Below, piece after piece: positions 1 to 64,000 of a stretch of 64,000 bases of DNA. The DNA comes from Candidatus Multivoradales bacterium (GTDB lineage Bacteria; Acidobacteriota; Thermoanaerobaculia; Multivoradales; J023), in assembly GCA_965248925.1 (NCBI GenBank), contig CBDFLE010000004.1, positions 96,001-160,000 on the forward strand, given 5' to 3'. Under the pieces are notes generated by a model. It saw nothing but the letters and a program-made list of their open reading frames with translations, was not told the origin of the DNA and made no database searches. The position numbers were made by a program, and so were the translations under genes. Each line of letters begins with the position of its first letter. Position 1 is the first letter of the stretch.

Positions 1-738
1 GAGCAGCTTGAGACGGCGGCGGATCACTGGCCGCTGACCGTGGGCTGGATTGACACCTTGAAACAGGGTCGGGCAATGGGTCGCGGCATCTTGATTCGTG
101 GCCGCTGGGCGGCTGCCGAGGAAGCTCCTTCAGAGCCGCCGACAGCCCGTCGAGGAACCCTGCCGGTGCCGTTTGTGCTGCCCGGTTGGTTGCTCAATCG
201 GGTCAGTGTGGGCCTGTTTAATTTTGCCTATTACCACAAGCATTGGCGCCGTCAGCAGAGGGGGATCGCCCATCCACAATCCTTTTTTCATCCCCTCGAC
301 GGGATTGCCGAATGGAACAAAATCTACGGTCGGCGGGGATTCACTCAATACCAATGCTTGATTCCGCGCGCCGCCGGGGCGGCGGGTGTGCGGCGGATCT
401 TGCAGCTCTTGGCCAGTGCTGGCGGCACCTCCTTCCTGTCGGTGATCAAAGACTGCGGTGAGCGGGGCGAGGGCCTGCTCTCATTTCCCGGCCCGGGGAT
501 CACCCTGGCGGTCGATTTGCCGGTCACCGGCCGCACCCAAGATCTGATCGACCAGCTCGACAGGGCGCTGATCGCCGAAGGAGGCCGGATTTACTTGGCC
601 AAGGATGCCTTTACCCGGGCTGAGCACTACCGCGCCATGGAGCCACGGTTGGAGCGTTTTCAGGTGCTACGGCGACAGTGGGATCCTCATCAGCGATTGG
701 CCAGCGCCTTATCGGTACGATTGTTGGGAGACCGCTAA
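1..738 (+). CDS. FAD-linked oxidoreductase, DprE1-like (decaprenylphosphoryl-ribose oxidase family), 5' end outside window
   Basis: Frame is open from base 1. Motifs FFHPLD, WNKIYGRRGFTQYQ, SFLSVIK, LSFP..G.TLAVD and GGRIYLAKDA are typical of DprE1-like C-termini. Confidence 0.85.
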   Translation, partial: EQLETAADHWPLTVGWIDTLKQGRAMGRGILIRGRWAAAEEAPSEPPTARRGTLPVPFVLPGWLLNRVSVGLFNFAYYHKHWRRQQRGIAHPQSFFHPLDGIAEWNKIYGRRGFTQYQCLIPRAAGAAGVRRILQLLASAGGTSFLSVIKDCGERGEGLLSFPGPGITLAVDLPVTGRTQDLIDQLDRALIAEGGRIYLAKDAFTRAEHYRAMEPRLERFQVLRRQWDPHQRLASALSVRLLGDR

Positions 739-1478
739 TGAAAGTCGTTTTTCTGGGGGCCACCCGTGGCATCGGCCGAGCCATGGCGCGGCAGATGGCC
801 GAGCGTGGCGACTCCTTGGTTTTGCTCGGCCGCGACCTGGAAGAGCTGCGGCGTAGCGCCGCCGACCTTGAGGTTCGCGGACCAGCAAAGGCTGTAGTAA
901 CGGTGGTCAGTTGCGACCTCGAGCAGCCCGAAACCCTCGGTCCAGCCCTGGCGCGGGCCGCGGAGCTGCTCGCAGGGTTCGATACGGTGGTTTGCACCGC
1001 CGGCATCTTCGCTACCCAAGAAAAACTCGAAACCGATCCGGCGGCCAGCGGCCGCCTGCTGCGGGTTAATCTCGCCCACAGCGTCCAATTTGCTGAAGAA
1101 GCGCGATTGCGCCTACTGGCGGCGGGGGGCGGCACATTGTGCATGTTCGCCTCGGTGGCGGGTGATCGAGGCCGCAAGCCAGTGGTGATCTACGGCGCTT
1201 CTAAAGCTGGCCTGGCGGCCTATCTCGAAGGGCTCGATCACCGTTACCACGCCCAGGGGCTGCGGGTAGTTTGCATCAAACCAGGTTTCGTTCACACCTC
1301 GATGACCGCTGGCTTGGTGGCACCGCCCTTCGCCGGTCAGCCCGAGAAAGTCGCCGCCGATGCTCTGCGGGCGATCGACCGCGGCCGACCGGTGCTCTAC
1401 ACCCCCTGGCCTTGGCGCTGGGTGATGGCGGTTATCCGCCGCTTGCCGCGGGTGGTGATGCGGCGGGTGGGATTCTGA
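738..1478 (+). CDS. Short-chain dehydrogenase/reductase, DprE2-like
   Basis: ATG overlaps the upstream stop (TAATG at 736-740). Rossmann GATRGIG, SVAGDRGR and YGASKAG (YxxxK) motifs; coupled to the DprE1-like gene. Confidence 0.85.
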   Translation: MKVVFLGATRGIGRAMARQMAERGDSLVLLGRDLEELRRSAADLEVRGPAKAVVTVVSCDLEQPETLGPALARAAELLAGFDTVVCTAGIFATQEKLETDPAASGRLLRVNLAHSVQFAEEARLRLLAAGGGTLCMFASVAGDRGRKPVVIYGASKAGLAAYLEGLDHRYHAQGLRVVCIKPGFVHTSMTAGLVAPPFAGQPEKVAADALRAIDRGRPVLYTPWPWRWVMAVIRRLPRVVMRRVGF

Positions 1479-1545
1479 AGTCTAGCGACTCCTGGATGCC
1501 CGCCAACTGGGTCGGCTGATCGGCCTGCCGAGGAATCTCGTTGGG

Positions 1546-3231
1546 TCAGCCGGATGGGCCTGGGTAGGTGAACAGCGGGTGGCTGTCGGAGGGCGGCAAC
1601 TCTCGGCAGTGATCGGTCAGCGCCGCGGTACCTACGAGGTGCCAGCGGCGGCGGTGTCGGAGTCCAACCAGGAGGCTATGAGTCGGGTCGAAGCAGGGCT
1701 CGAGGTAACGCCGCGGCACCAGCACCCGGCGATCGGTCGCCGAGCCGAGCCAAGCTGCTGCCTGCCGGGTCTGCTGCTCTGCTTCGGTGTGGAAGCCGAA
1801 GTGGGTCACCGGACGATCGGCGAATAGTGCCAGCTGCTCAGGCCAGGTGACTAGGGCAAGTTCAGTGGTCGAGGTGAGGATTTCACCGACCCTTGCCATG
1901 AAGGGTGCCGCGGAGCGGGTGGGGTTGATCAGTGGGTAGCCAACCCAGCCATAGAGGAGCCAGCTGCTGCACAGAAAACCGACCACCCCGAGCACTCGGC
2001 AGTGGACGGTGAGCAACCAGGTGGCGCCGCAGAGCAGCAGCAGCAGGGCTAACCACCAGCTGCTGGCGCCGAGCTGCTGCTCTACTTCGGTCCAGGAAGC
2101 GGGAAGGGCCCAGCGCGCCGCCACCACCAAAGCAAGAAATACTGTCAGGGAAACAAGGAAGATCTTGGCAAGTTGCTGAACCCTAGCTAGCGAGCGCATC
2201 TCGGCCAACCAGGGTGCCGTTACCAATGCCAGGGCAGGCACCGCCGGCAGCAGATAAACCCCACGTTTGCCAGCGCTGAAGCTGAAGAAAACCACCAGCA
2301 GGGCGATCCAACCGAGCAATAACAGTGTGGTCGGGTTCTGCTGGCGAAGACTCTTCGCCCAGCGCCTAATCAGCCATGGCAACAGCAGAATGGTCGGTAG
2401 CCAGAGCAAGGGAATGCGGGTCAGATAGAACCACGGGGGGTGGATGTGTCCCCAGGACTGGGCATAGCGTTCGGCGGTCTGGTGCCACAAGATATTGGCG
2501 CGGTAGGCGTCATAGGCGGGACTCTGCTGCGTCTCTACGACCCACCACATCGGAACTAGCCAGAGGGCGATGGCTACGAAGGTGAATGCTGGCGCCAGCA
2601 ACCAGCGCCAGTGGCCGTCTTCGATCTCTGCCAGGCCCGGCCAGCGTAGGAGGCGCGCCAGTAGGTAGGGCAGCAGTAGCAAGTAAGGCAGAAAGCCAAC
2701 CCCTTTAGTGATCACTCCGAGGCCCATGGCGAAGCCGGCCAGGGAGTATGCAGCCCAAGAAGGTCCGGCGAGCAAATGGCGAAGTAGTCCCCACAGAGCC
2801 AAAGTGGTCCAAAAGCAGAGTAAGGCGTCGATTTGGCCGGTGCGGGCTTGGACGGTGAATTGTGCGGTCAGCAACAAGATCCAGCCGGCAATCCAGCCGC
2901 TCTTGGCATTCCACAGCCTGGCGCCGAGATCCTTGATCAACAGCAGGGTTGCCATGGCGGCGAGCAGCGAGGGCAGCAAGTGCGCCCAGCGTAGTGAGCC
3001 GCTCAGGGCATAACCCACCGCCACGCTCCAGATGAAGATTGGCGGCTTGTCCGGGTAGGGTTCGCTTGCCCGGTGAGGGATCCACCACTGGCCGGTCTCC
3101 ACCATCTCTTTAGCGATCAGAGCGAAGCGCGGCTCGTCAGCCGGCCACGGATCCTTGAGGCCCAGACCAGCGCTGAGCACCAGCAGAGCGACCGGTAGCA
3201 GCAGGCGATAGGGGGCGACGGCCAGGGTCAT
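1546..3231 (-). CDS. ArnT/PMT-like (GT-C fold) polyprenyl-phosphate-sugar-dependent glycosyltransferase
   Basis: Motifs DEPRFALIAKEM, YPDKPP, TKGVG and KRGVYLLP; many hydrophobic segments. Confidence 0.9.
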   Translation of the reverse strand: MTLAVAPYRLLLPVALLVLSAGLGLKDPWPADEPRFALIAKEMVETGQWWIPHRASEPYPDKPPIFIWSVAVGYALSGSLRWAHLLPSLLAAMATLLLIKDLGARLWNAKSGWIAGWILLLTAQFTVQARTGQIDALLCFWTTLALWGLLRHLLAGPSWAAYSLAGFAMGLGVITKGVGFLPYLLLLPYLLARLLRWPGLAEIEDGHWRWLLAPAFTFVAIALWLVPMWWVVETQQSPAYDAYRANILWHQTAERYAQSWGHIHPPWFYLTRIPLLWLPTILLLPWLIRRWAKSLRQQNPTTLLLLGWIALLVVFFSFSAGKRGVYLLPAVPALALVTAPWLAEMRSLARVQQLAKIFLVSLTVFLALVVAARWALPASWTEVEQQLGASSWWLALLLLLCGATWLLTVHCRVLGVVGFLCSSWLLYGWVGYPLINPTRSAAPFMARVGEILTSTTELALVTWPEQLALFADRPVTHFGFHTEAEQQTRQAAAWLGSATDRRVLVPRRYLEPCFDPTHSLLVGLRHRRRWHLVGTAALTDHCRELPPSDSHPLFTYPGPSG

Positions 3232-3241
3232 GGGCCGTGGC

Positions 3242-4051
3242 TCAGGCGACAGCGTTTGGCGCCGACTCTGCTCGGTCTTGCAAGCGTGGTGGGGTCGCCC
3301 CTACTTCCAGGGCAGCGTAAGACTCGAGGGCCACATGTCGGGCCGCTAGCCAGCGAACGCCGAAGAGATCGGCCAGGCCACGCCAGAGCCGATTGCCGAC
3401 GCCGTACTTGCTGACGCCATGTATCCGCGGCCGGTGATTCACCGAAATCTCGAGTAGGCGGGCGCCGCGTAATTCCAGGATGCAGGGTAGAAAGCGGTGC
3501 AGACCATTGAAGCGTGGCAGATCTCGCAGCCAACTGGCGCGATAGGCCTTGAGCGAACAACCGACATCGTGAATCGAGTCGCCAGTAACCCATCGGCGGG
3601 CTCGATTGGCGATTCGCGAGGAGACTCGGCGGACCACGGAATCTTGGCGCCGAGCCCGCACTCCGGAGACCACGTCGTAGTCAGCCAGGGCATCTAGAAG
3701 CCGGGGAATGTCGGCCGGATCGTTCTGCAGGTCGGCATCCAGGCTGATGATTGATGCACCCCGAGAGGCTTGGAAGCCGGCCAGTAATGCCGCCGATTGG
3801 CCCAAGTTTTTTGGCGAGGCTAGCAGCCGAAGAGAGGGAAACTCGGCAGCCAAGCTGCGGAGTTCCCCGAGGCTGCCGTCGCTACTGCCGTCGTCGATCA
3901 AGACAATCTCGTAGGACCCAGCTTGGCTGCTGAGAGCAATCTCGATCTCGGTACACAGGGGACGCAAGTTGTCGAGTTCCTCGAATACCGGGACGACGAT
4001 CGACAGCCGCGGCAAGTTCGCAGGCTGGTCGTTGATGGGGGGTTGGAACAT
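3242..4051 (-). CDS. GT2 polyprenyl-phosphate glycosyltransferase (ArnC/DPM1-like)
   Basis: Motifs SIVVPVFEE, IDDGSSDGS, DADLQNDPAD, DVGCSLK and HRPRIHGVSKYG. ATG at 4051 has a GGAG RBS. Confidence 0.9.
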   Translation of the reverse strand: MFQPPINDQPANLPRLSIVVPVFEELDNLRPLCTEIEIALSSQAGSYEIVLIDDGSSDGSLGELRSLAAEFPSLRLLASPKNLGQSAALLAGFQASRGASIISLDADLQNDPADIPRLLDALADYDVVSGVRARRQDSVVRRVSSRIANRARRWVTGDSIHDVGCSLKAYRASWLRDLPRFNGLHRFLPCILELRGARLLEISVNHRPRIHGVSKYGVGNRLWRGLADLFGVRWLAARHVALESYAALEVGATPPRLQDRAESAPNAVA

Positions 4052-4068
4052 CAATGTCTCCAGACGGA

Positions 4069-5106
4069 TCACTGTCCTACAGCCTGATGTAGAGGAAGCA
4101 CGGTAGCCAGGGATGAGCCACGCTCTACCACCGGCGGTGGGTTGCGAAGCAGAGGCTGTTGATCGTGGTACCAGTGACAAAACCGCTGCAGGCCCTCGCC
4201 CAGACCTACTTCGGGCCGGTAGCCCAGCAGTCGCCGTGCCTTGAGGATGTCGGCGTGCGTCAGAGGAACATCCCCCGGCTGGTCGGTGCGCCGGTCGATG
4301 CGTGGAACGACCCCCAGAGCGTCTGCCAGCAAGCGCACCAATTCGGCCAGTGAGGTGGTCTCGGCACCCCCGAGATTGATGATCTCAAAGGGCGGAGCGA
4401 GTGCTAGCGCGGCGACGATGCCGCTGAGGATATCATCAATAAAAGTGTAGTCGCGGCGGCTGGAGCCATCGCCGAAGAGAGGTAGGGGTTCGCCTCGGGC
4501 CAGCAGCTTGGCGAAACTGTGGATCGCCATCTCGGGCCGTTGACGTGGCCCATAGACGGTGAAAAAGCGTAGGCAAGTGACCCGCATCCCATAGAGGTGG
4601 TGGTAGTTGAAGGCCAGCAGCTCGGCGGCGCGCTTGGAGGTGGCGTAGGGGCTGATCGGGTACTCGATCGGGTCCGTCTCGGTGAAGGGTGCCTTGGTCT
4701 GCAAGCCATAGACTGAAGACGACGAGCCAAGAATGAAGACTTTGGGGCCGTAGCGGCGGGCGGCTTCGAGTAGCCGCAGAGTGCCGCCACAGTTGACCTC
4801 CTGGTACAGCATTGGCTGCCTCAGGCTGGGCCGAACTCCGGCGCGGGCCGCCAAGTGGACGACGGCATCGAACTCACCGTGCGCAAACAGCTGGTCGACC
4901 CGCTGGGCGTCGCGAATATCGCCTTCGACCAGACGGAAATTACGCAGGTCGCTGACCGCTGCCAGGTTGCGTCTTTTGATCGCAGGATCGTAGAAATCAT
5001 CGAGGTTATCGAGCACGGTCACTCGATCGCCACTATCGAGCAGCCGTTCGACGAGGTGCGAGCCGATGAATCCGGCGCCGCCAGTGATCAGCACATGGCG
5101 ACTCAC
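4069..5106 (-). CDS. NAD-dependent nucleotide-sugar epimerase (UDP-glucuronate 4-epimerase-like)
   Basis: Motifs TGGAGFIGS, HLAARAGVRPS, SSSSVYG, YATSK, LRFFTVYGPRQRPEMA and QPGDV. Confidence 0.9.
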   Translation of the reverse strand: MSRHVLITGGAGFIGSHLVERLLDSGDRVTVLDNLDDFYDPAIKRRNLAAVSDLRNFRLVEGDIRDAQRVDQLFAHGEFDAVVHLAARAGVRPSLRQPMLYQEVNCGGTLRLLEAARRYGPKVFILGSSSSVYGLQTKAPFTETDPIEYPISPYATSKRAAELLAFNYHHLYGMRVTCLRFFTVYGPRQRPEMAIHSFAKLLARGEPLPLFGDGSSRRDYTFIDDILSGIVAALALAPPFEIINLGGAETTSLAELVRLLADALGVVPRIDRRTDQPGDVPLTHADILKARRLLGYRPEVGLGEGLQRFCHWYHDQQPLLRNPPPVVERGSSLATVLPLHQAVGQ

Positions 5107-5407
5107 TCGGGCAACCTCAGGTGGTACCGCCGAAGGTTGCTCGTCAGATAGACCTGCGTCTTCCAGCTGAGCGCGGTGGGATCTCGGGGCGGTGACTCAG
5201 GTACCGGCGATCTTGCTGCGACGGCTCTGCTCATACCGAAAGAGAGTCAGCAGGACGGCTTTCCCTTCGCTTTTCGCTTTGAAAATTGCAAATTTTGCCG
5301 GCGGCTGAAGGCAAGTGAGGCGCAGTCCGCTGAGCGACAGACTTGTTTCGGGGACTAGCGAGAGCCTGAAGGTCTACTGCCTCAGTCGGGCCTAAGCGGG
5401 CCGGCTC

Positions 5408-6484
5408 TCAGCTACCGAGTCGGCTGAGAACCTGATCGGTAAATGCCTCGGTAGAGAGGCTTGCTTGGCCCTCGGGGGTCAGATCGGCGGTCAGGTGGCC
5501 GGCGGTGAGGGTTGATTCGACCGCGGTCTCGATGCGGCGAGCAGGCTCTTCCAAGTCGAGGCTGTAGCGCAGTAGGAGGGCGGCGCTGAGGATGGCACCG
5601 GTGGGGTTGGCGATTCCCTGGCCGGCGATATCCGGCGCTGATCCATGGATCGGCTCGTAGAGTCCTCGCCGGTCGGCGCTCAAGCTGGCCGAGGGCAGGA
5701 CTCCCAGCGATCCCGCCAGCACCGCCGCGGCATCGCTCAAGATGTCGCCGAATAAATTGCCGGCGAGGATGACATCGAAGTCCGCCGGCCGGGTGAGCAG
5801 CTGCATGGCGCAGGAGTCGACCAAGCGATGTTCAAGCGTCACTTCGGGATATCGCTCAGCGACTTGATCGACGGTCCGCCGCCACAGGCGCATCGAAGCC
5901 AGCACATTGGCTTTGTCGACCGACACTAGATGGCGCCGTCGGCGTTGAGCGGCGGCGAAAGCGACGTGAGCCACCCTCTCGACTTCGGCCACCGAATACA
6001 CCATCGTGTCGTAAGCCTCGTCGCCGCCGCCTTGCTCTTGGCGAGGGCCAAAGTACAAGCCGCCGGTCAGTTCGCGGACAAAGAGGATGTCGACTCCTTC
6101 GAGCAGTTCAGCACGCAGCGGCGCTAGCGGCCGCAAGGCTTTGAGCACCGGCACTGGACGCAGGTTGGCGAACAGGCCGAAGTGCCGTCGTAAACGCAGC
6201 AACCCCTGCTCCGGGCGCACCGTTGCCGTTGGGTTGCTCCAGCACGGTCCGCCGACTGCGCCGAGCAGCATGGCGGCGGCGCGTTGGGCCAAGTCGATGG
6301 TGGCGGGGGGCAGGGGATCGCCTTCGAGGTCGATGGCGGTACCGCCGATCAGACCCTCTTCGAAGCGCAATTCACGACTTCCGCCGTGGGTGGCGGCGAT
6401 CAGCACTCTGCGGGCGGCGGCGGTGACCTCGGGGCCGACGCCGTCGCCGGGCAGGAGAGCGACCAGAGCGCGGTCTTTCATCAT
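5408..6484 (-). CDS. leuB: 3-isopropylmalate dehydrogenase
   Basis: Motifs LPGDGVGPEV, RELTGGLYFG, VDKANVL, NLFGDILSD and YEPIHGSAPDIAG. Confidence 0.97.
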   Translation of the reverse strand: MMKDRALVALLPGDGVGPEVTAAARRVLIAATHGGSRELRFEEGLIGGTAIDLEGDPLPPATIDLAQRAAAMLLGAVGGPCWSNPTATVRPEQGLLRLRRHFGLFANLRPVPVLKALRPLAPLRAELLEGVDILFVRELTGGLYFGPRQEQGGGDEAYDTMVYSVAEVERVAHVAFAAAQRRRRHLVSVDKANVLASMRLWRRTVDQVAERYPEVTLEHRLVDSCAMQLLTRPADFDVILAGNLFGDILSDAAAVLAGSLGVLPSASLSADRRGLYEPIHGSAPDIAGQGIANPTGAILSAALLLRYSLDLEEPARRIETAVESTLTAGHLTADLTPEGQASLSTEAFTDQVLSRLGS

Positions 6485-7095
6485 CCTGCACTGCCGATCT
6501 GCCGACTGTCGAAGGTCGGTGGATGGCTGGCCTCATAGGCTTCGAGAGCCTTCTGCTGGCGTAGCAAGTAGCCCAACTGATCGACCCCATCAAGCAGACA
6601 GCGGCGAGCGAAGGGATCGACCTCGAAGGCCACCGGCTCGCCGCCGGGCAGATGCCACAGGCAACTCTCGAGATCGATGCTCACTTCGATCGCCGGCTTG
6701 GCCGCTACTGCGGCTTGCAATCTCTGCCAGGTGGTCTTGTCGGTCTCGATCGGCAGCAGCCCGTTCTTCAACGAGTTGCTGCGAAAAATATCGGCAAAGC
6801 GGGGACTGATGACGGCGCGAAAGCCGTGGTCTAGGAGCGCCCAGGGGGCATGTTCGCGTGAGCTGCCACAGCCGAAGTTCTCCCCTGCCAGCAGCACTTG
6901 CGAGCCCTGGTGTTGGTGCTGGTTGAGAACGAATTCCGGATCCTGCCGCCAGTGGGCGAAGAGGCCGGCAGCGAGTCCCTCGCGGGTGGTCGTCTTGAGG
7001 AAGCTTGCGGGGATGATTTGGTCAGTGTCGACATCGTTGGACGGCAGCGGTACCAGGCGGCTCTGGAGCTGGCTAAAACGGGGTGGTTGGCTCAT
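6481..7095 (-). CDS. leuD: 3-isopropylmalate dehydratase small subunit
   Basis: Motifs DVDTDQIIP, NFGCGSSREHAPWAL and FADIF..N..KNGLLP. TGATG coupling with leuC. Confidence 0.97.
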   Translation of the reverse strand: MSQPPRFSQLQSRLVPLPSNDVDTDQIIPASFLKTTTREGLAAGLFAHWRQDPEFVLNQHQHQGSQVLLAGENFGCGSSREHAPWALLDHGFRAVISPRFADIFRSNSLKNGLLPIETDKTTWQRLQAAVAAKPAIEVSIDLESCLWHLPGGEPVAFEVDPFARRCLLDGVDQLGYLLRQQKALEAYEASHPPTFDSRQIGSAG

Positions 7096-8522
7096 CACAT
7101 AAGCTCCCGAGGATCGGCGATATGGCCAGCGATGGCGCTGGCGGCTGCGGTCAGCGGACTTGCTAGAATAGTACGCCCGCCGGCTCCTTGGCGACCTTCG
7201 AAGTTGCGGTTAGTGGTGCTGACGGCGAGCTGGCCAGCGGCCAGAGTATCGCCATTCATCGCCAGGCACATCGAGCAGCCGGCGGCCCGCCAATCGGCGC
7301 CGGCGGAGCGAAAGACCTGGTCCAGACCTTGCTCCTCGGCTTGACGTTTGACTTTGTCGGAGCCAGGTACCACCAGCATCTCCACTCCGGCGGCAACCTC
7401 GCGACCGTCGAGCAGCCGGGCGGCGGCTTGCAGATCGGAGAGGCGCGAGTTGGTGCAGCTGCCGAGGAACACCACGTCGACGGGACGGCCGAGTAGCGGT
7501 TCGCCGGGAACGACTCGCATGTAGCGCTGAGCCCGTTCGACCGCCTCGCGCTCGCCACCGCTGTATTCCTCGGGCCGTGGGACCCGAGCCGACACGCCAA
7601 TAGCGGTGCCCGGATGGGTGCCCCAAGTGACCATCGGTTCAATGTCGGCGGCGTCTAGGGTGACTCTTTGGTCATAGCTTGCTCCGGGATCGCTGACCAA
7701 GGCACGCCAGCGGGCGACGGCGGCCTCCCAAGCCGCGCCTTCAGGGACTAGCGGCCGACCTTGCAGATAGGCGAAGGTGGTTTCATCGGGGGCGATCATG
7801 CCGCTGCGCGCACCGCCTTCAATAGACATGTTGCAGACCGTCATGCGGCCGTCCATGTCGAGTTCACGGATCGCCTGGCCGGTGTATTCGATCGCCTGGC
7901 CGGTGCCGCCGTCGACGCCGATGTGAGCAATGATGGCGAGGATCAGATCCTTGGCGGTCACCCCTAGGCCGCGCTGGCCATCGAGGCGAATTTCCAGCGT
8001 TTTCGGCTGCCTTTGGAGCAGGCTTTGGGTAGCCAGCACATGGCCGACTTCGCTGGTGCCAATGCCGAAGGCCAACGCGCCGAAGGCACCGTGGGTGGAG
8101 GTGTGGCTGTCGCCGCAAACGATGGTCGCGCCGGGATGGGTCGCCCCCAGCTCAGGGCCGATGACGTGGACGATGCCCTGGCGGCGATCACCGAGGGCAA
8201 GCAGGGGGATGCCGTGGCGAGCACAGTTTTGCTCCAGCCGGTCGAGTTGAGCGTCGGCCGCCGGGTCGAGAACCCGCAAGCGCTGGCGATCGATTTCCGG
8301 CCGGGTCGGCGTCGAATGGTCCATAGTCGCCAAGGTGCAGTCGGGTCGGCGTACTTTCAGCCCACGTCGATCAAGTTCCGCAAAGGCTTGGGGCGAGGTC
8401 ACTTCATGCACCAAATGCAGATCGACCCACAGAGTTGCCGGCATGCCCGGTGCTGCCGCCTCAGCGACTAGATGACTGTGCCATATCTTGTCGAACAGCG
8501 TCCTTTTTGCCCTGGTGCTCAA
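7095..8522 (-). CDS. leuC: 3-isopropylmalate dehydratase large subunit
   Basis: Motifs [38 protein letters not shown] and [15 protein letters not shown] start with GAGGA RBS. Confidence 0.97.
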
Positions 8523-8542
8523 AGGTCTTCCTCGTTTGCGCC

Positions 8543-10282
8543 TTAGATACCGGCGGTGTATTGAGGGTTGAAGGGCTCTTCTTCGAGGGTCGGATCGAGG
8601 CCCTTGGAGAGCCTAGCAGGCTGGCGCCCGCGGCCGTTGGCTGGTGCCTCTTGGGCCTCTCGTCCGCTTGTCGCCGCCAGGGCCGACGCCGCGACGGCGG
8701 CCTGCTGGGCCGCCGGATCTGCCGCCAACAAGCGGTTGGTTGCCGCCAAATAGGCTTTGGCGCTGGCGATTACCACGTCGGTGTGGGTGGCGTAGCCGTG
8801 GTAGGTGCGTTCAGCCGTGGCCTGGGCGGCGATCCGTACCGAGACCTGGCCGAGAGCGTCTTTGCCCTGGGTCACGTTGCGAATGCTGAAGTCGAGCAAC
8901 AAGTCTTGGCGGCCGAGGATCTTCTGTATCGCGCCGAACACCGCGTCCACCGAGCCCAACCCGGTGGCGGAGCCGACCCGTTCATCGCCGCCCGGTCCTT
9001 GCAAGCGCACGGTAGCGCTGGCGGCATGGCGACCACAGGCCAGGCGCAGGTCGAGTAGCTGGAACAGTTCCGGGGGCGCCGCGGCTTCTTCCAGCACCAG
9101 GGCGCGGAGATCAGCTTCGGTGACCACTTTCTTGCGTTCGGCCAGCGCCTTGAAGCGGCGAAAGGCCTCGGCCAGGGGCTCGTTTTCGAGCGCGATACCC
9201 ATGTCGCTCAAGCGCACTCGGAAAGCGTGCCGGCCACTGTGTTTGCCCAGCACCAACTCGCTACTCTCGCGGCCGACACTCTCGGGAGTCATGATCTCGT
9301 AGGTTCTTTGGTCTTTGAGCATGCCGTCTTGGTGGATACCAGCCTCATGGGCAAAGGCGTTGCGGCCGACGATCGCTTTGTTCGGCGGCACCGGCATGCC
9401 GGTGTACTGGCTCACCACCCGGCTAACCCGGGTGAGTTTGCGGGTATCGATACCGGTTTCCAGACCGAGCAGCGGGCGGCGGGTGGCCAGGGTCATAACG
9501 ATCTCTTCCAGGCTGGTGTTGCCGGCCCGTTCGCCGATGCCGTTGACCGTTACCTCGACCTGGCGCGCGCCGGCGCGGATCGCCGCCAAGCTGTTGGCGG
9601 TGGCCAAGCCGAGATCGTCGTGACAATGAGCCGAGAAGATCACCGACTCGGCGCCGGGGGTGTGGTGGATCAGATAGGCGAAGAGGGCGCCGTATTCGTC
9701 GGGCAAGGTGTAGCCGACGGTGTCGGGGATGTTCAGGGTGGTGGCGCCGGCCTGGATCGCCACGGTCAGCACCTGGACCAGGAATTCGCGGTCCGAGCGC
9801 CCGGCGTCCTCTGGGCTGAACTCTACATCGTCGCAGAAGCCCTTGGCGTAGCTCACCATCTCACTGACCCGGTCGACGACCTGAGCGCGACTGAGGCCGA
9901 GCTTCTTTTCCATATGCAGGTCGGAAGTGGCGAGAAAGGTGTGAATCCGTGGCCGCTCAGCGCCGCGCAGGGCCTCCCAGGCGCGTTCGATATCTCTTTT
10001 GACGGCCCGTGCCAGGCCGGCGATGATCGGGCCGTTGGCGTGGCCCAGGCGCCGCGCGATGCGCCGTACTGCCTCTTGATCGTCAGGGCTGGCGGCGGGA
10101 AAGCCGGCCTCGATTACATCGACTCCGAGATCGGCGATCTGGCTCGCCAGCAGCTGCTTTTCGTCGCTGGTCAAGCTGGCGCCCGGGCTTTGCTCGCCAT
10201 CGCGAAGGGTGGTGTCGAAAATCAGTACTCTATTGGCCATTGTTGACATAACGGTCGGTCGGTTGGTCACTGGGGTAAACAT
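8543..10282 (-). CDS. leuA: 2-isopropylmalate synthase
   Basis: Motifs [31 protein letters not shown] and HEAGIHQDG, plus the C-terminal regulatory domain. Start chosen at the ATG with a GAGGA RBS; 10249 and 10240 are alternatives. Confidence 0.95.
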
Positions 10283-10317
10283 CGGCCGTTCCTCTGCGAG
10301 CTGTCGTCGGCGTGCGG

Positions 10318-11250
10318 TTAGGTGAGTTCCGGCACCGCTTGTAACCAACCGTGAGGGTCGGCGGCGCGGCCGGATACGAGATCGAAGAAGGCGGCTTGTA
10401 GACGCTGGGTGATCGGCCCCGGACGGCCGCTGCCGATGGACTGGCGGTCCACCGAGCGGACCGGGGTGATCTCAGAAGCGGTACCGGTGAGGAAAATCTC
10501 GTCGGCTAGGTAGAGTTGTTCCCGCGGTAGACTCGCCTGGCGGAGCGGGAGGTCGAGATCGGCGGCTAGCTGAAGCACCGTGTCGCGGGTGATGCCTTCG
10601 AGAATCGAGTCCACCGTCGGTGGGGTGATCAGCTCACCACGTTGCACCAGAAACAGATTCTGTCCCGCCCCTTCGGCTACCCGACCGTGATCGTCGAGCA
10701 TGATCGCTTCGGTAAAGCCGTTCGCTTTGGCCTCCACCGAAGCGAGCTGATTGTTGATGTATTGGCCGCCGATCTTGCCCAGAGGCATCAGCGAGTTGGC
10801 CGAGATCCGGCGCCACGAGCTGACCCCGACATCGACCCCTTTGGCCAGCGCCTCGGCGCCGAGATAGCTGCCCCAGGGGAAGCAGAAGATCGACAACTCG
10901 GCCGGCGATTGCGAAGGGTTGAGGCCGATGGCACCGCTGCCGCGGTAGGCCAGCGGTCGGATATAGCACTCTTTTTGCCGATTGCGGGCCACTAGCTCGA
11001 GGCAGAGTTTGGCGATCTGCTCGGCTTGGATTCCCAGGTCCATCCCCAGCAGCTTGGCCGAGCGCAGCAAGCGCTCGACGTGGGGGCGGAGGCGGAAGAT
11101 CGCCGGTCCCGAGCGGGTGTCGTAGCAGCGTATCCCCTCGAAGACACTGGAGCCGTAGTGCAGCGCGTGGGTGGTGATGTGGACGCTGGCGTCCTGCCAA
11201 CGGCACCACTCGCCGTGGTGCCAAATCCAGTCTGTTGCTTCGATGGCCAT
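10318..11250 (-). CDS. ilvE: Branched-chain amino acid aminotransferase
   Basis: Motifs HALHYGSSVFEGIRCY, KIGGQY, EGAGQNLF, ILEGITRDTV and FLTGTASEITPV. Confidence 0.96.
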   Translation of the reverse strand: MAIEATDWIWHHGEWCRWQDASVHITTHALHYGSSVFEGIRCYDTRSGPAIFRLRPHVERLLRSAKLLGMDLGIQAEQIAKLCLELVARNRQKECYIRPLAYRGSGAIGLNPSQSPAELSIFCFPWGSYLGAEALAKGVDVGVSSWRRISANSLMPLGKIGGQYINNQLASVEAKANGFTEAIMLDDHGRVAEGAGQNLFLVQRGELITPPTVDSILEGITRDTVLQLAADLDLPLRQASLPREQLYLADEIFLTGTASEITPVRSVDRQSIGSGRPGPITQRLQAAFFDLVSGRAADPHGWLQAVPELT

Positions 11251-11293
11251 CGCCTGGTCTTCTTACGCTATGCCGCTTTCAAGATAGTCACGT

Positions 11294-11329
11294 AAAAACC
11301 CCCCGGTGTCGGTGTCGGTGCCGGGGGTT
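11294..11329 (-). terminator. Attenuator terminator hairpin upstream of ilvE-leuACDB
   Basis: Minus strand reads AACCCCCGG-caccgacaccgaca-CCGGGGGG-TTTTT, about 45 nt before the ilvE start. Confidence 0.85.
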
Positions 11330-11357
11330 GGGTGAGTTCGCTGTTCTACGAACCTAC

Positions 11358-11450
11358 CTAGACCCCGCTGTCGCCAAGGGTGAGGAGCAGCAAGCACGGC
11401 AACAGACCGCCAGAGGTCGACCGACCTTGGGTAGCGGGCAGGTTTTGCAT
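11358..11450 (-). CDS. Leu-rich leader peptide of the ilvE-leu operon (start 11450 or 11483)
   Basis: MQNLPATQGRSTSGGLLPCLLLLTLGDSGV* has 7 Leu in 10 codons shortly before the stop, followed by antiterminator and terminator hairpins. Confidence 0.8.
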   Translation of the reverse strand: MQNLPATQGRSTSGGLLPCLLLLTLGDSGV

Positions 11451-11600
11451 CAAGCTGTGGGACTGGGGGTTCGAGTAACTCATCGCGTACTGGCCTACTG
11501 CTGGCTCGGCTAGGCGCTTCGCCGAGGCCTGCCGCGGCAATATACGCGCCGCTTTGGCTGGGGTCAAGAACGAAGCTGCCAGCAACCGGCGGTTTGGACG

Positions 11601-12482
11601 CTATTTCCCGCGCCGCACCCTCCGCCCCGGAGCTGGCTTTCTGGTGTCTCTTATCGTGGTGGTTTTCATCTTAGTGACTTTTCTTGGCGTAGTTTTTCTT
11701 GCCGCAGTCTTCTTTGTTGGCGCTTTCTTGTGCGGTTTCTTCCCAACCTTTGCCGGCGCCGTGCCCATCTCGAGGTCGATACCGAAGACCGACGATAGCT
11801 GGTCGTCGGCGAGCACTCGCGCTGAGCGGGACTTGCGTGGGATGGGCGATGAAGCAGCGGCGGCCTCGACCAATTCAAGAGGATCGAGGCCGCGCAGGGT
11901 GAACAACAGCTCCGGTTGCTGGTCGAGTCGGGCACCGATGCCGTAGAGGGTCGCCGCGACGTGCTTGCATAGGGTGGCCCAATCGGGACAGGTACAGTTT
12001 AGAGAGATCTCCCGTGGGGCTGGAAAGAGTCCGGACTTCGGGTTGGTGGCGATTGCCATGACGCTCTTGGAGAGGGCGCCTTGCAGGAGCTCGACCAACG
12101 AGCCGATCTGGCCCGCGCAGCAGCGCTTGACCGTCGTCCAGCGCCGCTTGGCCAGTGGCTTGATGGCGATGCTCACCTGGTAGATCTCCGAGCCGCTGAC
12201 CAAGGCCCGCACCTGCCCGGCCTCGATCTGCAAGTCGATCACCGATCCATTGCGGACGTAAGTGCGACCGCGGGGCAGGCGATTGGTGTAGTCACTGTAG
12301 CTTTCGAGGTTCTTGCACCAGGCGCTGCCCCAGAAAGTGGTGGCGATTTTCCGGCCAGCTACTTCGACCGGTTCGACCTGCTGCCCGGACTTCCTCATCT
12401 TGGCGACTTTTTTGGCCGCTCGGCGGCGGCGTTCGGCCACCGGTATGTAGCGTGGCCATCTGCTGTCGGAATACCTGGCCAT
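11601..12482 (-). CDS. SWIM zinc-finger protein with Lys/Arg-rich tail
   Basis: CTCPDWATLCKH (SWIM CxC..CxH) and RLPRGRTYVRNGSV. Lies directly downstream of the SNF2 gene. Confidence 0.9.
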   Translation of the reverse strand: MARYSDSRWPRYIPVAERRRRAAKKVAKMRKSGQQVEPVEVAGRKIATTFWGSAWCKNLESYSDYTNRLPRGRTYVRNGSVIDLQIEAGQVRALVSGSEIYQVSIAIKPLAKRRWTTVKRCCAGQIGSLVELLQGALSKSVMAIATNPKSGLFPAPREISLNCTCPDWATLCKHVAATLYGIGARLDQQPELLFTLRGLDPLELVEAAAASSPIPRKSRSARVLADDQLSSVFGIDLEMGTAPAKVGKKPHKKAPTKKTAARKTTPRKVTKMKTTTIRDTRKPAPGRRVRRGK

Positions 12483-12512
12483 TGATCTGCTCCTCAGTCT
12501 CTTATCCTTGTT

Positions 12513-15338
12513 CTAGGTCTCTAGCGAGCGGCTAAGGTCGAGAGAGACTAGCGCCAGCAACTCGTCATTGCTCATCTCGGTCAGCGTCGAGGTGGCTTCA
12601 CTGGAGAGGATCTCATCAGAAATTCGCTGCTTGCTGGTGATCAGCCGGTCGATGCGTTCTTCGATAGTGCCGCGGCAGACGAATTTGTGCACCAATACGT
12701 TGTTCTTCTGGCCGATGCGGAAGGCGCGGTCGGTGGCCTGGTTCTCCACCGCCGGATTCCACCACCGATCGAAGTGGATCACATGCGAGGCGGCAGTCAA
12801 ATTGAGTCCAGTGCCCCCGGCCTTTAGCGATAGCACCATGAAGGGTATGCGCTCGTCGGTCTGAAAGCTCTGCACCAGTCGCTGCCGCTTTTTGACTGCC
12901 GTACCGCCGTGCAGGAGCAGGCCCCTGTGGCCGAAGATGTCGCTCAGATGGCTTACCAACGGCTCGGTCATTTGGCGAAATTGGGTGAATACCAACACCT
13001 TGTCCTGGCGGGCGGCAAGCGGTTCGCAAATCTCCCGCAAGCGCAGCATCTTGCCACTGTCGGTGGGCTCGTATCTGTCGTCGCCGAGCCACTGCGACGG
13101 GTGATTGCAGATCTGCTTGAGACGCATCAAGAAAGCCAGAACGACTCCCCGCCGTTCGATCCCATCGAGTTCCTCAAGGGCTCTGGCCAACTCACCGACG
13201 CTCTGTTGGTAGAGCGCCGCCTGGTGCTTGCTCAGCAGGCAGTAGGCATTGACCTCGGTCTTCTCGGGCAGATCGGAGATGACGCTCTTGTCGGTCTTCA
13301 GCCGGCGCAGAATGTAGGGCCCTAGCAGCCGGCGCAGGGGCGCATAGCCGAACTCGCTCGAGGCCATCGATTTGCTCAGCTGGCGGAATGCTTTCGCGGA
13401 GCCTAGTAACCCCGGGTTCAAGAAGTCGAAAATAGACCACAGGTCGCCAAGTCGGTTCTCAACCGGGGTGCCGGTCAGTGCCAGACGCCAGCTGGCACTC
13501 AGCTGCTTGATCGCCCGGGTCTGCTTGGCGGCGGGGTTCTTGATCGCTTGCGCCTCGTCGAGGATCACGTCGCGCCAGTGGTGGGACTTCATCCACTCGC
13601 TGCGCAGGACGGTGCCGTAGGTGGTGATCACCGCATCGTAGGGTTCGACTTTCTTCGCTGACAGCTTTTTCAGCTCTTGCGGGCTGAGTTGTGAGGGGTG
13701 GGCCAGCAGTATCTTCAGCTGGGGGGCAAAACGCTCAATCTCCAAACGCCAGTTGTCGAGCAGAGAAGCGGGCACCACCAGCAGGTCGGTGCCGGTCTCC
13801 TTTTTGCGCTGGCTGATCGACAGCACGGCCAGCACCTGGACGGTTTTTCCCAGACCCATGTCGTCCGCCAGGCAACCGCCGAGTTGTAGGCTGCGCAGGG
13901 TGGCGAGCCATTGCGCACCGAGTTTCTGGTAGGGCCGCAGCTCGGCTCGCAAGCCGGCGTTGGCTTCGATCTCGGCGTGCAGCTCGGGTGAGCGCAGCTG
14001 GTCGAGTCGGGAAGAGAGCCACTTGCCGGCGATCACCTCGGACCATTGCGGCCGGTCGTCTTCGAGATCTTCCACGCTACCACGGTCGAGTTCGGCGCCA
14101 GCCAGTAAGCGCATGGTCTCGGCGAAGCTGACCTCACCCGCTGCTGCCTGCCGCTGTACTTTGAGCCAATGGTCGAGAACCTCCGTGAGTTTTTCCTGAT
14201 CGACCTCGACCCACTGCCCTTTGATCAGTACCAGGCCGGCACTGGCCGCCAGCAGCTGCTCAATCTCCCGCGGCGACAGCTGCTGCCCATCGAGGGTCAG
14301 CTGAACATCGAAATCCAGCAGCGCCGCCATTCCCAAGGCGGATGGTACCTCGCTACCGACGGTGACCGAGACCGCGGGGCGCGGACGCTTTCTCTTCTTC
14401 CACCAATCGGGCAGCCGTACCACCAGTCCGGCCTGCTCGTAGTCCGCTACCTGGCAGAGGAAGCGGTAGGCCTCGTCCGGGCTCCAGGACAGGGGGTGAT
14501 AGATGTCGCCGGAGTCCACTAGCCGGCGCAGCAGCTCGCTGTGCTCGGCCGCCCGTGAGAGGGGCGAGAGCAGGGCCAACAAGCGCTGGCGATTCCTTGT
14601 TCCAGCGTATTCCTTCAGTGCTCGGCCGAGGGGTATGTGTTGAGGTTTGGCCTGCTGTGAAACGCGGTGAACGTAGGTGGCGATGAAAGCGAAGGGGAAG
14701 GATGGGTCGCGCCGATTTTCCGCCAGATGCAGGCACACGCGACCGACCACGTTCCACACCGAATTCTGTTCTCTGAGGTAGTCCTGGACCCCCTTCGGGT
14801 GCTTGGCGACCTCACAGATCAGAGCCTTGCCAATGTCGGTCCACAACTCACCCAACAGGGTGGCGGTGATGAGTTCGGCGCCGGGCATGGGAGGAGCTGA
14901 TCGAGCAAGAGTCTCAAACTCGTCGAGGGGAGGATCGGGGAGGATCAAGGCTTGCGGCTCGGTTGGGTCGAGGCCGCCGCAGAGTCGCGCCACAAAGGAC
15001 TGTCCGAGGTCACGCCAGTAGGCGACTGTCGGGTGCAGCGTAGTGCCCGCCTCGCGCGTTCCAAGATGCAGCACACCGAGCCCACGGTCAATTTCGAAGG
15101 CGGCGAGGATGGGTCGCGTTGCTGACACCGACAAGGGCGACCCGTCGACTGACGAACTCAGCTGGAGATCGATGCGACCGGTCGGCGTCAAGCGCCCCAC
15201 CAGCACAGGGCTGTGTTCTGCGGTCAATGGTCGTCGGGCAGATTTCGAGGCACTCTGAGTGGAGGTTTGGGGCACGGGCAATAGAGTAGCCGATGGACCC
15301 TCCTCAGCCCCAACAGAAACAACTGGTGACCGGTGCAT
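12513..15338 (-). CDS. SNF2-family helicase/ATPase
   Basis: Motifs LADDMGLGKT, LDEAQAIKN, ALTGTPVENRL, SLKAGGTGLNLT and DRWWNPAVENQATDRAFRIGQ. The true start may be downstream. Confidence 0.95.
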   Translation of the reverse strand: MHRSPVVSVGAEEGPSATLLPVPQTSTQSASKSARRPLTAEHSPVLVGRLTPTGRIDLQLSSSVDGSPLSVSATRPILAAFEIDRGLGVLHLGTREAGTTLHPTVAYWRDLGQSFVARLCGGLDPTEPQALILPDPPLDEFETLARSAPPMPGAELITATLLGELWTDIGKALICEVAKHPKGVQDYLREQNSVWNVVGRVCLHLAENRRDPSFPFAFIATYVHRVSQQAKPQHIPLGRALKEYAGTRNRQRLLALLSPLSRAAEHSELLRRLVDSGDIYHPLSWSPDEAYRFLCQVADYEQAGLVVRLPDWWKKRKRPRPAVSVTVGSEVPSALGMAALLDFDVQLTLDGQQLSPREIEQLLAASAGLVLIKGQWVEVDQEKLTEVLDHWLKVQRQAAAGEVSFAETMRLLAGAELDRGSVEDLEDDRPQWSEVIAGKWLSSRLDQLRSPELHAEIEANAGLRAELRPYQKLGAQWLATLRSLQLGGCLADDMGLGKTVQVLAVLSISQRKKETGTDLLVVPASLLDNWRLEIERFAPQLKILLAHPSQLSPQELKKLSAKKVEPYDAVITTYGTVLRSEWMKSHHWRDVILDEAQAIKNPAAKQTRAIKQLSASWRLALTGTPVENRLGDLWSIFDFLNPGLLGSAKAFRQLSKSMASSEFGYAPLRRLLGPYILRRLKTDKSVISDLPEKTEVNAYCLLSKHQAALYQQSVGELARALEELDGIERRGVVLAFLMRLKQICNHPSQWLGDDRYEPTDSGKMLRLREICEPLAARQDKVLVFTQFRQMTEPLVSHLSDIFGHRGLLLHGGTAVKKRQRLVQSFQTDERIPFMVLSLKAGGTGLNLTAASHVIHFDRWWNPAVENQATDRAFRIGQKNNVLVHKFVCRGTIEERIDRLITSKQRISDEILSSEATSTLTEMSNDELLALVSLDLSRSLET

Positions 15339-15498
15339 AGTCGGTTTCGCTGGCTGGCAACTATTTGTAAGTAGCGTACTTCAATGATCTGCCAGCGGGC
15401 AGGTCAACCAGCTTCTTGACCCCTGTGGGTTGCCCTACACCCTGGTCGGATCCTACAGCTTCAGGAGCTGAGCGGAACCGGAACGCCACACCGCAAAC

Positions 15499-15525
15499 CA
15501 ACCAAATGCCTATCGCTGGCGTCTC
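15499..15525 (+). promoter_or_regulatory. Possible ECF-sigma promoter of the ADOP permease
   Basis: AAC(15500-15502)-N17-CGTC(15520-15523), about 40 nt before an ATG with an AGGAG RBS. Confidence 0.35.
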
Positions 15526-15561
15526 ACTGGCAAGACTTCGAAACCTGGGTCAGGAGACATC

Positions 15562-18021
15562 ATGGGCCCTAGCGAAATCAAGCACCTTCTGCGGCGTTTA
15601 GTGCGGCGTCCAGGCTTCACCGCCGCCGCCGTCTTGACCTCGGCCTTGGGCATCGGCGCTACGGTAGCGATATTCAGTGTGGTCTACGGTGTGCTGATCC
15701 GCCCGCTGCCTTACCCCGAGGCCGATCGCCTGGTCGGCCTGTGGCACGACGCGCCAGGGATGGGCATCTACAAGTTCAATCAAGGCTACGGTAGCTACAC
15801 CCTTTATCGGGAGCGCGCGCAAACCCTCGAGGACGTCGCCCTGTACGACGTTCAGTCCTTTAGCCTCGCAGGAGCCGGGGAGCCTGAGCGGTTGGTTGGC
15901 TCGCGGGTGACCGCCTCTTTCTTCTCGGTACTTGACAGCGCGCCGATCCTCGGCCGCACCTTTAGTGCTGAGGAGGATCGGCCGGGGGGACCGGACGTGC
16001 TGCTGTTGAGCCATGGCTTCTGGCAACGCCGTTTCGATAGCTCGGCGACGGCTATCGGCGCGGTGGTGCAGATCGACGGCAAGCCTTGGGAAGTGATCGG
16101 GGTGATGCCCGAAGGCTTCGCTTTCCCCGACGAGGAGATCGAGCTTTGGGTACCCCATCCGATTGCTGCTGAAGAACTCAGCGAAGTCAACTTCAGCTTT
16201 AACGCCGTGGCCCGCTTGCGGCCGGGCGCGACCGCCGAGCAAGCCACTGCCGAACTCAGTGCGCTGCTGCTCGAGCTGCCGACGGCTTATCCAGGGGTGC
16301 TGAACATAGAGATGCTTGAGCAGAGCGGCATGACGGCTTTCGCCAACCGGTTGCGCGACGACCAAGTGGGCGATGTGCGTCGGCTGCTTTGGGTGTTGCT
16401 CGGCGGGGTCGGCTTCCTGCTACTGATCGCTTGTACCAATGTCGCCAATCTGTTGCTGGTGCGTAGCGAGGGGCGCCAGCGGGAGTTGGCGGTACGCGCT
16501 GCATTGGGTGCCAGCCGAGCTCGTCTAGCCGGCGACCTGGTTGCCGAGAGTGTGGTGCTAGCGGCTCTGGGAGGCACCCTGGGCATCGGCTTGGCGCGAC
16601 TCGGTCTCGCTGCTCTGGCTGGGCTCGATCCGGGCAACTTGCCGCGAATTGCAGCGATTCGAATCGATGCTCCTGTGCTGCTCTTCGCCGCCGCCATTTC
16701 GCTGCTTGCCGGGCTGGTCTTTGGCATTCTGCCGTCGTGGAGACTGCGCCACCGGGTGTTCGGTATGGCCTTGGCGGAGAGCGGCCGTGGGGGCAGCACC
16801 GGGCGCAGTAGCCAACGGATGCGCAGCCTGCTGGTGATCGCACAGATGGCTCTCGCTCTGGTTTTGCTCTTTGGCTCGGCGCTGATGTTGCGCACTTTTC
16901 AGGCCCTGCGCGAGGTCGATCCAGGTTTTGATCGGCAGACCATCCTGACCCTTCGCCTCACCCTGCACGGCGAGCGCTACGCTGACGCTGAACAGCGGGC
17001 TCGTTTCTGGACTCACCTCGCCGACCAGGCGCGGGACTTGCCCGGCGTCGAGGCGGTGGCCGCGGTGTACAACTTGCCGCTCACTGATGGCGACACCAAT
17101 CCTGGCTACATCATCGAAGACTTTCCGCCGCAAGCCGAGGATCCGCCGCTGGTGGCGCTGCAGAATTTCGTCACTGGCGACTACTTCCAGACCCTCGGTA
17201 TTCCGCTCCTAATCGGCCGCGGTATCGAGCGTCATGACATCGAAGAGCGGACGCCGTCGGTGGTGGTGAGCGCGGCCTTTGCACGCCGGATCTGGGGTGA
17301 TACCAGCGTCATTGGCAAGCGTCTCAAGCGCGGACTGCCGAGCGATCAGCGGGCACCGTGGTACGAGGTCGTCGGGGTTGCTGGCGACGTGCGCGACGAC
17401 TCTCTCACCAGCGATCCGGCAGAGATGGTCTACTTTCCGCTGCTCGCCCAACCGGAGGACGAGAGTGGTTGGACACCGTCGGTGATGAGCCTGGCGGTGG
17501 CGAGCAGCAGTGGCGATCCACTGAGCCTGGCGCCGGCCCTGCGTCAATTGGTGCGGCGTCTCGATGCCGAACTGCCGATTGTCCGCATGCGCACCACCGC
17601 CGAGATCGCCAGGCAATCGATGGTTCGCACCACTTTCACCATGACCCTGTTGCTCATCGCCTCGCTGGTGGCGATTATTCTTGGCAGTATCGGCATCTAC
17701 GGCGTGCTCGCGCAGAGCGTTGCCCAACGCACTCTCGAGATCGGTATTCGCCTGGCCCTAGGTGCCGATGGCGGCAAGGTGCGGAGCATGCTGGTCGGCC
17801 AGGGCTTACGCTTGGCCGCTATCGGTATCGGAGTGGGTTGGTTGGGTGCGGTGGTGGTCGGCCGACTGTTGGGGGCGCTGTTGTTCGGAGTTTCAACCAG
17901 CGATCCTTCGAGTTTTGTCGCTGTCGCTCTGCTGTTGGGGTTGGTGGCTGCCATCGCTTCGCTGGTGCCGGCGCAGCGCGCCGCCCGCCTGGCCCCCAGC
18001 GAAGCACTACGCCATCAGTAG
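15562..18021 (+). CDS. ABC transporter permease, duplicated MacB/FtsX-type (ADOP-like orphan permease)
   Basis: Motifs PGFTAAAVLTSALGIGATVAIFSVV, LLIACTNVANLLL, RELAVRAALGASR and EIGIRLALGA. Two permease halves and no adjacent ATPase. Confidence 0.92.
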   Translation: MGPSEIKHLLRRLVRRPGFTAAAVLTSALGIGATVAIFSVVYGVLIRPLPYPEADRLVGLWHDAPGMGIYKFNQGYGSYTLYRERAQTLEDVALYDVQSFSLAGAGEPERLVGSRVTASFFSVLDSAPILGRTFSAEEDRPGGPDVLLLSHGFWQRRFDSSATAIGAVVQIDGKPWEVIGVMPEGFAFPDEEIELWVPHPIAAEELSEVNFSFNAVARLRPGATAEQATAELSALLLELPTAYPGVLNIEMLEQSGMTAFANRLRDDQVGDVRRLLWVLLGGVGFLLLIACTNVANLLLVRSEGRQRELAVRAALGASRARLAGDLVAESVVLAALGGTLGIGLARLGLAALAGLDPGNLPRIAAIRIDAPVLLFAAAISLLAGLVFGILPSWRLRHRVFGMALAESGRGGSTGRSSQRMRSLLVIAQMALALVLLFGSALMLRTFQALREVDPGFDRQTILTLRLTLHGERYADAEQRARFWTHLADQARDLPGVEAVAAVYNLPLTDGDTNPGYIIEDFPPQAEDPPLVALQNFVTGDYFQTLGIPLLIGRGIERHDIEERTPSVVVSAAFARRIWGDTSVIGKRLKRGLPSDQRAPWYEVVGVAGDVRDDSLTSDPAEMVYFPLLAQPEDESGWTPSVMSLAVASSSGDPLSLAPALRQLVRRLDAELPIVRMRTTAEIARQSMVRTTFTMTLLLIASLVAIILGSIGIYGVLAQSVAQRTLEIGIRLALGADGGKVRSMLVGQGLRLAAIGIGVGWLGAVVVGRLLGALLFGVSTSDPSSFVAVALLLGLVAAIASLVPAQRAARLAPSEALRHQ

Positions 18022-18040
18022 AGAGAGCGAGGCCAGCGAG

Positions 18041-18562
18041 CTAATTCGACTTGGAGCCCGACCAGCCGCCCAAATCGCCGTTTTCAAAACCGTCGGCGAA
18101 GAGGATGTCGCCGAGAATGGCCAGGTCGTTGTCGCTGACATCCAGGTAGTCCATGCCCGAGTTGTCCTGGCGAACGCGGAGCCGGATCAGGGCGGAGGGA
18201 TCGGCCGGCACCGTCCACTCGAAGGTGTGCTGGCTGCCAGAGGTCGGATCTCCCGGTGGCAGGTCGGTGGCGATCGGAATCCACGGCCCGTTGGCACCGC
18301 TGGTGGAATACCACACGTCCCAGTTCTGCAGATCGTGCTGCACCTGGATCTCCCAGTTGACGCTGACCTCCTCGCCGGCCATCAGCACCTCGCCGCCATT
18401 GGGGCCGACCAGATTGATGTGCGCCGCCAGGGGTGTGGCGGCGGCGAGACAGCAGGCAAGAATCCACCCCCAGGGATGGTGGGCGCGGCGGCTGGGTGAC
18501 TTGTCGCTAGCGATCGGGGGGGTGTCGCGAACAGCGTGGCAAGTTTCGAGGCTAGGGCGCAT
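18041..18562 (-). CDS. Small secreted single beta-sandwich protein with C-terminal LFADGFENGD..W motif
   Basis: AGGAG RBS, hydrophobic stretch ending PLAA, a PNGGE..GE.V.V.W Ig-like domain, and terminal ILFADGFENGDLGGWSGSKSN. Confidence 0.75.
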   Translation of the reverse strand: MRPSLETCHAVRDTPPIASDKSPSRRAHHPWGWILACCLAAATPLAAHINLVGPNGGEVLMAGEEVSVNWEIQVQHDLQNWDVWYSTSGANGPWIPIATDLPPGDPTSGSQHTFEWTVPADPSALIRLRVRQDNSGMDYLDVSDNDLAILGDILFADGFENGDLGGWSGSKSN

Positions 18563-18782
18563 GGGAACTCCTGAATGGCAATGTTGGAATATTGCTATTG
18601 ATCAACTTATATTCTCTCAACCTACGCTTGCAAATCAAGACATCGGACTTGGCCAATTCGAATTCGCGGCTGCGATCTGTTGCAGTGGAAGGGCTTATTA
18701 GACCTTCTGAGGTTGGGATAAGGGCTCGGCACAAGCTTGAAGTCCGCTACCGAGGCTGACTCACCTTGTCCGGGTCGCCCCA

Positions 18783-19080
18783 ATCGGGAAGTCGGGGGCC
18801 CACGCCCCCCCCCCCTCCCTACTTCCCACACCACCGTGCGTACGGTTCCGTGCACGGCGGTTCAAGTTCGACAGTTCAGCCTTCGATGTTCTTGAATGAG
18901 GCTGACGAGTCCGAGCTGTGGGAGCCATCGCGTGGGCACGGCGCGATGCATGTGGGGAGTCCTGGCATTCCACCAGGGGCCCCGACAGTTGTAGGACGTG
19001 ATGCGGGCCTGGTCACGGGGCAGGCCCCGCTTCCTCAGCTCCTTGGCTCGGATCCGTGGCTTCTCCCACTGGCGCCGCCG
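18783..19080 (-). mobile_element. 5'-truncated class C group II intron remnant (maturase C-terminus, domains V and VI)
   Basis: Minus strand encodes RRQWEKPRIRAKELRKRGL...SYNCRGPWWNARTPHMHRAVP..WLPQLGLVSL...CRT* (stop 18862-18864). It runs into DV GAACCGCCGTGCACGGAACCGTACGCACGGTGGTGTG and a DVI hairpin ending CCCGAT. Confidence 0.9.
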
Positions 19081-19385
19081 AATTGGGGGGCTTCAGCGCT
19101 CGGGCATGTGCCTCACATCTGGAGCGCGGCTTCCCCAGGGTCACGGCCATTGAGAGCGTAGACTTGGTTGATCGTGCAAGACAATCCAGGTGCAGGATCG
19201 AGAGCACCGAGCAAGATCAGGACAATGGACCACTGGGCTGAATGCGACATGGCAGGGTCTCCTGGAGTGAGTTACTGTTGGGGGCGACTTCATGCTATTA
19301 AAGCATTTCTGATTGGCGATGCGGTCTTCTATATCGGCTTTCTGAGTGTCGCTCAACCCGGATCGCCAGCTGATAGGATCGCCGC

Positions 19386-19928
19386 ATGACGAACAGCTCT
19401 CTCAGCTCGACCCTGGCGCCGCTGGTCCTGCCCGAAGCCGATGGCGAAGCGACTCGTCTCGGTGATCTGTGGCAGGATTCGCCCGTGGTGCTGGTTTTTC
19501 TGCGCCACTACGGCTGAATATTCTGCCGTGAGCATGTCGCGCAGTTGCGTGACTTCGAGCCGCAGATCCGCCAGGCTGGTGCCAGCGTTGCCGCCGTTGG
19601 CCTGGGTAATTCGCACTATGCCCGCACTTTTCGCGAAGAAAGCGGCATTACCTTTCCCTTGCTGGTCGACAAGCAGCGCCAGGCCTACCGCGCGGCCAGT
19701 TTGCAGGCCGCCAGCTTGAGTCATTTGCTGCGTGGCGACAACTTTGCTGCCCGCCGCCGGGCCAAGGCCGCGGGCCATCGTCAGCACCGGTTGGGCAAGG
19801 ATCCGCTACAGTTGGGGGGAAGCTTCGTCTTTGCCCCCGGCGATATCGACCTTTTCGTCCACCTGAGTGAGACCTTCGGCGACAACGCCGAGCTGGCAGA
19901 CGTGGTCGCTGCCTTGCCGGCCAGCTGA
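19386..19928 (+). CDS. Peroxiredoxin-like (AhpC/TSA, PRXL2/SelL-like) selenoprotein, Sec at codon 44
   Basis: ATG 19386 reads ...RLGDLWQDSPVVLVFLRHYG-TGA(19515-19517)-IFCREHVAQLR..., in frame with ORF 19545-19928 (FPLLVD, QLGGSFVF). TGA occupies the first Cys of the CxxC motif. Confidence 0.88.
19536..19553 (+). promoter_or_regulatory. Candidate bacterial SECIS element
   Basis: Hairpin GUCGCGC-AGUU-GCGUGAC. The loop starts 25 nt after the UGA and has G at its second position. Confidence 0.65.
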
Positions 19929-20014
19929 GGCTGGTCCGGGATTTCTACCCCACTCGTCAAATACATTCGGCAAACACCGTCGCGGCAAACACTGTCGCAA
20001 TGAGGAGAGAAGTC

Positions 20015-22059
20015 ATGTTCCGAGCATTCCTGGTAGGGCTGCTGCTGCTGCCCATGGCGGCCCTGGCGCAAGCGCCGCTAGCGCACCATTTCGTCGAGCT
20101 GCAAGTCGATTCCGGCGACATTCGCAACCGCGGTGGTGAGCGTACAGTCACTTTTTCGCAGACCTTGAGGGTGGAAGGCGCGACTTGGTTGCGGCTCTAC
20201 TTCACCGAGGCCAGCTTGGGTCTTGTCGCAGGGCGTCCGCGGGCGTCGGTGCTCCGACTCACTTCACTACTGGATGGGGCGGTGCAAGAGCACGATTGGC
20301 AGAGCTTGCGGCAGTGGCGCCAGTCTTCGGCCTTCTTCAACGGTGACGCGGTGCGGGTGGAGTTGGTCGCTGATCCCGACGCGCCTGCCAGTCGTCTGCG
20401 GATCCACGAGGTGATGGTTGGCGAACCGGCTCTCTTTGGCAGCAAGACAATCTGCGGTGCTCTTGACGATCGTCTGCTGAGCAATGACCAACGGGTGGCG
20501 CGCATTGTGCCGGTGGGCTGCACGGCTTGGTTGATCGACGATGCCGAAGGCTGCTTTCTGACCGCTGGCCACTGCGTGGGTGATAACTTTGATGTTATTG
20601 AGTTCAACGTCCCTCTGTCCGCTGCCGACGGTTCGGTCAACCATCCGCAACCCAGCGATCAATATGCGATCGATCAGAGTTCGTTGCAGTGGGATCAGAC
20701 GGTCATTGGCAATGACTGGGCATATTTTGGAGGTTTCCCCAATTCGGAGACTGAACTCACCCCGCGGGAAGTGCAGGGAGTTACCTACACCCTCGGTACG
20801 CCGCCGGCAGTGGTCGGAAGCGAGAGCATTCAAATCACCGGCTATGGATCTACCACCGGCACTCAGGGTACTCCCCTGACCTGGGACCAGGTGCTGACCA
20901 CTCACAGCGGGCCGCTGAGCAGTGTCAGTGGCACGGTGCTGCGGTATCGCACCGATACCACCGGGGGTGATTCGGTTCGGCGGTGCTTAATTTGAGCAAC
21001 GGCCTGGCGATCGGCATTCACACCAACGCCGGGTGCACCGCTGGCGGCGGCTCCAACAGCTCCACCTCGCTGGCCAACGCGGGGGTCAGCAGCGCGCTGG
21101 TCGTGCCCATAGGAATCTTTGCCGCGGGGGCGCCGCCGCTGCGGCTGAGCCTGACCTCGGAGTTGCCGGCGCCGGCGCCGCCCGAGGGCTTTACTGTCGA
21201 CGTGGCGGTGGTCGATCGCTTGGGGGATCCCGCCGCGGCGACTTCGGCGACCTTGGTGTATGACGTTGGCGGTGGTGATCAAATGCTTGCCATGAATGAC
21301 CTTGGCGGCGGCCTCTGGCGGGCCATTTTGCCGCCGCAGACCTGTGGTGACGAGGTCTTGCTCCGAGTCAATGTCGAGGCCGCTGGCGGTGCTCTGATCC
21401 GCCACCCGTTTGCCGCCGAGGGTTCTGCCGACCGGCGCTATCGGCGGCGGCTGGTGAGTGGTTTCCTGGCCGTTTTTCGTGACGACTTCGAGACCGATCA
21501 GGGGTGGGCGGTGGAGAATGACGGCTCTTTGACTGCCGGTGCCTGGGAGCGCGGAGCCCCAGCGGGCTACGGTCTGCGCCAAGACCCGCCGTGGGATGCT
21601 GACAGCTCCGGCCAGTGCTTTCTGACGTCAGCGCCGGGAGGCAACACCGATGTCGATGGCGGTGCCACCCGCTTACTCTCACCTTTGATGGATGGCACCC
21701 AGGGGGCCGATCCCCACCTCACCTACTGGCGCTGGTGGTCCGACGCCGGGGCCAGCGATGATGCCTTTGTCGTCGAGCTGTCGAATGATGATGGAGCGAG
21801 CTGGGTCACCCTCGAGACCTTGACCTCCGGCGCTGCAAGCGGCTGGGTGCGGCGGATTTTTCGGGTCGCTGACTTCGTCACTCCCAGCGATCAGCTGCGC
21901 CTACGGTTTACCGCCGAGGATACCGGCGGCGGCGATGTGATCGAGGCTGGGGTTGACGGCGTGGCGCTGAGGGACGGCGCCGAAGGCTGGTCTTGCATGG
22001 GCGATATCTTCGCCGATGGCTTCGAGGCCGGCGATACGACCAGCTGGACGTTCAGCTAG
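20015..22059 (+). pseudogene. Secreted trypsin-like (S1) serine protease with C-terminal beta domains; single-base frameshift near 20974 (pseudogene or sequence error)
   Basis: Signal peptide MFRAFLVGLLLLPMAALA; motifs LTAGHC and NDW. GAT TCG G(G)T TCG GCG GTG restores GDSGSAV and joins ORFs 20000-20995 and 20983-22059. The protein ends IFADGFEAGDTTSW. Confidence 0.85.
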
Positions 22060-22096
22060 GGCTGATTCAGGTCGACTTCAAGTCAAGCCACCAATG

Positions 22097-22130
22097 AAAA
22101 ACGGCGCGATCTCGTTAGAGACCGCGCCGC
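22097..22130 (-). terminator. Intrinsic terminator of the RRM gene (possibly bidirectional)
   Basis: Minus strand GCGGCGCGGTCTC-TAAC-GAGATCGCGCCGT-TTTT, between convergent genes. Confidence 0.8.
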
Positions 22131-22153
22131 TGGATTTTCAGGCTGCTACTGGC

Positions 22154-22477
<324 letters not shown>

Positions 22478-22665
22478 CTGCTTCTCCTGTCCGTCCCTCA
22501 GGGACGGAAAGTCTTAGGTTGCCGGCATTAGCCGACGCGTACTCATATCGGGCACAAATCCAAGGATGGTCACTTGCTCGGTCTCGGGAAGGACGGTATC
22601 TTGAAGAGTCTCTTCGGGAGGTGGGAGGTTGCTTGCAGTCCGTTGGCTGAACCCAACTTGCGTAA

Positions 22666-22694
22666 ACCTTAGCAGGCTCTTCTTGGCCTGGCAA
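22666..22694 (-). promoter_or_regulatory. Sigma70-type promoter for the RRM gene
   Basis: Minus strand TTGCCA-N17-TAAGGT with a TGn extended -10 and an AT-rich UP-like tract upstream. Confidence 0.6.
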
Positions 22695-22810
22695 TACATT
22701 ATTTGTATTTCTTGCCAGGGGTCCCCTTCTCGGCGCGGTTAGGCGTGCTGCCCATGGCAGCTTGGAGGACCTAGCTTGCGGCCTCTGACAGGGCTGGGTA
22801 AGCTGCTGCA

Positions 22811-24859
22811 ATGGGTTGGAAGACTAGTGCGTGCTTGCTTTCGGTGATGCTCTTTGGCGTCCAGCTCCTGGCCTGTCGAGAGCCGGTGGAGGAGAGGTCG
22901 GGGCCGCTTGCGGAGGCCTTGGAACAGCCACCAACGCTGGTTCTGGTGACTCTCGATACTACTCGTGCCGATGCCGTTGGCTATGCTAACAAGGATCTCG
23001 AGACGCCTGCGTTGGATGCCCTGGCCAAAAGGGGGGTGGTTTTCAACCAGGCTTATACGACAGCGCCGATGACCCTACCGGCCCACGCTTCGATGTTCAC
23101 CGGCCAGCTGCCGTCCAGCCACGGTGTGCACGAGAACGCACGTTATTTGCGGACCGAGGAGAAGCTGCTCGCCGAACGCCTACGACAGCTGGGTTACCGC
23201 ACCGCGGCCTTTGTTTCTGGGTTTCCGCTACGCCGTCAGTTCGGCCTGGCACGGGGCTTCGAACTCTACGACGACGACTTCGGCGGTGCTGCCGAACGCG
23301 ATGCCAGGGCAACCACCGACCGCGCCCTTGCCTTCTTGCAGCGCCACGGCCAAGAGCCGCTCTTTCTTTGGCTGCACTACTTCGATGCCCACGATCCCTA
23401 CAGGCCGCCCGAGCCTTTTCGTTCGCGCTATGCCGCGCAACCCTATCTCGGCGAGATAGCCTACCTCGACAGCCAGCTGGGCCGGTTGATAGAGGCCCTC
23501 GAGCTGAAATTTGGCCAGCGGTTGCGGCTGCTAGTGGTGGGCGATCACGGCGAGGGACTGGGTGATCACGGCGAGGCATTGCACGGCCATTTGCTCTACC
23601 AGGGGGTGATGCGAGTGCCGTTGGTGGTTGTCGGAGGAGTCCAGGCGGCGCAGATCGAACGGCCGGTGAGCACGCGGCGGGTATTTGACACCCTTCTAGG
23701 CTGGGCCACCGGAGAGGGGATGGGTGGTTTGCTCGATGGCGTTGGGGAAGTGGTGCTCGGGGAGGCGATGAAGCCTTATTTGCAGTATGGCTGGCAGCCA
23801 CAGGTGATGGCAGTCGATGGTTCCACCAAAGCGATTCGCTCCGACCGGATCGAGATTTTTGATGTCGCGCGCGATCCGCTGGAGAATCGAGATCTGGCGC
23901 CTTCGACTGAGCTTTCCGGCCGGCTTCGCCGGGCCTTGACCAGCTACCCTCTACCGACCAGCCCAGGTCCAGCGGGCGAGATCAGCGCCGAGGATCGGGA
24001 GCAGCTCGCTAGCCTGGGCTACGTCGGTGGTGGGCAAGCACCCGGTCTCCCGCGGGCCGAGGCGCCGGCGGCTCGCGATATGACCCGTCTATTCGCCGAC
24101 CTCGACTTGGGTGCAGGGCTGTTCATCGCCCGGCGCTACGCCGAGGCGGTGCCGGTTTTCGAGCGCCTGGCGGCGGCCGACGGCAGCAATCCGACTACTT
24201 TTCTGCGTCTGGCCGTGGCCCATTCGGCGCTGGGAGAGGATCATCGCGCGCAAGGCGACTTCGAGCGTGCGCGGCGGATTGATCCCAGCTCTCTCGATCT
24301 GCGTCACTATCAGGCCCTGCATCATTTGCGCATGGGTCGCTGGAGCGCGGCCGAGCCGTTGTTGGTCAGCGTCGTCGCCGAAGCCCCTAAGCGCTTGCCG
24401 GCGCTTGCGGGCCTGGCGGCGGTGCGCGAGCGCCAGGGTCGTCAGTCAGAGGCGGCCGAGCTGCTGCAGCGGGTGACCGAACTGGACCCGAGGGCGGCCG
24501 ATGCCTGGCTCAAGCTCGGCCAGTTGCGCATGGGGGAGGGCAGCACACCCTTGGCCGTGGACGCTCTCGAACGCGCCAGCGAGCTAGATCCAGAGAACTT
24601 TCCGGCCGATCTCGAACTCGCCGTGCTCTACATGGCCAGCGGTCGGCTGCAAGAGGCCAGTGAGCGTCTCGACCGGGTCCGGTCCGACAGCCAGGGCTGG
24701 CCCATGGCGTTGTTCAAGCGCGCTCAGATCAGCGTCTTGCTGGGCGACAGTGACAGCGCGGAGCGGATTGGCGCCGCCCGTCGCCATGCCGATGCGGTGA
24801 CCGGCCCGCTGATCGAGCGCGAAGCGTTGTTCCGCGCTCCTGCATCGGCCGTCAACTAG
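22811..24859 (+). CDS. Sulfatase-like hydrolase/transferase with C-terminal TPR repeats, probable lipoprotein
   Basis: LLAC lipobox; motifs LVTLDTTRAD, TLPAHASMFTG, HYFDAHDPY and GDHGEGLGDHGE; helical TPR-like C-terminal third. Confidence 0.88.
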   Translation: MGWKTSACLLSVMLFGVQLLACREPVEERSGPLAEALEQPPTLVLVTLDTTRADAVGYANKDLETPALDALAKRGVVFNQAYTTAPMTLPAHASMFTGQLPSSHGVHENARYLRTEEKLLAERLRQLGYRTAAFVSGFPLRRQFGLARGFELYDDDFGGAAERDARATTDRALAFLQRHGQEPLFLWLHYFDAHDPYRPPEPFRSRYAAQPYLGEIAYLDSQLGRLIEALELKFGQRLRLLVVGDHGEGLGDHGEALHGHLLYQGVMRVPLVVVGGVQAAQIERPVSTRRVFDTLLGWATGEGMGGLLDGVGEVVLGEAMKPYLQYGWQPQVMAVDGSTKAIRSDRIEIFDVARDPLENRDLAPSTELSGRLRRALTSYPLPTSPGPAGEISAEDREQLASLGYVGGGQAPGLPRAEAPAARDMTRLFADLDLGAGLFIARRYAEAVPVFERLAAADGSNPTTFLRLAVAHSALGEDHRAQGDFERARRIDPSSLDLRHYQALHHLRMGRWSAAEPLLVSVVAEAPKRLPALAGLAAVRERQGRQSEAAELLQRVTELDPRAADAWLKLGQLRMGEGSTPLAVDALERASELDPENFPADLELAVLYMASGRLQEASERLDRVRSDSQGWPMALFKRAQISVLLGDSDSAERIGAARRHADAVTGPLIEREALFRAPASAVN

Positions 24860-25868
24860 AAAGACCTCCAGGTGGGGCCGGGCCGAGTGCTTCGCTGAGC
24901 GCGACATGGCGTTTCTCGGGTCCAACCTCGGAGGCGCTGGCGAGAGCTGGTGGAACGACCAGCAGGCTCGCTGTGGAGCGGCGAATAACATCGCTGGCGA
25001 CGCTGCCGAGGAGCAGTCGTTGAAAGCCGCTGCGGCCGTGGGTGCCAAGTAGGATCAGTTCGGCCGAGATCTGCTCAGCGGTTTCGAGAATCTCCTGTCG
25101 TGGGTACCCCTGCCGCACTTCGGGTCGCAGGTCGTTGGCAGTTTGGCTGGCGAAGCGACTCAAGAACTCCCGCAAATGCTCTTCGCCCAGGCGACCTATC
25201 TCGTCCGCGGTGATCGCGGCACCCTGGCTGGAGGCTTCGGGACTGTAGAAGTCCGGCAACTCGACCACCAGCAACACATCGACTTGGGCCGCGGTGTCGA
25301 CCTGCCAACTAGCCAAGGTCGCCAACCCCCGGCGAAGAGAGTCCTCGCTCAAATCGGAGAGATCCACCGGCGCTAACATTCGCTTGGGGGCACTGGTGAA
25401 GCCGTCTTTGACCACCAACACTGGGCAGGTGGCTCGACGCAGCACTCGATCGGCGGTCGAGCCCAGGGTGAGTAAGCTGCGCTGTTCGTGCGCTCCTACA
25501 ACGATCAGATCGCAGCCGAGTTCTTCGGCTCTGGTGATCAGCGTGCGATGGGCTGCCCCGGTCTCAATGGTGATCTCCGGCCATTCACCTTCGTCGAGGC
25601 CGATGCGCCGCAGCTGTTCTTCGGCGCGGGTACGGCGAAAGCTGCTTTCGCTCTTCAGGGTTTGGATATCGCCCATGCCCATGCCGACTCCCAGCGGTGG
25701 GCCATAGTAGGCGGCTGGCAGTGGGAAAGCGTGAAACACATGTAGCTCGGCGCCGCTGGCTTGAGCAATCTGCAGGGCCGCGGCGATCACCTGGTCGCTG
25801 ACTTCACTGAGCGAGGTCGCTACCAGTATCTTCGTGGTCGGCGTGGACGGTTTGGAGCTGGTTCCCAT
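24852..25868 (-). CDS. Tandem-domain universal stress protein
   Basis: Two USP domains: DLIVVGAH..LGSTADRVLRRATCPVLVV and LILLGTHGRSG..LLGSVASDVIR. Confidence 0.92.
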   Translation of the reverse strand: MGTSSKPSTPTTKILVATSLSEVSDQVIAAALQIAQASGAELHVFHAFPLPAAYYGPPLGVGMGMGDIQTLKSESSFRRTRAEEQLRRIGLDEGEWPEITIETGAAHRTLITRAEELGCDLIVVGAHEQRSLLTLGSTADRVLRRATCPVLVVKDGFTSAPKRMLAPVDLSDLSEDSLRRGLATLASWQVDTAAQVDVLLVVELPDFYSPEASSQGAAITADEIGRLGEEHLREFLSRFASQTANDLRPEVRQGYPRQEILETAEQISAELILLGTHGRSGFQRLLLGSVASDVIRRSTASLLVVPPALASASEVGPEKRHVALSEALGPAPPGGLSS

Positions 25869-26014
25869 GGCCTGACCTCCTGATTCGAGTTGCGTGACTG
25901 TGTGCCACGAGTTGAGACTAGGGGGGTGGGTCGGGTGCTACCAGACGCATCGGAGTAGCCAGCCGATCATCGGTGGGCGGGTTGAGCCTGCCTGTCGAGG
26001 TAGGGCCTGACGAG

Positions 26015-26039
26015 AAACGGCGCCCCGTGGGGCGCCGTT
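26015..26039 (-). terminator. Hairpin terminator after the TonB-dependent receptor gene
   Basis: AACGGCGCCCC-gt-GGGGCGCCGTT perfect inverted repeat, about 25 nt past the stop, with a short U tract. Confidence 0.7.
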
Positions 26040-26063
26040 GAAGGGGAGCGAACTAGCTCTCGA

Positions 26064-28970
26064 TCAGAACTCGAACTTCAGTGCTACCTGGAAACGGCGC
26101 GGGTCGAAGAAGGACCGCGCGGTGCCAAAGTTGGCGCTGTTGCGCTTGTTCTGGATGTTGTAGCCGGTCTGCTTGTCGAATAGGTTGAAGACATCGCCTC
26201 GTAGTTCGAGGTCGTAGCGGCCGGCGAACTTGAAGTGGTGGGTGTAGTTCAGATCGACCTGGTAGTGATCGCTGGTGGTGTTCGAACCGGCGGGCTCGGC
26301 GAAGCGACTAGTGTCGCTCGAGCTACCTGTCAGATGGCGGTAGACTTCCACGTCCCAGGCTTCCCACGGTTGCCCCGACTGGGCGATGGCGAAGATGCCG
26401 ACGCTGCCGTCCCACTTGAAGTTGTAATAGCCGAACATCTTCAACTGGTGGCGGCGGTCACCGCGCAGGTTGCCTTCACGGAAGTTCCACAGCTGACGTC
26501 CGGCTCCATCGGCGATAAACGACGAACCGACGAAGGTGTTGGCATCGTTGGAGGTAGTGGAGTTGTCCTGGTCGAAGTTGCCGTAGTAGTGACTCCAGAC
26601 GTAGGAACCTTTGAAGTAGGCATTGGTGCCTCGCCACTCGGCGTCGAAGCTGGCTTCGTAGTACTTGGTGAAGGCGCCATCGAGCTGGGCGATGACGTAG
26701 GACGAGCCGCCGACTTCGTCGCGGAAGTCTTGCAGATTCGGAATGTAGTCCTCGGTCGGAATATCCGACGGCGGCTCGAAGCGGCTGCGAGCATTGTTGT
26801 TGGTGTCTTCCCAGAAGTTGTCGCCGTAGCGGTAACGGACGTGGGCCTTGGCGGTCCAGTTTGAGCCCAGCTGTCGCGAATGGCCAATGATGTACTCGTC
26901 GATCGAGCGCGGATCGATGCCTTCTTCGAAGAACTTACCGGAGGAGGAGCGCACCGGATCGGTGCCGATCAGGTTGCCCGAGGCGTCGAAGAAGGCGCGA
27001 ATCGAGCGCCGGTTGTTGCGCGCCCAAGATGCCGCTCGCGGTAGCGAGCTGGCCGCCGGGTAGTACTTCGACCAGCTAGCGTAGACGGTGTCGCGGCCGT
27101 TGTAGCTCCAGGTGGCACCGAAGCGGGGCGAGAGCAGATCTTCGAAATCATCCTCGTGCATCAGGTAGCGGTTGGTCGGCGCCACCTCGAAGCCCGAGAC
27201 GTTGGACGAGTTCTCGCGCAGCCCCTGGCCGTAAAGCTTGTCGTTGGACATCAAGACGCCGAAGTTGAAGGTCCAATTGTTGAGCTTGAGCACATCATTG
27301 ATCTCGATCGACTGCGATTCGAACTGCGAATTGATGGCCGGAATCAGCTCACCATTGCTGCCGAGCAGGCTCTGCTGTTCGAAGCGGGCCTCGAAGAACA
27401 CCTGCTCACCATTGAATTCCGTACGCCCGCCAGGCACGGTGATCGAGCCCCAGCCGTTGGAAGTCCGCGAGAGATCCTCTTCGTCCCGCGACCATTGGTA
27501 GCCGATGTGCAGCTCATGCTTGCCGAGCAAGTAATCGTAGGAAACATCGAAATTCTCTCGCGCGAAGTCCTGATCACTGATCGTACTAGCGCCGCCCACC
27601 ACGCCGCCGCCGGTTCGCACGCCGTTGTCGAGAAAGCCGTATTGGTCGATCAGAGGTGCGATGAAGCTGTTGAACGCATCCTCACCATCCAGGGGCTGCG
27701 GCACCGCGAGGCGGCCTTGGGTGTCGAGAGAGCCGATGTTGAGCCCGGTACTGCCGTCGATGAAGATGGGGAAGTTGAACTGCGTGTCAGGACGTGAGGA
27801 GTTCTCACTCAGGAAGTCGGTATATTTGAAGTTGACGTAGCTGTTACCGTTGACCACCCAGCTACCTTCCACAATGGCGATCTCCAAGGCCGAGTCGGCA
27901 CCGGTGGAGGCGGTGCCAGCGGTCGACTGGCCGGCGACGCCAAAACCCGTGTCTTGACGATCCGAGTCGCGATAGCTGCCATTAACCAGCAGCGATGCAT
28001 TGGGGCTCCAGGTCAGCTTGCCGAAGACCTCATTGCGGTCGCTTTCAGAATCCGGCACCGGGCCGTAGTTGTTGGAGCGGTTGTCGCGGGTGGTGGTCGG
28101 TTTGTAGTACGAAGCGTAGAAGAACAGCTTGTCGGCGACGAGCGGGCCGCCCAGGTTGGCCACCAGCCAGTCGCGATCGCGCTCAAATTCGGCGTCGCTG
28201 CCGGTATCGCGGTCACCGGTCATGCCGTCGGTCTGCACCTGGTAGCTCAGCAAGCCGTGGTAGGCGTTGGTGCCCGAACGGCTGATGGTGTTGACAGTGA
28301 AGCCGCCGGAGCGGTTGAAGCCGGTGGCGTCGGCGCCACCCTTGAGGATCGAGACCTGGGCGATATCGTGCGACGAGGGCTCGGCCGACAGGGTGCCGAA
28401 GAGGGGCAGGCCGACATTGACGCCGTCGAATTGATAGGTGTTGTCCTGGCCGCTACCCCCGGCGCTGGGGCCGCGGACGCTGTCCTCGCTGTACTGCACA
28501 CCAGGGATCAGTTTGATCAGATCGCGGTATTCCTGGCCTATCGGTAGTTGGTCGATGACATCTTGGTCGATCGAGGTCTTGAGTTCGGTCGAGCCCAGGT
28601 CGATCAGCGAGGCGGCGGCGATGACCTCGACCTCGTCTTCGATGGTGCCCAGATTCAAGGTGATGTCGACCACCGAGGTCTGCTGCAGCAGCACTCGGAC
28701 TTGCCGCTTGGCGGTCTCGAAGCCGCTGAGTTCGAAGGTCACCACGTAGGTGCCCGGCGGCAGCACCGGAAAGCGGTACGAACCATTGGCGCTGGTCACC
28801 GCGACCCGCGGGGTGGGCAGGACGTCGCCGTCGGCGACTACCGTTACCCCGGGCAAGCCACTGCCTGCGGAGTCTAGTACCTGGCCAGTGACGGAGCCAG
28901 ACTGCTGTGCAGCGGCGGGAATGGCGCCGAGCACCAGGAGAGCGACAAGCAAAGGCAACAATCTCTTCAT
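26064..28970 (-). CDS. TonB-dependent receptor, Oar-like, with N-terminal carboxypeptidase-regulatory-like domain
   Basis: Signal peptide MKRLLPLLVALLVLGAIPAAA, GLPGVTV...LPPGTY domain, plug region, beta-barrel ending PRRFQVALKFEF. Start reassigned to ATG 28970. Confidence 0.92.
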   Translation of the reverse strand: MKRLLPLLVALLVLGAIPAAAQQSGSVTGQVLDSAGSGLPGVTVVADGDVLPTPRVAVTSANGSYRFPVLPPGTYVVTFELSGFETAKRQVRVLLQQTSVVDITLNLGTIEDEVEVIAAASLIDLGSTELKTSIDQDVIDQLPIGQEYRDLIKLIPGVQYSEDSVRGPSAGGSGQDNTYQFDGVNVGLPLFGTLSAEPSSHDIAQVSILKGGADATGFNRSGGFTVNTISRSGTNAYHGLLSYQVQTDGMTGDRDTGSDAEFERDRDWLVANLGGPLVADKLFFYASYYKPTTTRDNRSNNYGPVPDSESDRNEVFGKLTWSPNASLLVNGSYRDSDRQDTGFGVAGQSTAGTASTGADSALEIAIVEGSWVVNGNSYVNFKYTDFLSENSSRPDTQFNFPIFIDGSTGLNIGSLDTQGRLAVPQPLDGEDAFNSFIAPLIDQYGFLDNGVRTGGGVVGGASTISDQDFARENFDVSYDYLLGKHELHIGYQWSRDEEDLSRTSNGWGSITVPGGRTEFNGEQVFFEARFEQQSLLGSNGELIPAINSQFESQSIEINDVLKLNNWTFNFGVLMSNDKLYGQGLRENSSNVSGFEVAPTNRYLMHEDDFEDLLSPRFGATWSYNGRDTVYASWSKYYPAASSLPRAASWARNNRRSIRAFFDASGNLIGTDPVRSSSGKFFEEGIDPRSIDEYIIGHSRQLGSNWTAKAHVRYRYGDNFWEDTNNNARSRFEPPSDIPTEDYIPNLQDFRDEVGGSSYVIAQLDGAFTKYYEASFDAEWRGTNAYFKGSYVWSHYYGNFDQDNSTTSNDANTFVGSSFIADGAGRQLWNFREGNLRGDRRHQLKMFGYYNFKWDGSVGIFAIAQSGQPWEAWDVEVYRHLTGSSSDTSRFAEPAGSNTTSDHYQVDLNYTHHFKFAGRYDLELRGDVFNLFDKQTGYNIQNKRNSANFGTARSFFDPRRFQVALKFEF

Positions 28971-29275
28971 TCGCGACCTAATCCTTTCGAAACGTCCCTG
29001 CGGCTGCTGATCCGGTTTCCCTTGCAGCGGCTTGGGTCCATGCAGATCAGCCGCCGGCAGAGGCCGTAAGTGATCCGAGCGATGACTTCTGATCCGCGGC
29101 AGGTTAGCACGTCGATTGAATGGCGGGCAACCATGCCGGCCGTTCGGAATGGCCTTCCAACTGGCCCTTTTGTGCGGTCGCCAGGGTACCTTCCGTTGGC
29201 TGCTAGGATGCCGCCTCCGATGCTCTACGAACCCTTCCCATTCCCTGCTGGCCGCTGCCATGGCGGAGCTACTTG

Positions 29276-30187
29276 ATGCGCTACGTGGTCGGCATCGATG
29301 CCGGTGGCAGCAAAGCCATGGCGCAGCTCGCTGATGCTGAGGGCAAGATCCTGCGGCAGGCTCGGGTGCCGGGGGTCAACTTGCATTTGGCTGGCGCCGA
29401 GCGGGTAGAGCAGATGCTCAGTCAAGTGTTGGCGGAGCTGGCGCCGCCAACACTTGCTGCCCTCTGCCTGGGAAGTGCTGGGATCGGTCGGCCTCGAGAT
29501 CGGCGGCAGCTGGAGGAAATTCTTCGCCGACTGCCGTTAGTGAGCTGCCCGATCCGGGTCGAGAGTGATGCTCTGGCGGCCTTGTGGGCTGGCGCCGCCG
29601 ATGGCATTGGCATCGTCGTCGTCGCCGGCACCGGCTCGATCGCCTACGGTGTCGATGGCGGCAGTCAGACGGCGCGCGCCGGCGGTTGGGGTTACCTGCT
29701 CGGTGACGAAGGCTCGGCCTATTGGCTGGGCCACGCGGCGTTGCGGCGGGGGATTCGGGCAGCGGATGGTCGGGGTCCTGCTTCCAGCTTTGGCGAGCGG
29801 GTTGCGCGGCGTCTGGGCCTGGAGGTTCCTTCCGGCCTGGTGTCTTGGTTTTATGACCAGGAGCAGCCCCGTCAGCGCGTCGCCGAGTTGGCGCCGCTGG
29901 TGGAAGAGGCGGCGATCGAGGGCGACGAGTCGGCGGTCGAGCTGCTCGACGAGGCGGCCTTGCATCTGGCGCGGGCGGCGCGTTCGGTAGCCGGCCAACT
30001 GGCTTTCAGCGCCCCATTCCCGCTGATCCTGGCAGGCGGCGCCTTCCGCGCTTGCCCCAGCTTGCACTCGAGGCTGCGCCAGGTGGTGGACCTACCGCTC
30101 GCCCGAGTCGAGCTATTGTCGGACGAGCCCGCCCTTGGCGCCGTGCGCCTGGCGCTTACTTTGTTGCCAATGGACCCGGTTACCTAG
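29276..30187 (+). CDS. BadF/BadG-family sugar kinase (GlcNAc/MurNAc kinase-like)
   Basis: Motifs GIDAGGSK, VVVAGTGSIAYG and RAGGWGYLLGDEGSAYWLG. Confidence 0.9.
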   Translation: MRYVVGIDAGGSKAMAQLADAEGKILRQARVPGVNLHLAGAERVEQMLSQVLAELAPPTLAALCLGSAGIGRPRDRRQLEEILRRLPLVSCPIRVESDALAALWAGAADGIGIVVVAGTGSIAYGVDGGSQTARAGGWGYLLGDEGSAYWLGHAALRRGIRAADGRGPASSFGERVARRLGLEVPSGLVSWFYDQEQPRQRVAELAPLVEEAAIEGDESAVELLDEAALHLARAARSVAGQLAFSAPFPLILAGGAFRACPSLHSRLRQVVDLPLARVELLSDEPALGAVRLALTLLPMDPVT

Positions 30188-30202
30188 CGGAGATGCCGAA
30201 TC

Positions 30203-30979
30203 ATGAGCGAGCAAGCCGCGGCCGACAAGCTGCTGATCGTCAACGCCGATGACTTGGGCCGCACCGAGGGCATCAACGAAGGCATCTTCGCCGCCCACGA
30301 GCGTGGCATTGTGTCGAGCGCGACGGTGATGGTGGCCTATCCGGCGGCAACTACCGCCCTGGCCCGCTGGGCGGACTATCCGCGGCTCGGCCTCGGCCTG
30401 CATGTGGCGCTCAGCGGCGGTCCGCCCCTGCTACCGCCGGAGCGCTTGCCGAGCTTGGTGGATAGTGCTGGCTTGCTGCCGCGGCGGCCCGAGTTGATCG
30501 GCGATGCAGATCCGTCCGAGGTGCGGGCCGAGGTCGCAGCGCAATACCAACGTTTCTGTGCTCTTGCCGGCCGCCGGCCGACTCACCTCGACGGCCACCA
30601 CCACTGCCACCGCCTGCCGCTGGTCGCCGCGCCGGTGATCGACATCGCCTGTCGCGAGGGCCTGCCGGTGCGCAATGCCGGCGGCTCCCTGGGCAGTCTC
30701 TTGCGCCAGGCGGCGGTGCCGTCGAGCGATGTCTTTGATGACAGCTACTATGGTGAGCAGGTAGAACTCAGTGATTTGCTGGCGATTCTAGATCGTCTAG
30801 AATCTGGGGTCACCGAGCTGATGTGTCATCCGGCCCAGGTCGACGAAGAACTGCGTCGGGGTAGTACTTATGTCGAGGAGCGAGAGGTCGAACTCGCCAC
30901 GTTGACCCATCCCGAAGCGCGGCGCGCTTTGCAGCGGGTGGGTGCCCGGTTGATCAACTTCACGGAGTTGGCTAGATGA
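30203..30979 (+). CDS. ChbG/YdjC-family carbohydrate deacetylase
   Basis: Motifs LIVNADDLG, GLGLH, PTHLDGHHHCH, ELMCHP and REVELATL. Confidence 0.92.
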   Translation: MSEQAAADKLLIVNADDLGRTEGINEGIFAAHERGIVSSATVMVAYPAATTALARWADYPRLGLGLHVALSGGPPLLPPERLPSLVDSAGLLPRRPELIGDADPSEVRAEVAAQYQRFCALAGRRPTHLDGHHHCHRLPLVAAPVIDIACREGLPVRNAGGSLGSLLRQAAVPSSDVFDDSYYGEQVELSDLLAILDRLESGVTELMCHPAQVDEELRRGSTYVEEREVELATLTHPEARRALQRVGARLINFTELAR

Positions 30980-32436
30980 ATCTCGGCAGCCTCGATCTAG
31001 TAGTGCTAGTGGTCTATGTCTTGGCGATTGTCGGCTTGGGCTCGTGGCTCGGGCGCAAGGTGAGCAGCGCGTCAGACTACATGCTCGGCGGGCGCAATTT
31101 CCCCTGGTGGTTGATCCTCTTCTCGATTGTCGCCACCGAGACCAGCACCATCACTTTCCTCAGCATTCCGGGCTTCGCTTTTGAGCACAACTTGACCTGG
31201 TTGCAGATTCCAATCGGCTTTGCGATCGGCCGGCTGGCGGTTTCCTGGCTGCTTCTGCCACGTTTTTTCGAGGGTCGCATCTTCACCGTCTACCAGCTTC
31301 TCGAACGACGCTTCGGTGGCGCTGCCGAGCAGACCGCTTCGGCGATTTTCATTCTCACTCGCAGTCTGGCGGATGGCTTGCGCTTGTTTCTCACCGCTAT
31401 CGTGCTGCAAGAAATGACTGGCGTGGCCATGCATTGGGCGGTGGCGGCGATCGGCTTGGCAACCATCGTCTACACCTTCCTCGGCGGCATGCGGGCGGTG
31501 CTGTGGACCGATCTGGTGCAGTTCGTGCTTTACACCTTGGGTGGTGTCGTGGCGCTGGGCTTGATTATCCGGCGGCTGCCCGGAGGCTGGGGAGAGGTGA
31601 TCGATGTCGGTGCCGCCGCTGGCAAGTTGCGTTGGCTCGATCTGACGTTCGACCTGTCAGAGCCCTATGCTCTGTGGGCCGGGCTGTTCGGCGGCATCTT
31701 CATCAGCCTGGGATCGCACGGCGTCGACCAGCTGATGGTGCAGCGTTGCTTGGCGGCGCGTAATCTCAGCGATGCTCGGCGGGCGGTTTCGGTGAGCGGT
31801 TTGGTGGCGTTTGCCCAGTTTGCTCTTTTCTTGATGCTCGGCGTGGCGCTTTTTGCCTTCTATCAGTCTTTCCCGCCGGAGGTCGCTTTCGAGCGCGCCG
31901 ACCGGGTGTTCGCCCGCTTTATTATCGACGAAATGCCGGTCGGCCTGTTGGGCTTGCTGCTCGGCGCGGTGTTGGCGGCGGCGATGTCGACCCTATCCAG
32001 CTCGCTGTCGACCTGTGCTACTTCGGCGGTCAAGGACATCTGGCTGCCGCGGGTCGGTGGCCAGATCTCAGAACAGCGCCAGCTCAAGGCGACCCGTGCC
32101 TTGACGGTGATCTTCGGCTTGGTGCAAATCGGCGTTGGCATCGCTGGGCAGTGGCTCAAGTCCTCGGTGGTGAGTTCAGTGTTGGGCATCGCGGCGTTTA
32201 CCATCGGTATTGTCCTGGGGCTGTTTTTCCTCGGTATCTTCACCGAGCGGGTGGGTCAGCGAGCCGCCCTCGTCGGCTTGGTTCTTGGCTTGCTGGCGAT
32301 GACCACGATCTTCTTCGCTACCTCCCTCGCTTGGCCTTGGTTCGCTCTGGTGGGTTCAAGTTTGACCTTCGCCGCGGGTACCGCCGCCAGTCTGCTGTGG
32401 CCGCGCACGGAGCGGGCCTCGGCGGTCAGTGGCTGA
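30976..32436 (+). CDS. Sodium:solute symporter
   Basis: Motifs SIVATETSTITFLSIPG, GGMRAVLWTD, HGVDQLMVQR and AAAMSTLSSS; polytopic membrane protein. Confidence 0.93.
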   Translation: MNLGSLDLVVLVVYVLAIVGLGSWLGRKVSSASDYMLGGRNFPWWLILFSIVATETSTITFLSIPGFAFEHNLTWLQIPIGFAIGRLAVSWLLLPRFFEGRIFTVYQLLERRFGGAAEQTASAIFILTRSLADGLRLFLTAIVLQEMTGVAMHWAVAAIGLATIVYTFLGGMRAVLWTDLVQFVLYTLGGVVALGLIIRRLPGGWGEVIDVGAAAGKLRWLDLTFDLSEPYALWAGLFGGIFISLGSHGVDQLMVQRCLAARNLSDARRAVSVSGLVAFAQFALFLMLGVALFAFYQSFPPEVAFERADRVFARFIIDEMPVGLLGLLLGAVLAAAMSTLSSSLSTCATSAVKDIWLPRVGGQISEQRQLKATRALTVIFGLVQIGVGIAGQWLKSSVVSSVLGIAAFTIGIVLGLFFLGIFTERVGQRAALVGLVLGLLAMTTIFFATSLAWPWFALVGSSLTFAAGTAASLLWPRTERASAVSG

Positions 32437-32476
32437 GCGTCCTGTCCGCCGATTCCTCAGCGACCTTCTCGGCGTT

Positions 32477-33544
32477 CTACCGCTCCTCGGGGAGGAACAC
32501 CGGAATGCTGCGAAAGATCCGGCTGGACCGTACGCTGGCGATAGTTCGTCCGAGGCGTTTTGCGATCTTCCTATCGGTGTCCGTGCCAAGGATTCCGACC
32601 TCGTCGGAAGTCCACCGGGTCTCTTGATCGGCAGCGGCAATTCCCAGCCCTCGCCGCAAGCGGCTGATCCGCCGAGCAGTGCAGCCGATATCCCGCGCGA
32701 TTTCGGCGTCGGTGTCCTTGCCGAACCGGGCGATGGTCTCGGGCAAGCAGTGGAGGTCGTGGAGGCGCTGGCCTTTGATACCGAGCTCCTTCTGCAGCCG
32801 GCGAATGGTGTCGAGTTTAAGGTCGGTTCGCCTCGCGATAACGGAACCGGGAAGGTGGAGAATCGCTTTCAAATCGTCGGTGGCGACGACAGATTGGTTC
32901 TCCTTCACCGGAGCGATCCCGAGCGACCGGCGCTTGGCTCCGATACTGTGGCAGTTAATACCGAATCGTCGGCGGATTTCGGCGTCAGGAACCTTGCCGA
33001 GAAGGCCGAGTATCTCTTCGGTCCAGCTGGCCCGCCGTGAGTCGATCCGGAAAGGCTCGATTCCAAGTCTTTGGCGATGCCTCTTGACGGTGGTGGGCGA
33101 GACTCCGATCTGGTCCGCTACAGATTTGTCGGAAATGGTACCAAGAAGTTGGATCTGCTCCAGGGTCCAGCTGAACCGGTTGGGAGAGGAATTTCGGTAG
33201 GGGTGATAGGGGGGGATGCGGAGCATCTGGCGCTTGTAGGTCACGCAATGGATGGCGAGGTCAAGCTCTGCGGCGACCTCGGCGTCGGACGCGACGCCGA
33301 GAAGCGCGATCATCTCGTCGGCCCACTCGGTGATCGGTGCCGATTGCTGGAACGCCTTGATGTCACGGCGCCGACGTTCCTTGGACACGGTGGTCAAGGA
33401 GATGCCGGCCTTGCTGGCGACGACGTGGTCCGGGACCTTGCCGAGCAGATCGATGAAGCGTTGCTGCCAATGGAGAAGCCGCCTTGCTTTCCGCTTGACC
33501 TCGATGCGCTCACGGGCTTGCGCCGTTTTTGCTTTTTTCCTCAT
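32477..33544 (-). CDS. Hypothetical protein of seven tandem ~48-aa HTH/Myb-like repeats
   Basis: Repeat consensus W(T)xExIxLLGxxxDxxIAxxLGxxxxxVxxxRxxLGI appears 7 times after a basic N-terminus. Start 33544 (ATG) or 33592. Confidence 0.8.
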   Translation of the reverse strand: MRKKAKTAQARERIEVKRKARRLLHWQQRFIDLLGKVPDHVVASKAGISLTTVSKERRRRDIKAFQQSAPITEWADEMIALLGVASDAEVAAELDLAIHCVTYKRQMLRIPPYHPYRNSSPNRFSWTLEQIQLLGTISDKSVADQIGVSPTTVKRHRQRLGIEPFRIDSRRASWTEEILGLLGKVPDAEIRRRFGINCHSIGAKRRSLGIAPVKENQSVVATDDLKAILHLPGSVIARRTDLKLDTIRRLQKELGIKGQRLHDLHCLPETIARFGKDTDAEIARDIGCTARRISRLRRGLGIAAADQETRWTSDEVGILGTDTDRKIAKRLGRTIASVRSSRIFRSIPVFLPEER

Positions 33545-33929
33545 CAGCTTCGCGGTTGATAGCGGGTAGACAGCTCGCTCTCCTGCGTCCAATTCTCACT
33601 CCGGCCTTCTAGTGGCCAGCTCCCCCTGAGTCCATGCCCTTTGTCGTATCGTCCGCTGCGTCCCCAGAGGGCGAGAAAAAGTAGGCTCTTACTCGGGCGG
33701 GAGGCCGGCGCCACTCTGAAGCGTAGGGGCTCTTTGCGGATGTACTATGATTTCCAGAGCCCCGTAAAACGGGCCATCCGATACTGCAGAGAAGTTGCGG
33801 GAGAATACCACAACACCCGCGGCGGCCGGGTGAGAGTCAAAACGCCAGCGCTGTGCCAGGTGAGTAGCGGTGCAAGCGCCGGGCCATTCCGGAGACGCAG
33901 CGCCGGCAGGGTTGTAGGAAGGGTCGCAG

Positions 33930-34520
33930 ATGACGAGAAGGCCCCCGATCAAGATCGAACGGACCGTCCATCCGACGAAGTTCAGCTGGCCCGCGTGGGC
34001 AGTGCAGGAGTTCGGCAAGATGACCGACTTCAAGATCTCCCAGTTGTTGAAGATTCACTACAGCACGGTGGCCGCCGAGCGCGAGCTGCTCAAGATCCCC
34101 ACAGCGGTCAAGCGAGCGCCGGTGGTGTGGACTGAGGAGATGATCGCGCATCTGGGTACGCAATCTGACCACGCCGTGGCCGCTGCCTTGGGTATTTCGA
34201 CCAACGTGGTGGCGAACAAACGCGCTGAGTTGGAGATTGGCCCATCGCGGCCTCCTACCGGGCCACCGCGAGGGCCATCTCCATTCTGGACAGCAGAGAA
34301 GGAGGCTCTTCTGGGCACCGAGAGCGATCAAAAGATCGCTGACCAGCTGGGGATTCCCCATCACCGGGTAGCCACCCGTCGGAGAGGCGTGGCGATTCAC
34401 AGCCCGATGCCGACCTGCGGCAGGCGGCGGCACTCTTCGACCGGGGCGACGCAGCCACCCTCGGAGTCTGGCTGCTGCGGGTGTGGATCGAGCACGACAC
34501 CTGGGTGGTACCCGAGTTGA
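33930..34520 (+). CDS. Second tandem HTH/Myb-like repeat protein (3 repeats), apparently truncated near 34400
   Basis: Repeats WPAWAVQEFGKMTDFKIS, WTEEMIAHLGTQSDHAVA and WTAEKEALLGTESDQKIA, then unrelated sequence. AGGAAGG RBS. Confidence 0.75.
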   Translation: MTRRPPIKIERTVHPTKFSWPAWAVQEFGKMTDFKISQLLKIHYSTVAAERELLKIPTAVKRAPVVWTEEMIAHLGTQSDHAVAAALGISTNVVANKRAELEIGPSRPPTGPPRGPSPFWTAEKEALLGTESDQKIADQLGIPHHRVATRRRGVAIHSPMPTCGRRRHSSTGATQPPSESGCCGCGSSTTPGWYPS

Positions 34521-34720
34521 CTGAGGCGAGGAAGAACGAGCTCCGCGCCAGCGCCGAGCGCGCCGCGCAAATGGCCGAGCGCTTCGGACGCGGCGGCTCC
34601 GAACCGCAGGAGCGCTACCGCCAGCTGCTGGCTCAGGAAGAGAACCGGCCGGCACCGTCAAGTCTGCCCCATCAGGGGCTGCTGCCAATTGTCGCGGGCT
34701 CTGCTGAGGATGCTGTCTTG
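34400..34720 (+). pseudogene. Internal fragment of an unrelated helical protein (reminiscent of DUF4132/MolR-like proteins)
   Basis: Other frame reads PDADLRQAAALFDRGDAATLGVWLLRVWIEHDT...SSLPHQGLLPIVAG. It is protein-like with no credible start; the family call is from recall only. Confidence 0.45.
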
Positions 34721-34895
34721 GATCGAGTCACCAGCCGCCTTCCAGGTGTTAGCAAAGGTTGCACAGTTCCCCGAGATTGCCGAAGCAGCCGCGGAATCGA
34801 TCGCCGCCCGCCAAGCTCGAAGCGGGTCGGGCTGAGGAACTCGGTAGCCGGGTGAACGCGGCGATTCCCGCCCACCAGGCTGCGTCGTCAACCGC

Positions 34896-35417
34896 CTATT
34901 CCTGGAAGGTCACTTGCAGTTGCGGATGGTTGGCCGCAGTGCCGTGGTCAGCCGAGTAGTAGCCGATGTAGTCGTGGCCGCGGTCGTCGTTGTCATCGCG
35001 GTTGAAGTAGAACCGCAGCTGCGTCGCCCCGGTCTTTTTGACCGCCGTCAGGCCGACCGGGTCGAGGCTGGCCTCGGACCAATCGCCGTTGGCTCCAGCA
35101 GCTGAGAGGCTGGCGGTCTTGGCCACTGACACTACCGCCTCGAAGTCACTGTTGGCCAGTGCCGTCGAGCCACCAAGGCCGCCGGAGTGTACATCGACCC
35201 AGCAAGTGCCATGGGTGTTAAACGGGTTGGTGCCATTGACCGTTCCGCGGCGCAATCTCAGGGTCGTGGAGATAATCGTCGCGCCGTCTGGAATCGATGA
35301 AGTGTCGAAGGACACAAGGCCCTTGTACTGGCGGTCCTTCCTATGATCTCCAGCGCGCAGGGCGCTGCTACTAGAGTTATTGTCGTTGCTGCGGCCGCCG
35401 ATGTTCGAACTCTCCGA
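34896..35417 (-). pseudogene. 5'-truncated C-terminal beta-domain (DNRLRE-like) of a secreted protein
   Basis: Open from a TAA at 35418-35420 with no start: ESSNIGG...ALRAGD..DRQYKGLVSFDTSSIPDGATI.STTLRL...HPQLQVTFQE*. Confidence 0.65.
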
Positions 35418-35844
35418 TTACCGGCGGCGAAAGGGTTGCAGCTGGAAATTGTTGCGTTGTCGAAGGGCGCGGAAATACCCTAGCGATGGGTGGTGGTGTT
35501 CTGGTCGAGGGCGGCGGGACCTTGACTCTGCTGCGGGTCCAGGTGAGTCAGAACCGTCTCATTGGTTTCCTTGGCGTGATCATCTTGCACGGCGGCGGTA
35601 TCCATGTCGCGGAAGGTGCCGAGCTGCACTTGATCGACAGCACGGTGGACAACAACTCCGTTAACGCTTCCTCTACTTTTGGCAACGTCGCGGGAGGTGG
35701 AATCTATGTCGCGACAAACGCCCTGGCGACTCTCCTCAACAGCACTCGGACTGTGATGCTGGCGCCGTGGAACTCGAGCCGGAGATCTTCTCCGATGGCT
35801 TTGAGAGCGGCGATACGATGGGTTTGGATGGCGTCGGCACCTAG
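35417..35844 (+). pseudogene. Remnant of a beta-helix (CSLREA/choice-of-anchor Q-like) secreted protein with internal deletion
   Basis: ITGG...GGGVLV...GGGIHV...GGGIYV...LLNST, then a frame change near 35750 to CDAGAVELEPEIFSDGFESGDT. Confidence 0.7.
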
Positions 35845-36803
35845 ACTGACTCCTGGTCCCCTAGCATGCAGGTGCTGGCGGCGACCAGGAAGCTCACTCG
35901 GGAATCGCACACTTCCAAGTTTTCGACCTCGGCCAGCGCGTTACGCAGATGATCGTTGGTGCCGTGGAGGTACTCAGTCAGACCTTGCTCCATGCGGGCT
36001 CTCGCCCACAGGTCGACGCGGCCTTGAGTCTCGGCCAGATAGTGCAGTAGCTGGCACACCCACAGGGCTTGGCGCGGCTGGCGGCCGCGCAGCTCGCTAG
36101 TGCGGTGTTGGCCAGATTCGAACAGGGTATCCCCTTCCCAGCTCAGGTTGTCGAGGAACTGCATAGCTTGGCCGATTGAATCCATGGTTTCGATCTCACG
36201 CCACAAGGAATCAGCAATCCGTCGATCAACCCGCGGGTATCTGCCGTGGGTGAAGTGTACTCGGGCGGCGTCGGCCTGAGCTTTGCTCGGTGCCAAGCGC
36301 TGACGTGCGCGGCGGGGAGTCTCGCCCCGCAGGCGGCGGTAGGCGCGCTGAAAACCTTGTTGAGAGCGATAACCCACCAGCCGGGCAATGCTGCGAATTC
36401 CCAGGGGTGAGCAGGTCAGGAGGGTGTCGGCGCAGTTGAGTCGCGCCGCGGTGACCACTTCTCCCGGACTCTTGCCGCACAGTTGGCGGAAGTCTTTAGC
36501 GAACATCTTGCTACGAATGTCGCAGATGAGCAGAGCTTCTTCGATAGTAAAGCCAGGCTCGAAAAGATGAATTTCGAGTTGGCGTAACAACCGATCGACC
36601 TGACGATCACCGGAAGGGCGCTTGCCGGCTAGTTCAGCCAGCGGATCGCGGGCTGCGAATCGCAGCCAGCGGTGTTGCGCGGCACGGCCTAGTGGATGCC
36701 TTTGTTGGCTAGCCGCCGTTGCTCTCGGCGGTGCGGAAGTGGCGGTCTGGGTGGGGGCAAGGGCATCTTCTGAACAGGACTGCTGAACTGGGAGATGGGT
36801 CAA
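35841..36803 (-). CDS. AraC-family HTH transcriptional regulator with C-terminal helical region
   Basis: FRQLCGKSPGE...RLNCADTLL...IRSIARLVGYRSQQGFQRAYRRLRGETP is an AraC signature. TTG start with AAGGAAGG RBS. Confidence 0.82.
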   Translation of the reverse strand: MTHLPVQQSCSEDALAPTQTATSAPPRATAASQQRHPLGRAAQHRWLRFAARDPLAELAGKRPSGDRQVDRLLRQLEIHLFEPGFTIEEALLICDIRSKMFAKDFRQLCGKSPGEVVTAARLNCADTLLTCSPLGIRSIARLVGYRSQQGFQRAYRRLRGETPRRARQRLAPSKAQADAARVHFTHGRYPRVDRRIADSLWREIETMDSIGQAMQFLDNLSWEGDTLFESGQHRTSELRGRQPRQALWVCQLLHYLAETQGRVDLWARARMEQGLTEYLHGTNDHLRNALAEVENLEVCDSRVSFLVAASTCMLGDQESV

Positions 36804-37052
36804 AGAGAGGGTCCTTCCTTGATGGCGATATGTGCATATCTTTGGTCTCCATCTCCCGTTGTCTCCTGTCGGTGAAAAGCCCTCTGAGCCCTAATTATCC
36901 ATAGTCTGTGCCCCAATGCAAGGTTAAATCTTGCGACGGTTTGGGGAGGGTTCACCAGTACTGGCTCGCCGACGTCTCTAGATTCGTTGGAAATTCTGAA
37001 TTTTGTGGTGCGAGACTTGGTGGCCACTACTGTTTATCAGTGATTCGAGGGG

Positions 37053-37089
37053 AAACGGTTCATTTTGGTGACCACGAAATGAACCGTTT
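37053..37089. repeat. Perfect 13-bp inverted repeat in the araC / giant-operon intergenic region
   Basis: AAACGGTTCATTT-N11-AAATGAACCGTTT. Confidence 0.85.
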
Positions 37090-37193
37090 GGTCTCGGCAC
37101 CGGCCTTCCTTTACGGTTTTCTCAGCTTTTCGCCGGTTCTCCAACCGTGGGACCTGAGCTTGAATCGAAACGCAGCCCGAGGCAGTACTCCTG

Positions 37194-40100
37194 ATGATTT
37201 TTTCCCGATCTTGTTCCCTTTCATTTCTCTCATCGACCGTTGGCTGGCGACGGGCCATCGGTTTTGTAGTCCTGCAGCTAACCCTGGCCCATGGTGCCCT
37301 GGGTCAGCCGTTGGGCAGCGGCGAGTTACAACTCGCCGGCACCCGGCTGAGTGTTGCGCCAGCGGCGCAAACAGTGCCCTTCGACACCCCGACAGTGGTC
37401 GAGACGGCGCTCGATGGCTACGACCTTAGTCTGGGCACCCTGCCGCCGGACTGGCGGGTGGTAGGTGATTTATCGGGACCCGAGATCGGCGGTGTGCTGA
37501 CCCTCGAGACGGTTCCAGGCGAGCCCTTTCGCATTCCCCGCTTGCGCCACGAGGGAGAGTACCGGCTGAGCGCTATTCGCTTGCTCGAGGGCGACCGCTT
37601 GTTGGCCTTTGCCGAACCTCGCGAAGTCACTATTCGCTCCACCCAGATCCTGATTAGCCGGGTGAGTTCACGCGCCTTGACTCTCGACGAGTTGCGCGGT
37701 TTCGGGGTGGTGTTCGACGACGATAGTTTCCAAGCGTTCAACCTCACCTTCGGTTTTGGCGTCGACGGCGCGGTGGTGAATTACGACATCCCGGTGGTGG
37801 TGAATCTCTACGGACCGGGGGAAGTGGCGTTCATTCCCCGTGCGGGTCAGTGGGCAGCCAGCGGCGGCGCGCGGTTCGTGCCACCGCAGTTGGTGCCCTT
37901 CAGCTTTGCCCTCGAGCAGCAGGCGGAGCCCGAACCGCCGGCAGGTGGCTGTCTGGTGTTTGATTGCCGCGTCGGTGAGCCGGCGCCGCCGATGGTCGGG
38001 GTGATTCTCTTTCCCACCGACGTGCGCTTGCTCAATCAATTCTTCACCGTCGTGCTGATGGTGCAGAACGGGGCTCCCGAGGCCGACTTATTGCGCGTTC
38101 GTGACCTGAGCGCGAGGATCGTCTTGCCCGCGGGCCTGCGCCAGGCCGAAACCCAGCCGCCGACTCCCCTCGGGGTGCCGGTGCCAGTACGGGTGCCAGG
38201 TCCCGATGGTGAGTTGGGGACCGCTGATGACATCACTTTCATGGTCGCGCAAGCAACCGGCGAAGCTGAGTTCCTGGTCGAAGGCTTGCGCGAGGGCTCG
38301 CACGTTGTCGAATTCCAGCTCGAGGGTCTGCTCGAAGGCTTGCCGGGCGGCCTGCGGCGGATCACCGGCAGCGCGCGGGGTGCGGTGGTGGTGCGTGATC
38401 CCAGCCTCGGAGTGACCATCTCCCACCCCGAGGTGGTGCGCGACGGCGAGCCCTATCCGCTGCGCCTGACGGTTGCCAACACCGGCAACGTGCCGGTCAA
38501 TCTACTCAGCTTGGAGCTGCCGCTCAGCGGCCTCTCCGGTGTCGAGCTGGTCAGTAGCAATGTCGAGACCATCGAGGAGCTGTCGCCGGGAGACTCGGCG
38601 ACGGTCGAGTTTCAACTGATCGCCCGGCGTACCGGCAAAGTGGTGTCGAGCGCGCTACGCTCAGGCGGCGCGATCAATCCACGTTTTGACCTCACCGTCG
38701 GCGTGGGCGAGGATGGCATCCCCCTGTCCCCCGACACGCTGATCATGCCGGCCAGCACCGAGCAGTTGCCGGCCGAGCTGGTGCGCTCGGCTCTCGGCTT
38801 GCTCGGTCTGGGCTATTCACTCGCCACCGCGCCGCCGCAAGCGCTCGCTGGCAGCTTGCCGCAGGTGAGCCGGCAGTCGATCACCAGCCGGGTCTACAGC
38901 TTGACCCAGGCCGGCCGGCATGTCGCTTTGGGCGAAGAGCTATTCGACGCCTTGGCGGTGCTGGCAGCGGAATGGAATGGCGCCCGCGATCAGGATTGGG
39001 ATTGGGACTTGCTGCGGCGAAGTACCGCCCGTGGAGGCGAGACGGGAGTTCAGATCGGCGCGGCTTTGGCCGCCGAAGCGACGCTGAGTTCGCCGCTCGG
39101 GATGTTTGAACGATTTGCTGCCGCAACCCACTTCTTGCCCCCACAGCATGCCGTCCTGGGTATAGGTGCTGGCGTTTCGGTGCAGATCGAGAGCCCACTC
39201 AGCGGTCATGTCAGCAGTCGTCTTGGAGGTGATCCGCAACGCCGGCGGGAGGTGCCGTTCGCCGACATCTTTGGCCTTGGAGGGGCCGAGATGGCCTTGC
39301 TCAGCGCGCCCGAGGACACTGGCTACCGGGTGCGACTGACTGCATCGGCATCGACCTTGGCCGACCTTCACTTGCTGACCCGTGGTATTGATCGGGTGTT
39401 GCGAGTAAGGCGTTGGACTGGGTTCAATTTGCCGCCCGCCAGTGTTGCCTGGGCCACCTTGGGTGGTGCCGGTGATGCTCTGCTGCGCATCGACGACGAT
39501 GGTGATGGCGAGGCCGATCGGCTACTGCCGGCGACCGACTCCAGTTTGGCGCCGCGCCCTTTCGAGGTGGTGGCGGCGGTGCAGAACGAGGTAGTCGATC
39601 CGTCGGGGCATGTGGTCGATGTGCTGCTTTCGGCCGACCTCGATGCCCGTTCCTTGCTGCCTCGCGATGCGGCCCGCTTCGAGTTATCGGGCAAAGTCTC
39701 GAATGGCGGCGCCCTGCCGGGCGAGCAGGACTACGGTTCTTGGCTGGCCAGTGACCAGGTGATCGAGAACCCCTTCGCCGGTCTGCACAACCCGCGCATC
39801 GTGCGGGTGGTGTTCGACAATCCGCTCAGTCCCCTGGTTGACAACCCGCTGACCGTGCGCGATCTGCTGAGCGCGGTCGGCCAACCTCTCGCCGAGCAGC
39901 AGCGGTTGGTCGAGACCCGGGTGACCACCGCCGGAATCGTGGTGGAGGGTACGGTGATTGGCCCCGATGGCCAGCCGGTCCCCTTTGCCGAGGTCAGCCT
40001 CTACGAGCGCGACACACCAAGTTTCGCGCTCAATGCCTGCCAACGCCATCGCACCGCCGCGGTGCGGGCCGACGCGGCGGGCCAGTTTCGCTTCGACTAC

Positions 40101-43100
40101 GTTCGCGACACTTGCGGCGGCGATTTCGACCTGGTAGCTGAAGACAGCTCCGGAATCCACCGCGGCAAAGTGCGCGGCAAAGTGCGTTTTGCCGGCGCCA
40201 CGCAGCGGCTCGACATCGTGATGATGGGTCGCGGCCGGCTCGAGGGGCGAATTACCTACGACGACGGTACGGTGCCCAGCGGACTGACCTTGGTGGCCGA
40301 GAACGCGGTCTTTGGCGAAGGTCGGCTGGCGCACATGGACCCAGATGGCAGCTATGAGGTAGGTGAGCTGGTGGTCGGCACGGTGTCGGTGACGGCATCT
40401 GACGAGGAAGGCAATGTGGTCTTCGCCACCATTGAGCTGCCCCATGCCGGCAGCGTCGTCGAACTCGATTTAACCCTGCTGCGCCGCCCCGAAGAACCCC
40501 GTGGCGAGGTCCGGGGCACGGTGACGGCGGTCGATGGCACGACGCCGTTCGCGGATGCTTGGGTGGCGCTCTACATCGGCGGCGAGTTGATCGGGGTCGA
40601 GCGCAGTAGCGCGGACGGCAGCTTCGACTTCGGCATTGTGCCGACCGGGGTAGCGCATATCGAAGCTTTTCATGGTGGCAACAGCGAGAGTGGGGGCCAG
40701 CTCTACTTCGAGATCCTCGCCGATCAAATCAACAGCGTACAGATCGTCTTGCGCGATGACCGCGGCACGGTCGAGGGCCATGTCTACCGCCAAAGCCTCG
40801 GCGGTTTGACTCCGGTGGTCGGGGCGGTGGTGTGGATCTCCGGTTCGCAGCACAACACGGTCACCGACAGCACGGGTTATTACCGGCTCGACAATGTTTT
40901 CGGCGGCTCCTGGAACGTGGTGGCGGCCGATGTCGAGGCGGCTGAATCCACCACCAAAAGCGTTTCGGTCAGCGGTACTGGCGAGACCTTCGTCGCCGAT
41001 CTCTACTTCACTGACGAGCTGCCCAACGGTGGTATTCGCGGTGAGGTGCTGAGCTATGACGGTTCGCCGGTGCTGGGGGCCAGGGTTCATTTGGCCGGTG
41101 GCTATGAGTCGCAGCGCTGGCATCACGAGGCGATCACCGACAGCGACGGGCGTTTCTTGATCGCCGACCTTGATCCCGGCACTTACGGAGTGCACGCGGT
41201 TCGCGGTGCTGATGGTCGGCTGGGCTTTGCCGAGATTCGGTTCCAAGGAGACGCTCCCTTCATCACCCTGCGTTTTGCCAAGGGCACTATCCGCGGCCGT
41301 ACCCTGGCGACCAATGACGACGGTGAACTGATCGGCGTCAGTTCGACGGTGGTGTACCGCACCACCGTCACCCAGGTCGGTCTGGTGGGCGTGGCGTTCG
41401 TACCGTCTACCTTGGTGAGCGATGCCGAAGGTTGGTTTGAACTGCCAGCTGCCTTGATCGGGCCCTACAACATCACCGTTCACAACGCTTTCTATGGCAG
41501 TCAAGCGGTGGATGGAACCTTGGTGATTGCCGGAGATGAGCGCTTTCACGAGATCATTTTCGAACCCAACGGGGCAATTCGCGGGGTGGTATTCGACATC
41601 GATGGCGAGACCCCGGTTGCTGGGGTGACCGTGCGGCTGCGCGGCGGCCAGTTCCAGGACTACGATCTGCAGACAGATGCAACGGGCCGCTTTGCCTTCG
41701 AGCTGGTGCCGCCTGGCTTCTATTGGCTAGAGGCCGAATTCCAAAGCGGGGCGATCTTCCGCCGCCAGCGGGTCGGCGCTCGCTTGAGCCGCTTTGGCGA
41801 GGAACTTGACATCGAGTTGGTATTGCCACAACAGGGTTCGGTGGTGGGCCGGGTCGAGGATTCGAATGGGCTGCCGGTGACTGGCGCCATCGTCACTCTG
41901 CAAGAGGGCTCGTTCCCGAGTCGCCGGCTGGTGCTCAACACCGACGGCGCCGGCCAGCTGCGCTTCGACAACATCTTCGCCGGCCACCTGTCACTCAGTG
42001 CCCAAGCTCCATCACTCGGCGGTCTGGGAGGCAGGGTGACGGTTGAAATTACCGCCGAAGGTGAGGAAGTCGAGGCGGTGATCATGTTGCAGGATACCGG
42101 CGAGATCAGCGGTTATTTGTTAAGTCCGGTGGGCGGCTCGGTGGTCGCCGGAGCGCAGGTCTCCCTCTACTCTGGCTACAGTTTCGTCGACAGCGTTACC
42201 AGCGATGGTGATGGGGCCTTCCGCTTCCGTCTGCTGCCACTCAAGACCTACCATCTGCGGGCCCTCGATCCGGCCTCGGGGCGTCACGGCCAGAGCGGCG
42301 ACTTGCCGCTGACCAGTAACGGGCAACTGATCGAGAGCGAATTGACCCTCGAAGGCCGAGGGGTGGTCAACGGGCATCTATTCGATGATCTACACCAGAT
42401 CTTCGTTGCCGGGGCGACAGTCAAGCTGAGCAGCGATGCGGTGGTCCGCTTTGATACTTACTCGAGTACCGATATAGATGGCCGGTTCGAGTTTGGTGGT
42501 ATTCCGGAGGGTATTTTCAGGCTCAACAGCCTGGAGCCCGATGGCTTCCGCCACGCCGTGGGCGCGGGTGAGATCGAGTACGAGGATCAAATCGTAACCG
42601 TCGACCTGGTGTTACAACCGATCGGCGTGATACATGGCACGGTGTTGGCGCCGCCGGGCGCGCCGCCGGGTCTTGCCACCGCGGTCAACACCCGCCTCGA
42701 GCAGTGGGTACAACTCGGCTTTGGTGGCCCTTCGGACATCGTCGTCGACGCCACGATCGCCAATCCGTTCACTCTCGATGGGGTGCTGACCGACAGGTTC
42801 TTCAAAGTGCTGGTCGACGAGATCGGTGGCGTCCGCCGCGCTTTGCTCTATACCAGAATGCCCACCGACTCGACCGAATTGGAGGTTGAATTGCAGCTCG
42901 AAGCAGCTGGCTCGGTGGAAGTTTCGGTGGTTGATAGCAGTGGTTCGGTCAACGGTGCCGACGTTCTACTTAGCATCTATACAGACCTAAAAAGCTACGA
43001 TGATTTCAGCCGCACCGGCAACACCGGTGCCGACCATCAAATCACCTTCGACAACATCCGCCAGGGTTGGGTCGAAGCCCGTGCCACCCATCCAGTGACC

Positions 43101-46100
43101 GGTCTCAAGGGCAGTGCCTGGGTGCGCCTTGATCTCGACGGCGCGGTGGTTCCGCTAATCGTCCAGTTGGAGCCCAGCGGTAGCATCGTGGGTCGGGTGT
43201 TGGCGGTAGATGGAGCCACCCCGGTGGCGGGGGCAATTATAGCCTTGGGCCAGGATCTCGCCGCTTATACCGCTGCCGATGGCACTTTCCTACTCGATGC
43301 GCTAAGCCTGGATTCCTACGATTTGACAGTCCAGGATAGCGAAGGTAGCGGCCGCGCCCGGCGCGAGGTGCAGTTGAACGCCGACGGCCAGCAGGTCGAT
43401 CTTGGCGATCTGGTGCTCGACGCCGCCGACCCGCAGGTGCTGTCGGTGACGCCAGCGAGCGGCGCTCGTGATGTGCCGCGGACCGTCGTTCTGGAAGTCG
43501 AGTTCAGCGAGCCGATGGACGGTCCGCGCAGCCAGTCGGCTTTCGTGCTGACCACCCTGAGTGGTGGCAACCGAGCCTTGACTGTCGCCTGGTCGGCAGA
43601 CGGCCAGCGAGCCCTGCTAACCCCTTACTCACAACTCACCAACGACACCGGGTTCCACTTCCAGGTGCGAAACACCGCGGTCGACCTCGCCGGCCGGACG
43701 ATTCCTAACGCCATTCAGACCACGTTCTTTTCGCAAGACGATGTGCTACCGGTGGTGATCGAGCTGCTTCCCGCCGACGGTGCGGTGGAAGTGCCGGTCG
43801 ACAGCCAGATTTCGATCGAATTCTCCGAACCGGTGGTACTCGAATCTCTGTCCGGCAGTGCCCTGCAGCTAGTCGACGAAACCACCGGCGGCGGCGTGAC
43901 GACCACCTTCTTGCTACGCGAAGGCGAGCGCCAGGTGCTGTTGCAACCCACGGTCGATCTTCTGAGCGACCATCGCTATCGCTTGACCGTCCAGGGGGTG
44001 ATGGATAACTCCGGCAACACCTTGCAAGGGACCGTGTCGACCACCTTCTGGACTCCGGACACCACGCCACCGGCGATTACTTGGCTGGAGCCGGCGGCCA
44101 ACGCGGCGGTGAGTTCGGGTGATGCCCTCGAAGTGCGGGCCGAGATCACCGATCTGCGTGGGGTGGCGAGTGTCACTTTCACCCTCGGCGAGTGGAGTTC
44201 CAGCTTTACGGCTCCGCCCTATGAGTGGTCACTGTTCGTGCCGCCAGTGTTTGGCGCCGAGGTGCTGGAAATCGTTGCTGAAGCTACCGATGTGTTCGGC
44301 AATATCACCAGCTCGTTGCGCACTCTCCAGGTCACGCCGCAGATCAACGGCCAGGCGCCGCAGCTCGATTTGGCCTGCTTGGTGGAAGGCGATTTCGTTG
44401 CCCCGGGGCTAGAGGTTCCCTTCGCTCTGACGGTGACCGACGATCTGTCGATCGAGAGCTATAGCTTCTTTGTCGATGGCCAGCAGGTCGAGCGGCGGAC
44501 GCCGATCGATCTGCCCGAGGTCAGCGGGACTTTCTTGTGGACCCCGCCGGCCGCTGCGGTGGCGGGAGATCTCTTCCAGCTGCGTTTCACGGCTCGCGAC
44601 TATGCTGGCAATGTCACGGCGGAAGAGTTCAGCGTGCAGGTGCCAGCCGGCCAGATTTTGACCGGTACTCAGATCGTGGATGCGAGTTGGAACGGGGTCG
44701 ATCTGGTATTGGCGGCGGGTGAGATGACCGTCACCGGCACCGTCGAACCGGCCTCCTTGAAGATCTTGCACGGTGCCCAGCTGTCGCATGCCGACAGCTG
44801 CGTCTATTCCAGCTGGCTGGCCACCTTGGGGCCGTGGCCGAGCGGTGATACGCGGGTGCAATGCGGCGCGGTGGTGAACCTCTGCCGCTTGCAGGGTGAA
44901 AACCTGTGGCTGGGACCTGGCGCCCAGGCTGAGCTGCACACCTTGAAGGCTGCTGCCGTGGCCGAGATCAGGCCGCGGGCTGAAGTGAGCGCGGATTGGG
45001 TCGGTAGCGACCAGCTGCGTCAGTACGGCGAGCTGGCTACGGTGCAGGTAATCGTGCCCAATATTTCGCTGCGTCCGGGCTCGGTGACCCGCGCCAAATC
45101 CAGCACTCTCTATCTGGTTGGGCTGACGACTTTCGAGGTCGACGGTGGAGCCCGGATTGATGGCACCGGCGCTGGCTACCGTGGCGATGAAATCAACGGC
45201 GGTCCCGGCACGGTAGCCGGGATGCGGCCCGCTGGCCGCCAGGTCGGTGGCTCGCACGGCGGCTACTCGAGCTACGGTGAACGCCTCGAATTGGGTGAGA
45301 TCTACGGCAGTGTCTACAACCCCTGGCAGGCTGGCGCGGCGGGCGGCTCGGCCCAGGGAACTGGCGATGGCGAGCCTGGCGGAGCCGTGGTGTGGTTGCT
45401 CGCGGATCAGCTTCGGCTCGACGGCGAGCTGCTGGCCAACGGCGCTTCCCATGCGGAATATGGCTATGGCACCGGTGGCGCCGGGGGCAGCATCAACATC
45501 CAGGCCAACCTGCTGGCCGGTTCCGGGCGCATCGAGGCCGCCGGCGGCGAGGGCTATCGCCCTTCTTGTTGGCATCTCGACTTCCTGCAGATCTCAGGCG
45601 GCGGCGGTGGTGGCCGGGTGGCGCTGCATGTTGCCGACCAGAGTGCCTTCGATGCGCTGACCCAGGTGTCGGTGGCTGGAGGGCAGAGGCGTTGCTTAGG
45701 TGTCGTCGAGAGCATCGCCGGACCTGGCTCGCTGTACATCAACGATGCGCAGTCGACCTACGGCACCCTCTACGCCGCCGGTGGCGACCCGGCCTCTGTT
45801 GATCTGCGGAGCGGCCCCAACACGGGGTTGCCGCAGCTGGTCGCGGGCTCGGTCACTGCGACCGAGGTCAGTGGTGCCGATCTCTGGGTCACGGCCGAAC
45901 AGCCCTTGCTCGGACGTTGGTTTGGCGCCTGGATGGTGCTCTTCGATGCCGCCGGCAACGAATTGGGTACCTTCAACGTGTTGAGCATGGATTGGGCCGG
46001 CCGTGGACTGCTGAGTGGCGCGGCGGCGGTTGCCAATCAAGCGGCGAGCTATGCCGGTGAGTACCTATTCGATGCCGTCCATGTGCTGCCGGGAGCGGCT

Positions 46101-49100
46101 TTGGAGGTCCTGCCCAGCCAGTTGGGCCGCCGCTCCTTGGCGGTCGTCGGCGATCTCGAGGTGGCCGCCACGGCTCGTCTCGATGTCAGTGCTCGTGGCT
46201 TTGGCGGCGACCTCGGAGATCCGCGGATGGCGCCTGATTTTGTTGCCGGCTCCGAGCCCGATGCGGGCGGTAGCCACGGCGGTGGCGGGCTGGCGGCCAG
46301 TCAGAGTGGCCCGTCGGGGGAGGTCTTCGACAGCGTTTATTGGCCGAAGTTCTCCGGCGGTGGCGGGGCGATCGACCAGGGAAGCCGCTCCGCCGCCGGC
46401 GGCGCCGTGCTGTGGCTCCAGGCCGGCCGCCTGATCCTCGACGGTACTCTGCGAGCCAATGGTGAAGGCGCGGAGTTTGGCGTCAGGGAGTTCGGCGGCG
46501 GTGCCGGCGGCACGGTGCGGGTGGTGGCCGGTGAGTTGCTCGGCGCGGGCGGTATCGACGTCGTGGGTGGCGGCACCACCTGGTCTGGCCTCGGTGGTGG
46601 CGGCCGGGTGGCGCTCGAACTGGGCGCTGCATCATCCTTCGATCCGCTGAGCCAGATCGATCTCAGCGGCGGCATTCCGGGCAGCTCGCTGAGCCACCCC
46701 GCCGCCGCTCCGGGCACCGCCTACGTCTTCGGCGCGGGCTCGGTATACGGTGATCTCTACGTCTTGGGCGGTGCACGGACAACCCTGCTGGAAGTAACCC
46801 CACCGGCGTTGGGCCGGGGTGAGGTCGCGCTGGTGGAAGCCGCTGGCGCCGATCTGTGGATCGAGCCGCGAACCACCGACCCACTGCCGGCGTTGGGGGT
46901 CGATGGGATGTGGCTGCGGATTGCCGGAGTCGACTACCGGGTGGTCGAGCAGAGCGCCGATCGGCGACGGCTGCGGCTCACCGCTGCCGCCGGACTGGTG
47001 ACCGTCGGCGAGTCCTATGCCGGGATCTACAAATTCGACAACCTGATCCTCCGCGGGGGTGCCACGGTGCGTTTCTACGATGAGGTAGAGATCGGCCAGA
47101 TCGATGCCGAGTCGGGTAGCGAAGTGATATTCGCTGACCTCGAACCGCCAACCTTCGGCGTGGTGACCCCTGCCGAAGGAGCGCTCTACTCTGGCGGCGA
47201 TCCGATCTCGGTCACTGCCGAGGTCAGCGATAACCGGCTACTCACCCGAGTGACGGCGACGTTTGCCGGCTTGTCCTATGCGCTCGACGCGGCGCCCTTT
47301 GCTTGGACCCTCAACGCACCCCCGGTGCAGCAGCAGACCGTCATGACTCTGGAAATAGAGGCGGAAGACGGCGAGGGCAATCTGGCCCTGGTGACCCGTC
47401 ACTTGACTATCGAGCCGACCGCCGACCCTTCGGCACCGCAAGTGTTGCCGGCAGGTTGTCCGGCCGCTGGCGACTGGGTGCTGCCGGGTGCCACCCTGTC
47501 AGTGATCTTCGACGCCACCGACGATCAGCAGATCCTGGCCTACGGCTTCAGTGTCGATGGGGTGCGTCAGGCTTGGGTGGAGAATGTGTACCAAGATCAG
47601 GTACGCGCCGAGCTGAGTTGGACGGTGCCGGCGACGGCAGTGGCCGGCGATAGTTTCGTCGTCACCTTCGAGGCTGAAGACCTGGGAGGTCACCAGCAGA
47701 CCGCCAGTGTCACGGTTTCGGTGCCGGCAGTGCCTTACCTGGCTGGCGACCAAGATCTCGACAGCTCGGCTGGTGGTGCCCTGGTTCTCAGCCAGGGGCT
47801 GTTCACGGCGACTGAGCCGCTGGCGGTCGATTCGCTGCGCTTGCTGGCCGGCGCCCGCTTGTCCGTCGCCGCTGAAGAGACTTTGGACCTGCAGGTGTTG
47901 GGCGCGGTGCGAGTGCAGTGTGACGCAGTTTTCGACCTTGGCGGCCGAGGGTACCAAGGTGGCGCCGCGGCCAACGGGTGGGTGGCCGGTGCTCCTTCCT
48001 GGGTCGAGCGTTCTTGGGGCCATTCGGGAGGCAGTCATGGCGGCAGTGGCGAGGTGGTTGCCTCGACCACGATCACTGAGCTGTTCGACAGTGTTTACGC
48101 TCCGACTTTACCCGGCGGTGGAGCTTCACATGTCAATGGCTACATTCATGGCGGGCACGGCGGTGGAGTGCTTCATCTCGATGCCGGCGAGGTGATTCTC
48201 GATGGCTTGATTTCGGTGGCCGGCGAGGATCGCGATCCGGTCTCCTTCTCCAACCACGGCCGCTCGGGGACCGGCGCTGGGGGCTCGGTGTGGATCCGTT
48301 CGCTAAGTCTGAGCGGTGCGGGGTCGATCGATGCCGCGGGGGGGCACTACCTGAATGCTACCGCCTATTACGGTGGAGTGGGCGGTGGTGGTCGAGTCGC
48401 CTTGGAAGTCGATGATGTCAGCGGTTTTGATCTACAAGCGGTGGATGTGGGGGGTGGTTTGCGCACCGATACCGGTGGGGAGGTGACCTGGGTTGGCGAT
48501 CCTGGAACCTTCTTCTTGCGGGACGCTAGCTCGATCTACGGCGAGTTGCTGGCCTCGCGGACCCTGCCGGGATTCGAGCAACGGCTGGTGCTGCCGACCC
48601 TGGCCGGCGATTTGGTGAGTGCCACCGAGGTCGTGGCTGGCGATCTCTGGATCACCGCGCCACAGCCTTTGCGACCGCGCTGGCTGGGTGCCTGGATGGA
48701 ACTCTTCGATGGGGCGAGCGAGTCGCTAGGAGTATTCCAGGTGGTTGACATCGATGCCGCCCAGCGGGTCAGACTGCAAGGCGCGGCGGCGGCCCAACTG
48801 GCGGCTGCTTTCGAGGGCCGCTACCGCTTCGACGCCATCACCCTGGACGTTGACTTGCGTAGTGCCGAGCCGCTCGAAGTGACGCAGGTCGAGGTGATTG
48901 GCGACGTGGTGCTCGACTCGAGCGAGTTGCGCGGCGCCAGCCTGGCGGTGCGCTCGGGGGCGACGCTCAGGACAATCCAGGGCAAGCCGCTCCAGTTGCA
49001 ACTCAGCGGCAGCTTGATCGTCGAGGCTGGCGCGACCATCGATCTCGATGGCACTGGCTATCTCGGGGGCGTCGCATCACCGGACGGAGCCGTCCCGGCG

Positions 49101-51377
49101 GGCATCGATCCAGCTCGCTACAGCGGTGGCGGAAGCCACGGCGGGTTGGGTCTGAAGAGTCCTCATGACTCCGGTTCCGTTGGCGAGATTTACGACAGTG
49201 TCTACGCGCCAATCTACGGTGGCGGTGGCGGCGGTCGCAATGGTTCCTACAATCCCGGCGGCAACGGTGGCGGAGTTCTCCTTGTCGAGGTGGACACGGT
49301 GGTGCTCGATGGCTTGATCACCGCCCGTGGTGAAGGGCGCGATGCTCTGACTTTCTCCAACTATCGCTGGGCCAGTGCTGGTGCCGGCGGCGCAGTGTGG
49401 ATTCGCGCCACGACGCTCAGCGGCAGCGGCTCGATCGATGTCTCGGGTGGCGACTATCGGGCTAGCGATCAATATGGCGGCGGCATCGGTGCGGGTGGCC
49501 GAGTGGCTCTCGAAGTCGCTGATCTGGCGACCTTCGACCTCTCGTCGGTGATGGCCGCCGGGGGCCTGTATTACCGCACCGACGGCACCATCGCTGGGGC
49601 GGCCGAGCCAGGCACCATCTATGTGGCTGACGCCGCGTCGACCTTTGGCGACTTACGGATCCCAACGCCGCCCAGCGGCTGGCCGCAGACACTGGAACTG
49701 CCGCTGTTGGGCAGTGGCACGGTGCTCGCCACCGAGGTCGCAGCAGCGGATCTGTGGGTCGCTGCTGACGCCTCCTTGGCCGCCCGTTGGCGGGGCGCTT
49801 GGATGGAACTCAGCGATCCTGCTGGAATCCTCGATACCTACAGAGTCATTGCTCTCGACAGTGCTGGCCGCGCGCTCTTGCAGGATGCCGCGACAGTTGC
49901 CGCGGCAACTAGCTATCGAGGTGAATATCGCTTCGACAATCTGCACCTGGGCACTGGTTTGCTAAGCGTTGACGAGTTGCTGGCGACTGCGAGCCTCGAG
50001 ATCACTGGCGAGGCTGAGATCAACTTCGATTTCGTCGGCGACGATGTCACCGTTCGTGCGGGTGCGGTGCTGCGCCCGTCGCCGGGCAGAGCGTTGCATC
50101 TATCGCTCACCGGTGCCCTGACCGTAGAGACAGGCGCGACGATCGACCTCGATGGCGCCGGGTACACGGGTGGCGGGACGGTCTACGACGGTGCAGCGCC
50201 GCCGGCTATCGAGCCGGCTCACCTCCGCGCCGGGGGCAGCCATGGTGGGCTGGGTCTGAAGAGCGACGGTAGCGCCTTGGTGGGTGAGATCTACGACAGT
50301 GTCTACGCGCCGAGCTACGGTGGCGGTGGCGGTGGAAGCTACTACAGCAGCAATCCTGGCGGCAGTGGCGGTGGCTCGTTCTATGTCGAGGCCACCACGG
50401 TAGTGCTCGACGGACTGATCACCGCCCGTGGGCAGGGGCGCGACAGCCAGGCTTCCTCCAGCCAGCGCTACGCAGGTGCTGGCGCCGGCGGCGCGGTGTG
50501 GATACGCGCCGCGACCCTCGGTGGCAGCGGTTCGATCGACGTGACGGGTGGCGACTATCGGGCGTACGATCAATACGATGGCGGCCTGGGTGGTGGCGGT
50601 CGGGCGGCGCTCGAGGTCGATGATCTGTCCGGCTTCGACCTGACGGCGGTGACGGCGGCGGAAGGCCTGCGCTACCGCGCCGACGGCAGCGTCGACGCGG
50701 CTGCCGAGCCAGGTACGATCTATGTCACTGACGCGGCATCGACCTATGGTGACCTGCACTTCTCGGTGTCGCCGAGCGGCCTGTCTCCGGTCGTTACCCT
50801 GCCGAGCCTTGGCAGCGGCGGGATTGTCACCATCGAGGTCGAGGGCGGCGACCTCTGGGTGAGTGGCACGGCCCCCTTCCGGGGCCGGTGGCTGGGCGCT
50901 TGGATGGCACTGCAGGACTCGGCCGCGGTCGAGCTCGGTACATTTCGCGTGCTGGAGATCGATCTGGCGGGACGGCTGCTGCTGGGCGGTGGCGGCACGG
51001 TCGGCGGCGTCGCCACTTATCGTGGCGAGTATCGCTTCGACGCCATCGTGATCACCGGCGGCGGCAGTTGGGCGGCTACGGATCCGGTGGTGATTGGCGG
51101 CGGCATTGCAGCGTTGGTGCCGCTCGGCTTGCGGCGTCCAGGGCCGGTACCGCCACTGCTGCCCGACGAGGTTTTGGCCGCGAGGTTGCCGGCGCTGTTG
51201 CTGAGCCCTCTTCGGGGTTTTGCCGAGGATTCGCCACAGCACTTGACGGTGGTGCTTGCCAAGCACCGTTCGCGGCGCCGAGTCGCCGAGATGGTAGCCC
51301 CTGCCGAGACCGAGACCTCTGCCAAAGTCGTGATCCTCGCCGCTTCCCAGACCCTTTCCGGGCCAGCCCTGCGCTGA
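37194..51377 (+). CDS. Giant (4727 aa) secreted protein: unique N-terminal region, carboxypeptidase-regulatory-like beta-sandwich repeats, Big_5-like Ig domains, five Gly-rich modules
   Basis: Uninterrupted 14.2-kb ORF with a signal-peptide-like N-terminus. Repeated G.V.G.V...DG..PV.GA.V.L...TD..G.F.F units, two P..GA..VP....I..FSEP domains, and five GGSHGG-type modules. Confidence 0.92.
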   Translation: MIFSRSCSLSFLSSTVGWRRAIGFVVLQLTLAHGALGQPLGSGELQLAGTRLSVAPAAQTVPFDTPTVVETALDGYDLSLGTLPPDWRVVGDLSGPEIGGVLTLETVPGEPFRIPRLRHEGEYRLSAIRLLEGDRLLAFAEPREVTIRSTQILISRVSSRALTLDELRGFGVVFDDDSFQAFNLTFGFGVDGAVVNYDIPVVVNLYGPGEVAFIPRAGQWAASGGARFVPPQLVPFSFALEQQAEPEPPAGGCLVFDCRVGEPAPPMVGVILFPTDVRLLNQFFTVVLMVQNGAPEADLLRVRDLSARIVLPAGLRQAETQPPTPLGVPVPVRVPGPDGELGTADDITFMVAQATGEAEFLVEGLREGSHVVEFQLEGLLEGLPGGLRRITGSARGAVVVRDPSLGVTISHPEVVRDGEPYPLRLTVANTGNVPVNLLSLELPLSGLSGVELVSSNVETIEELSPGDSATVEFQLIARRTGKVVSSALRSGGAINPRFDLTVGVGEDGIPLSPDTLIMPASTEQLPAELVRSALGLLGLGYSLATAPPQALAGSLPQVSRQSITSRVYSLTQAGRHVALGEELFDALAVLAAEWNGARDQDWDWDLLRRSTARGGETGVQIGAALAAEATLSSPLGMFERFAAATHFLPPQHAVLGIGAGVSVQIESPLSGHVSSRLGGDPQRRREVPFADIFGLGGAEMALLSAPEDTGYRVRLTASASTLADLHLLTRGIDRVLRVRRWTGFNLPPASVAWATLGGAGDALLRIDDDGDGEADRLLPATDSSLAPRPFEVVAAVQNEVVDPSGHVVDVLLSADLDARSLLPRDAARFELSGKVSNGGALPGEQDYGSWLASDQVIENPFAGLHNPRIVRVVFDNPLSPLVDNPLTVRDLLSAVGQPLAEQQRLVETRVTTAGIVVEGTVIGPDGQPVPFAEVSLYERDTPSFALNACQRHRTAAVRADAAGQFRFDYVRDTCGGDFDLVAEDSSGIHRGKVRGKVRFAGATQRLDIVMMGRGRLEGRITYDDGTVPSGLTLVAENAVFGEGRLAHMDPDGSYEVGELVVGTVSVTASDEEGNVVFATIELPHAGSVVELDLTLLRRPEEPRGEVRGTVTAVDGTTPFADAWVALYIGGELIGVERSSADGSFDFGIVPTGVAHIEAFHGGNSESGGQLYFEILADQINSVQIVLRDDRGTVEGHVYRQSLGGLTPVVGAVVWISGSQHNTVTDSTGYYRLDNVFGGSWNVVAADVEAAESTTKSVSVSGTGETFVADLYFTDELPNGGIRGEVLSYDGSPVLGARVHLAGGYESQRWHHEAITDSDGRFLIADLDPGTYGVHAVRGADGRLGFAEIRFQGDAPFITLRFAKGTIRGRTLATNDDGELIGVSSTVVYRTTVTQVGLVGVAFVPSTLVSDAEGWFELPAALIGPYNITVHNAFYGSQAVDGTLVIAGDERFHEIIFEPNGAIRGVVFDIDGETPVAGVTVRLRGGQFQDYDLQTDATGRFAFELVPPGFYWLEAEFQSGAIFRRQRVGARLSRFGEELDIELVLPQQGSVVGRVEDSNGLPVTGAIVTLQEGSFPSRRLVLNTDGAGQLRFDNIFAGHLSLSAQAPSLGGLGGRVTVEITAEGEEVEAVIMLQDTGEISGYLLSPVGGSVVAGAQVSLYSGYSFVDSVTSDGDGAFRFRLLPLKTYHLRALDPASGRHGQSGDLPLTSNGQLIESELTLEGRGVVNGHLFDDLHQIFVAGATVKLSSDAVVRFDTYSSTDIDGRFEFGGIPEGIFRLNSLEPDGFRHAVGAGEIEYEDQIVTVDLVLQPIGVIHGTVLAPPGAPPGLATAVNTRLEQWVQLGFGGPSDIVVDATIANPFTLDGVLTDRFFKVLVDEIGGVRRALLYTRMPTDSTELEVELQLEAAGSVEVSVVDSSGSVNGADVLLSIYTDLKSYDDFSRTGNTGADHQITFDNIRQGWVEARATHPVTGLKGSAWVRLDLDGAVVPLIVQLEPSGSIVGRVLAVDGATPVAGAIIALGQDLAAYTAADGTFLLDALSLDSYDLTVQDSEGSGRARREVQLNADGQQVDLGDLVLDAADPQVLSVTPASGARDVPRTVVLEVEFSEPMDGPRSQSAFVLTTLSGGNRALTVAWSADGQRALLTPYSQLTNDTGFHFQVRNTAVDLAGRTIPNAIQTTFFSQDDVLPVVIELLPADGAVEVPVDSQISIEFSEPVVLESLSGSALQLVDETTGGGVTTTFLLREGERQVLLQPTVDLLSDHRYRLTVQGVMDNSGNTLQGTVSTTFWTPDTTPPAITWLEPAANAAVSSGDALEVRAEITDLRGVASVTFTLGEWSSSFTAPPYEWSLFVPPVFGAEVLEIVAEATDVFGNITSSLRTLQVTPQINGQAPQLDLACLVEGDFVAPGLEVPFALTVTDDLSIESYSFFVDGQQVERRTPIDLPEVSGTFLWTPPAAAVAGDLFQLRFTARDYAGNVTAEEFSVQVPAGQILTGTQIVDASWNGVDLVLAAGEMTVTGTVEPASLKILHGAQLSHADSCVYSSWLATLGPWPSGDTRVQCGAVVNLCRLQGENLWLGPGAQAELHTLKAAAVAEIRPRAEVSADWVGSDQLRQYGELATVQVIVPNISLRPGSVTRAKSSTLYLVGLTTFEVDGGARIDGTGAGYRGDEINGGPGTVAGMRPAGRQVGGSHGGYSSYGERLELGEIYGSVYNPWQAGAAGGSAQGTGDGEPGGAVVWLLADQLRLDGELLANGASHAEYGYGTGGAGGSINIQANLLAGSGRIEAAGGEGYRPSCWHLDFLQISGGGGGGRVALHVADQSAFDALTQVSVAGGQRRCLGVVESIAGPGSLYINDAQSTYGTLYAAGGDPASVDLRSGPNTGLPQLVAGSVTATEVSGADLWVTAEQPLLGRWFGAWMVLFDAAGNELGTFNVLSMDWAGRGLLSGAAAVANQAASYAGEYLFDAVHVLPGAALEVLPSQLGRRSLAVVGDLEVAATARLDVSARGFGGDLGDPRMAPDFVAGSEPDAGGSHGGGGLAASQSGPSGEVFDSVYWPKFSGGGGAIDQGSRSAAGGAVLWLQAGRLILDGTLRANGEGAEFGVREFGGGAGGTVRVVAGELLGAGGIDVVGGGTTWSGLGGGGRVALELGAASSFDPLSQIDLSGGIPGSSLSHPAAAPGTAYVFGAGSVYGDLYVLGGARTTLLEVTPPALGRGEVALVEAAGADLWIEPRTTDPLPALGVDGMWLRIAGVDYRVVEQSADRRRLRLTAAAGLVTVGESYAGIYKFDNLILRGGATVRFYDEVEIGQIDAESGSEVIFADLEPPTFGVVTPAEGALYSGGDPISVTAEVSDNRLLTRVTATFAGLSYALDAAPFAWTLNAPPVQQQTVMTLEIEAEDGEGNLALVTRHLTIEPTADPSAPQVLPAGCPAAGDWVLPGATLSVIFDATDDQQILAYGFSVDGVRQAWVENVYQDQVRAELSWTVPATAVAGDSFVVTFEAEDLGGHQQTASVTVSVPAVPYLAGDQDLDSSAGGALVLSQGLFTATEPLAVDSLRLLAGARLSVAAEETLDLQVLGAVRVQCDAVFDLGGRGYQGGAAANGWVAGAPSWVERSWGHSGGSHGGSGEVVASTTITELFDSVYAPTLPGGGASHVNGYIHGGHGGGVLHLDAGEVILDGLISVAGEDRDPVSFSNHGRSGTGAGGSVWIRSLSLSGAGSIDAAGGHYLNATAYYGGVGGGGRVALEVDDVSGFDLQAVDVGGGLRTDTGGEVTWVGDPGTFFLRDASSIYGELLASRTLPGFEQRLVLPTLAGDLVSATEVVAGDLWITAPQPLRPRWLGAWMELFDGASESLGVFQVVDIDAAQRVRLQGAAAAQLAAAFEGRYRFDAITLDVDLRSAEPLEVTQVEVIGDVVLDSSELRGASLAVRSGATLRTIQGKPLQLQLSGSLIVEAGATIDLDGTGYLGGVASPDGAVPAGIDPARYSGGGSHGGLGLKSPHDSGSVGEIYDSVYAPIYGGGGGGRNGSYNPGGNGGGVLLVEVDTVVLDGLITARGEGRDALTFSNYRWASAGAGGAVWIRATTLSGSGSIDVSGGDYRASDQYGGGIGAGGRVALEVADLATFDLSSVMAAGGLYYRTDGTIAGAAEPGTIYVADAASTFGDLRIPTPPSGWPQTLELPLLGSGTVLATEVAAADLWVAADASLAARWRGAWMELSDPAGILDTYRVIALDSAGRALLQDAATVAAATSYRGEYRFDNLHLGTGLLSVDELLATASLEITGEAEINFDFVGDDVTVRAGAVLRPSPGRALHLSLTGALTVETGATIDLDGAGYTGGGTVYDGAAPPAIEPAHLRAGGSHGGLGLKSDGSALVGEIYDSVYAPSYGGGGGGSYYSSNPGGSGGGSFYVEATTVVLDGLITARGQGRDSQASSSQRYAGAGAGGAVWIRAATLGGSGSIDVTGGDYRAYDQYDGGLGGGGRAALEVDDLSGFDLTAVTAAEGLRYRADGSVDAAAEPGTIYVTDAASTYGDLHFSVSPSGLSPVVTLPSLGSGGIVTIEVEGGDLWVSGTAPFRGRWLGAWMALQDSAAVELGTFRVLEIDLAGRLLLGGGGTVGGVATYRGEYRFDAIVITGGGSWAATDPVVIGGGIAALVPLGLRRPGPVPPLLPDEVLAARLPALLLSPLRGFAEDSPQHLTVVLAKHRSRRRVAEMVAPAETETSAKVVILAASQTLSGPALR
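45140..51045 (+). repeat. Five ~300-aa Gly-rich modules inside the giant protein
   Basis: Modules start near 45150, 46180, 47930, 49040 and 50140. Each has GGSHGG, GE(I/V)(Y/F)(D/G)SVYxP-like, GxGGxVxI, GGRVALx and terminal Y(R/K/L)FD motifs. Copies 4 and 5 are visibly similar at DNA level. Confidence 0.85.
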
Positions 51378-51411
51378 CCCTTGTTGGCGACTCATAATGA
51401 AGGAATTCCCC

Positions 51412-54400
51412 ATGTCGAAACAGCTCTTGCTGCGCTTTCTCCTCATCCTCCAGGTCTTTCTCGGGGTTCTTCTACTGTCGGCGAGCGCCGCTCAGGCGGC
51501 GCCGGTCTTTGTCTCGGTAACCCCCGTCGACGGCACTCTGTCGAGCGCCGCGTCGGTGACTCTGACGGTCGAGGTGCAGGGCGCGATTAGCTTGCAAGTG
51601 GATGGCCAAGCGGTCACCACGGTTGATCCCTCGGGGACGGTGTGGACCGCCGGTCCTTACTCGTTGAGCGAGGGGGAGCGGGTGTTGGTGTTGATCGCCG
51701 AGGACGCTTCTGGGGTGCAGGCTCAGCAGCTGCACCGGGTGGTGCGGGACTCGCTGCCGCCGGTGCTGAGCTTGAGCCAGCCGGCGGCGGGGGCGATCGT
51801 TGCCAGCTCGCCGCTCATCGTGGTCGGCACGGCGGTGGATGCGCATCTGGCGGCGGTGCGGGTGGGGGGCCAGGTGGCGGCTCTCAGTGGTGCGAGTTTT
51901 TCGCACTCTCTGGTCTTGGTGGAGGGCGAGCAGACGTTCACCGTGGAGGCGAGCGACAGCCTGGGGCAGAGCGGGCAGCAGAGTGTGACGGTGACTCTCG
52001 ATAGCCAGCCGCCGACGGTGGCGCTGTTGGAAGGAGCTCAGCCGTTGGCGGCGGATGCGCTGTTCAATCGCTCGGTGGTGCTGAGCTTCAGCGTCACGGA
52101 TGCGACGGCTACGACGGTCGAAGCGCTGCTCGACGGCGCTTCATTCACCTCCGGCACGACGGTGAGCGCGGCGGGTTCGCATGTGCTTTCAGTGACCGCC
52201 ACGGACGCGGCTGGCCAGCCGACTAGCGTCAGCCGGAGCTTTGAGATCGACCTGACGGCGCCGACTTTTCTCAGCTTCACGCCGAGCGATGGCACCCTCT
52301 TGGCAGACTCGCAGGTGACCCTCAGCGGGGTGGTGGAGGGTGCGGCCGCGCTGAGTGTCGAGGGACAGGCGGCGAGCCTGGTGGGGCAGTCGTGGACGGC
52401 CGGGGCATTGCAGCTGATCGAGGGGGAGCGGGAGATTTCTATCGTCGCTACTGATCTGGCGGGCAATAGCGCCTCGTTCACCTTGCATTTGGAGCGCGAC
52501 GCGAGGGCGCCGCAGCTGATCGGCCTGGTGCCCAGTGTGGACACGGTTCTGGCGACCTCGCCGGTGGCCGTAAGCGGTACCGCCAGTGATGCCCACTTGC
52601 TGGAGGTGCGGGTGGGGGGCGAGCTGGCGAGCTTGACCGGCTCGCAGTTCAGCCACCCGGCGGTGGCGCTGGTGGAGGGTGAGAATCTCCTGCCGATCGT
52701 GGCCACGGATCAGGTGGGCCATCAGGCGACGGCCGAGCTGCGGCTGGTGCTCGACACCCAAGCACCGACGCTGTCGCTGCTGGTGGCGGGAGTGCCGCTG
52801 CAGGGTGGGGCGGTGTTCGCCGGCCCGGTGACGCCTGAGATCTCGGCCAGCGACGCCACCGAGGTGGTGACGTCGGCGACTCTCGACGGCGCCACCTACC
52901 TGCCGGGGACGGTGATTGATGGCGATGGCTTGCATCAGCTGTCGGTGAGCGCCAGCGACGCGGCGGGCCATCAGGCGACGGTGCTGGTGAGCTTCAGCCT
53001 CGACCTGGCGGCGCCGGTGTTCGCGGATCTGGCGCCGGTGGCTGGCAGTGTGGACAGCGCTGCTCAGGTGACGCTGACCGGCCGCGCGCCGGGGGCGGTG
53101 TCGGTGTCGGTGGACGGGCAAGCGGCGACGCTGGCGGGGGATGGCTTTAGCGCCGGTCCCTTCAATTTGAGCGAGGGGGAGCGGGTGTTCTTGCTCGCCG
53201 CCACCGATAGCGGCGGCAACGTCACCCAGCTGACCCACCACCTGACTCGCGATTCGACGGCGCCGCAGCTCACTCTCGGCCAGCCGGCGGCCGGAGCCCT
53301 GCTGGGGAGTACCTCGGTCGATGTCAGCGGCACGGCGAGTGATCCGCGTCTCGATCAGGTGACGGTCAATGGGGTGCTGGCCGAGCTCAGTGGCGGCGCT
53401 TTCCTGGCCCGTCAGGTGCCGCTTACTGAAGGTGACAATGTGCTCACCGTGGTGGCGGCGGACACGGTGGGCAACGAGGTCCAAACGACCCGCTCGGTGA
53501 CCGTTGATACGACGCCGCCGACGGTCGTCATCACCGACCCGGCCAGCGGCACGATCACCCCCGAGGCGGGGCTGACCCTGTCGGGCAGCGCCGCGGATCC
53601 TCATCTCGACCGGGTCGAGGTGGCGGGGGTGGGGGCGAGCCTGGTGGGTGAGCAATGGTCGTTGGCGGTGGATCTGCAAGAGGGCAGTAACACTTTCACC
53701 GTCGAAGCCTTCGACCCGCTCGGCCACAGCACCAGCGCCAGCGTCACGGTGACTCGCGACAGCTCGGCGCCTGAGATCCACATCGAGAGCCCGGCCGAGG
53801 GGCTTTACAGCCCAGCAGCGAATCTCACGGTCAGCGGCACGGTGGTCGCGGAGCCCGATTTGACAGTGACGGTGGGCGGCGTGGCGGCGACGATTGCGGG
53901 CAGCAGCTGGAGCGCCGCCGCGGTGCCGCTAGTAGAGGGTGAGAACCGGCTGATCGCAAGGGTGACCGACGCCCTGGGCAACCAAGGCACTCACACGCGG
54001 GTGGTGTGGCGCGACAACCAAGCGCCGGAGTTTCTATCGTCGATCCCCGCCGCGGGGGCTCTCGAGCTGCCGGCCGGCAGCAGCTTCCGGCTGCGCTTCA
54101 GCGAGCCGTTGGCGGCGCCCAGCGGGGGCGCCTACAGCCTCAGCACCTTGGCCGGGCAAGCCCTGGCGAGCAGCGCCGAGATCGATGGCGACGACTTGGT
54201 GATCACCCCGCAGGCAGCACTGCCGTCGGCCACCGAGCTGCGCCTGGTGCTAGGGGCGGGGCTGGTCGATCGGGCGGGCAATGCTCTAGCGGCGGCTCAT
54301 ACTCTGGCTTTCACCGTGGTCGATGGCGGCGCGCCAGCGGCGCCGCAGCTCGACGCCTACGCTAGCTATCTCTGTGCGCCGGCTACCACCCTTGCCGGCG

Positions 54401-57400
54401 GTGCCGAGCCTGGTGCTTGGATCGAGGTAGATGGCGGGGCCTCAGTAGGAGCGGGGCAGGTGGCAGACGATGGCCGTTTCGCCATCAGCGTCGTGCTGCT
54501 GCCCGAGGGGCCGAATCACCTGACGGTGATCGCCGTCGACGCCGCGGGCAACCCCTCGCCCGCGACGAGCGCCGATATCGTCCACGATTGCACCGCGCCG
54601 GAAGTGCTGGGTGCCAGCCGGGAGGCGGCGGGATTCCGCATCGCCCTCAGCGAGACGGTCGACCCTCTGAGCTTGAGCGGCTCGGTGCGGGTGTACGACG
54701 GCGGGATGGAAATCGCCGGCACAGAGAGTGCGACTGCCAGCGAGCTGATCTGGACCGCCAGCGGAGCGTTGCCAGCAGTCGCTCTGCTGGTCGAAGTCGA
54801 GGGAGCTTTGGCGGACCTGGCCGGCAACCCGTTGGCTTTCCCCTACCGGCAACTCTTCGATATAGCCCTGGGCGGTAGCTTCTTCTCTGGCACCGCTATC
54901 GACGACGCCTCCGGCCGGCCGCTGGGCGGGGTGCGGGCGGTGGTGACGGCGAGCGATGGGGTGGCCCTGGCCGAGCCCTGGCCGGAGCAGACCAGCGGCG
55001 AGGACGGTCGCCTGGTGATCGCTCTGCCCGCCGGCACTCACGACGTGACCTTTGCCCGGCCGGGCTACACGCCGGTGTTTCGGGTGGTGACGACGGTCGA
55101 CGGCCAAGGCACGGACGTTTTCGACCCTCGCCTGACGCCGGCCGCGGCAGCGGTGTCGATAGATGCATCGGGCGGCTTGGTGGAGGGCTCTTCAGAAGTC
55201 GGCACGGCGCCGCGTCTCACCCTCCCGACCGCCGGCCTGGCGTCGGCTACGGCGGTGCGCCTGACGGCGGTGGGCGGCCAGGGGCTGGCCGCCTTGCTGC
55301 CCTACGGCTGGGCACCGCGGGGTGCCGTCTGGGTGGATCTCTCAGCCGCGAATCTAGCTGCCTCGGCGACCCTCGATCTGCCGGTGACCTCGGCCGACGG
55401 GACGGTGCTGGAGGCGGTAACTCTCGATCTCGCCACCCTGCAATGGCGTTCGCTGGGGGTGGTGACGGTGAGCGGCGGCGAGGTCACGATGACCGTCGAC
55501 GGCGAAGGAGCCTGGGCGGCGGTGGAAGCCGACTCGGGAGCTTTGGCGCCGCCCCCGGCGGTCGCTGGCCAGATGCTGGGCTCCTCGGCCGCGCCGCCGT
55601 CCGGCGGGGTGACTAGCGCCAGCCTGAGCTTCGATCCCGAGGTGGTCTTGCCGACGCAGCGCAGCTGGGTACAGGTGCTCTACGGGCTGGCGGCGGAGGT
55701 GCCGAGCGGGGTGCCGCTGACTTTGTCGATCGAGGAGCGGCTGGAGCTACTCGATGGCAGCGTGCGGCGGATCAGTCCCTACAGCGCCGATCTGGTGCTC
55801 TACCGCGATTCGCTGGGCGATCCGACCTCGAGGTTCCGCCTGCGGCCTTCGGCCGCGGCGCGCAGCCTGCCGGTGCGGCTAGGTGCCGAGCAAGTCAGCG
55901 TGCGGTCCTACGGTGATGAGACGGTGCGCGGCAACGTGCTCGGCCCCGACGGCGGCGTGGTGTCGAGTGCCGAGGGTGATCAGGTGGTGCTGCCGGCAGC
56001 AGCTCTCGAGGAGCCCACGGCGGTGACTCTGAGTCGCCGGACAGTGGCCGATCTGCCGCTGGCTCCACCCGCTGGTGGCACGGTCGACGGCGTCTTGGAG
56101 CTGGACCTTGCCGGCCGCCGGCTGTTGCTGCCGGCTGAGCTGTCGTGGTCGCTGACCCCGGCACCGGCTGCTGGCACGCCGGGTTTGTTGCTAGGGGTGG
56201 TGGAAGTGGAAGGCGAGCCGCGCTATCGGGCGATTGCCGAGCTGGAAGCCACCGCCACTGGCTGGACGACGAAGGTGATCGACACTGCCGACCTGGCCTG
56301 GCCGGGGGTGCTGGAGGGCGGTTTGTACGTTTTCTTGCGCCTCGATGCGGTACCGCGCTTTGTGCGGGGCATGGTGCTTGACCCAGGAGGTGCTCCGGTC
56401 GTGGGCGCGGTGGTCGAGTCGACGACGGTGCCTTGGCTCCAGATCTCAGCCGCCGAGGGTGGCTACGTGCTGCCGATTCTGCTGGATGCCGCCACTCTCA
56501 GCGCGCGGCGCGCGGTCACCGGCAACGCGGTGGCGGTGGCGCTGCCGGCCGGGGTTGCGGCGGAGCGGGTCGATCTCGATCTGCCGCTACAGATCGTGGC
56601 GCCGTGGGTCGAGCAGATCACTCCGTCAGCGGGCACCAGCGGAGTGTTGCTCGGCTTCAATCCAGTGGTGCGTTTCAGCGAGCCGGTGGATCGGGCCTCG
56701 CTCGATGGCGCTATCGAGCTGCGCCAGGGGGGCGTGGCGGTGGCGGTGGCACTCGATCACCAGGGCGCCCTGGTCACCCTGCTACCGCAGGCGACGCTGG
56801 TGCCTGGCAGTGAGTACGAGGTCTGGGTGGGGGCGGCGGTGCGTGACTTGCAGGGCTATGGGCTGAGCGGCTCGGTGAGCGTGCTGTTTAGCACCGAGGT
56901 GGTGGCGACGCCGGCCGGGGTCGATCGCGGGCGGATCTTCCTGGTCGAGCCCGATGCCCAGGGGCTGGCGCGAGTGGAGGGCCTGGCGGGGGCGGCGCCG
57001 GCCGGCACGCTGGTCTTCGTTGAAAATCTGACATCGTTCTCGACCACCGAGTCTGTACAAAGCGCGGGTGACGGTAGCTTCCTGCTGACGATCGGCGCCA
57101 GCCTCGAGGATCAGCTGCTGCTGCATGTGCTGATCGATGGGGGTAACGAGGTAGTGATCCTGCTGACTCCGTTCCTGGGCGCCGACCTGCGCACCGGCCT
57201 GGCGGGGACGGGGGCGGGGGAGTTTACGACCGCCGATGGAATCACCGTGCGTTACGCGGCTGGCACCTTCGCCGGGCCGTCCAGGGTGCAGGTGACGCCG
57301 ATCGCCATGGGCACGCTGGCGGCGGCAGAAGACTTCAGCGAGCTGCTGACCTTCCGGCTGGAGATCGACGGCGCGCAGCCGCTGAAGCCGCTGGAAGTGA

Positions 57401-60400
57401 CGATGGCGGCGCCGGCTGGCACCGCACCAGCTGGCACCGCGGCGGGCAGCCTCTGGCTGCTGCGCCGGCAGCTTGAGATCGCCGATTTACCGTGGATGGT
57501 CCACGCCGAGCTGGCTCTCGATGGAGGTCAGGTGAGTACGATCAATACCGTGGGCGAAGCCCAATCCGCCAACTCCGGCGAAGTGGGTGGCACCAAGTCA
57601 GCGGCCTTCGCCGTGCCGGCCCCTCTGCGGGTGCTGAGCCCGGCAGAAGCCGCCGCGCGGCTGCCGCGCTCGGGGTATCTGAGCGCTCTGCCGCCGTCTG
57701 ACCCAGCGGCTCTGGTCGAGGTCGAGCCGCCCCTGGCCGGCTTGGGACCGGCCAAGGCGACCGTTGCCCCCGTCCTGGCGGACTATCTGGTCGGCGTCTC
57801 CCGCCCCGGCGTCTATCAGGCAGCGCGGGCCGAGGTCGAGCTGGGTTGGATCGCCTTCCCCTTCCGTGGCGCCCAAGACCTAGTGGTGCGCAGCGCCGAG
57901 TTGCCCGAAGTGGTGCTGGCGCTCGATGCCGTCAACCGCTCCTTCCTGCCGCTAGGCGCCGGTGCCTTGCCGGTTGAACTCAGCCCGACGCCACTGAACG
58001 CCGATCCCGCCGCGCCGGGGACGCCGGGGACGCCGGGGTCGAAGGCGCCGCCAGCGGGCGAGCCCAAGGCCGACTCGGTGGAGATCCAGGTGCTCGATTT
58101 CGCCGGTGTCGAGCTTTATCGGGTGGTGGTTGACGCCCCGACCCAGCAGGTGGTGCTGCTGAGCCCCAGCCAGCTACCCAACGCCGGGCCGCCCATGCCG
58201 GTGGGCGGTGGGCCGCTGCGCTTCCATGCATTCGACGTCGCTGAAGGCACCGCTGGGATCGCCGCCGGCATCAGCGCCGAGCTGGAGGGTAACTCGCTCA
58301 CCGTGAGCGGCGAGGCCGGCAGCGCCGGAGCCGGAGTGGCGGTGCGTCTGATCGATCTAGAAAGCTCGAACGTGCTCAGCGCTACGGCTTCTCCAGGCGG
58401 TAGCTTCAGCGTCGTCGCCAGTCCGTCGCAGCTCGGCGATCAGCTGGTGCTGGCGATCTCGGCCAAGCTCACTCCGGGCCAGCCGCTGCGCCTCGACTTC
58501 TCAGAAGCCTTGCAAGAAGAGGCGCCAGGAATCCGGGTCGAGCACGACGGGATGGCCCTGCCCATCACCAAAGAGCCTCTGGGCAGCTGGGCACAGCTGC
58601 TGATCCACGGCGGCTGGCAGGCAGGCAAGACCTACAACTTGCGCCTGGACTCCACCATGGCCGACGCCGCCGGCTTGCCTTGGGATACTGACCTGACTCT
58701 GCCTTTCGAAGTCGCCGAATCGAGCGCCGGCACTAGCTTCGCGCTCGACGCGGCGCACGACATCGCGCGCCTCGGCTCGTTGCTCTTCGTGGCCGCCGGC
58801 GCCGATGGCCTGGCGGTGCTCGACGCCAGCGACCCGCGCCAGCTGAAGAACTGGCTGGCGGCTGAGACCTACGTCGATCTGGTCTCGGAGCCAGGTCTAC
58901 CGGTGCGCGGGGTGGCGACCGACAGCCATGGCCGGGTGGTGGCAGTAGGGGGTGGCGTCGCCCGCCGGGGGGTGCTGCTGATCCTCGATCCGCAAGAGCT
59001 GCCCCAGGGTGCCGCGACGGTGCCCGCGGCGGCGATTCTCGGCCGCACCCTCCTCACCGAGCCCCAGCTGGCTGGCTCGGGTGCCCCGCCGCTGCTCATC
59101 GGGCGGCCGCTGGCGGTCGAGATCTTCAACCGCGATGAGAGCACGAGCTGGACGGTGGGGGAGGTGGTGCCGCCGGGCCTCACCCTGGCTCCGCCCAGCC
59201 CACCGAGCGGCACGGCGGCTGTCTCGCTCACCGTCAGTGGCATGGCGACGGCGGAGCGTCCGGTGACTCTGCGCAACCTCACCACCGGCGAGCGCGACAG
59301 CGCTCGCGTCGGCAGTCCTGGTGGCGGCGGTGCTGGCAGTTTCTCCCTGAGTCTCAGCGTGCGGCGCGGCGACCGCCTGGAGCTACTGCGCAACGAGCTG
59401 TCCTTGGCCTACGTGGCGGGTTACGACGCCGGGGTGGTGACGGTGGATCTGAATGCCGTCGAAGCTGCCTCTGAGGAGGTCGACGATCCTTGGGATGCTT
59501 TCGATCTGCTGCGCTACAACACTCATTATGTTGTGCCGAGCGAGGTGCTGTGCTCGACGTTTGAGTACGACCAGCGCTTTGACGTGATTGACGCTCGGGT
59601 GCTGCCGGCGGCGGCCGAAGGCGAACCTTGGAGCGTTCTGGCTCTGGTCGAGAACTACGGCTTGCTGTCGCTGGGTGCCTCCGTGGCTGCGCCGCTGGAC
59701 AAGCTGGCCTACCGCGACGCTCTTTGCGGCGAGGTCGATGACAACCGCAAGATGGGCGGTCTCGATGTGCTGCCCGGCTACCGCTTCGACCGCAACGGCG
59801 ACGGTGTGCTTGACGACGAGGAGCCCGAGCGTGACTTCGCTCTTCTCACCAATACCGTCGGTGGCGGGGGTCTTGGCTGGCTGCTGATCGTCGATGTCAC
59901 CGAACGCAATGAGCTGCGCCTGGTGGGCCGCATCGAGCTGCCCGGCCCGGCGACGCGGGTGACTGCTGACCCGGTCGGCCGCCGCGCCCTGGTATCGGGC
60001 CACGGTGGCGGGGTCTACATCGTCGACCTCGACCGCTGGCCGGCGCAGAGTGGCGGGGGCGGAACCCCTCAGATCTGGTCGAGCGATCGGGTGGTCGAGC
60101 GCCTGAGCTTTGGCGAGGACGTGCGCGCCCCCACCCTGGTGGCTCCGGAACTGGGCCTAGCCTTCGCCGGCGGCGTTGCCCGTGGTGTGACCCCCCTCAG
60201 CACTGGCCTGCCGCGCCTGTCGCTGGTGTCCAGCGGCGAGCAGGGACTGCGCCGGGTCTCGCGGCTGGCGCCATTTGGCGCGCCTACCGCCCCGGAGAGC
60301 GCCGAGGAGGGAGCGGAAGAAATACCCGGAGTGATCCGAGTGCAGGCGCAGCTTCCCGGTGGCCTGGCCGATGCCGAGGGCAAGATCCGTGTCGACCTCA

Positions 60401-63400
60401 GCGGCATTGGCCCCGCCGGGCTGCCGGTGCGCGGCCTCGGCGAGGGGCTGATGGACGAGCCCGTGGCCGAGCTGAGAGACGATAAGGCGTTGGTGCTGCA
60501 ACGGCAGTCGGACAACCCCCTGTCAGAGGGCTACAACGTCTTCCTCTCCGATCCGGTGGTGCTGCTGGCTGATGTGCGTGCCTCGGCGCATTTCGAGCGC
60601 TCGGAGGCCGAGAAGGAGGCCTGCCGCCGCTGTGACCTGGTGGACGAGGGGGTCTACGCCGCGGCCGATCTACCCCCCAACGAGCTGCATGTCGAGCTGC
60701 TATCGGGCCATCAAGTGCGGGCTAGCTACAGCGAAGCCGTCGCCTCGAGCCTCAGCGGTCTTTACAACGCCGATCTGCTAGCGGGCTACGCCGTCATCGC
60801 CGACAGTGTGCCCTGGGATCTCAGTCCCTCGCCGCACCAGGAGCCGGTACTCAATGCCGCCACTAGCGCGATGGCGGCGCCGGGCACCCTCTTGCACTCC
60901 GGCGAAATGACCCGCCAGGCGCACGACCTCAGCCTCCAAGGCCGGGGATTGGACCTCGCCTTGGTGCGTACCTACCGCAGCCAAACAATCAGCAATGGTC
61001 CCCTCGGCCCAGGCTGGGATCATGGCTACCGCCTGCGCTTGCGGCTCTTGCCCAATGGCGATGTCGACTTCTTCGATGGCACTGGCCGCCGCGAGACCTT
61101 CACCCTGGAAGACGACCGCGAGCTGAAGCCGCCCGTCGGCCGCTTCGTCCAGCTCAAGAAGTACGCCGAGGGTTACACCCTGATCGGCAGCGGCTATCAG
61201 CGCTGGCGTTTCGACCGCTGGGGTCGCCTGGTGTCGATGATCGACTCGGTGCGCACCAGCGAGGAGACCGGCAACGAGATCACCTTCCACTACGACGCCC
61301 ACTCGCGCCTGGCGCGAATCCACGACGATCTCGGCCGCAACACCTTCCTGCACTACGACGACGAAGGCCGCCTGGAGAAGATCGTCGACTTCAGTGATCG
61401 CGACTTCCTCTACCACTACGACGCCCAGGGAAGATTGACCAGTTTCGAGACTCCAGTCGTCGACCTCGGCAGCGGCAGCAGCCAGCGTCTATCGACCACC
61501 TACGCCTACCACGCCGCCGGCACCGGCCTGGCTGGCCAGCTCAGCCAACGCGATGATCTGAAAAGCGAGACTGACGCCAAGAGCCAGACCTGGCTCACCC
61601 TGCGGTATCAGGATTCCGACGGCAACGGCCGCCCCGATGCGCTCAAAGAACAAGATTGGGGAGCGGAGACAGTGCATTTGGCCTTCGATTTCGACGGCCA
61701 GCAGACCACCCTCACCGATCGCCGAGGCAAAGTCTGGACCTACCATCTCAACGCTGCTGGGCAGATGCTCAGCGAGCGCGACCCGGCGTCTCATCAGTCG
61801 AACTGGTCCTACGAGCCAAGTGGTGCGCTGGCACAGGCCACCGAGGCGGGGGGAATCACCACCGATCTGACCTACGGCTCGGACTCTCCGCGCCAGCGGG
61901 GCAATGTGTCGAGCGTGACGACGACGCCTTCCCCTGGCTACCCCAACCCTGTCGCGCCGGTGGTGGTGCAGGTGCTAGAGAGGGTTAAGAAAACCAATCG
62001 GGTGGCCAGTTGGAACGATAAGCACGGTGCGCAGCACCTGATCATCACCTATCCCAACGAGCTGCCCAAGGTGCGTCATGACGCCTATGGCACACCGCTC
62101 AACGCCACCTCGTCGATGACGTACGACTTTTTCGGTCGGATCCTGGAGCAGACTGCCCCCAACCAGAGCAAAACCACCTTTACCTACTCCCTTGAGGACG
62201 GTTACTTGACTCAGGTGGTCGCCGATGCCCAGAACCTGGCTCTGAGCACCGACTTTCTGGAGCGCGACGCCCGTGGCAATCCGCTGCGCTGGCGCGACCC
62301 GCGCGGGGTGATCCACGAAGCTGAGTACAACGCCCTCGGCTGGCTGCTGCGCCAGCGGCAGGCGATCTCAGGCGGGGCTGCCCCGATCGGCCTGGTGAGT
62401 GAATTCGACTACGACGCCAACGGCCAGGTCACGGCGACCCGGCGCTCCCACAGTGGCGGCGGGATGACCGCCGTTCGCTTCACCTACGGGGTTCTCGGCG
62501 AGCTGCTGCGCAGCGAGCGCGAGGTCGAGCCCGGCGGGGCGGCGATCCTCGAGACCGTAGCGTATGACCCTCACCTCAACCCGACTCGCATCGTCGATGG
62601 TGTCGGTGGGGTCACCCTGCTGGAGTACGACGCCCGCAACCTACCGCTGCGCAAGACTAGCGGGGCGGGTACGGCGGCGGAGATTGCAGAGGAGTACTCC
62701 TATGACGCCGATGGCCGGCTGGTGGTCTACACCGATGCTCGCCAACAAGTTTGGCGTACTGAGTACGACGGCTTGGGACGCCCCGCGGCACAGATCAATC
62801 CGCTGGGAGAGCGCACCGAGACCGAGTACACCCCAGGTGACCTGCCAATCCACCAGCGCCGCTTGAGTGCCTCGGGCGTCGTGAAGAGCGAGCAGCAATG
62901 GCAGTGGGACGTGCGTGCTCGGCAGACCCGCGGCATGGCTCATCTGTGGGCCTATGGCGAGGGTGACGGTGACGGCGAAGCTCATCAGCAGCTGACGACC
63001 GAGTTTACTTACGATGCCATCTCGAATCTGCTCACCGTCGAGGGTCCTGGCATCTCGTTGGAGCATCGCTACGACTCGGCGGGGCGGCGGACCTTGTCGC
63101 AGGACCAGGCCGGCAACATCGTCGAGCTGGACCTTGACCCGCTAGGTCTGGTCACCAGCCAACGCCACCTTGAGCAGCTCGCCGAGGGGGGCACCGCGAC
63201 CGTCGAGAACACCTTCACCCACGACGCTTTGGGCCGTCCGCTGAGTGAGAGTCTGCCCCAGGGTGGCAGCCGCAGCTGGCAATATGACGTCCGTGGCAAC
63301 CTGACCCGTTTTGCCGACGCCGACGGCCGCGTCTGGAGCTGGCAATACGACGGCCTCGACCGCCGGGTCGCCGAGCAGGCTCCGGGAGGTGTTGACCTCA

Positions 63401-64000
63401 GCCACACCTATGACCAGGCTTCGCGGCCGCTGACCTACACCGACGCTCTCGGTAACCAGACCCGCTGGGTCTACGACGTTCTGGGTCGGCGCACCGACTG
63501 GCTGCTCAACGGCGTCGGAGTAGAGATCTACGGCCACGACGAGAGCGGCAACCCAACCTCCATCCTGCGCGCCGACGGCAGCCGCATCGACCAGAGTTTC
63601 GATGCCGCCGGCCGGCTGATCAGCCGCCAGATCAACCTCCCTGACGGCACCCTGGGCGAGGCCGAGAGCTACGCCCATGACGCCCTGGGGCGGATCACTC
63701 AGCAAACCGCGGGCGGCATCTCCACCCAGCACAGCTTCGACTCGTTGTCGCGGCTGACCGCCGAGACCACCGCTAATCTCACCGTCGGTTACCAGCACGA
63801 TGCCGCCGGCAACCTGATTCAGATCAGCTACCCCTCGGGTCGCCGGGTCGACATCGTGCCCGACGGGCTCAATCGCCCCTCCACGGTCGCCTGGGCGGCG
63901 CCCGGGCCGCCCGAAGTCAAGGTGCGCTACGGCTATCGCGGCGGCAATCTGATGTCCTCCCGCAGCCTGGCCCAGCTCACCGGGGTGAAGACTTTTGATG
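51412..64000 (+). CDS. Giant (>=4196 aa, 3' end outside window) secreted Rhs/YD-repeat protein with Ig-like stalk, LVIVD-like repeats and DUF6531-like domain
   Basis: AAGGA RBS, then ATG 51412 MSKQLLLRFLLILQVFLGVLLLSASAAQA. The same frame gives ten D..(P/A)P Ig repeats, LFVAAGADGLAVLDASDP (~58780), GEMTRQAHDLSLQGRGLDLALVRTYRSQ..GPLGPGWDHGY (~60900) and many YD..GR repeats to the end. It is absent from the ORF track, consistent with no in-window stop. Confidence 0.92.
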   Translation, partial: MSKQLLLRFLLILQVFLGVLLLSASAAQAAPVFVSVTPVDGTLSSAASVTLTVEVQGAISLQVDGQAVTTVDPSGTVWTAGPYSLSEGERVLVLIAEDASGVQAQQLHRVVRDSLPPVLSLSQPAAGAIVASSPLIVVGTAVDAHLAAVRVGGQVAALSGASFSHSLVLVEGEQTFTVEASDSLGQSGQQSVTVTLDSQPPTVALLEGAQPLAADALFNRSVVLSFSVTDATATTVEALLDGASFTSGTTVSAAGSHVLSVTATDAAGQPTSVSRSFEIDLTAPTFLSFTPSDGTLLADSQVTLSGVVEGAAALSVEGQAASLVGQSWTAGALQLIEGEREISIVATDLAGNSASFTLHLERDARAPQLIGLVPSVDTVLATSPVAVSGTASDAHLLEVRVGGELASLTGSQFSHPAVALVEGENLLPIVATDQVGHQATAELRLVLDTQAPTLSLLVAGVPLQGGAVFAGPVTPEISASDATEVVTSATLDGATYLPGTVIDGDGLHQLSVSASDAAGHQATVLVSFSLDLAAPVFADLAPVAGSVDSAAQVTLTGRAPGAVSVSVDGQAATLAGDGFSAGPFNLSEGERVFLLAATDSGGNVTQLTHHLTRDSTAPQLTLGQPAAGALLGSTSVDVSGTASDPRLDQVTVNGVLAELSGGAFLARQVPLTEGDNVLTVVAADTVGNEVQTTRSVTVDTTPPTVVITDPASGTITPEAGLTLSGSAADPHLDRVEVAGVGASLVGEQWSLAVDLQEGSNTFTVEAFDPLGHSTSASVTVTRDSSAPEIHIESPAEGLYSPAANLTVSGTVVAEPDLTVTVGGVAATIAGSSWSAAAVPLVEGENRLIARVTDALGNQGTHTRVVWRDNQAPEFLSSIPAAGALELPAGSSFRLRFSEPLAAPSGGAYSLSTLAGQALASSAEIDGDDLVITPQAALPSATELRLVLGAGLVDRAGNALAAAHTLAFTVVDGGAPAAPQLDAYASYLCAPATTLAGGAEPGAWIEVDGGASVGAGQVADDGRFAISVVLLPEGPNHLTVIAVDAAGNPSPATSADIVHDCTAPEVLGASREAAGFRIALSETVDPLSLSGSVRVYDGGMEIAGTESATASELIWTASGALPAVALLVEVEGALADLAGNPLAFPYRQLFDIALGGSFFSGTAIDDASGRPLGGVRAVVTASDGVALAEPWPEQTSGEDGRLVIALPAGTHDVTFARPGYTPVFRVVTTVDGQGTDVFDPRLTPAAAAVSIDASGGLVEGSSEVGTAPRLTLPTAGLASATAVRLTAVGGQGLAALLPYGWAPRGAVWVDLSAANLAASATLDLPVTSADGTVLEAVTLDLATLQWRSLGVVTVSGGEVTMTVDGEGAWAAVEADSGALAPPPAVAGQMLGSSAAPPSGGVTSASLSFDPEVVLPTQRSWVQVLYGLAAEVPSGVPLTLSIEERLELLDGSVRRISPYSADLVLYRDSLGDPTSRFRLRPSAAARSLPVRLGAEQVSVRSYGDETVRGNVLGPDGGVVSSAEGDQVVLPAAALEEPTAVTLSRRTVADLPLAPPAGGTVDGVLELDLAGRRLLLPAELSWSLTPAPAAGTPGLLLGVVEVEGEPRYRAIAELEATATGWTTKVIDTADLAWPGVLEGGLYVFLRLDAVPRFVRGMVLDPGGAPVVGAVVESTTVPWLQISAAEGGYVLPILLDAATLSARRAVTGNAVAVALPAGVAAERVDLDLPLQIVAPWVEQITPSAGTSGVLLGFNPVVRFSEPVDRASLDGAIELRQGGVAVAVALDHQGALVTLLPQATLVPGSEYEVWVGAAVRDLQGYGLSGSVSVLFSTEVVATPAGVDRGRIFLVEPDAQGLARVEGLAGAAPAGTLVFVENLTSFSTTESVQSAGDGSFLLTIGASLEDQLLLHVLIDGGNEVVILLTPFLGADLRTGLAGTGAGEFTTADGITVRYAAGTFAGPSRVQVTPIAMGTLAAAEDFSELLTFRLEIDGAQPLKPLEVTMAAPAGTAPAGTAAGSLWLLRRQLEIADLPWMVHAELALDGGQVSTINTVGEAQSANSGEVGGTKSAAFAVPAPLRVLSPAEAAARLPRSGYLSALPPSDPAALVEVEPPLAGLGPAKATVAPVLADYLVGVSRPGVYQAARAEVELGWIAFPFRGAQDLVVRSAELPEVVLALDAVNRSFLPLGAGALPVELSPTPLNADPAAPGTPGTPGSKAPPAGEPKADSVEIQVLDFAGVELYRVVVDAPTQQVVLLSPSQLPNAGPPMPVGGGPLRFHAFDVAEGTAGIAAGISAELEGNSLTVSGEAGSAGAGVAVRLIDLESSNVLSATASPGGSFSVVASPSQLGDQLVLAISAKLTPGQPLRLDFSEALQEEAPGIRVEHDGMALPITKEPLGSWAQLLIHGGWQAGKTYNLRLDSTMADAAGLPWDTDLTLPFEVAESSAGTSFALDAAHDIARLGSLLFVAAGADGLAVLDASDPRQLKNWLAAETYVDLVSEPGLPVRGVATDSHGRVVAVGGGVARRGVLLILDPQELPQGAATVPAAAILGRTLLTEPQLAGSGAPPLLIGRPLAVEIFNRDESTSWTVGEVVPPGLTLAPPSPPSGTAAVSLTVSGMATAERPVTLRNLTTGERDSARVGSPGGGGAGSFSLSLSVRRGDRLELLRNELSLAYVAGYDAGVVTVDLNAVEAASEEVDDPWDAFDLLRYNTHYVVPSEVLCSTFEYDQRFDVIDARVLPAAAEGEPWSVLALVENYGLLSLGASVAAPLDKLAYRDALCGEVDDNRKMGGLDVLPGYRFDRNGDGVLDDEEPERDFALLTNTVGGGGLGWLLIVDVTERNELRLVGRIELPGPATRVTADPVGRRALVSGHGGGVYIVDLDRWPAQSGGGGTPQIWSSDRVVERLSFGEDVRAPTLVAPELGLAFAGGVARGVTPLSTGLPRLSLVSSGEQGLRRVSRLAPFGAPTAPESAEEGAEEIPGVIRVQAQLPGGLADAEGKIRVDLSGIGPAGLPVRGLGEGLMDEPVAELRDDKALVLQRQSDNPLSEGYNVFLSDPVVLLADVRASAHFERSEAEKEACRRCDLVDEGVYAAADLPPNELHVELLSGHQVRASYSEAVASSLSGLYNADLLAGYAVIADSVPWDLSPSPHQEPVLNAATSAMAAPGTLLHSGEMTRQAHDLSLQGRGLDLALVRTYRSQTISNGPLGPGWDHGYRLRLRLLPNGDVDFFDGTGRRETFTLEDDRELKPPVGRFVQLKKYAEGYTLIGSGYQRWRFDRWGRLVSMIDSVRTSEETGNEITFHYDAHSRLARIHDDLGRNTFLHYDDEGRLEKIVDFSDRDFLYHYDAQGRLTSFETPVVDLGSGSSQRLSTTYAYHAAGTGLAGQLSQRDDLKSETDAKSQTWLTLRYQDSDGNGRPDALKEQDWGAETVHLAFDFDGQQTTLTDRRGKVWTYHLNAAGQMLSERDPASHQSNWSYEPSGALAQATEAGGITTDLTYGSDSPRQRGNVSSVTTTPSPGYPNPVAPVVVQVLERVKKTNRVASWNDKHGAQHLIITYPNELPKVRHDAYGTPLNATSSMTYDFFGRILEQTAPNQSKTTFTYSLEDGYLTQVVADAQNLALSTDFLERDARGNPLRWRDPRGVIHEAEYNALGWLLRQRQAISGGAAPIGLVSEFDYDANGQVTATRRSHSGGGMTAVRFTYGVLGELLRSEREVEPGGAAILETVAYDPHLNPTRIVDGVGGVTLLEYDARNLPLRKTSGAGTAAEIAEEYSYDADGRLVVYTDARQQVWRTEYDGLGRPAAQINPLGERTETEYTPGDLPIHQRRLSASGVVKSEQQWQWDVRARQTRGMAHLWAYGEGDGDGEAHQQLTTEFTYDAISNLLTVEGPGISLEHRYDSAGRRTLSQDQAGNIVELDLDPLGLVTSQRHLEQLAEGGTATVENTFTHDALGRPLSESLPQGGSRSWQYDVRGNLTRFADADGRVWSWQYDGLDRRVAEQAPGGVDLSHTYDQASRPLTYTDALGNQTRWVYDVLGRRTDWLLNGVGVEIYGHDESGNPTSILRADGSRIDQSFDAAGRLISRQINLPDGTLGEAESYAHDALGRITQQTAGGISTQHSFDSLSRLTAETTANLTVGYQHDAAGNLIQISYPSGRRVDIVPDGLNRPSTVAWAAPGPPEVKVRYGYRGGNLMSSRSLAQLTGVKTFD
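51500..54030 (+). repeat. Ten tandem ~83-aa Ig-like repeats with ~750-bp super-period
   Basis: DxxxP linkers near 51750, 52000, 52250, 52500, 52755, 53000, 53250, 53505, 53760 and 54015. GAGGGGGAGCGGG (EGER) recurs near 51670, 52420 and 53173. Confidence 0.8.

Follow-up and report, generated by a model that had tools for sequence, protein, structure and literature searches.

A two-gene giant operon in a Multivoradales genome

We analyzed a window of 64,000 nt from Candidatus Multivoradales bacterium (GCA_965248925.1; 96.9% complete), spanning positions 96,001-160,000 of contig CBDFLE010000004.1 (C4). The window carries two co-oriented giant genes, hereafter A and B, preceded by a divergent regulator gene. 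Coordinates without a prefix refer to the window and those prefixed C4:, C5: or C6: to contigs; G-numbers denote genomes, the present one being G000. The following features were delineated.

15562-18021: FtsX/MacB permease, away from the A-B operon
26064-29261: TonB-receptor-like barrel, likewise away from the operon
35841..36803, - strand: gene for an AraC-type regulator, transcribed divergently from A-B (HTH_18, E 8e-14)
37053..37089, + strand: 37-bp palindrome with 13-bp arms AAACGGTTCATTT/AAATGAACCGTTT and an 11-bp spacer, about 105 nt upstream of A
37194..51377, + strand: gene A, 4727 aa; leader, conserved head, CarboxypepD_reg (transthyretin-like) stalk, Big_5/Big_7 domains and five Gly-rich modules (ORF, Pfam)
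37194..44393, + strand: conserved module of constant length at the N-terminus of A, residues 1-2400 (in-register matches)
37305..39953, + strand: head of A, residues 38-920, with Ig-like sandwiches, long beta-hairpins and a helical bundle (AF2 model)
44991..50993 (approximate bounds), + strand: variable, adhesin-like distal part of A with the five GGSHGG Gly-rich modules
51412..64000, + strand: gene B, 5049 aa, ending at C4:162561, 2.56 kb beyond the window (ORF, Pfam, TIGR03696)
54619..57291, + strand: scaffold module of B, ~890 aa; CarboxypepD_reg, two ZU5-like units, CarboxypepD_reg, Big_5
58714..60834, + strand: beta-propeller (best matches seven-bladed), then a plug-like domain of ~200 aa (AF2 model, pLDDT 89, pTM 0.86)
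60835..64000, + strand: DUF6531 and YD-repeat shell, running beyond the window (Pfam, structure model)
C4:161548-162561: 297-aa low-GC tip closing B, past the window together with the Rhs-associated core
C4:162546-163028: putative immunity gene, 160 aa, overlapping the B stop codon and assigned from its position after the tip

An earlier note on this DNA had described two giant ORFs lying 34 bp apart, both with signal-peptide-like N-termini, and this description holds. Translation of B may start at ATG 51397 or at ATG 51412, the latter located behind an AAGGAA ribosome site and yielding the 34-bp gap, with at least 4196 aa of B inside the window. The leader of B is strongly hydrophobic (19-residue KD maximum 2.49) and ends in AQA, whereas that of A is more modest (1.29), with ~25-55 leader residues preceding the start of the conserved domain in A homologues. 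A Pfam scan of 27 of the other ORFs of the window agreed with the note in finding no VgrG, PAAR, TpsB or Tc families. Short-read contigs span the region, and the steps in read depth (1x over the 5' part of A, about 2x from 46584 onward and higher again at the start of B) agree with the assembled copy structure in one sample, although this support is not independent, because the reads come from the same sample as the assembly.

Domain organization of the two giants

In A, Pfam recognizes CarboxypepD_reg, Big_5 and Big_7 domains, and the five Gly-rich modules noted earlier are present as GGSHGG motifs at residues 2685, 3025, 3612, 3979 and 4347. The head has homologues in 1,903 clusters (50% identity) at E<=1e-3, with no match to a described family, no hit in a PDB sequence search and no usable match in the ESM Atlas; a search of genome contigs with the head matched a single locus, in an Acidobacteriota MAG. 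Structure comparison of the head model (pLDDT 81, pTM 0.69) returned only single Ig domains, the best being VIA (Z 12.4, 92 residues, rmsd 1.9). A relationship to alpha-2-macroglobulin/complement proposed by Foldseek was rejected (TM 0.09-0.14, rmsd >20 A) as reflecting strings of Ig domains, and a pore or beta-barrel translocator was likewise rejected, the predicted fold consisting of Ig sandwiches and a helical bundle. Among 156 A-family proteins longer than 3500 aa, residues 1-2400 align in register, the median match start being equal to the query position, and the distal part is replaced or out of register in homologues, whose overall size ranges from 2,700 to 8,700 aa. The distal part also yields a weak match to the AgmC N-terminal model (45 bits against a cut-off of 275).

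Protein B comprises, in order, a signal peptide, an Ig stalk, the scaffold module, the propeller, the plug-like domain and the Rhs/YD shell. Consistent with the earlier reading of its final part as DUF6531-like plus YD repeats, Pfam identifies Glucodextran_B, Big_5, Big_13, DUF6531 and RHS_repeat (E 5e-59). The scaffold module is retained in 12/12 B homologues, including B-like proteins that lack the Rhs shell; ZU5 itself is matched by Pfam in two of the 12 members (best E 1e-4), and all ESM Atlas matches to the module were under 0.9. The propeller model resembles YncE (Z 31.7, rmsd 2.5, 296 aligned residues), and the shell model resembles the Rhs core 8qja (Z 29.4, rmsd 2.5, 314 aligned) and, by Foldseek, 7pq5 (E 1e-15).

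Gene B heads an array of polymorphic toxins

The earlier note had proposed looking past the window for the end of the Rhs core with a DPxG motif, a variable C-terminal domain and an immunity gene, and a candidate for each was found: an Rhs-associated core (TIGR03696, E 5e-21) with a bipartite DPxG motif, followed by the 297-aa tip and the 160-aa putative immunity ORF. Gene B is the first member of a ~215-kb array that encodes 12 Rhs ends, among which 11 different tips of 211-304 aa occur; the DPxG motif was identified in 10 of these ends and is visible in the remaining two. In the 10 ends measured, GC content is 0.48-0.57 in the tips and 0.64-0.66 in the cores. An ORF of 84-243 aa lies within -15 to +20 bp after 11/12 ends, its immunity assignment being based on position. 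Thus, B belongs to the Rhs polymorphic toxins; its tips are exchangeable, and each has an immunity-like gene behind it. The tips themselves are predicted to be toxic: two belong to Amidase_2 and one is TseH-like, and the ORFs following these three carry hydrophobic leaders, as would fit wall-targeting toxins. The first tip had no match in Pfam, the PDB or a homologue search, the last being weak evidence.

The palindrome upstream of A occurs 12 times in this genome, and 11 of the copies precede Rhs-type loci; 10 permuted controls gave 0 copies each. We regard it as a candidate operator or leader hairpin common to the Rhs toxin loci of this genome; XRE-TPR and AraC proteins are encoded adjacent to it. 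It has no match in Rfam. A phylum-wide distribution is unsupported, given that no match with up to 3 mismatches per arm was found in the relatives' loci examined. Inverted repeats of unrelated sequence lie upstream of 8/27 A loci, the present one included, compared with 1.8 expected; those of the other loci may be terminators.

Linked inheritance of A and B across Acidobacteriota

The co-occurrence of A and B homologues, suggested in the earlier note as a check, is borne out at several levels. Among 150 genomes of the order, A was found in 51 and the B module in 49, with both present in 46, A only in 5, B only in 3 and neither in 96. Across 300 genomes of the phylum, 36 carry A and 29 a true B module, 27 of the latter together with A; this count leaves aside three of 32 module matches (G332, G454, G560) that cover the generic TTR-Big_5 stretch alone. 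Where both genes reside on one contig, B is encoded downstream of A, on the same strand and no more than 50 kb away, in 27/28 loci of the order (66/69 A rows and 63/67 B rows entered, second pieces and short fragments being dropped) and in 27/29 loci of the class (55/82 B rows entered, the weak rows dropped lying mostly in short ORFs). When related loci were read individually, A and B were neighbours in 21/23, excluding G337, in which the contig stops inside A; in G519, the pairing is kept despite a reversed gene order. The A and B trees are congruent (Spearman 0.91, 20 pairs), a pattern that simple linkage would also give. Homologues further occur in Chloroflexota and Verrucomicrobiota. Overall, the two genes are passed on together via a fixed module of 2,400 aa in A and one of 900 aa in B, and this linkage and conservation indicate that the two giants probably cooperate as an undescribed toxin-display system.

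A proposed two-giant contact-toxin platform and its alternatives

The interpretation that we favor, and consider reasonably probable, is that A and B constitute a surface-displayed, Sec/T2SS-exported polymorphic contact-toxin platform of Acidobacteriota. Under this scenario, both proteins would cross the inner membrane through Sec, fold in the periplasm and exit via a type II (GspD) secretin, a step to which we attach a fair likelihood, and the conserved head and stalk of A would dock the conserved module of B, which appears about equally plausible. A would act as an adaptor or adhesin arm, its variable distal domains holding B at, or bringing it to, the neighbouring cell, and the shell of B would autocleave at DPxG, as is established for Rhs cores, with the tip being released upon contact. 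In the present genome, five or more intact variants of B would share a single intact A acting in trans, and the truncated cassettes of the array would provide a reservoir of tips. A more far-reaching version is tentative, and we lean against it: here, A and B would form an undescribed two-chain delivery apparatus in which the head and 2,400-aa stalk of A are the missing delivery or anchoring partner, effectors on the B scaffold, caged or uncaged, are surface-mounted, aimed and triggered, a type II secretin is dedicated to the system, and one A is combined with a family of exchangeable B warheads controlled by a palindromic operator common to them. Against the platform, surface retention is unaccounted for, because the head model has no pore or membrane anchor, a lipobox-like motif occurs in only 2/161 A homologues and a C-terminal hydrophobic anchor in 0/161.

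The export step is suggested by gene linkage, which provides some positive evidence for Sec plus a type II secretin, a route that the earlier note did not name. A GspD-like secretin and an upstream lipoprotein are encoded ahead of A in G554, G400, G389, G454, G335 and G337, that is, in 4/17 informative upstream stretches plus 2/8 loci; kin among these genomes are not independent. The closest homologue of the A-linked secretin in the present genome (35%) belongs to a T2SS-like operon (C6:2.785-2.796 Mb) with GspE/F-like and pseudopilin-like ORFs, as read by eye; Sec-type leaders and T2SS-like genes are both present here. The presence of a secretin as such is non-discriminating, because one was found in 80/80 A-bearing genomes, and proteins of 5,000 aa would be exceptional T2SS substrates. 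The same two-component function could instead rely on another outer-membrane route, such as a barrel or chaperone pathway that escaped recognition, or vesicles or lysis, perhaps aided by an accessory protein; we consider this unlikely. Secretin linkage is confined to three families, all outside this class, a secreted protein of 265-295 aa with no family assigned adjoins A in 7 loci, and the sources of distant A homologues include a record from Caldilineaceae, a group not known to have a typical outer membrane. However, the present genome yielded no copy of the accessory protein, no TpsB is adjacent to A-B, and the sole ShlB-family match genome-wide is weak and lies about 16 kb past the array. 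PorP, as a marker of T9SS machinery, gave no match in this genome in a search whose control was equally silent.

Slightly less likely, A could be a conventional giant adhesin and B a conventional Rhs toxin exported by Sec, co-regulated but independent proteins sharing an operon as both are needed at cell contact. This would account for the exceptions to the pairing, which count against the platform: 66 kb separate A from B in G080, the two are on separate contigs in G007, with housekeeping genes after A, and most B copies of the array have no A alongside, the solo copies carrying leader palindromes of their own. It would also suit the prevalence of common Ig-like folds in A. Yet, the near one-to-one pairing across the phylum is robust to order reversal and cargo exchange, and a first 2,400 aa of fixed length, joined to a distal end that is free to vary, would be needless in a free adhesin.

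The cargo exchange bears on a further reading, namely, that A and B chiefly build an adhesion or matrix scaffold in the form of a two-chain fibril, to which some lineages have added the Rhs toxin as a non-essential passenger. Five of the 21 adjacent pairs (G123, G519, G564, G359, G459) have a B without an Rhs shell that carries other cargo, ending in a phosphodiesterase-family domain in G564 and in domains without family assignment in G123, G519 and G459; in G359, an OmpA-family protein is encoded between A and B. The stalks, moreover, are rich in PKD, Calx-beta and further adhesin domains. Against this reading, which we deem improbable, 15/21 adjacent pairs are of the Rhs type (one is unclassed), even the shell-less B of G359 has a VanY-like wall peptidase at its end, with small secreted ORFs behind it, and toxin-immunity diversification dominates the array of the present genome.

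Because the five shell-less pairs bear other cargo, it is A together with the B scaffold that emerges as the constant unit. The idea of the earlier note, a two-component apparatus with a caged effector exported other than by T6SS or CDI, is supported in part, with respect to the polymorphic toxin and the non-T6SS, non-CDI character, the Rhs cage being a frequent rather than obligatory cargo. Of the three outcomes that the note named as counting against it, none was observed: the homologues co-occur, the C-termini vary and have immunity-like genes behind them, and B is not followed by a T6SS.

Finally, delivery of B by a standard T6SS, Tc or eCIS locus, with A being incidental, is highly improbable: although this genome has two VgrG-family matches in eCIS-like loci (C5:2.07 and 1.88 Mb) and TssC is present in 20/80 A-bearing genomes, B carries a leader of the Sec type but neither PAAR nor VgrG, no T6SS follows B, and TssC was found neither in this genome (with a positive control) nor in the other 60/80.

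If the proposed platform is correct, several implications follow. How Rhs/YD shells without T6SS or Tc machinery gain access to their targets is stated as an open question in a recent study (PMC13018210, 2026); a partner as widespread as A, tied to such toxins, would be a tangible candidate for the component still lacking in delivery or anchoring, and may help to explain how caged toxins get to competitors when there is no injection needle. The system would give a major, poorly cultured phylum, Acidobacteriota, a contact-dependent weapon and would test whether the T2SS exports proteins of 500 kDa. The array would provide a reservoir of toxin and immunity families without assignment, and the palindrome a candidate operator linking two unrelated Rhs families within one genome.

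Comparison with known systems

Protein B resembles T6SS Rhs effectors (7pq5, 8qja, 7q97), which have the nearest shell fold and the same autoproteolytic core, but differs in the lack of PAAR/VgrG, the Sec leader, the ~3,100 aa of stalk, scaffold and propeller that precede the shell, and the T6SS usually not being found. In CDI (CdiA/CdiB) and WapA, a polymorphic toxin is likewise presented at a distance on a long stalk, with tip-immunity cassettes; by contrast, A-B has no filamentous-haemagglutinin repeats or TPS domain by Pfam and no adjacent TpsB, and consists of two giant exoproteins rather than an exoprotein and its transporter. The Tc (ABC) toxins combine a caged toxin and propeller, TcB-TcC, with a second large protein, TcA; here, the head model of A is unlike a TcA channel, Pfam finds no SpvB/TcdB in A or B, and both proteins have Sec-type leaders. 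Giant adhesin/enzyme genes of Omnitrophota are preceded by gspD/E/F homologues (bioRxiv 10.1101/2023.11.21.568195) and, like A-B, lie beside T2SS-like loci; as far as the available text of that preprint describes them, they encode single, far longer membrane proteins, with no mention of an Rhs toxin-immunity array.

Bacterial teneurin-like proteins (TLPs), as presented in the consulted parts of PMC13018210 and PMC5851990, share with B a Sec leader, a variable Ig stalk, a transthyretin-like domain, a propeller, a plug, a YD shell, a bipartite DPxG motif, a polymorphic tip, an immunity gene and the absence of obvious delivery machinery. The order in TLPs is FN-plug, six-bladed NHL propeller and shell, whereas the B model predicts a propeller (model residues 1-500; seven-bladed matches), then the plug-like domain and a DUF6531-type shell nearer to T6SS Rhs. 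The B model does not superimpose on the TLP 9ifo (TM 0.17, rmsd 29), profile matches to TLP are limited to the YD repeats, and the first 4,201 aa of B score 15.7 bits with TEN_YD-shell (cut-off 50), below a teneurin-type shell. Upstream of the plug, where TLPs have a TTR and then a TIP domain, B has TTR-like and ZU5-like units, and the scaffold-module profile gives no match to TLP chains in the PDB. The tips of the array are also larger than the ~15 kDa given for TLPs, and B has a giant partner beside it, none being mentioned for TLPs in the same parts of these sources.

Further close counterparts are the Sec/'T2SS'-exported Rhs toxins of Zhang et al. (2012, PMC3482391), described as having a signal peptide, Ig/beta-propeller domains, RHS repeats, a variable C-terminal toxin, a downstream immunity gene and cassette arrays, with ZU5 domains already reported on the N-terminal side of RHS proteins. 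B shares the overall architecture, with ZU5-like units, an immunity-like gene and the arrays. The table in that paper gives no signature neighbour gene for the Sec/'T2SS' export class; here, by contrast, a giant partner of 2,700-8,700 aa, its conserved head without a described family, is almost always adjacent, and the scaffold of B may bear cargo other than Rhs.

A and B Form a Conserved Pair

As the earlier note had stated, two ORFs lie 34 bp apart: A, a giant adhesin-like protein (window 37194-51377; 4727 aa), and B, an Ig-stalked Rhs protein starting at ATG 51412 and preceded by a ribosome-binding site. The window corresponds to C4:96001-160000 of the assembly, and full-length B (5,049 aa) ends 2.56 kb beyond it. 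B closes in an Rhs core and a variable C-terminal domain of 297 aa (tip), and a 160-aa ORF overlaps the end of the gene. The region upstream of the operon (window 1546-35315) contains housekeeping genes, including those for glycosyltransferases, leucine biosynthesis, SNF2 helicase, MacB permease, and sulfatase-TPR, as well as a TonB-receptor-like protein, sugar kinase, YdjC, and solute symporter.

The closest homologues of A mostly carry source names from Thermoanaerobaculia or Acidobacteriota. The co-occurrence with B that the earlier note proposed to test holds across the genomes surveyed. Among 150 genomes of the order Multivoradales, 51 encode A, 49 the conserved scaffold of B (B module), 46 both, and 96 neither; the five A-only assemblies consist of 290-480 contigs each. 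A is present in 55 of 200 genomes of the class (including the unpublished G175 and G179) and in 36 of 300 genomes of the phylum, where 27 of the 29 with a true B module also encode A. On contigs that carry both A and a match to the B pre-shell region, B is located ≤50 kb downstream of A on the same strand in 27/28 loci in the order and 27/29 in the class (one of the latter 27 pairs depends on G179). These counts draw on 66 of 69 A matches and 63 of 67 B matches in the order, and on 55 of 82 B matches in the class. A and B are neighbours in 21 of 23 loci read directly, separated by a few to ~500 bp or by a single small gene; this count includes G022, in which A is in pieces over an assembly gap, and the exceptions are G080 (A and B 66 kb apart) and G007 (different contigs). 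B is Rhs-type in 15 of the 21 pairs, undetermined in one, and devoid of the Rhs/YD-repeat cage (shell) in five:

G123: shell-less B
G519: shell-less B, gene order B then A
G459: shell-less B
G564: shell-less B with a phosphodiesterase-family end
G359: shell-less B with a VanY-like end; OmpA-family gene between A and B

In seven loci of relatives, a secreted protein of 265-295 aa, possibly a chaperone, adjoins A, either directly before it or between A and B; it matches no Pfam family and was not found in the genome under study (G000):

L041:9093-9980, L030:9068-9931, L034:8641-9474: 265-295-aa secreted protein
L053:17491-18354, L161:7163-7957, L162:7036-7914: 265-295-aa secreted protein

In G087, the stretch directly upstream of the operon (C1:1152762-1163040; L048, L049) contains partial duplicates of A and an Rhs-type pair (1,494+644 aa) in the opposite orientation.

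Domain Organization of A and B

The B module (~890 aa), found in 12/12 homologues, consists of CarboxypepD_reg, two ZU5-like units (a weak assignment: 2/12 members, best E 1e-4), CarboxypepD_reg, and Big_5. Modelling of the region ahead of the shell (37 sequences; pLDDT 89, pTM 0.86) places a propeller matching seven-bladed propellers (Z 31.7) first, then a plug-like domain of ~200 aa, and then the beginning of the shell, whose closest matches are T6SS Rhs cores (Z 29.4).

Neither Pfam (above cut-off) nor PDB sequences nor Atlas clusters yielded a match to residues 38-920 of A (A head), yet these residues belong to a sizeable family: 88 giants share 28-57% identity, and 1,903 clusters fall within E≤1e-3. 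The domain is N-terminal in the 150 best matches, with a short leader ahead of it where the start is intact. Its AF2 model (72 sequences; pLDDT 81, pTM 0.69) contains Ig-like sandwiches, long hairpins of lower confidence, and a helical bundle, and lacks a barrel; in structure comparisons, it matches individual Ig domains only (best Z 12.4, rmsd 1.9, 92 aligned). In 156 members of the A family longer than 3,500 aa, matches stay in register through the initial ~2,400 residues and lose it in the distal part, where 0 to ≥6 Gly-rich modules or other adhesin-type families are found. No conserved lipobox or C-terminal anchor was found in the A family.

An Rhs Array with Variable Tips

B heads a tandem array (C4:133-285 kb and C5:1-64 kb) containing six B copies that each encode a signal peptide, of which five are intact and one has a frameshift, as well as one B cut at the C5 contig start and several 5'-truncated cassettes; depth steps along the short-read contigs from one sample are consistent with this copy structure. 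The stalk, scaffold, and propeller are 91-99% identical across the array, and the shells are of two types with a mutual identity of only ~36%. The variable C-termini sought by the earlier note are apparent, as are candidate immunity genes: the 12 Rhs ends carry 11 distinct, low-GC tips, and a closely coupled ORF of 84-243 aa follows 11 of the 12. Two tips belong to Amidase_2 and one is TseH-like, the remainder having no meaningful match in Pfam; the ORFs behind the wall-targeting tips carry hydrophobic leaders. By sequence criteria, this anatomy identifies B as an Rhs polymorphic toxin, with toxicity predicted. The spacers contain a recurring rve-type transposase gene, a Pterin_4a-like ORF, and an HTH-XRE/TPR gene. 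Features of the array include:

C5:16044-21020 (L008): chimeric A', in which a signal peptide of the B type continues in frame into the C-terminal 1,597 aa of A
C4:163414-164328 and repeats (L001:4414-5328), opposite strand: 304-aa rve-type transposase gene, behind most immunity genes
C4:168197-169534 and eight more array copies: HTH-XRE plus TPR gene, upstream of most B copies and cassettes
C4:253257-259877 (L006): inserted primase-helicase and tyrosine integrase module with small toxin-antitoxin-like ORFs

A' is 99.9% identical to A over the shared 1,597 aa and is followed by an intact B; its junction corresponds to window position 46584, the site of doubled read depth. Twelve of the 14 matches to the transposase gene lie inside the array and the other two adjoin transglutaminase-Rhs genes, so it appears to be specific to Rhs loci, a placement reminiscent of E. 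coli H-repeats. A primase module comparable to that in the array is present upstream of A in G568 (L160).

A Palindrome Shared with Other Rhs Loci

The genome contains 12 copies of a 37-bp palindrome (window 37053-37089), whereas none occurred with any of 10 permuted controls. The palindrome precedes A, four solo B copies, A', five copies of an unrelated cassette encoding a 144-aa secreted Big_9 protein and, downstream, a third Rhs family with polymorphic tips, and one secreted non-Rhs protein:

C5:689093-715851, C5:1194532-1199941, C6:3617457-3641967 (L140, L141, L143): third Rhs family, ~1,700 aa, signal peptide
C6:3873460-3878706 (L142): 1,724-aa secreted protein matching PcRGLX_1st and Laminin_G_3, the sole palindrome copy away from Rhs loci

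The fixed arms and variable spacer (10-11 nt) would suit an operator for a dimeric protein, the HTH-XRE/TPR protein (25 family matches across the genome) being a candidate binder; as RNA, the palindrome also folds into a hairpin (-18 to -27 kcal/mol). Its sharing suggests that solo B genes may be expressed and co-regulated with A.

G000 encodes further giant pairs:

C5:2300306-2356514 (L012, L013), also C5:1234922-1258164 and C6:5202499-5213130: second, unrelated arrangement of a giant and a giant Rhs protein
C5:1940812-1961851 (L014, L015): pair of secreted giants without Rhs

In the former, the gene for a 5,979-aa CARDB/FlgD_ig/fn3 protein overlaps that for a 3,552-aa transglutaminase-DUF6531-RHS protein (six copies whose tips differ), which suggests that giants became paired on more than one occasion. 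The latter (2,601 aa with Big_7, Glucodextran_B, and PKD; 3,809 aa with CarboxypepD_reg and TSP3_bac) lacks both the A head and the B module.

Export and Likely Mode of Action

In six genomes from three families (4/17 informative upstream stretches and 2/8 loci), a secretin gene and an upstream lipoprotein gene are co-oriented ahead of A, 36-38 bp away in G400 and G554 and one gene away in G335. The G554 and G400 secretins, the two compared, are nearest to C6:2792024 of G000 (34-35%, as against 20-23% for the remaining two). From its neighbours, read by eye, C6:2792024 belongs to a T2SS-like operon. This hints at type II export of the pair and is no more than suggestive, since the linkage is confined to certain clades and every genome of the set has secretins. 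Giant genes next to T2SS-like loci have a precedent in Omnitrophota, according to the accessible part of a preprint (bioRxiv 10.1101/2023.11.21.568195).

Most likely, A and B would cross the inner membrane by Sec, fold in the periplasm, and pass the T2SS; the conserved B module would dock onto the fixed-length module of A, the variable end of A would stick to cells or surfaces, and the caged tip of B would be freed following DPxG autocleavage. Anchoring and entry into the target are presumed steps. Another export route, compatible with the other readings, is a minority prospect; no TpsB is adjacent to the operon in G000. That A and B are co-regulated but independent proteins is rather unlikely: the palindrome before solo B copies would accommodate it, the near-constant adjacency favours a joint function, and the correlation between A head and B module pairwise identities (Spearman 0.91, 20 pairs) is expected from linkage alone too. 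A mainly adhesive scaffold would fit the distal part of A and shell-less B, and is improbable in view of the tips and their coupled ORFs. The pair is independent of a T6SS, as the earlier note had proposed: TssC was not found in the 7.98-Mb, 96.9%-complete G000 assembly and occurs in just 20/80 A-bearing genomes. Both VgrG-family matches in G000 lie in unlinked eCIS-like loci:

C5:2062626-2078138 (L144), C5:1879243-1885312 (L145): eCIS/PVC-like clusters that carry short VgrG-family genes and have no linkage to the array

T6SS or Tc delivery of B is highly implausible.

Comparison with Known Systems

Searches of the accessible full-text literature turned up no account of the A family or of its pairing with B; the supplementary architecture lists of Zhang and of the papers on bacterial teneurin-like proteins (TLPs) could include members. 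As far as the accessible portions of the sources describe these systems, B belongs to the Sec-exported Rhs polymorphic toxins (PMC3482391) and works like them. It shares the logic of TLPs (PMC13018210, PMC5851990) but differs from them in domain order and shell profile. The A-B pair is best seen as a variant of the Sec-exported Rhs toxins, with a real chance that it represents a new class of delivery apparatus.
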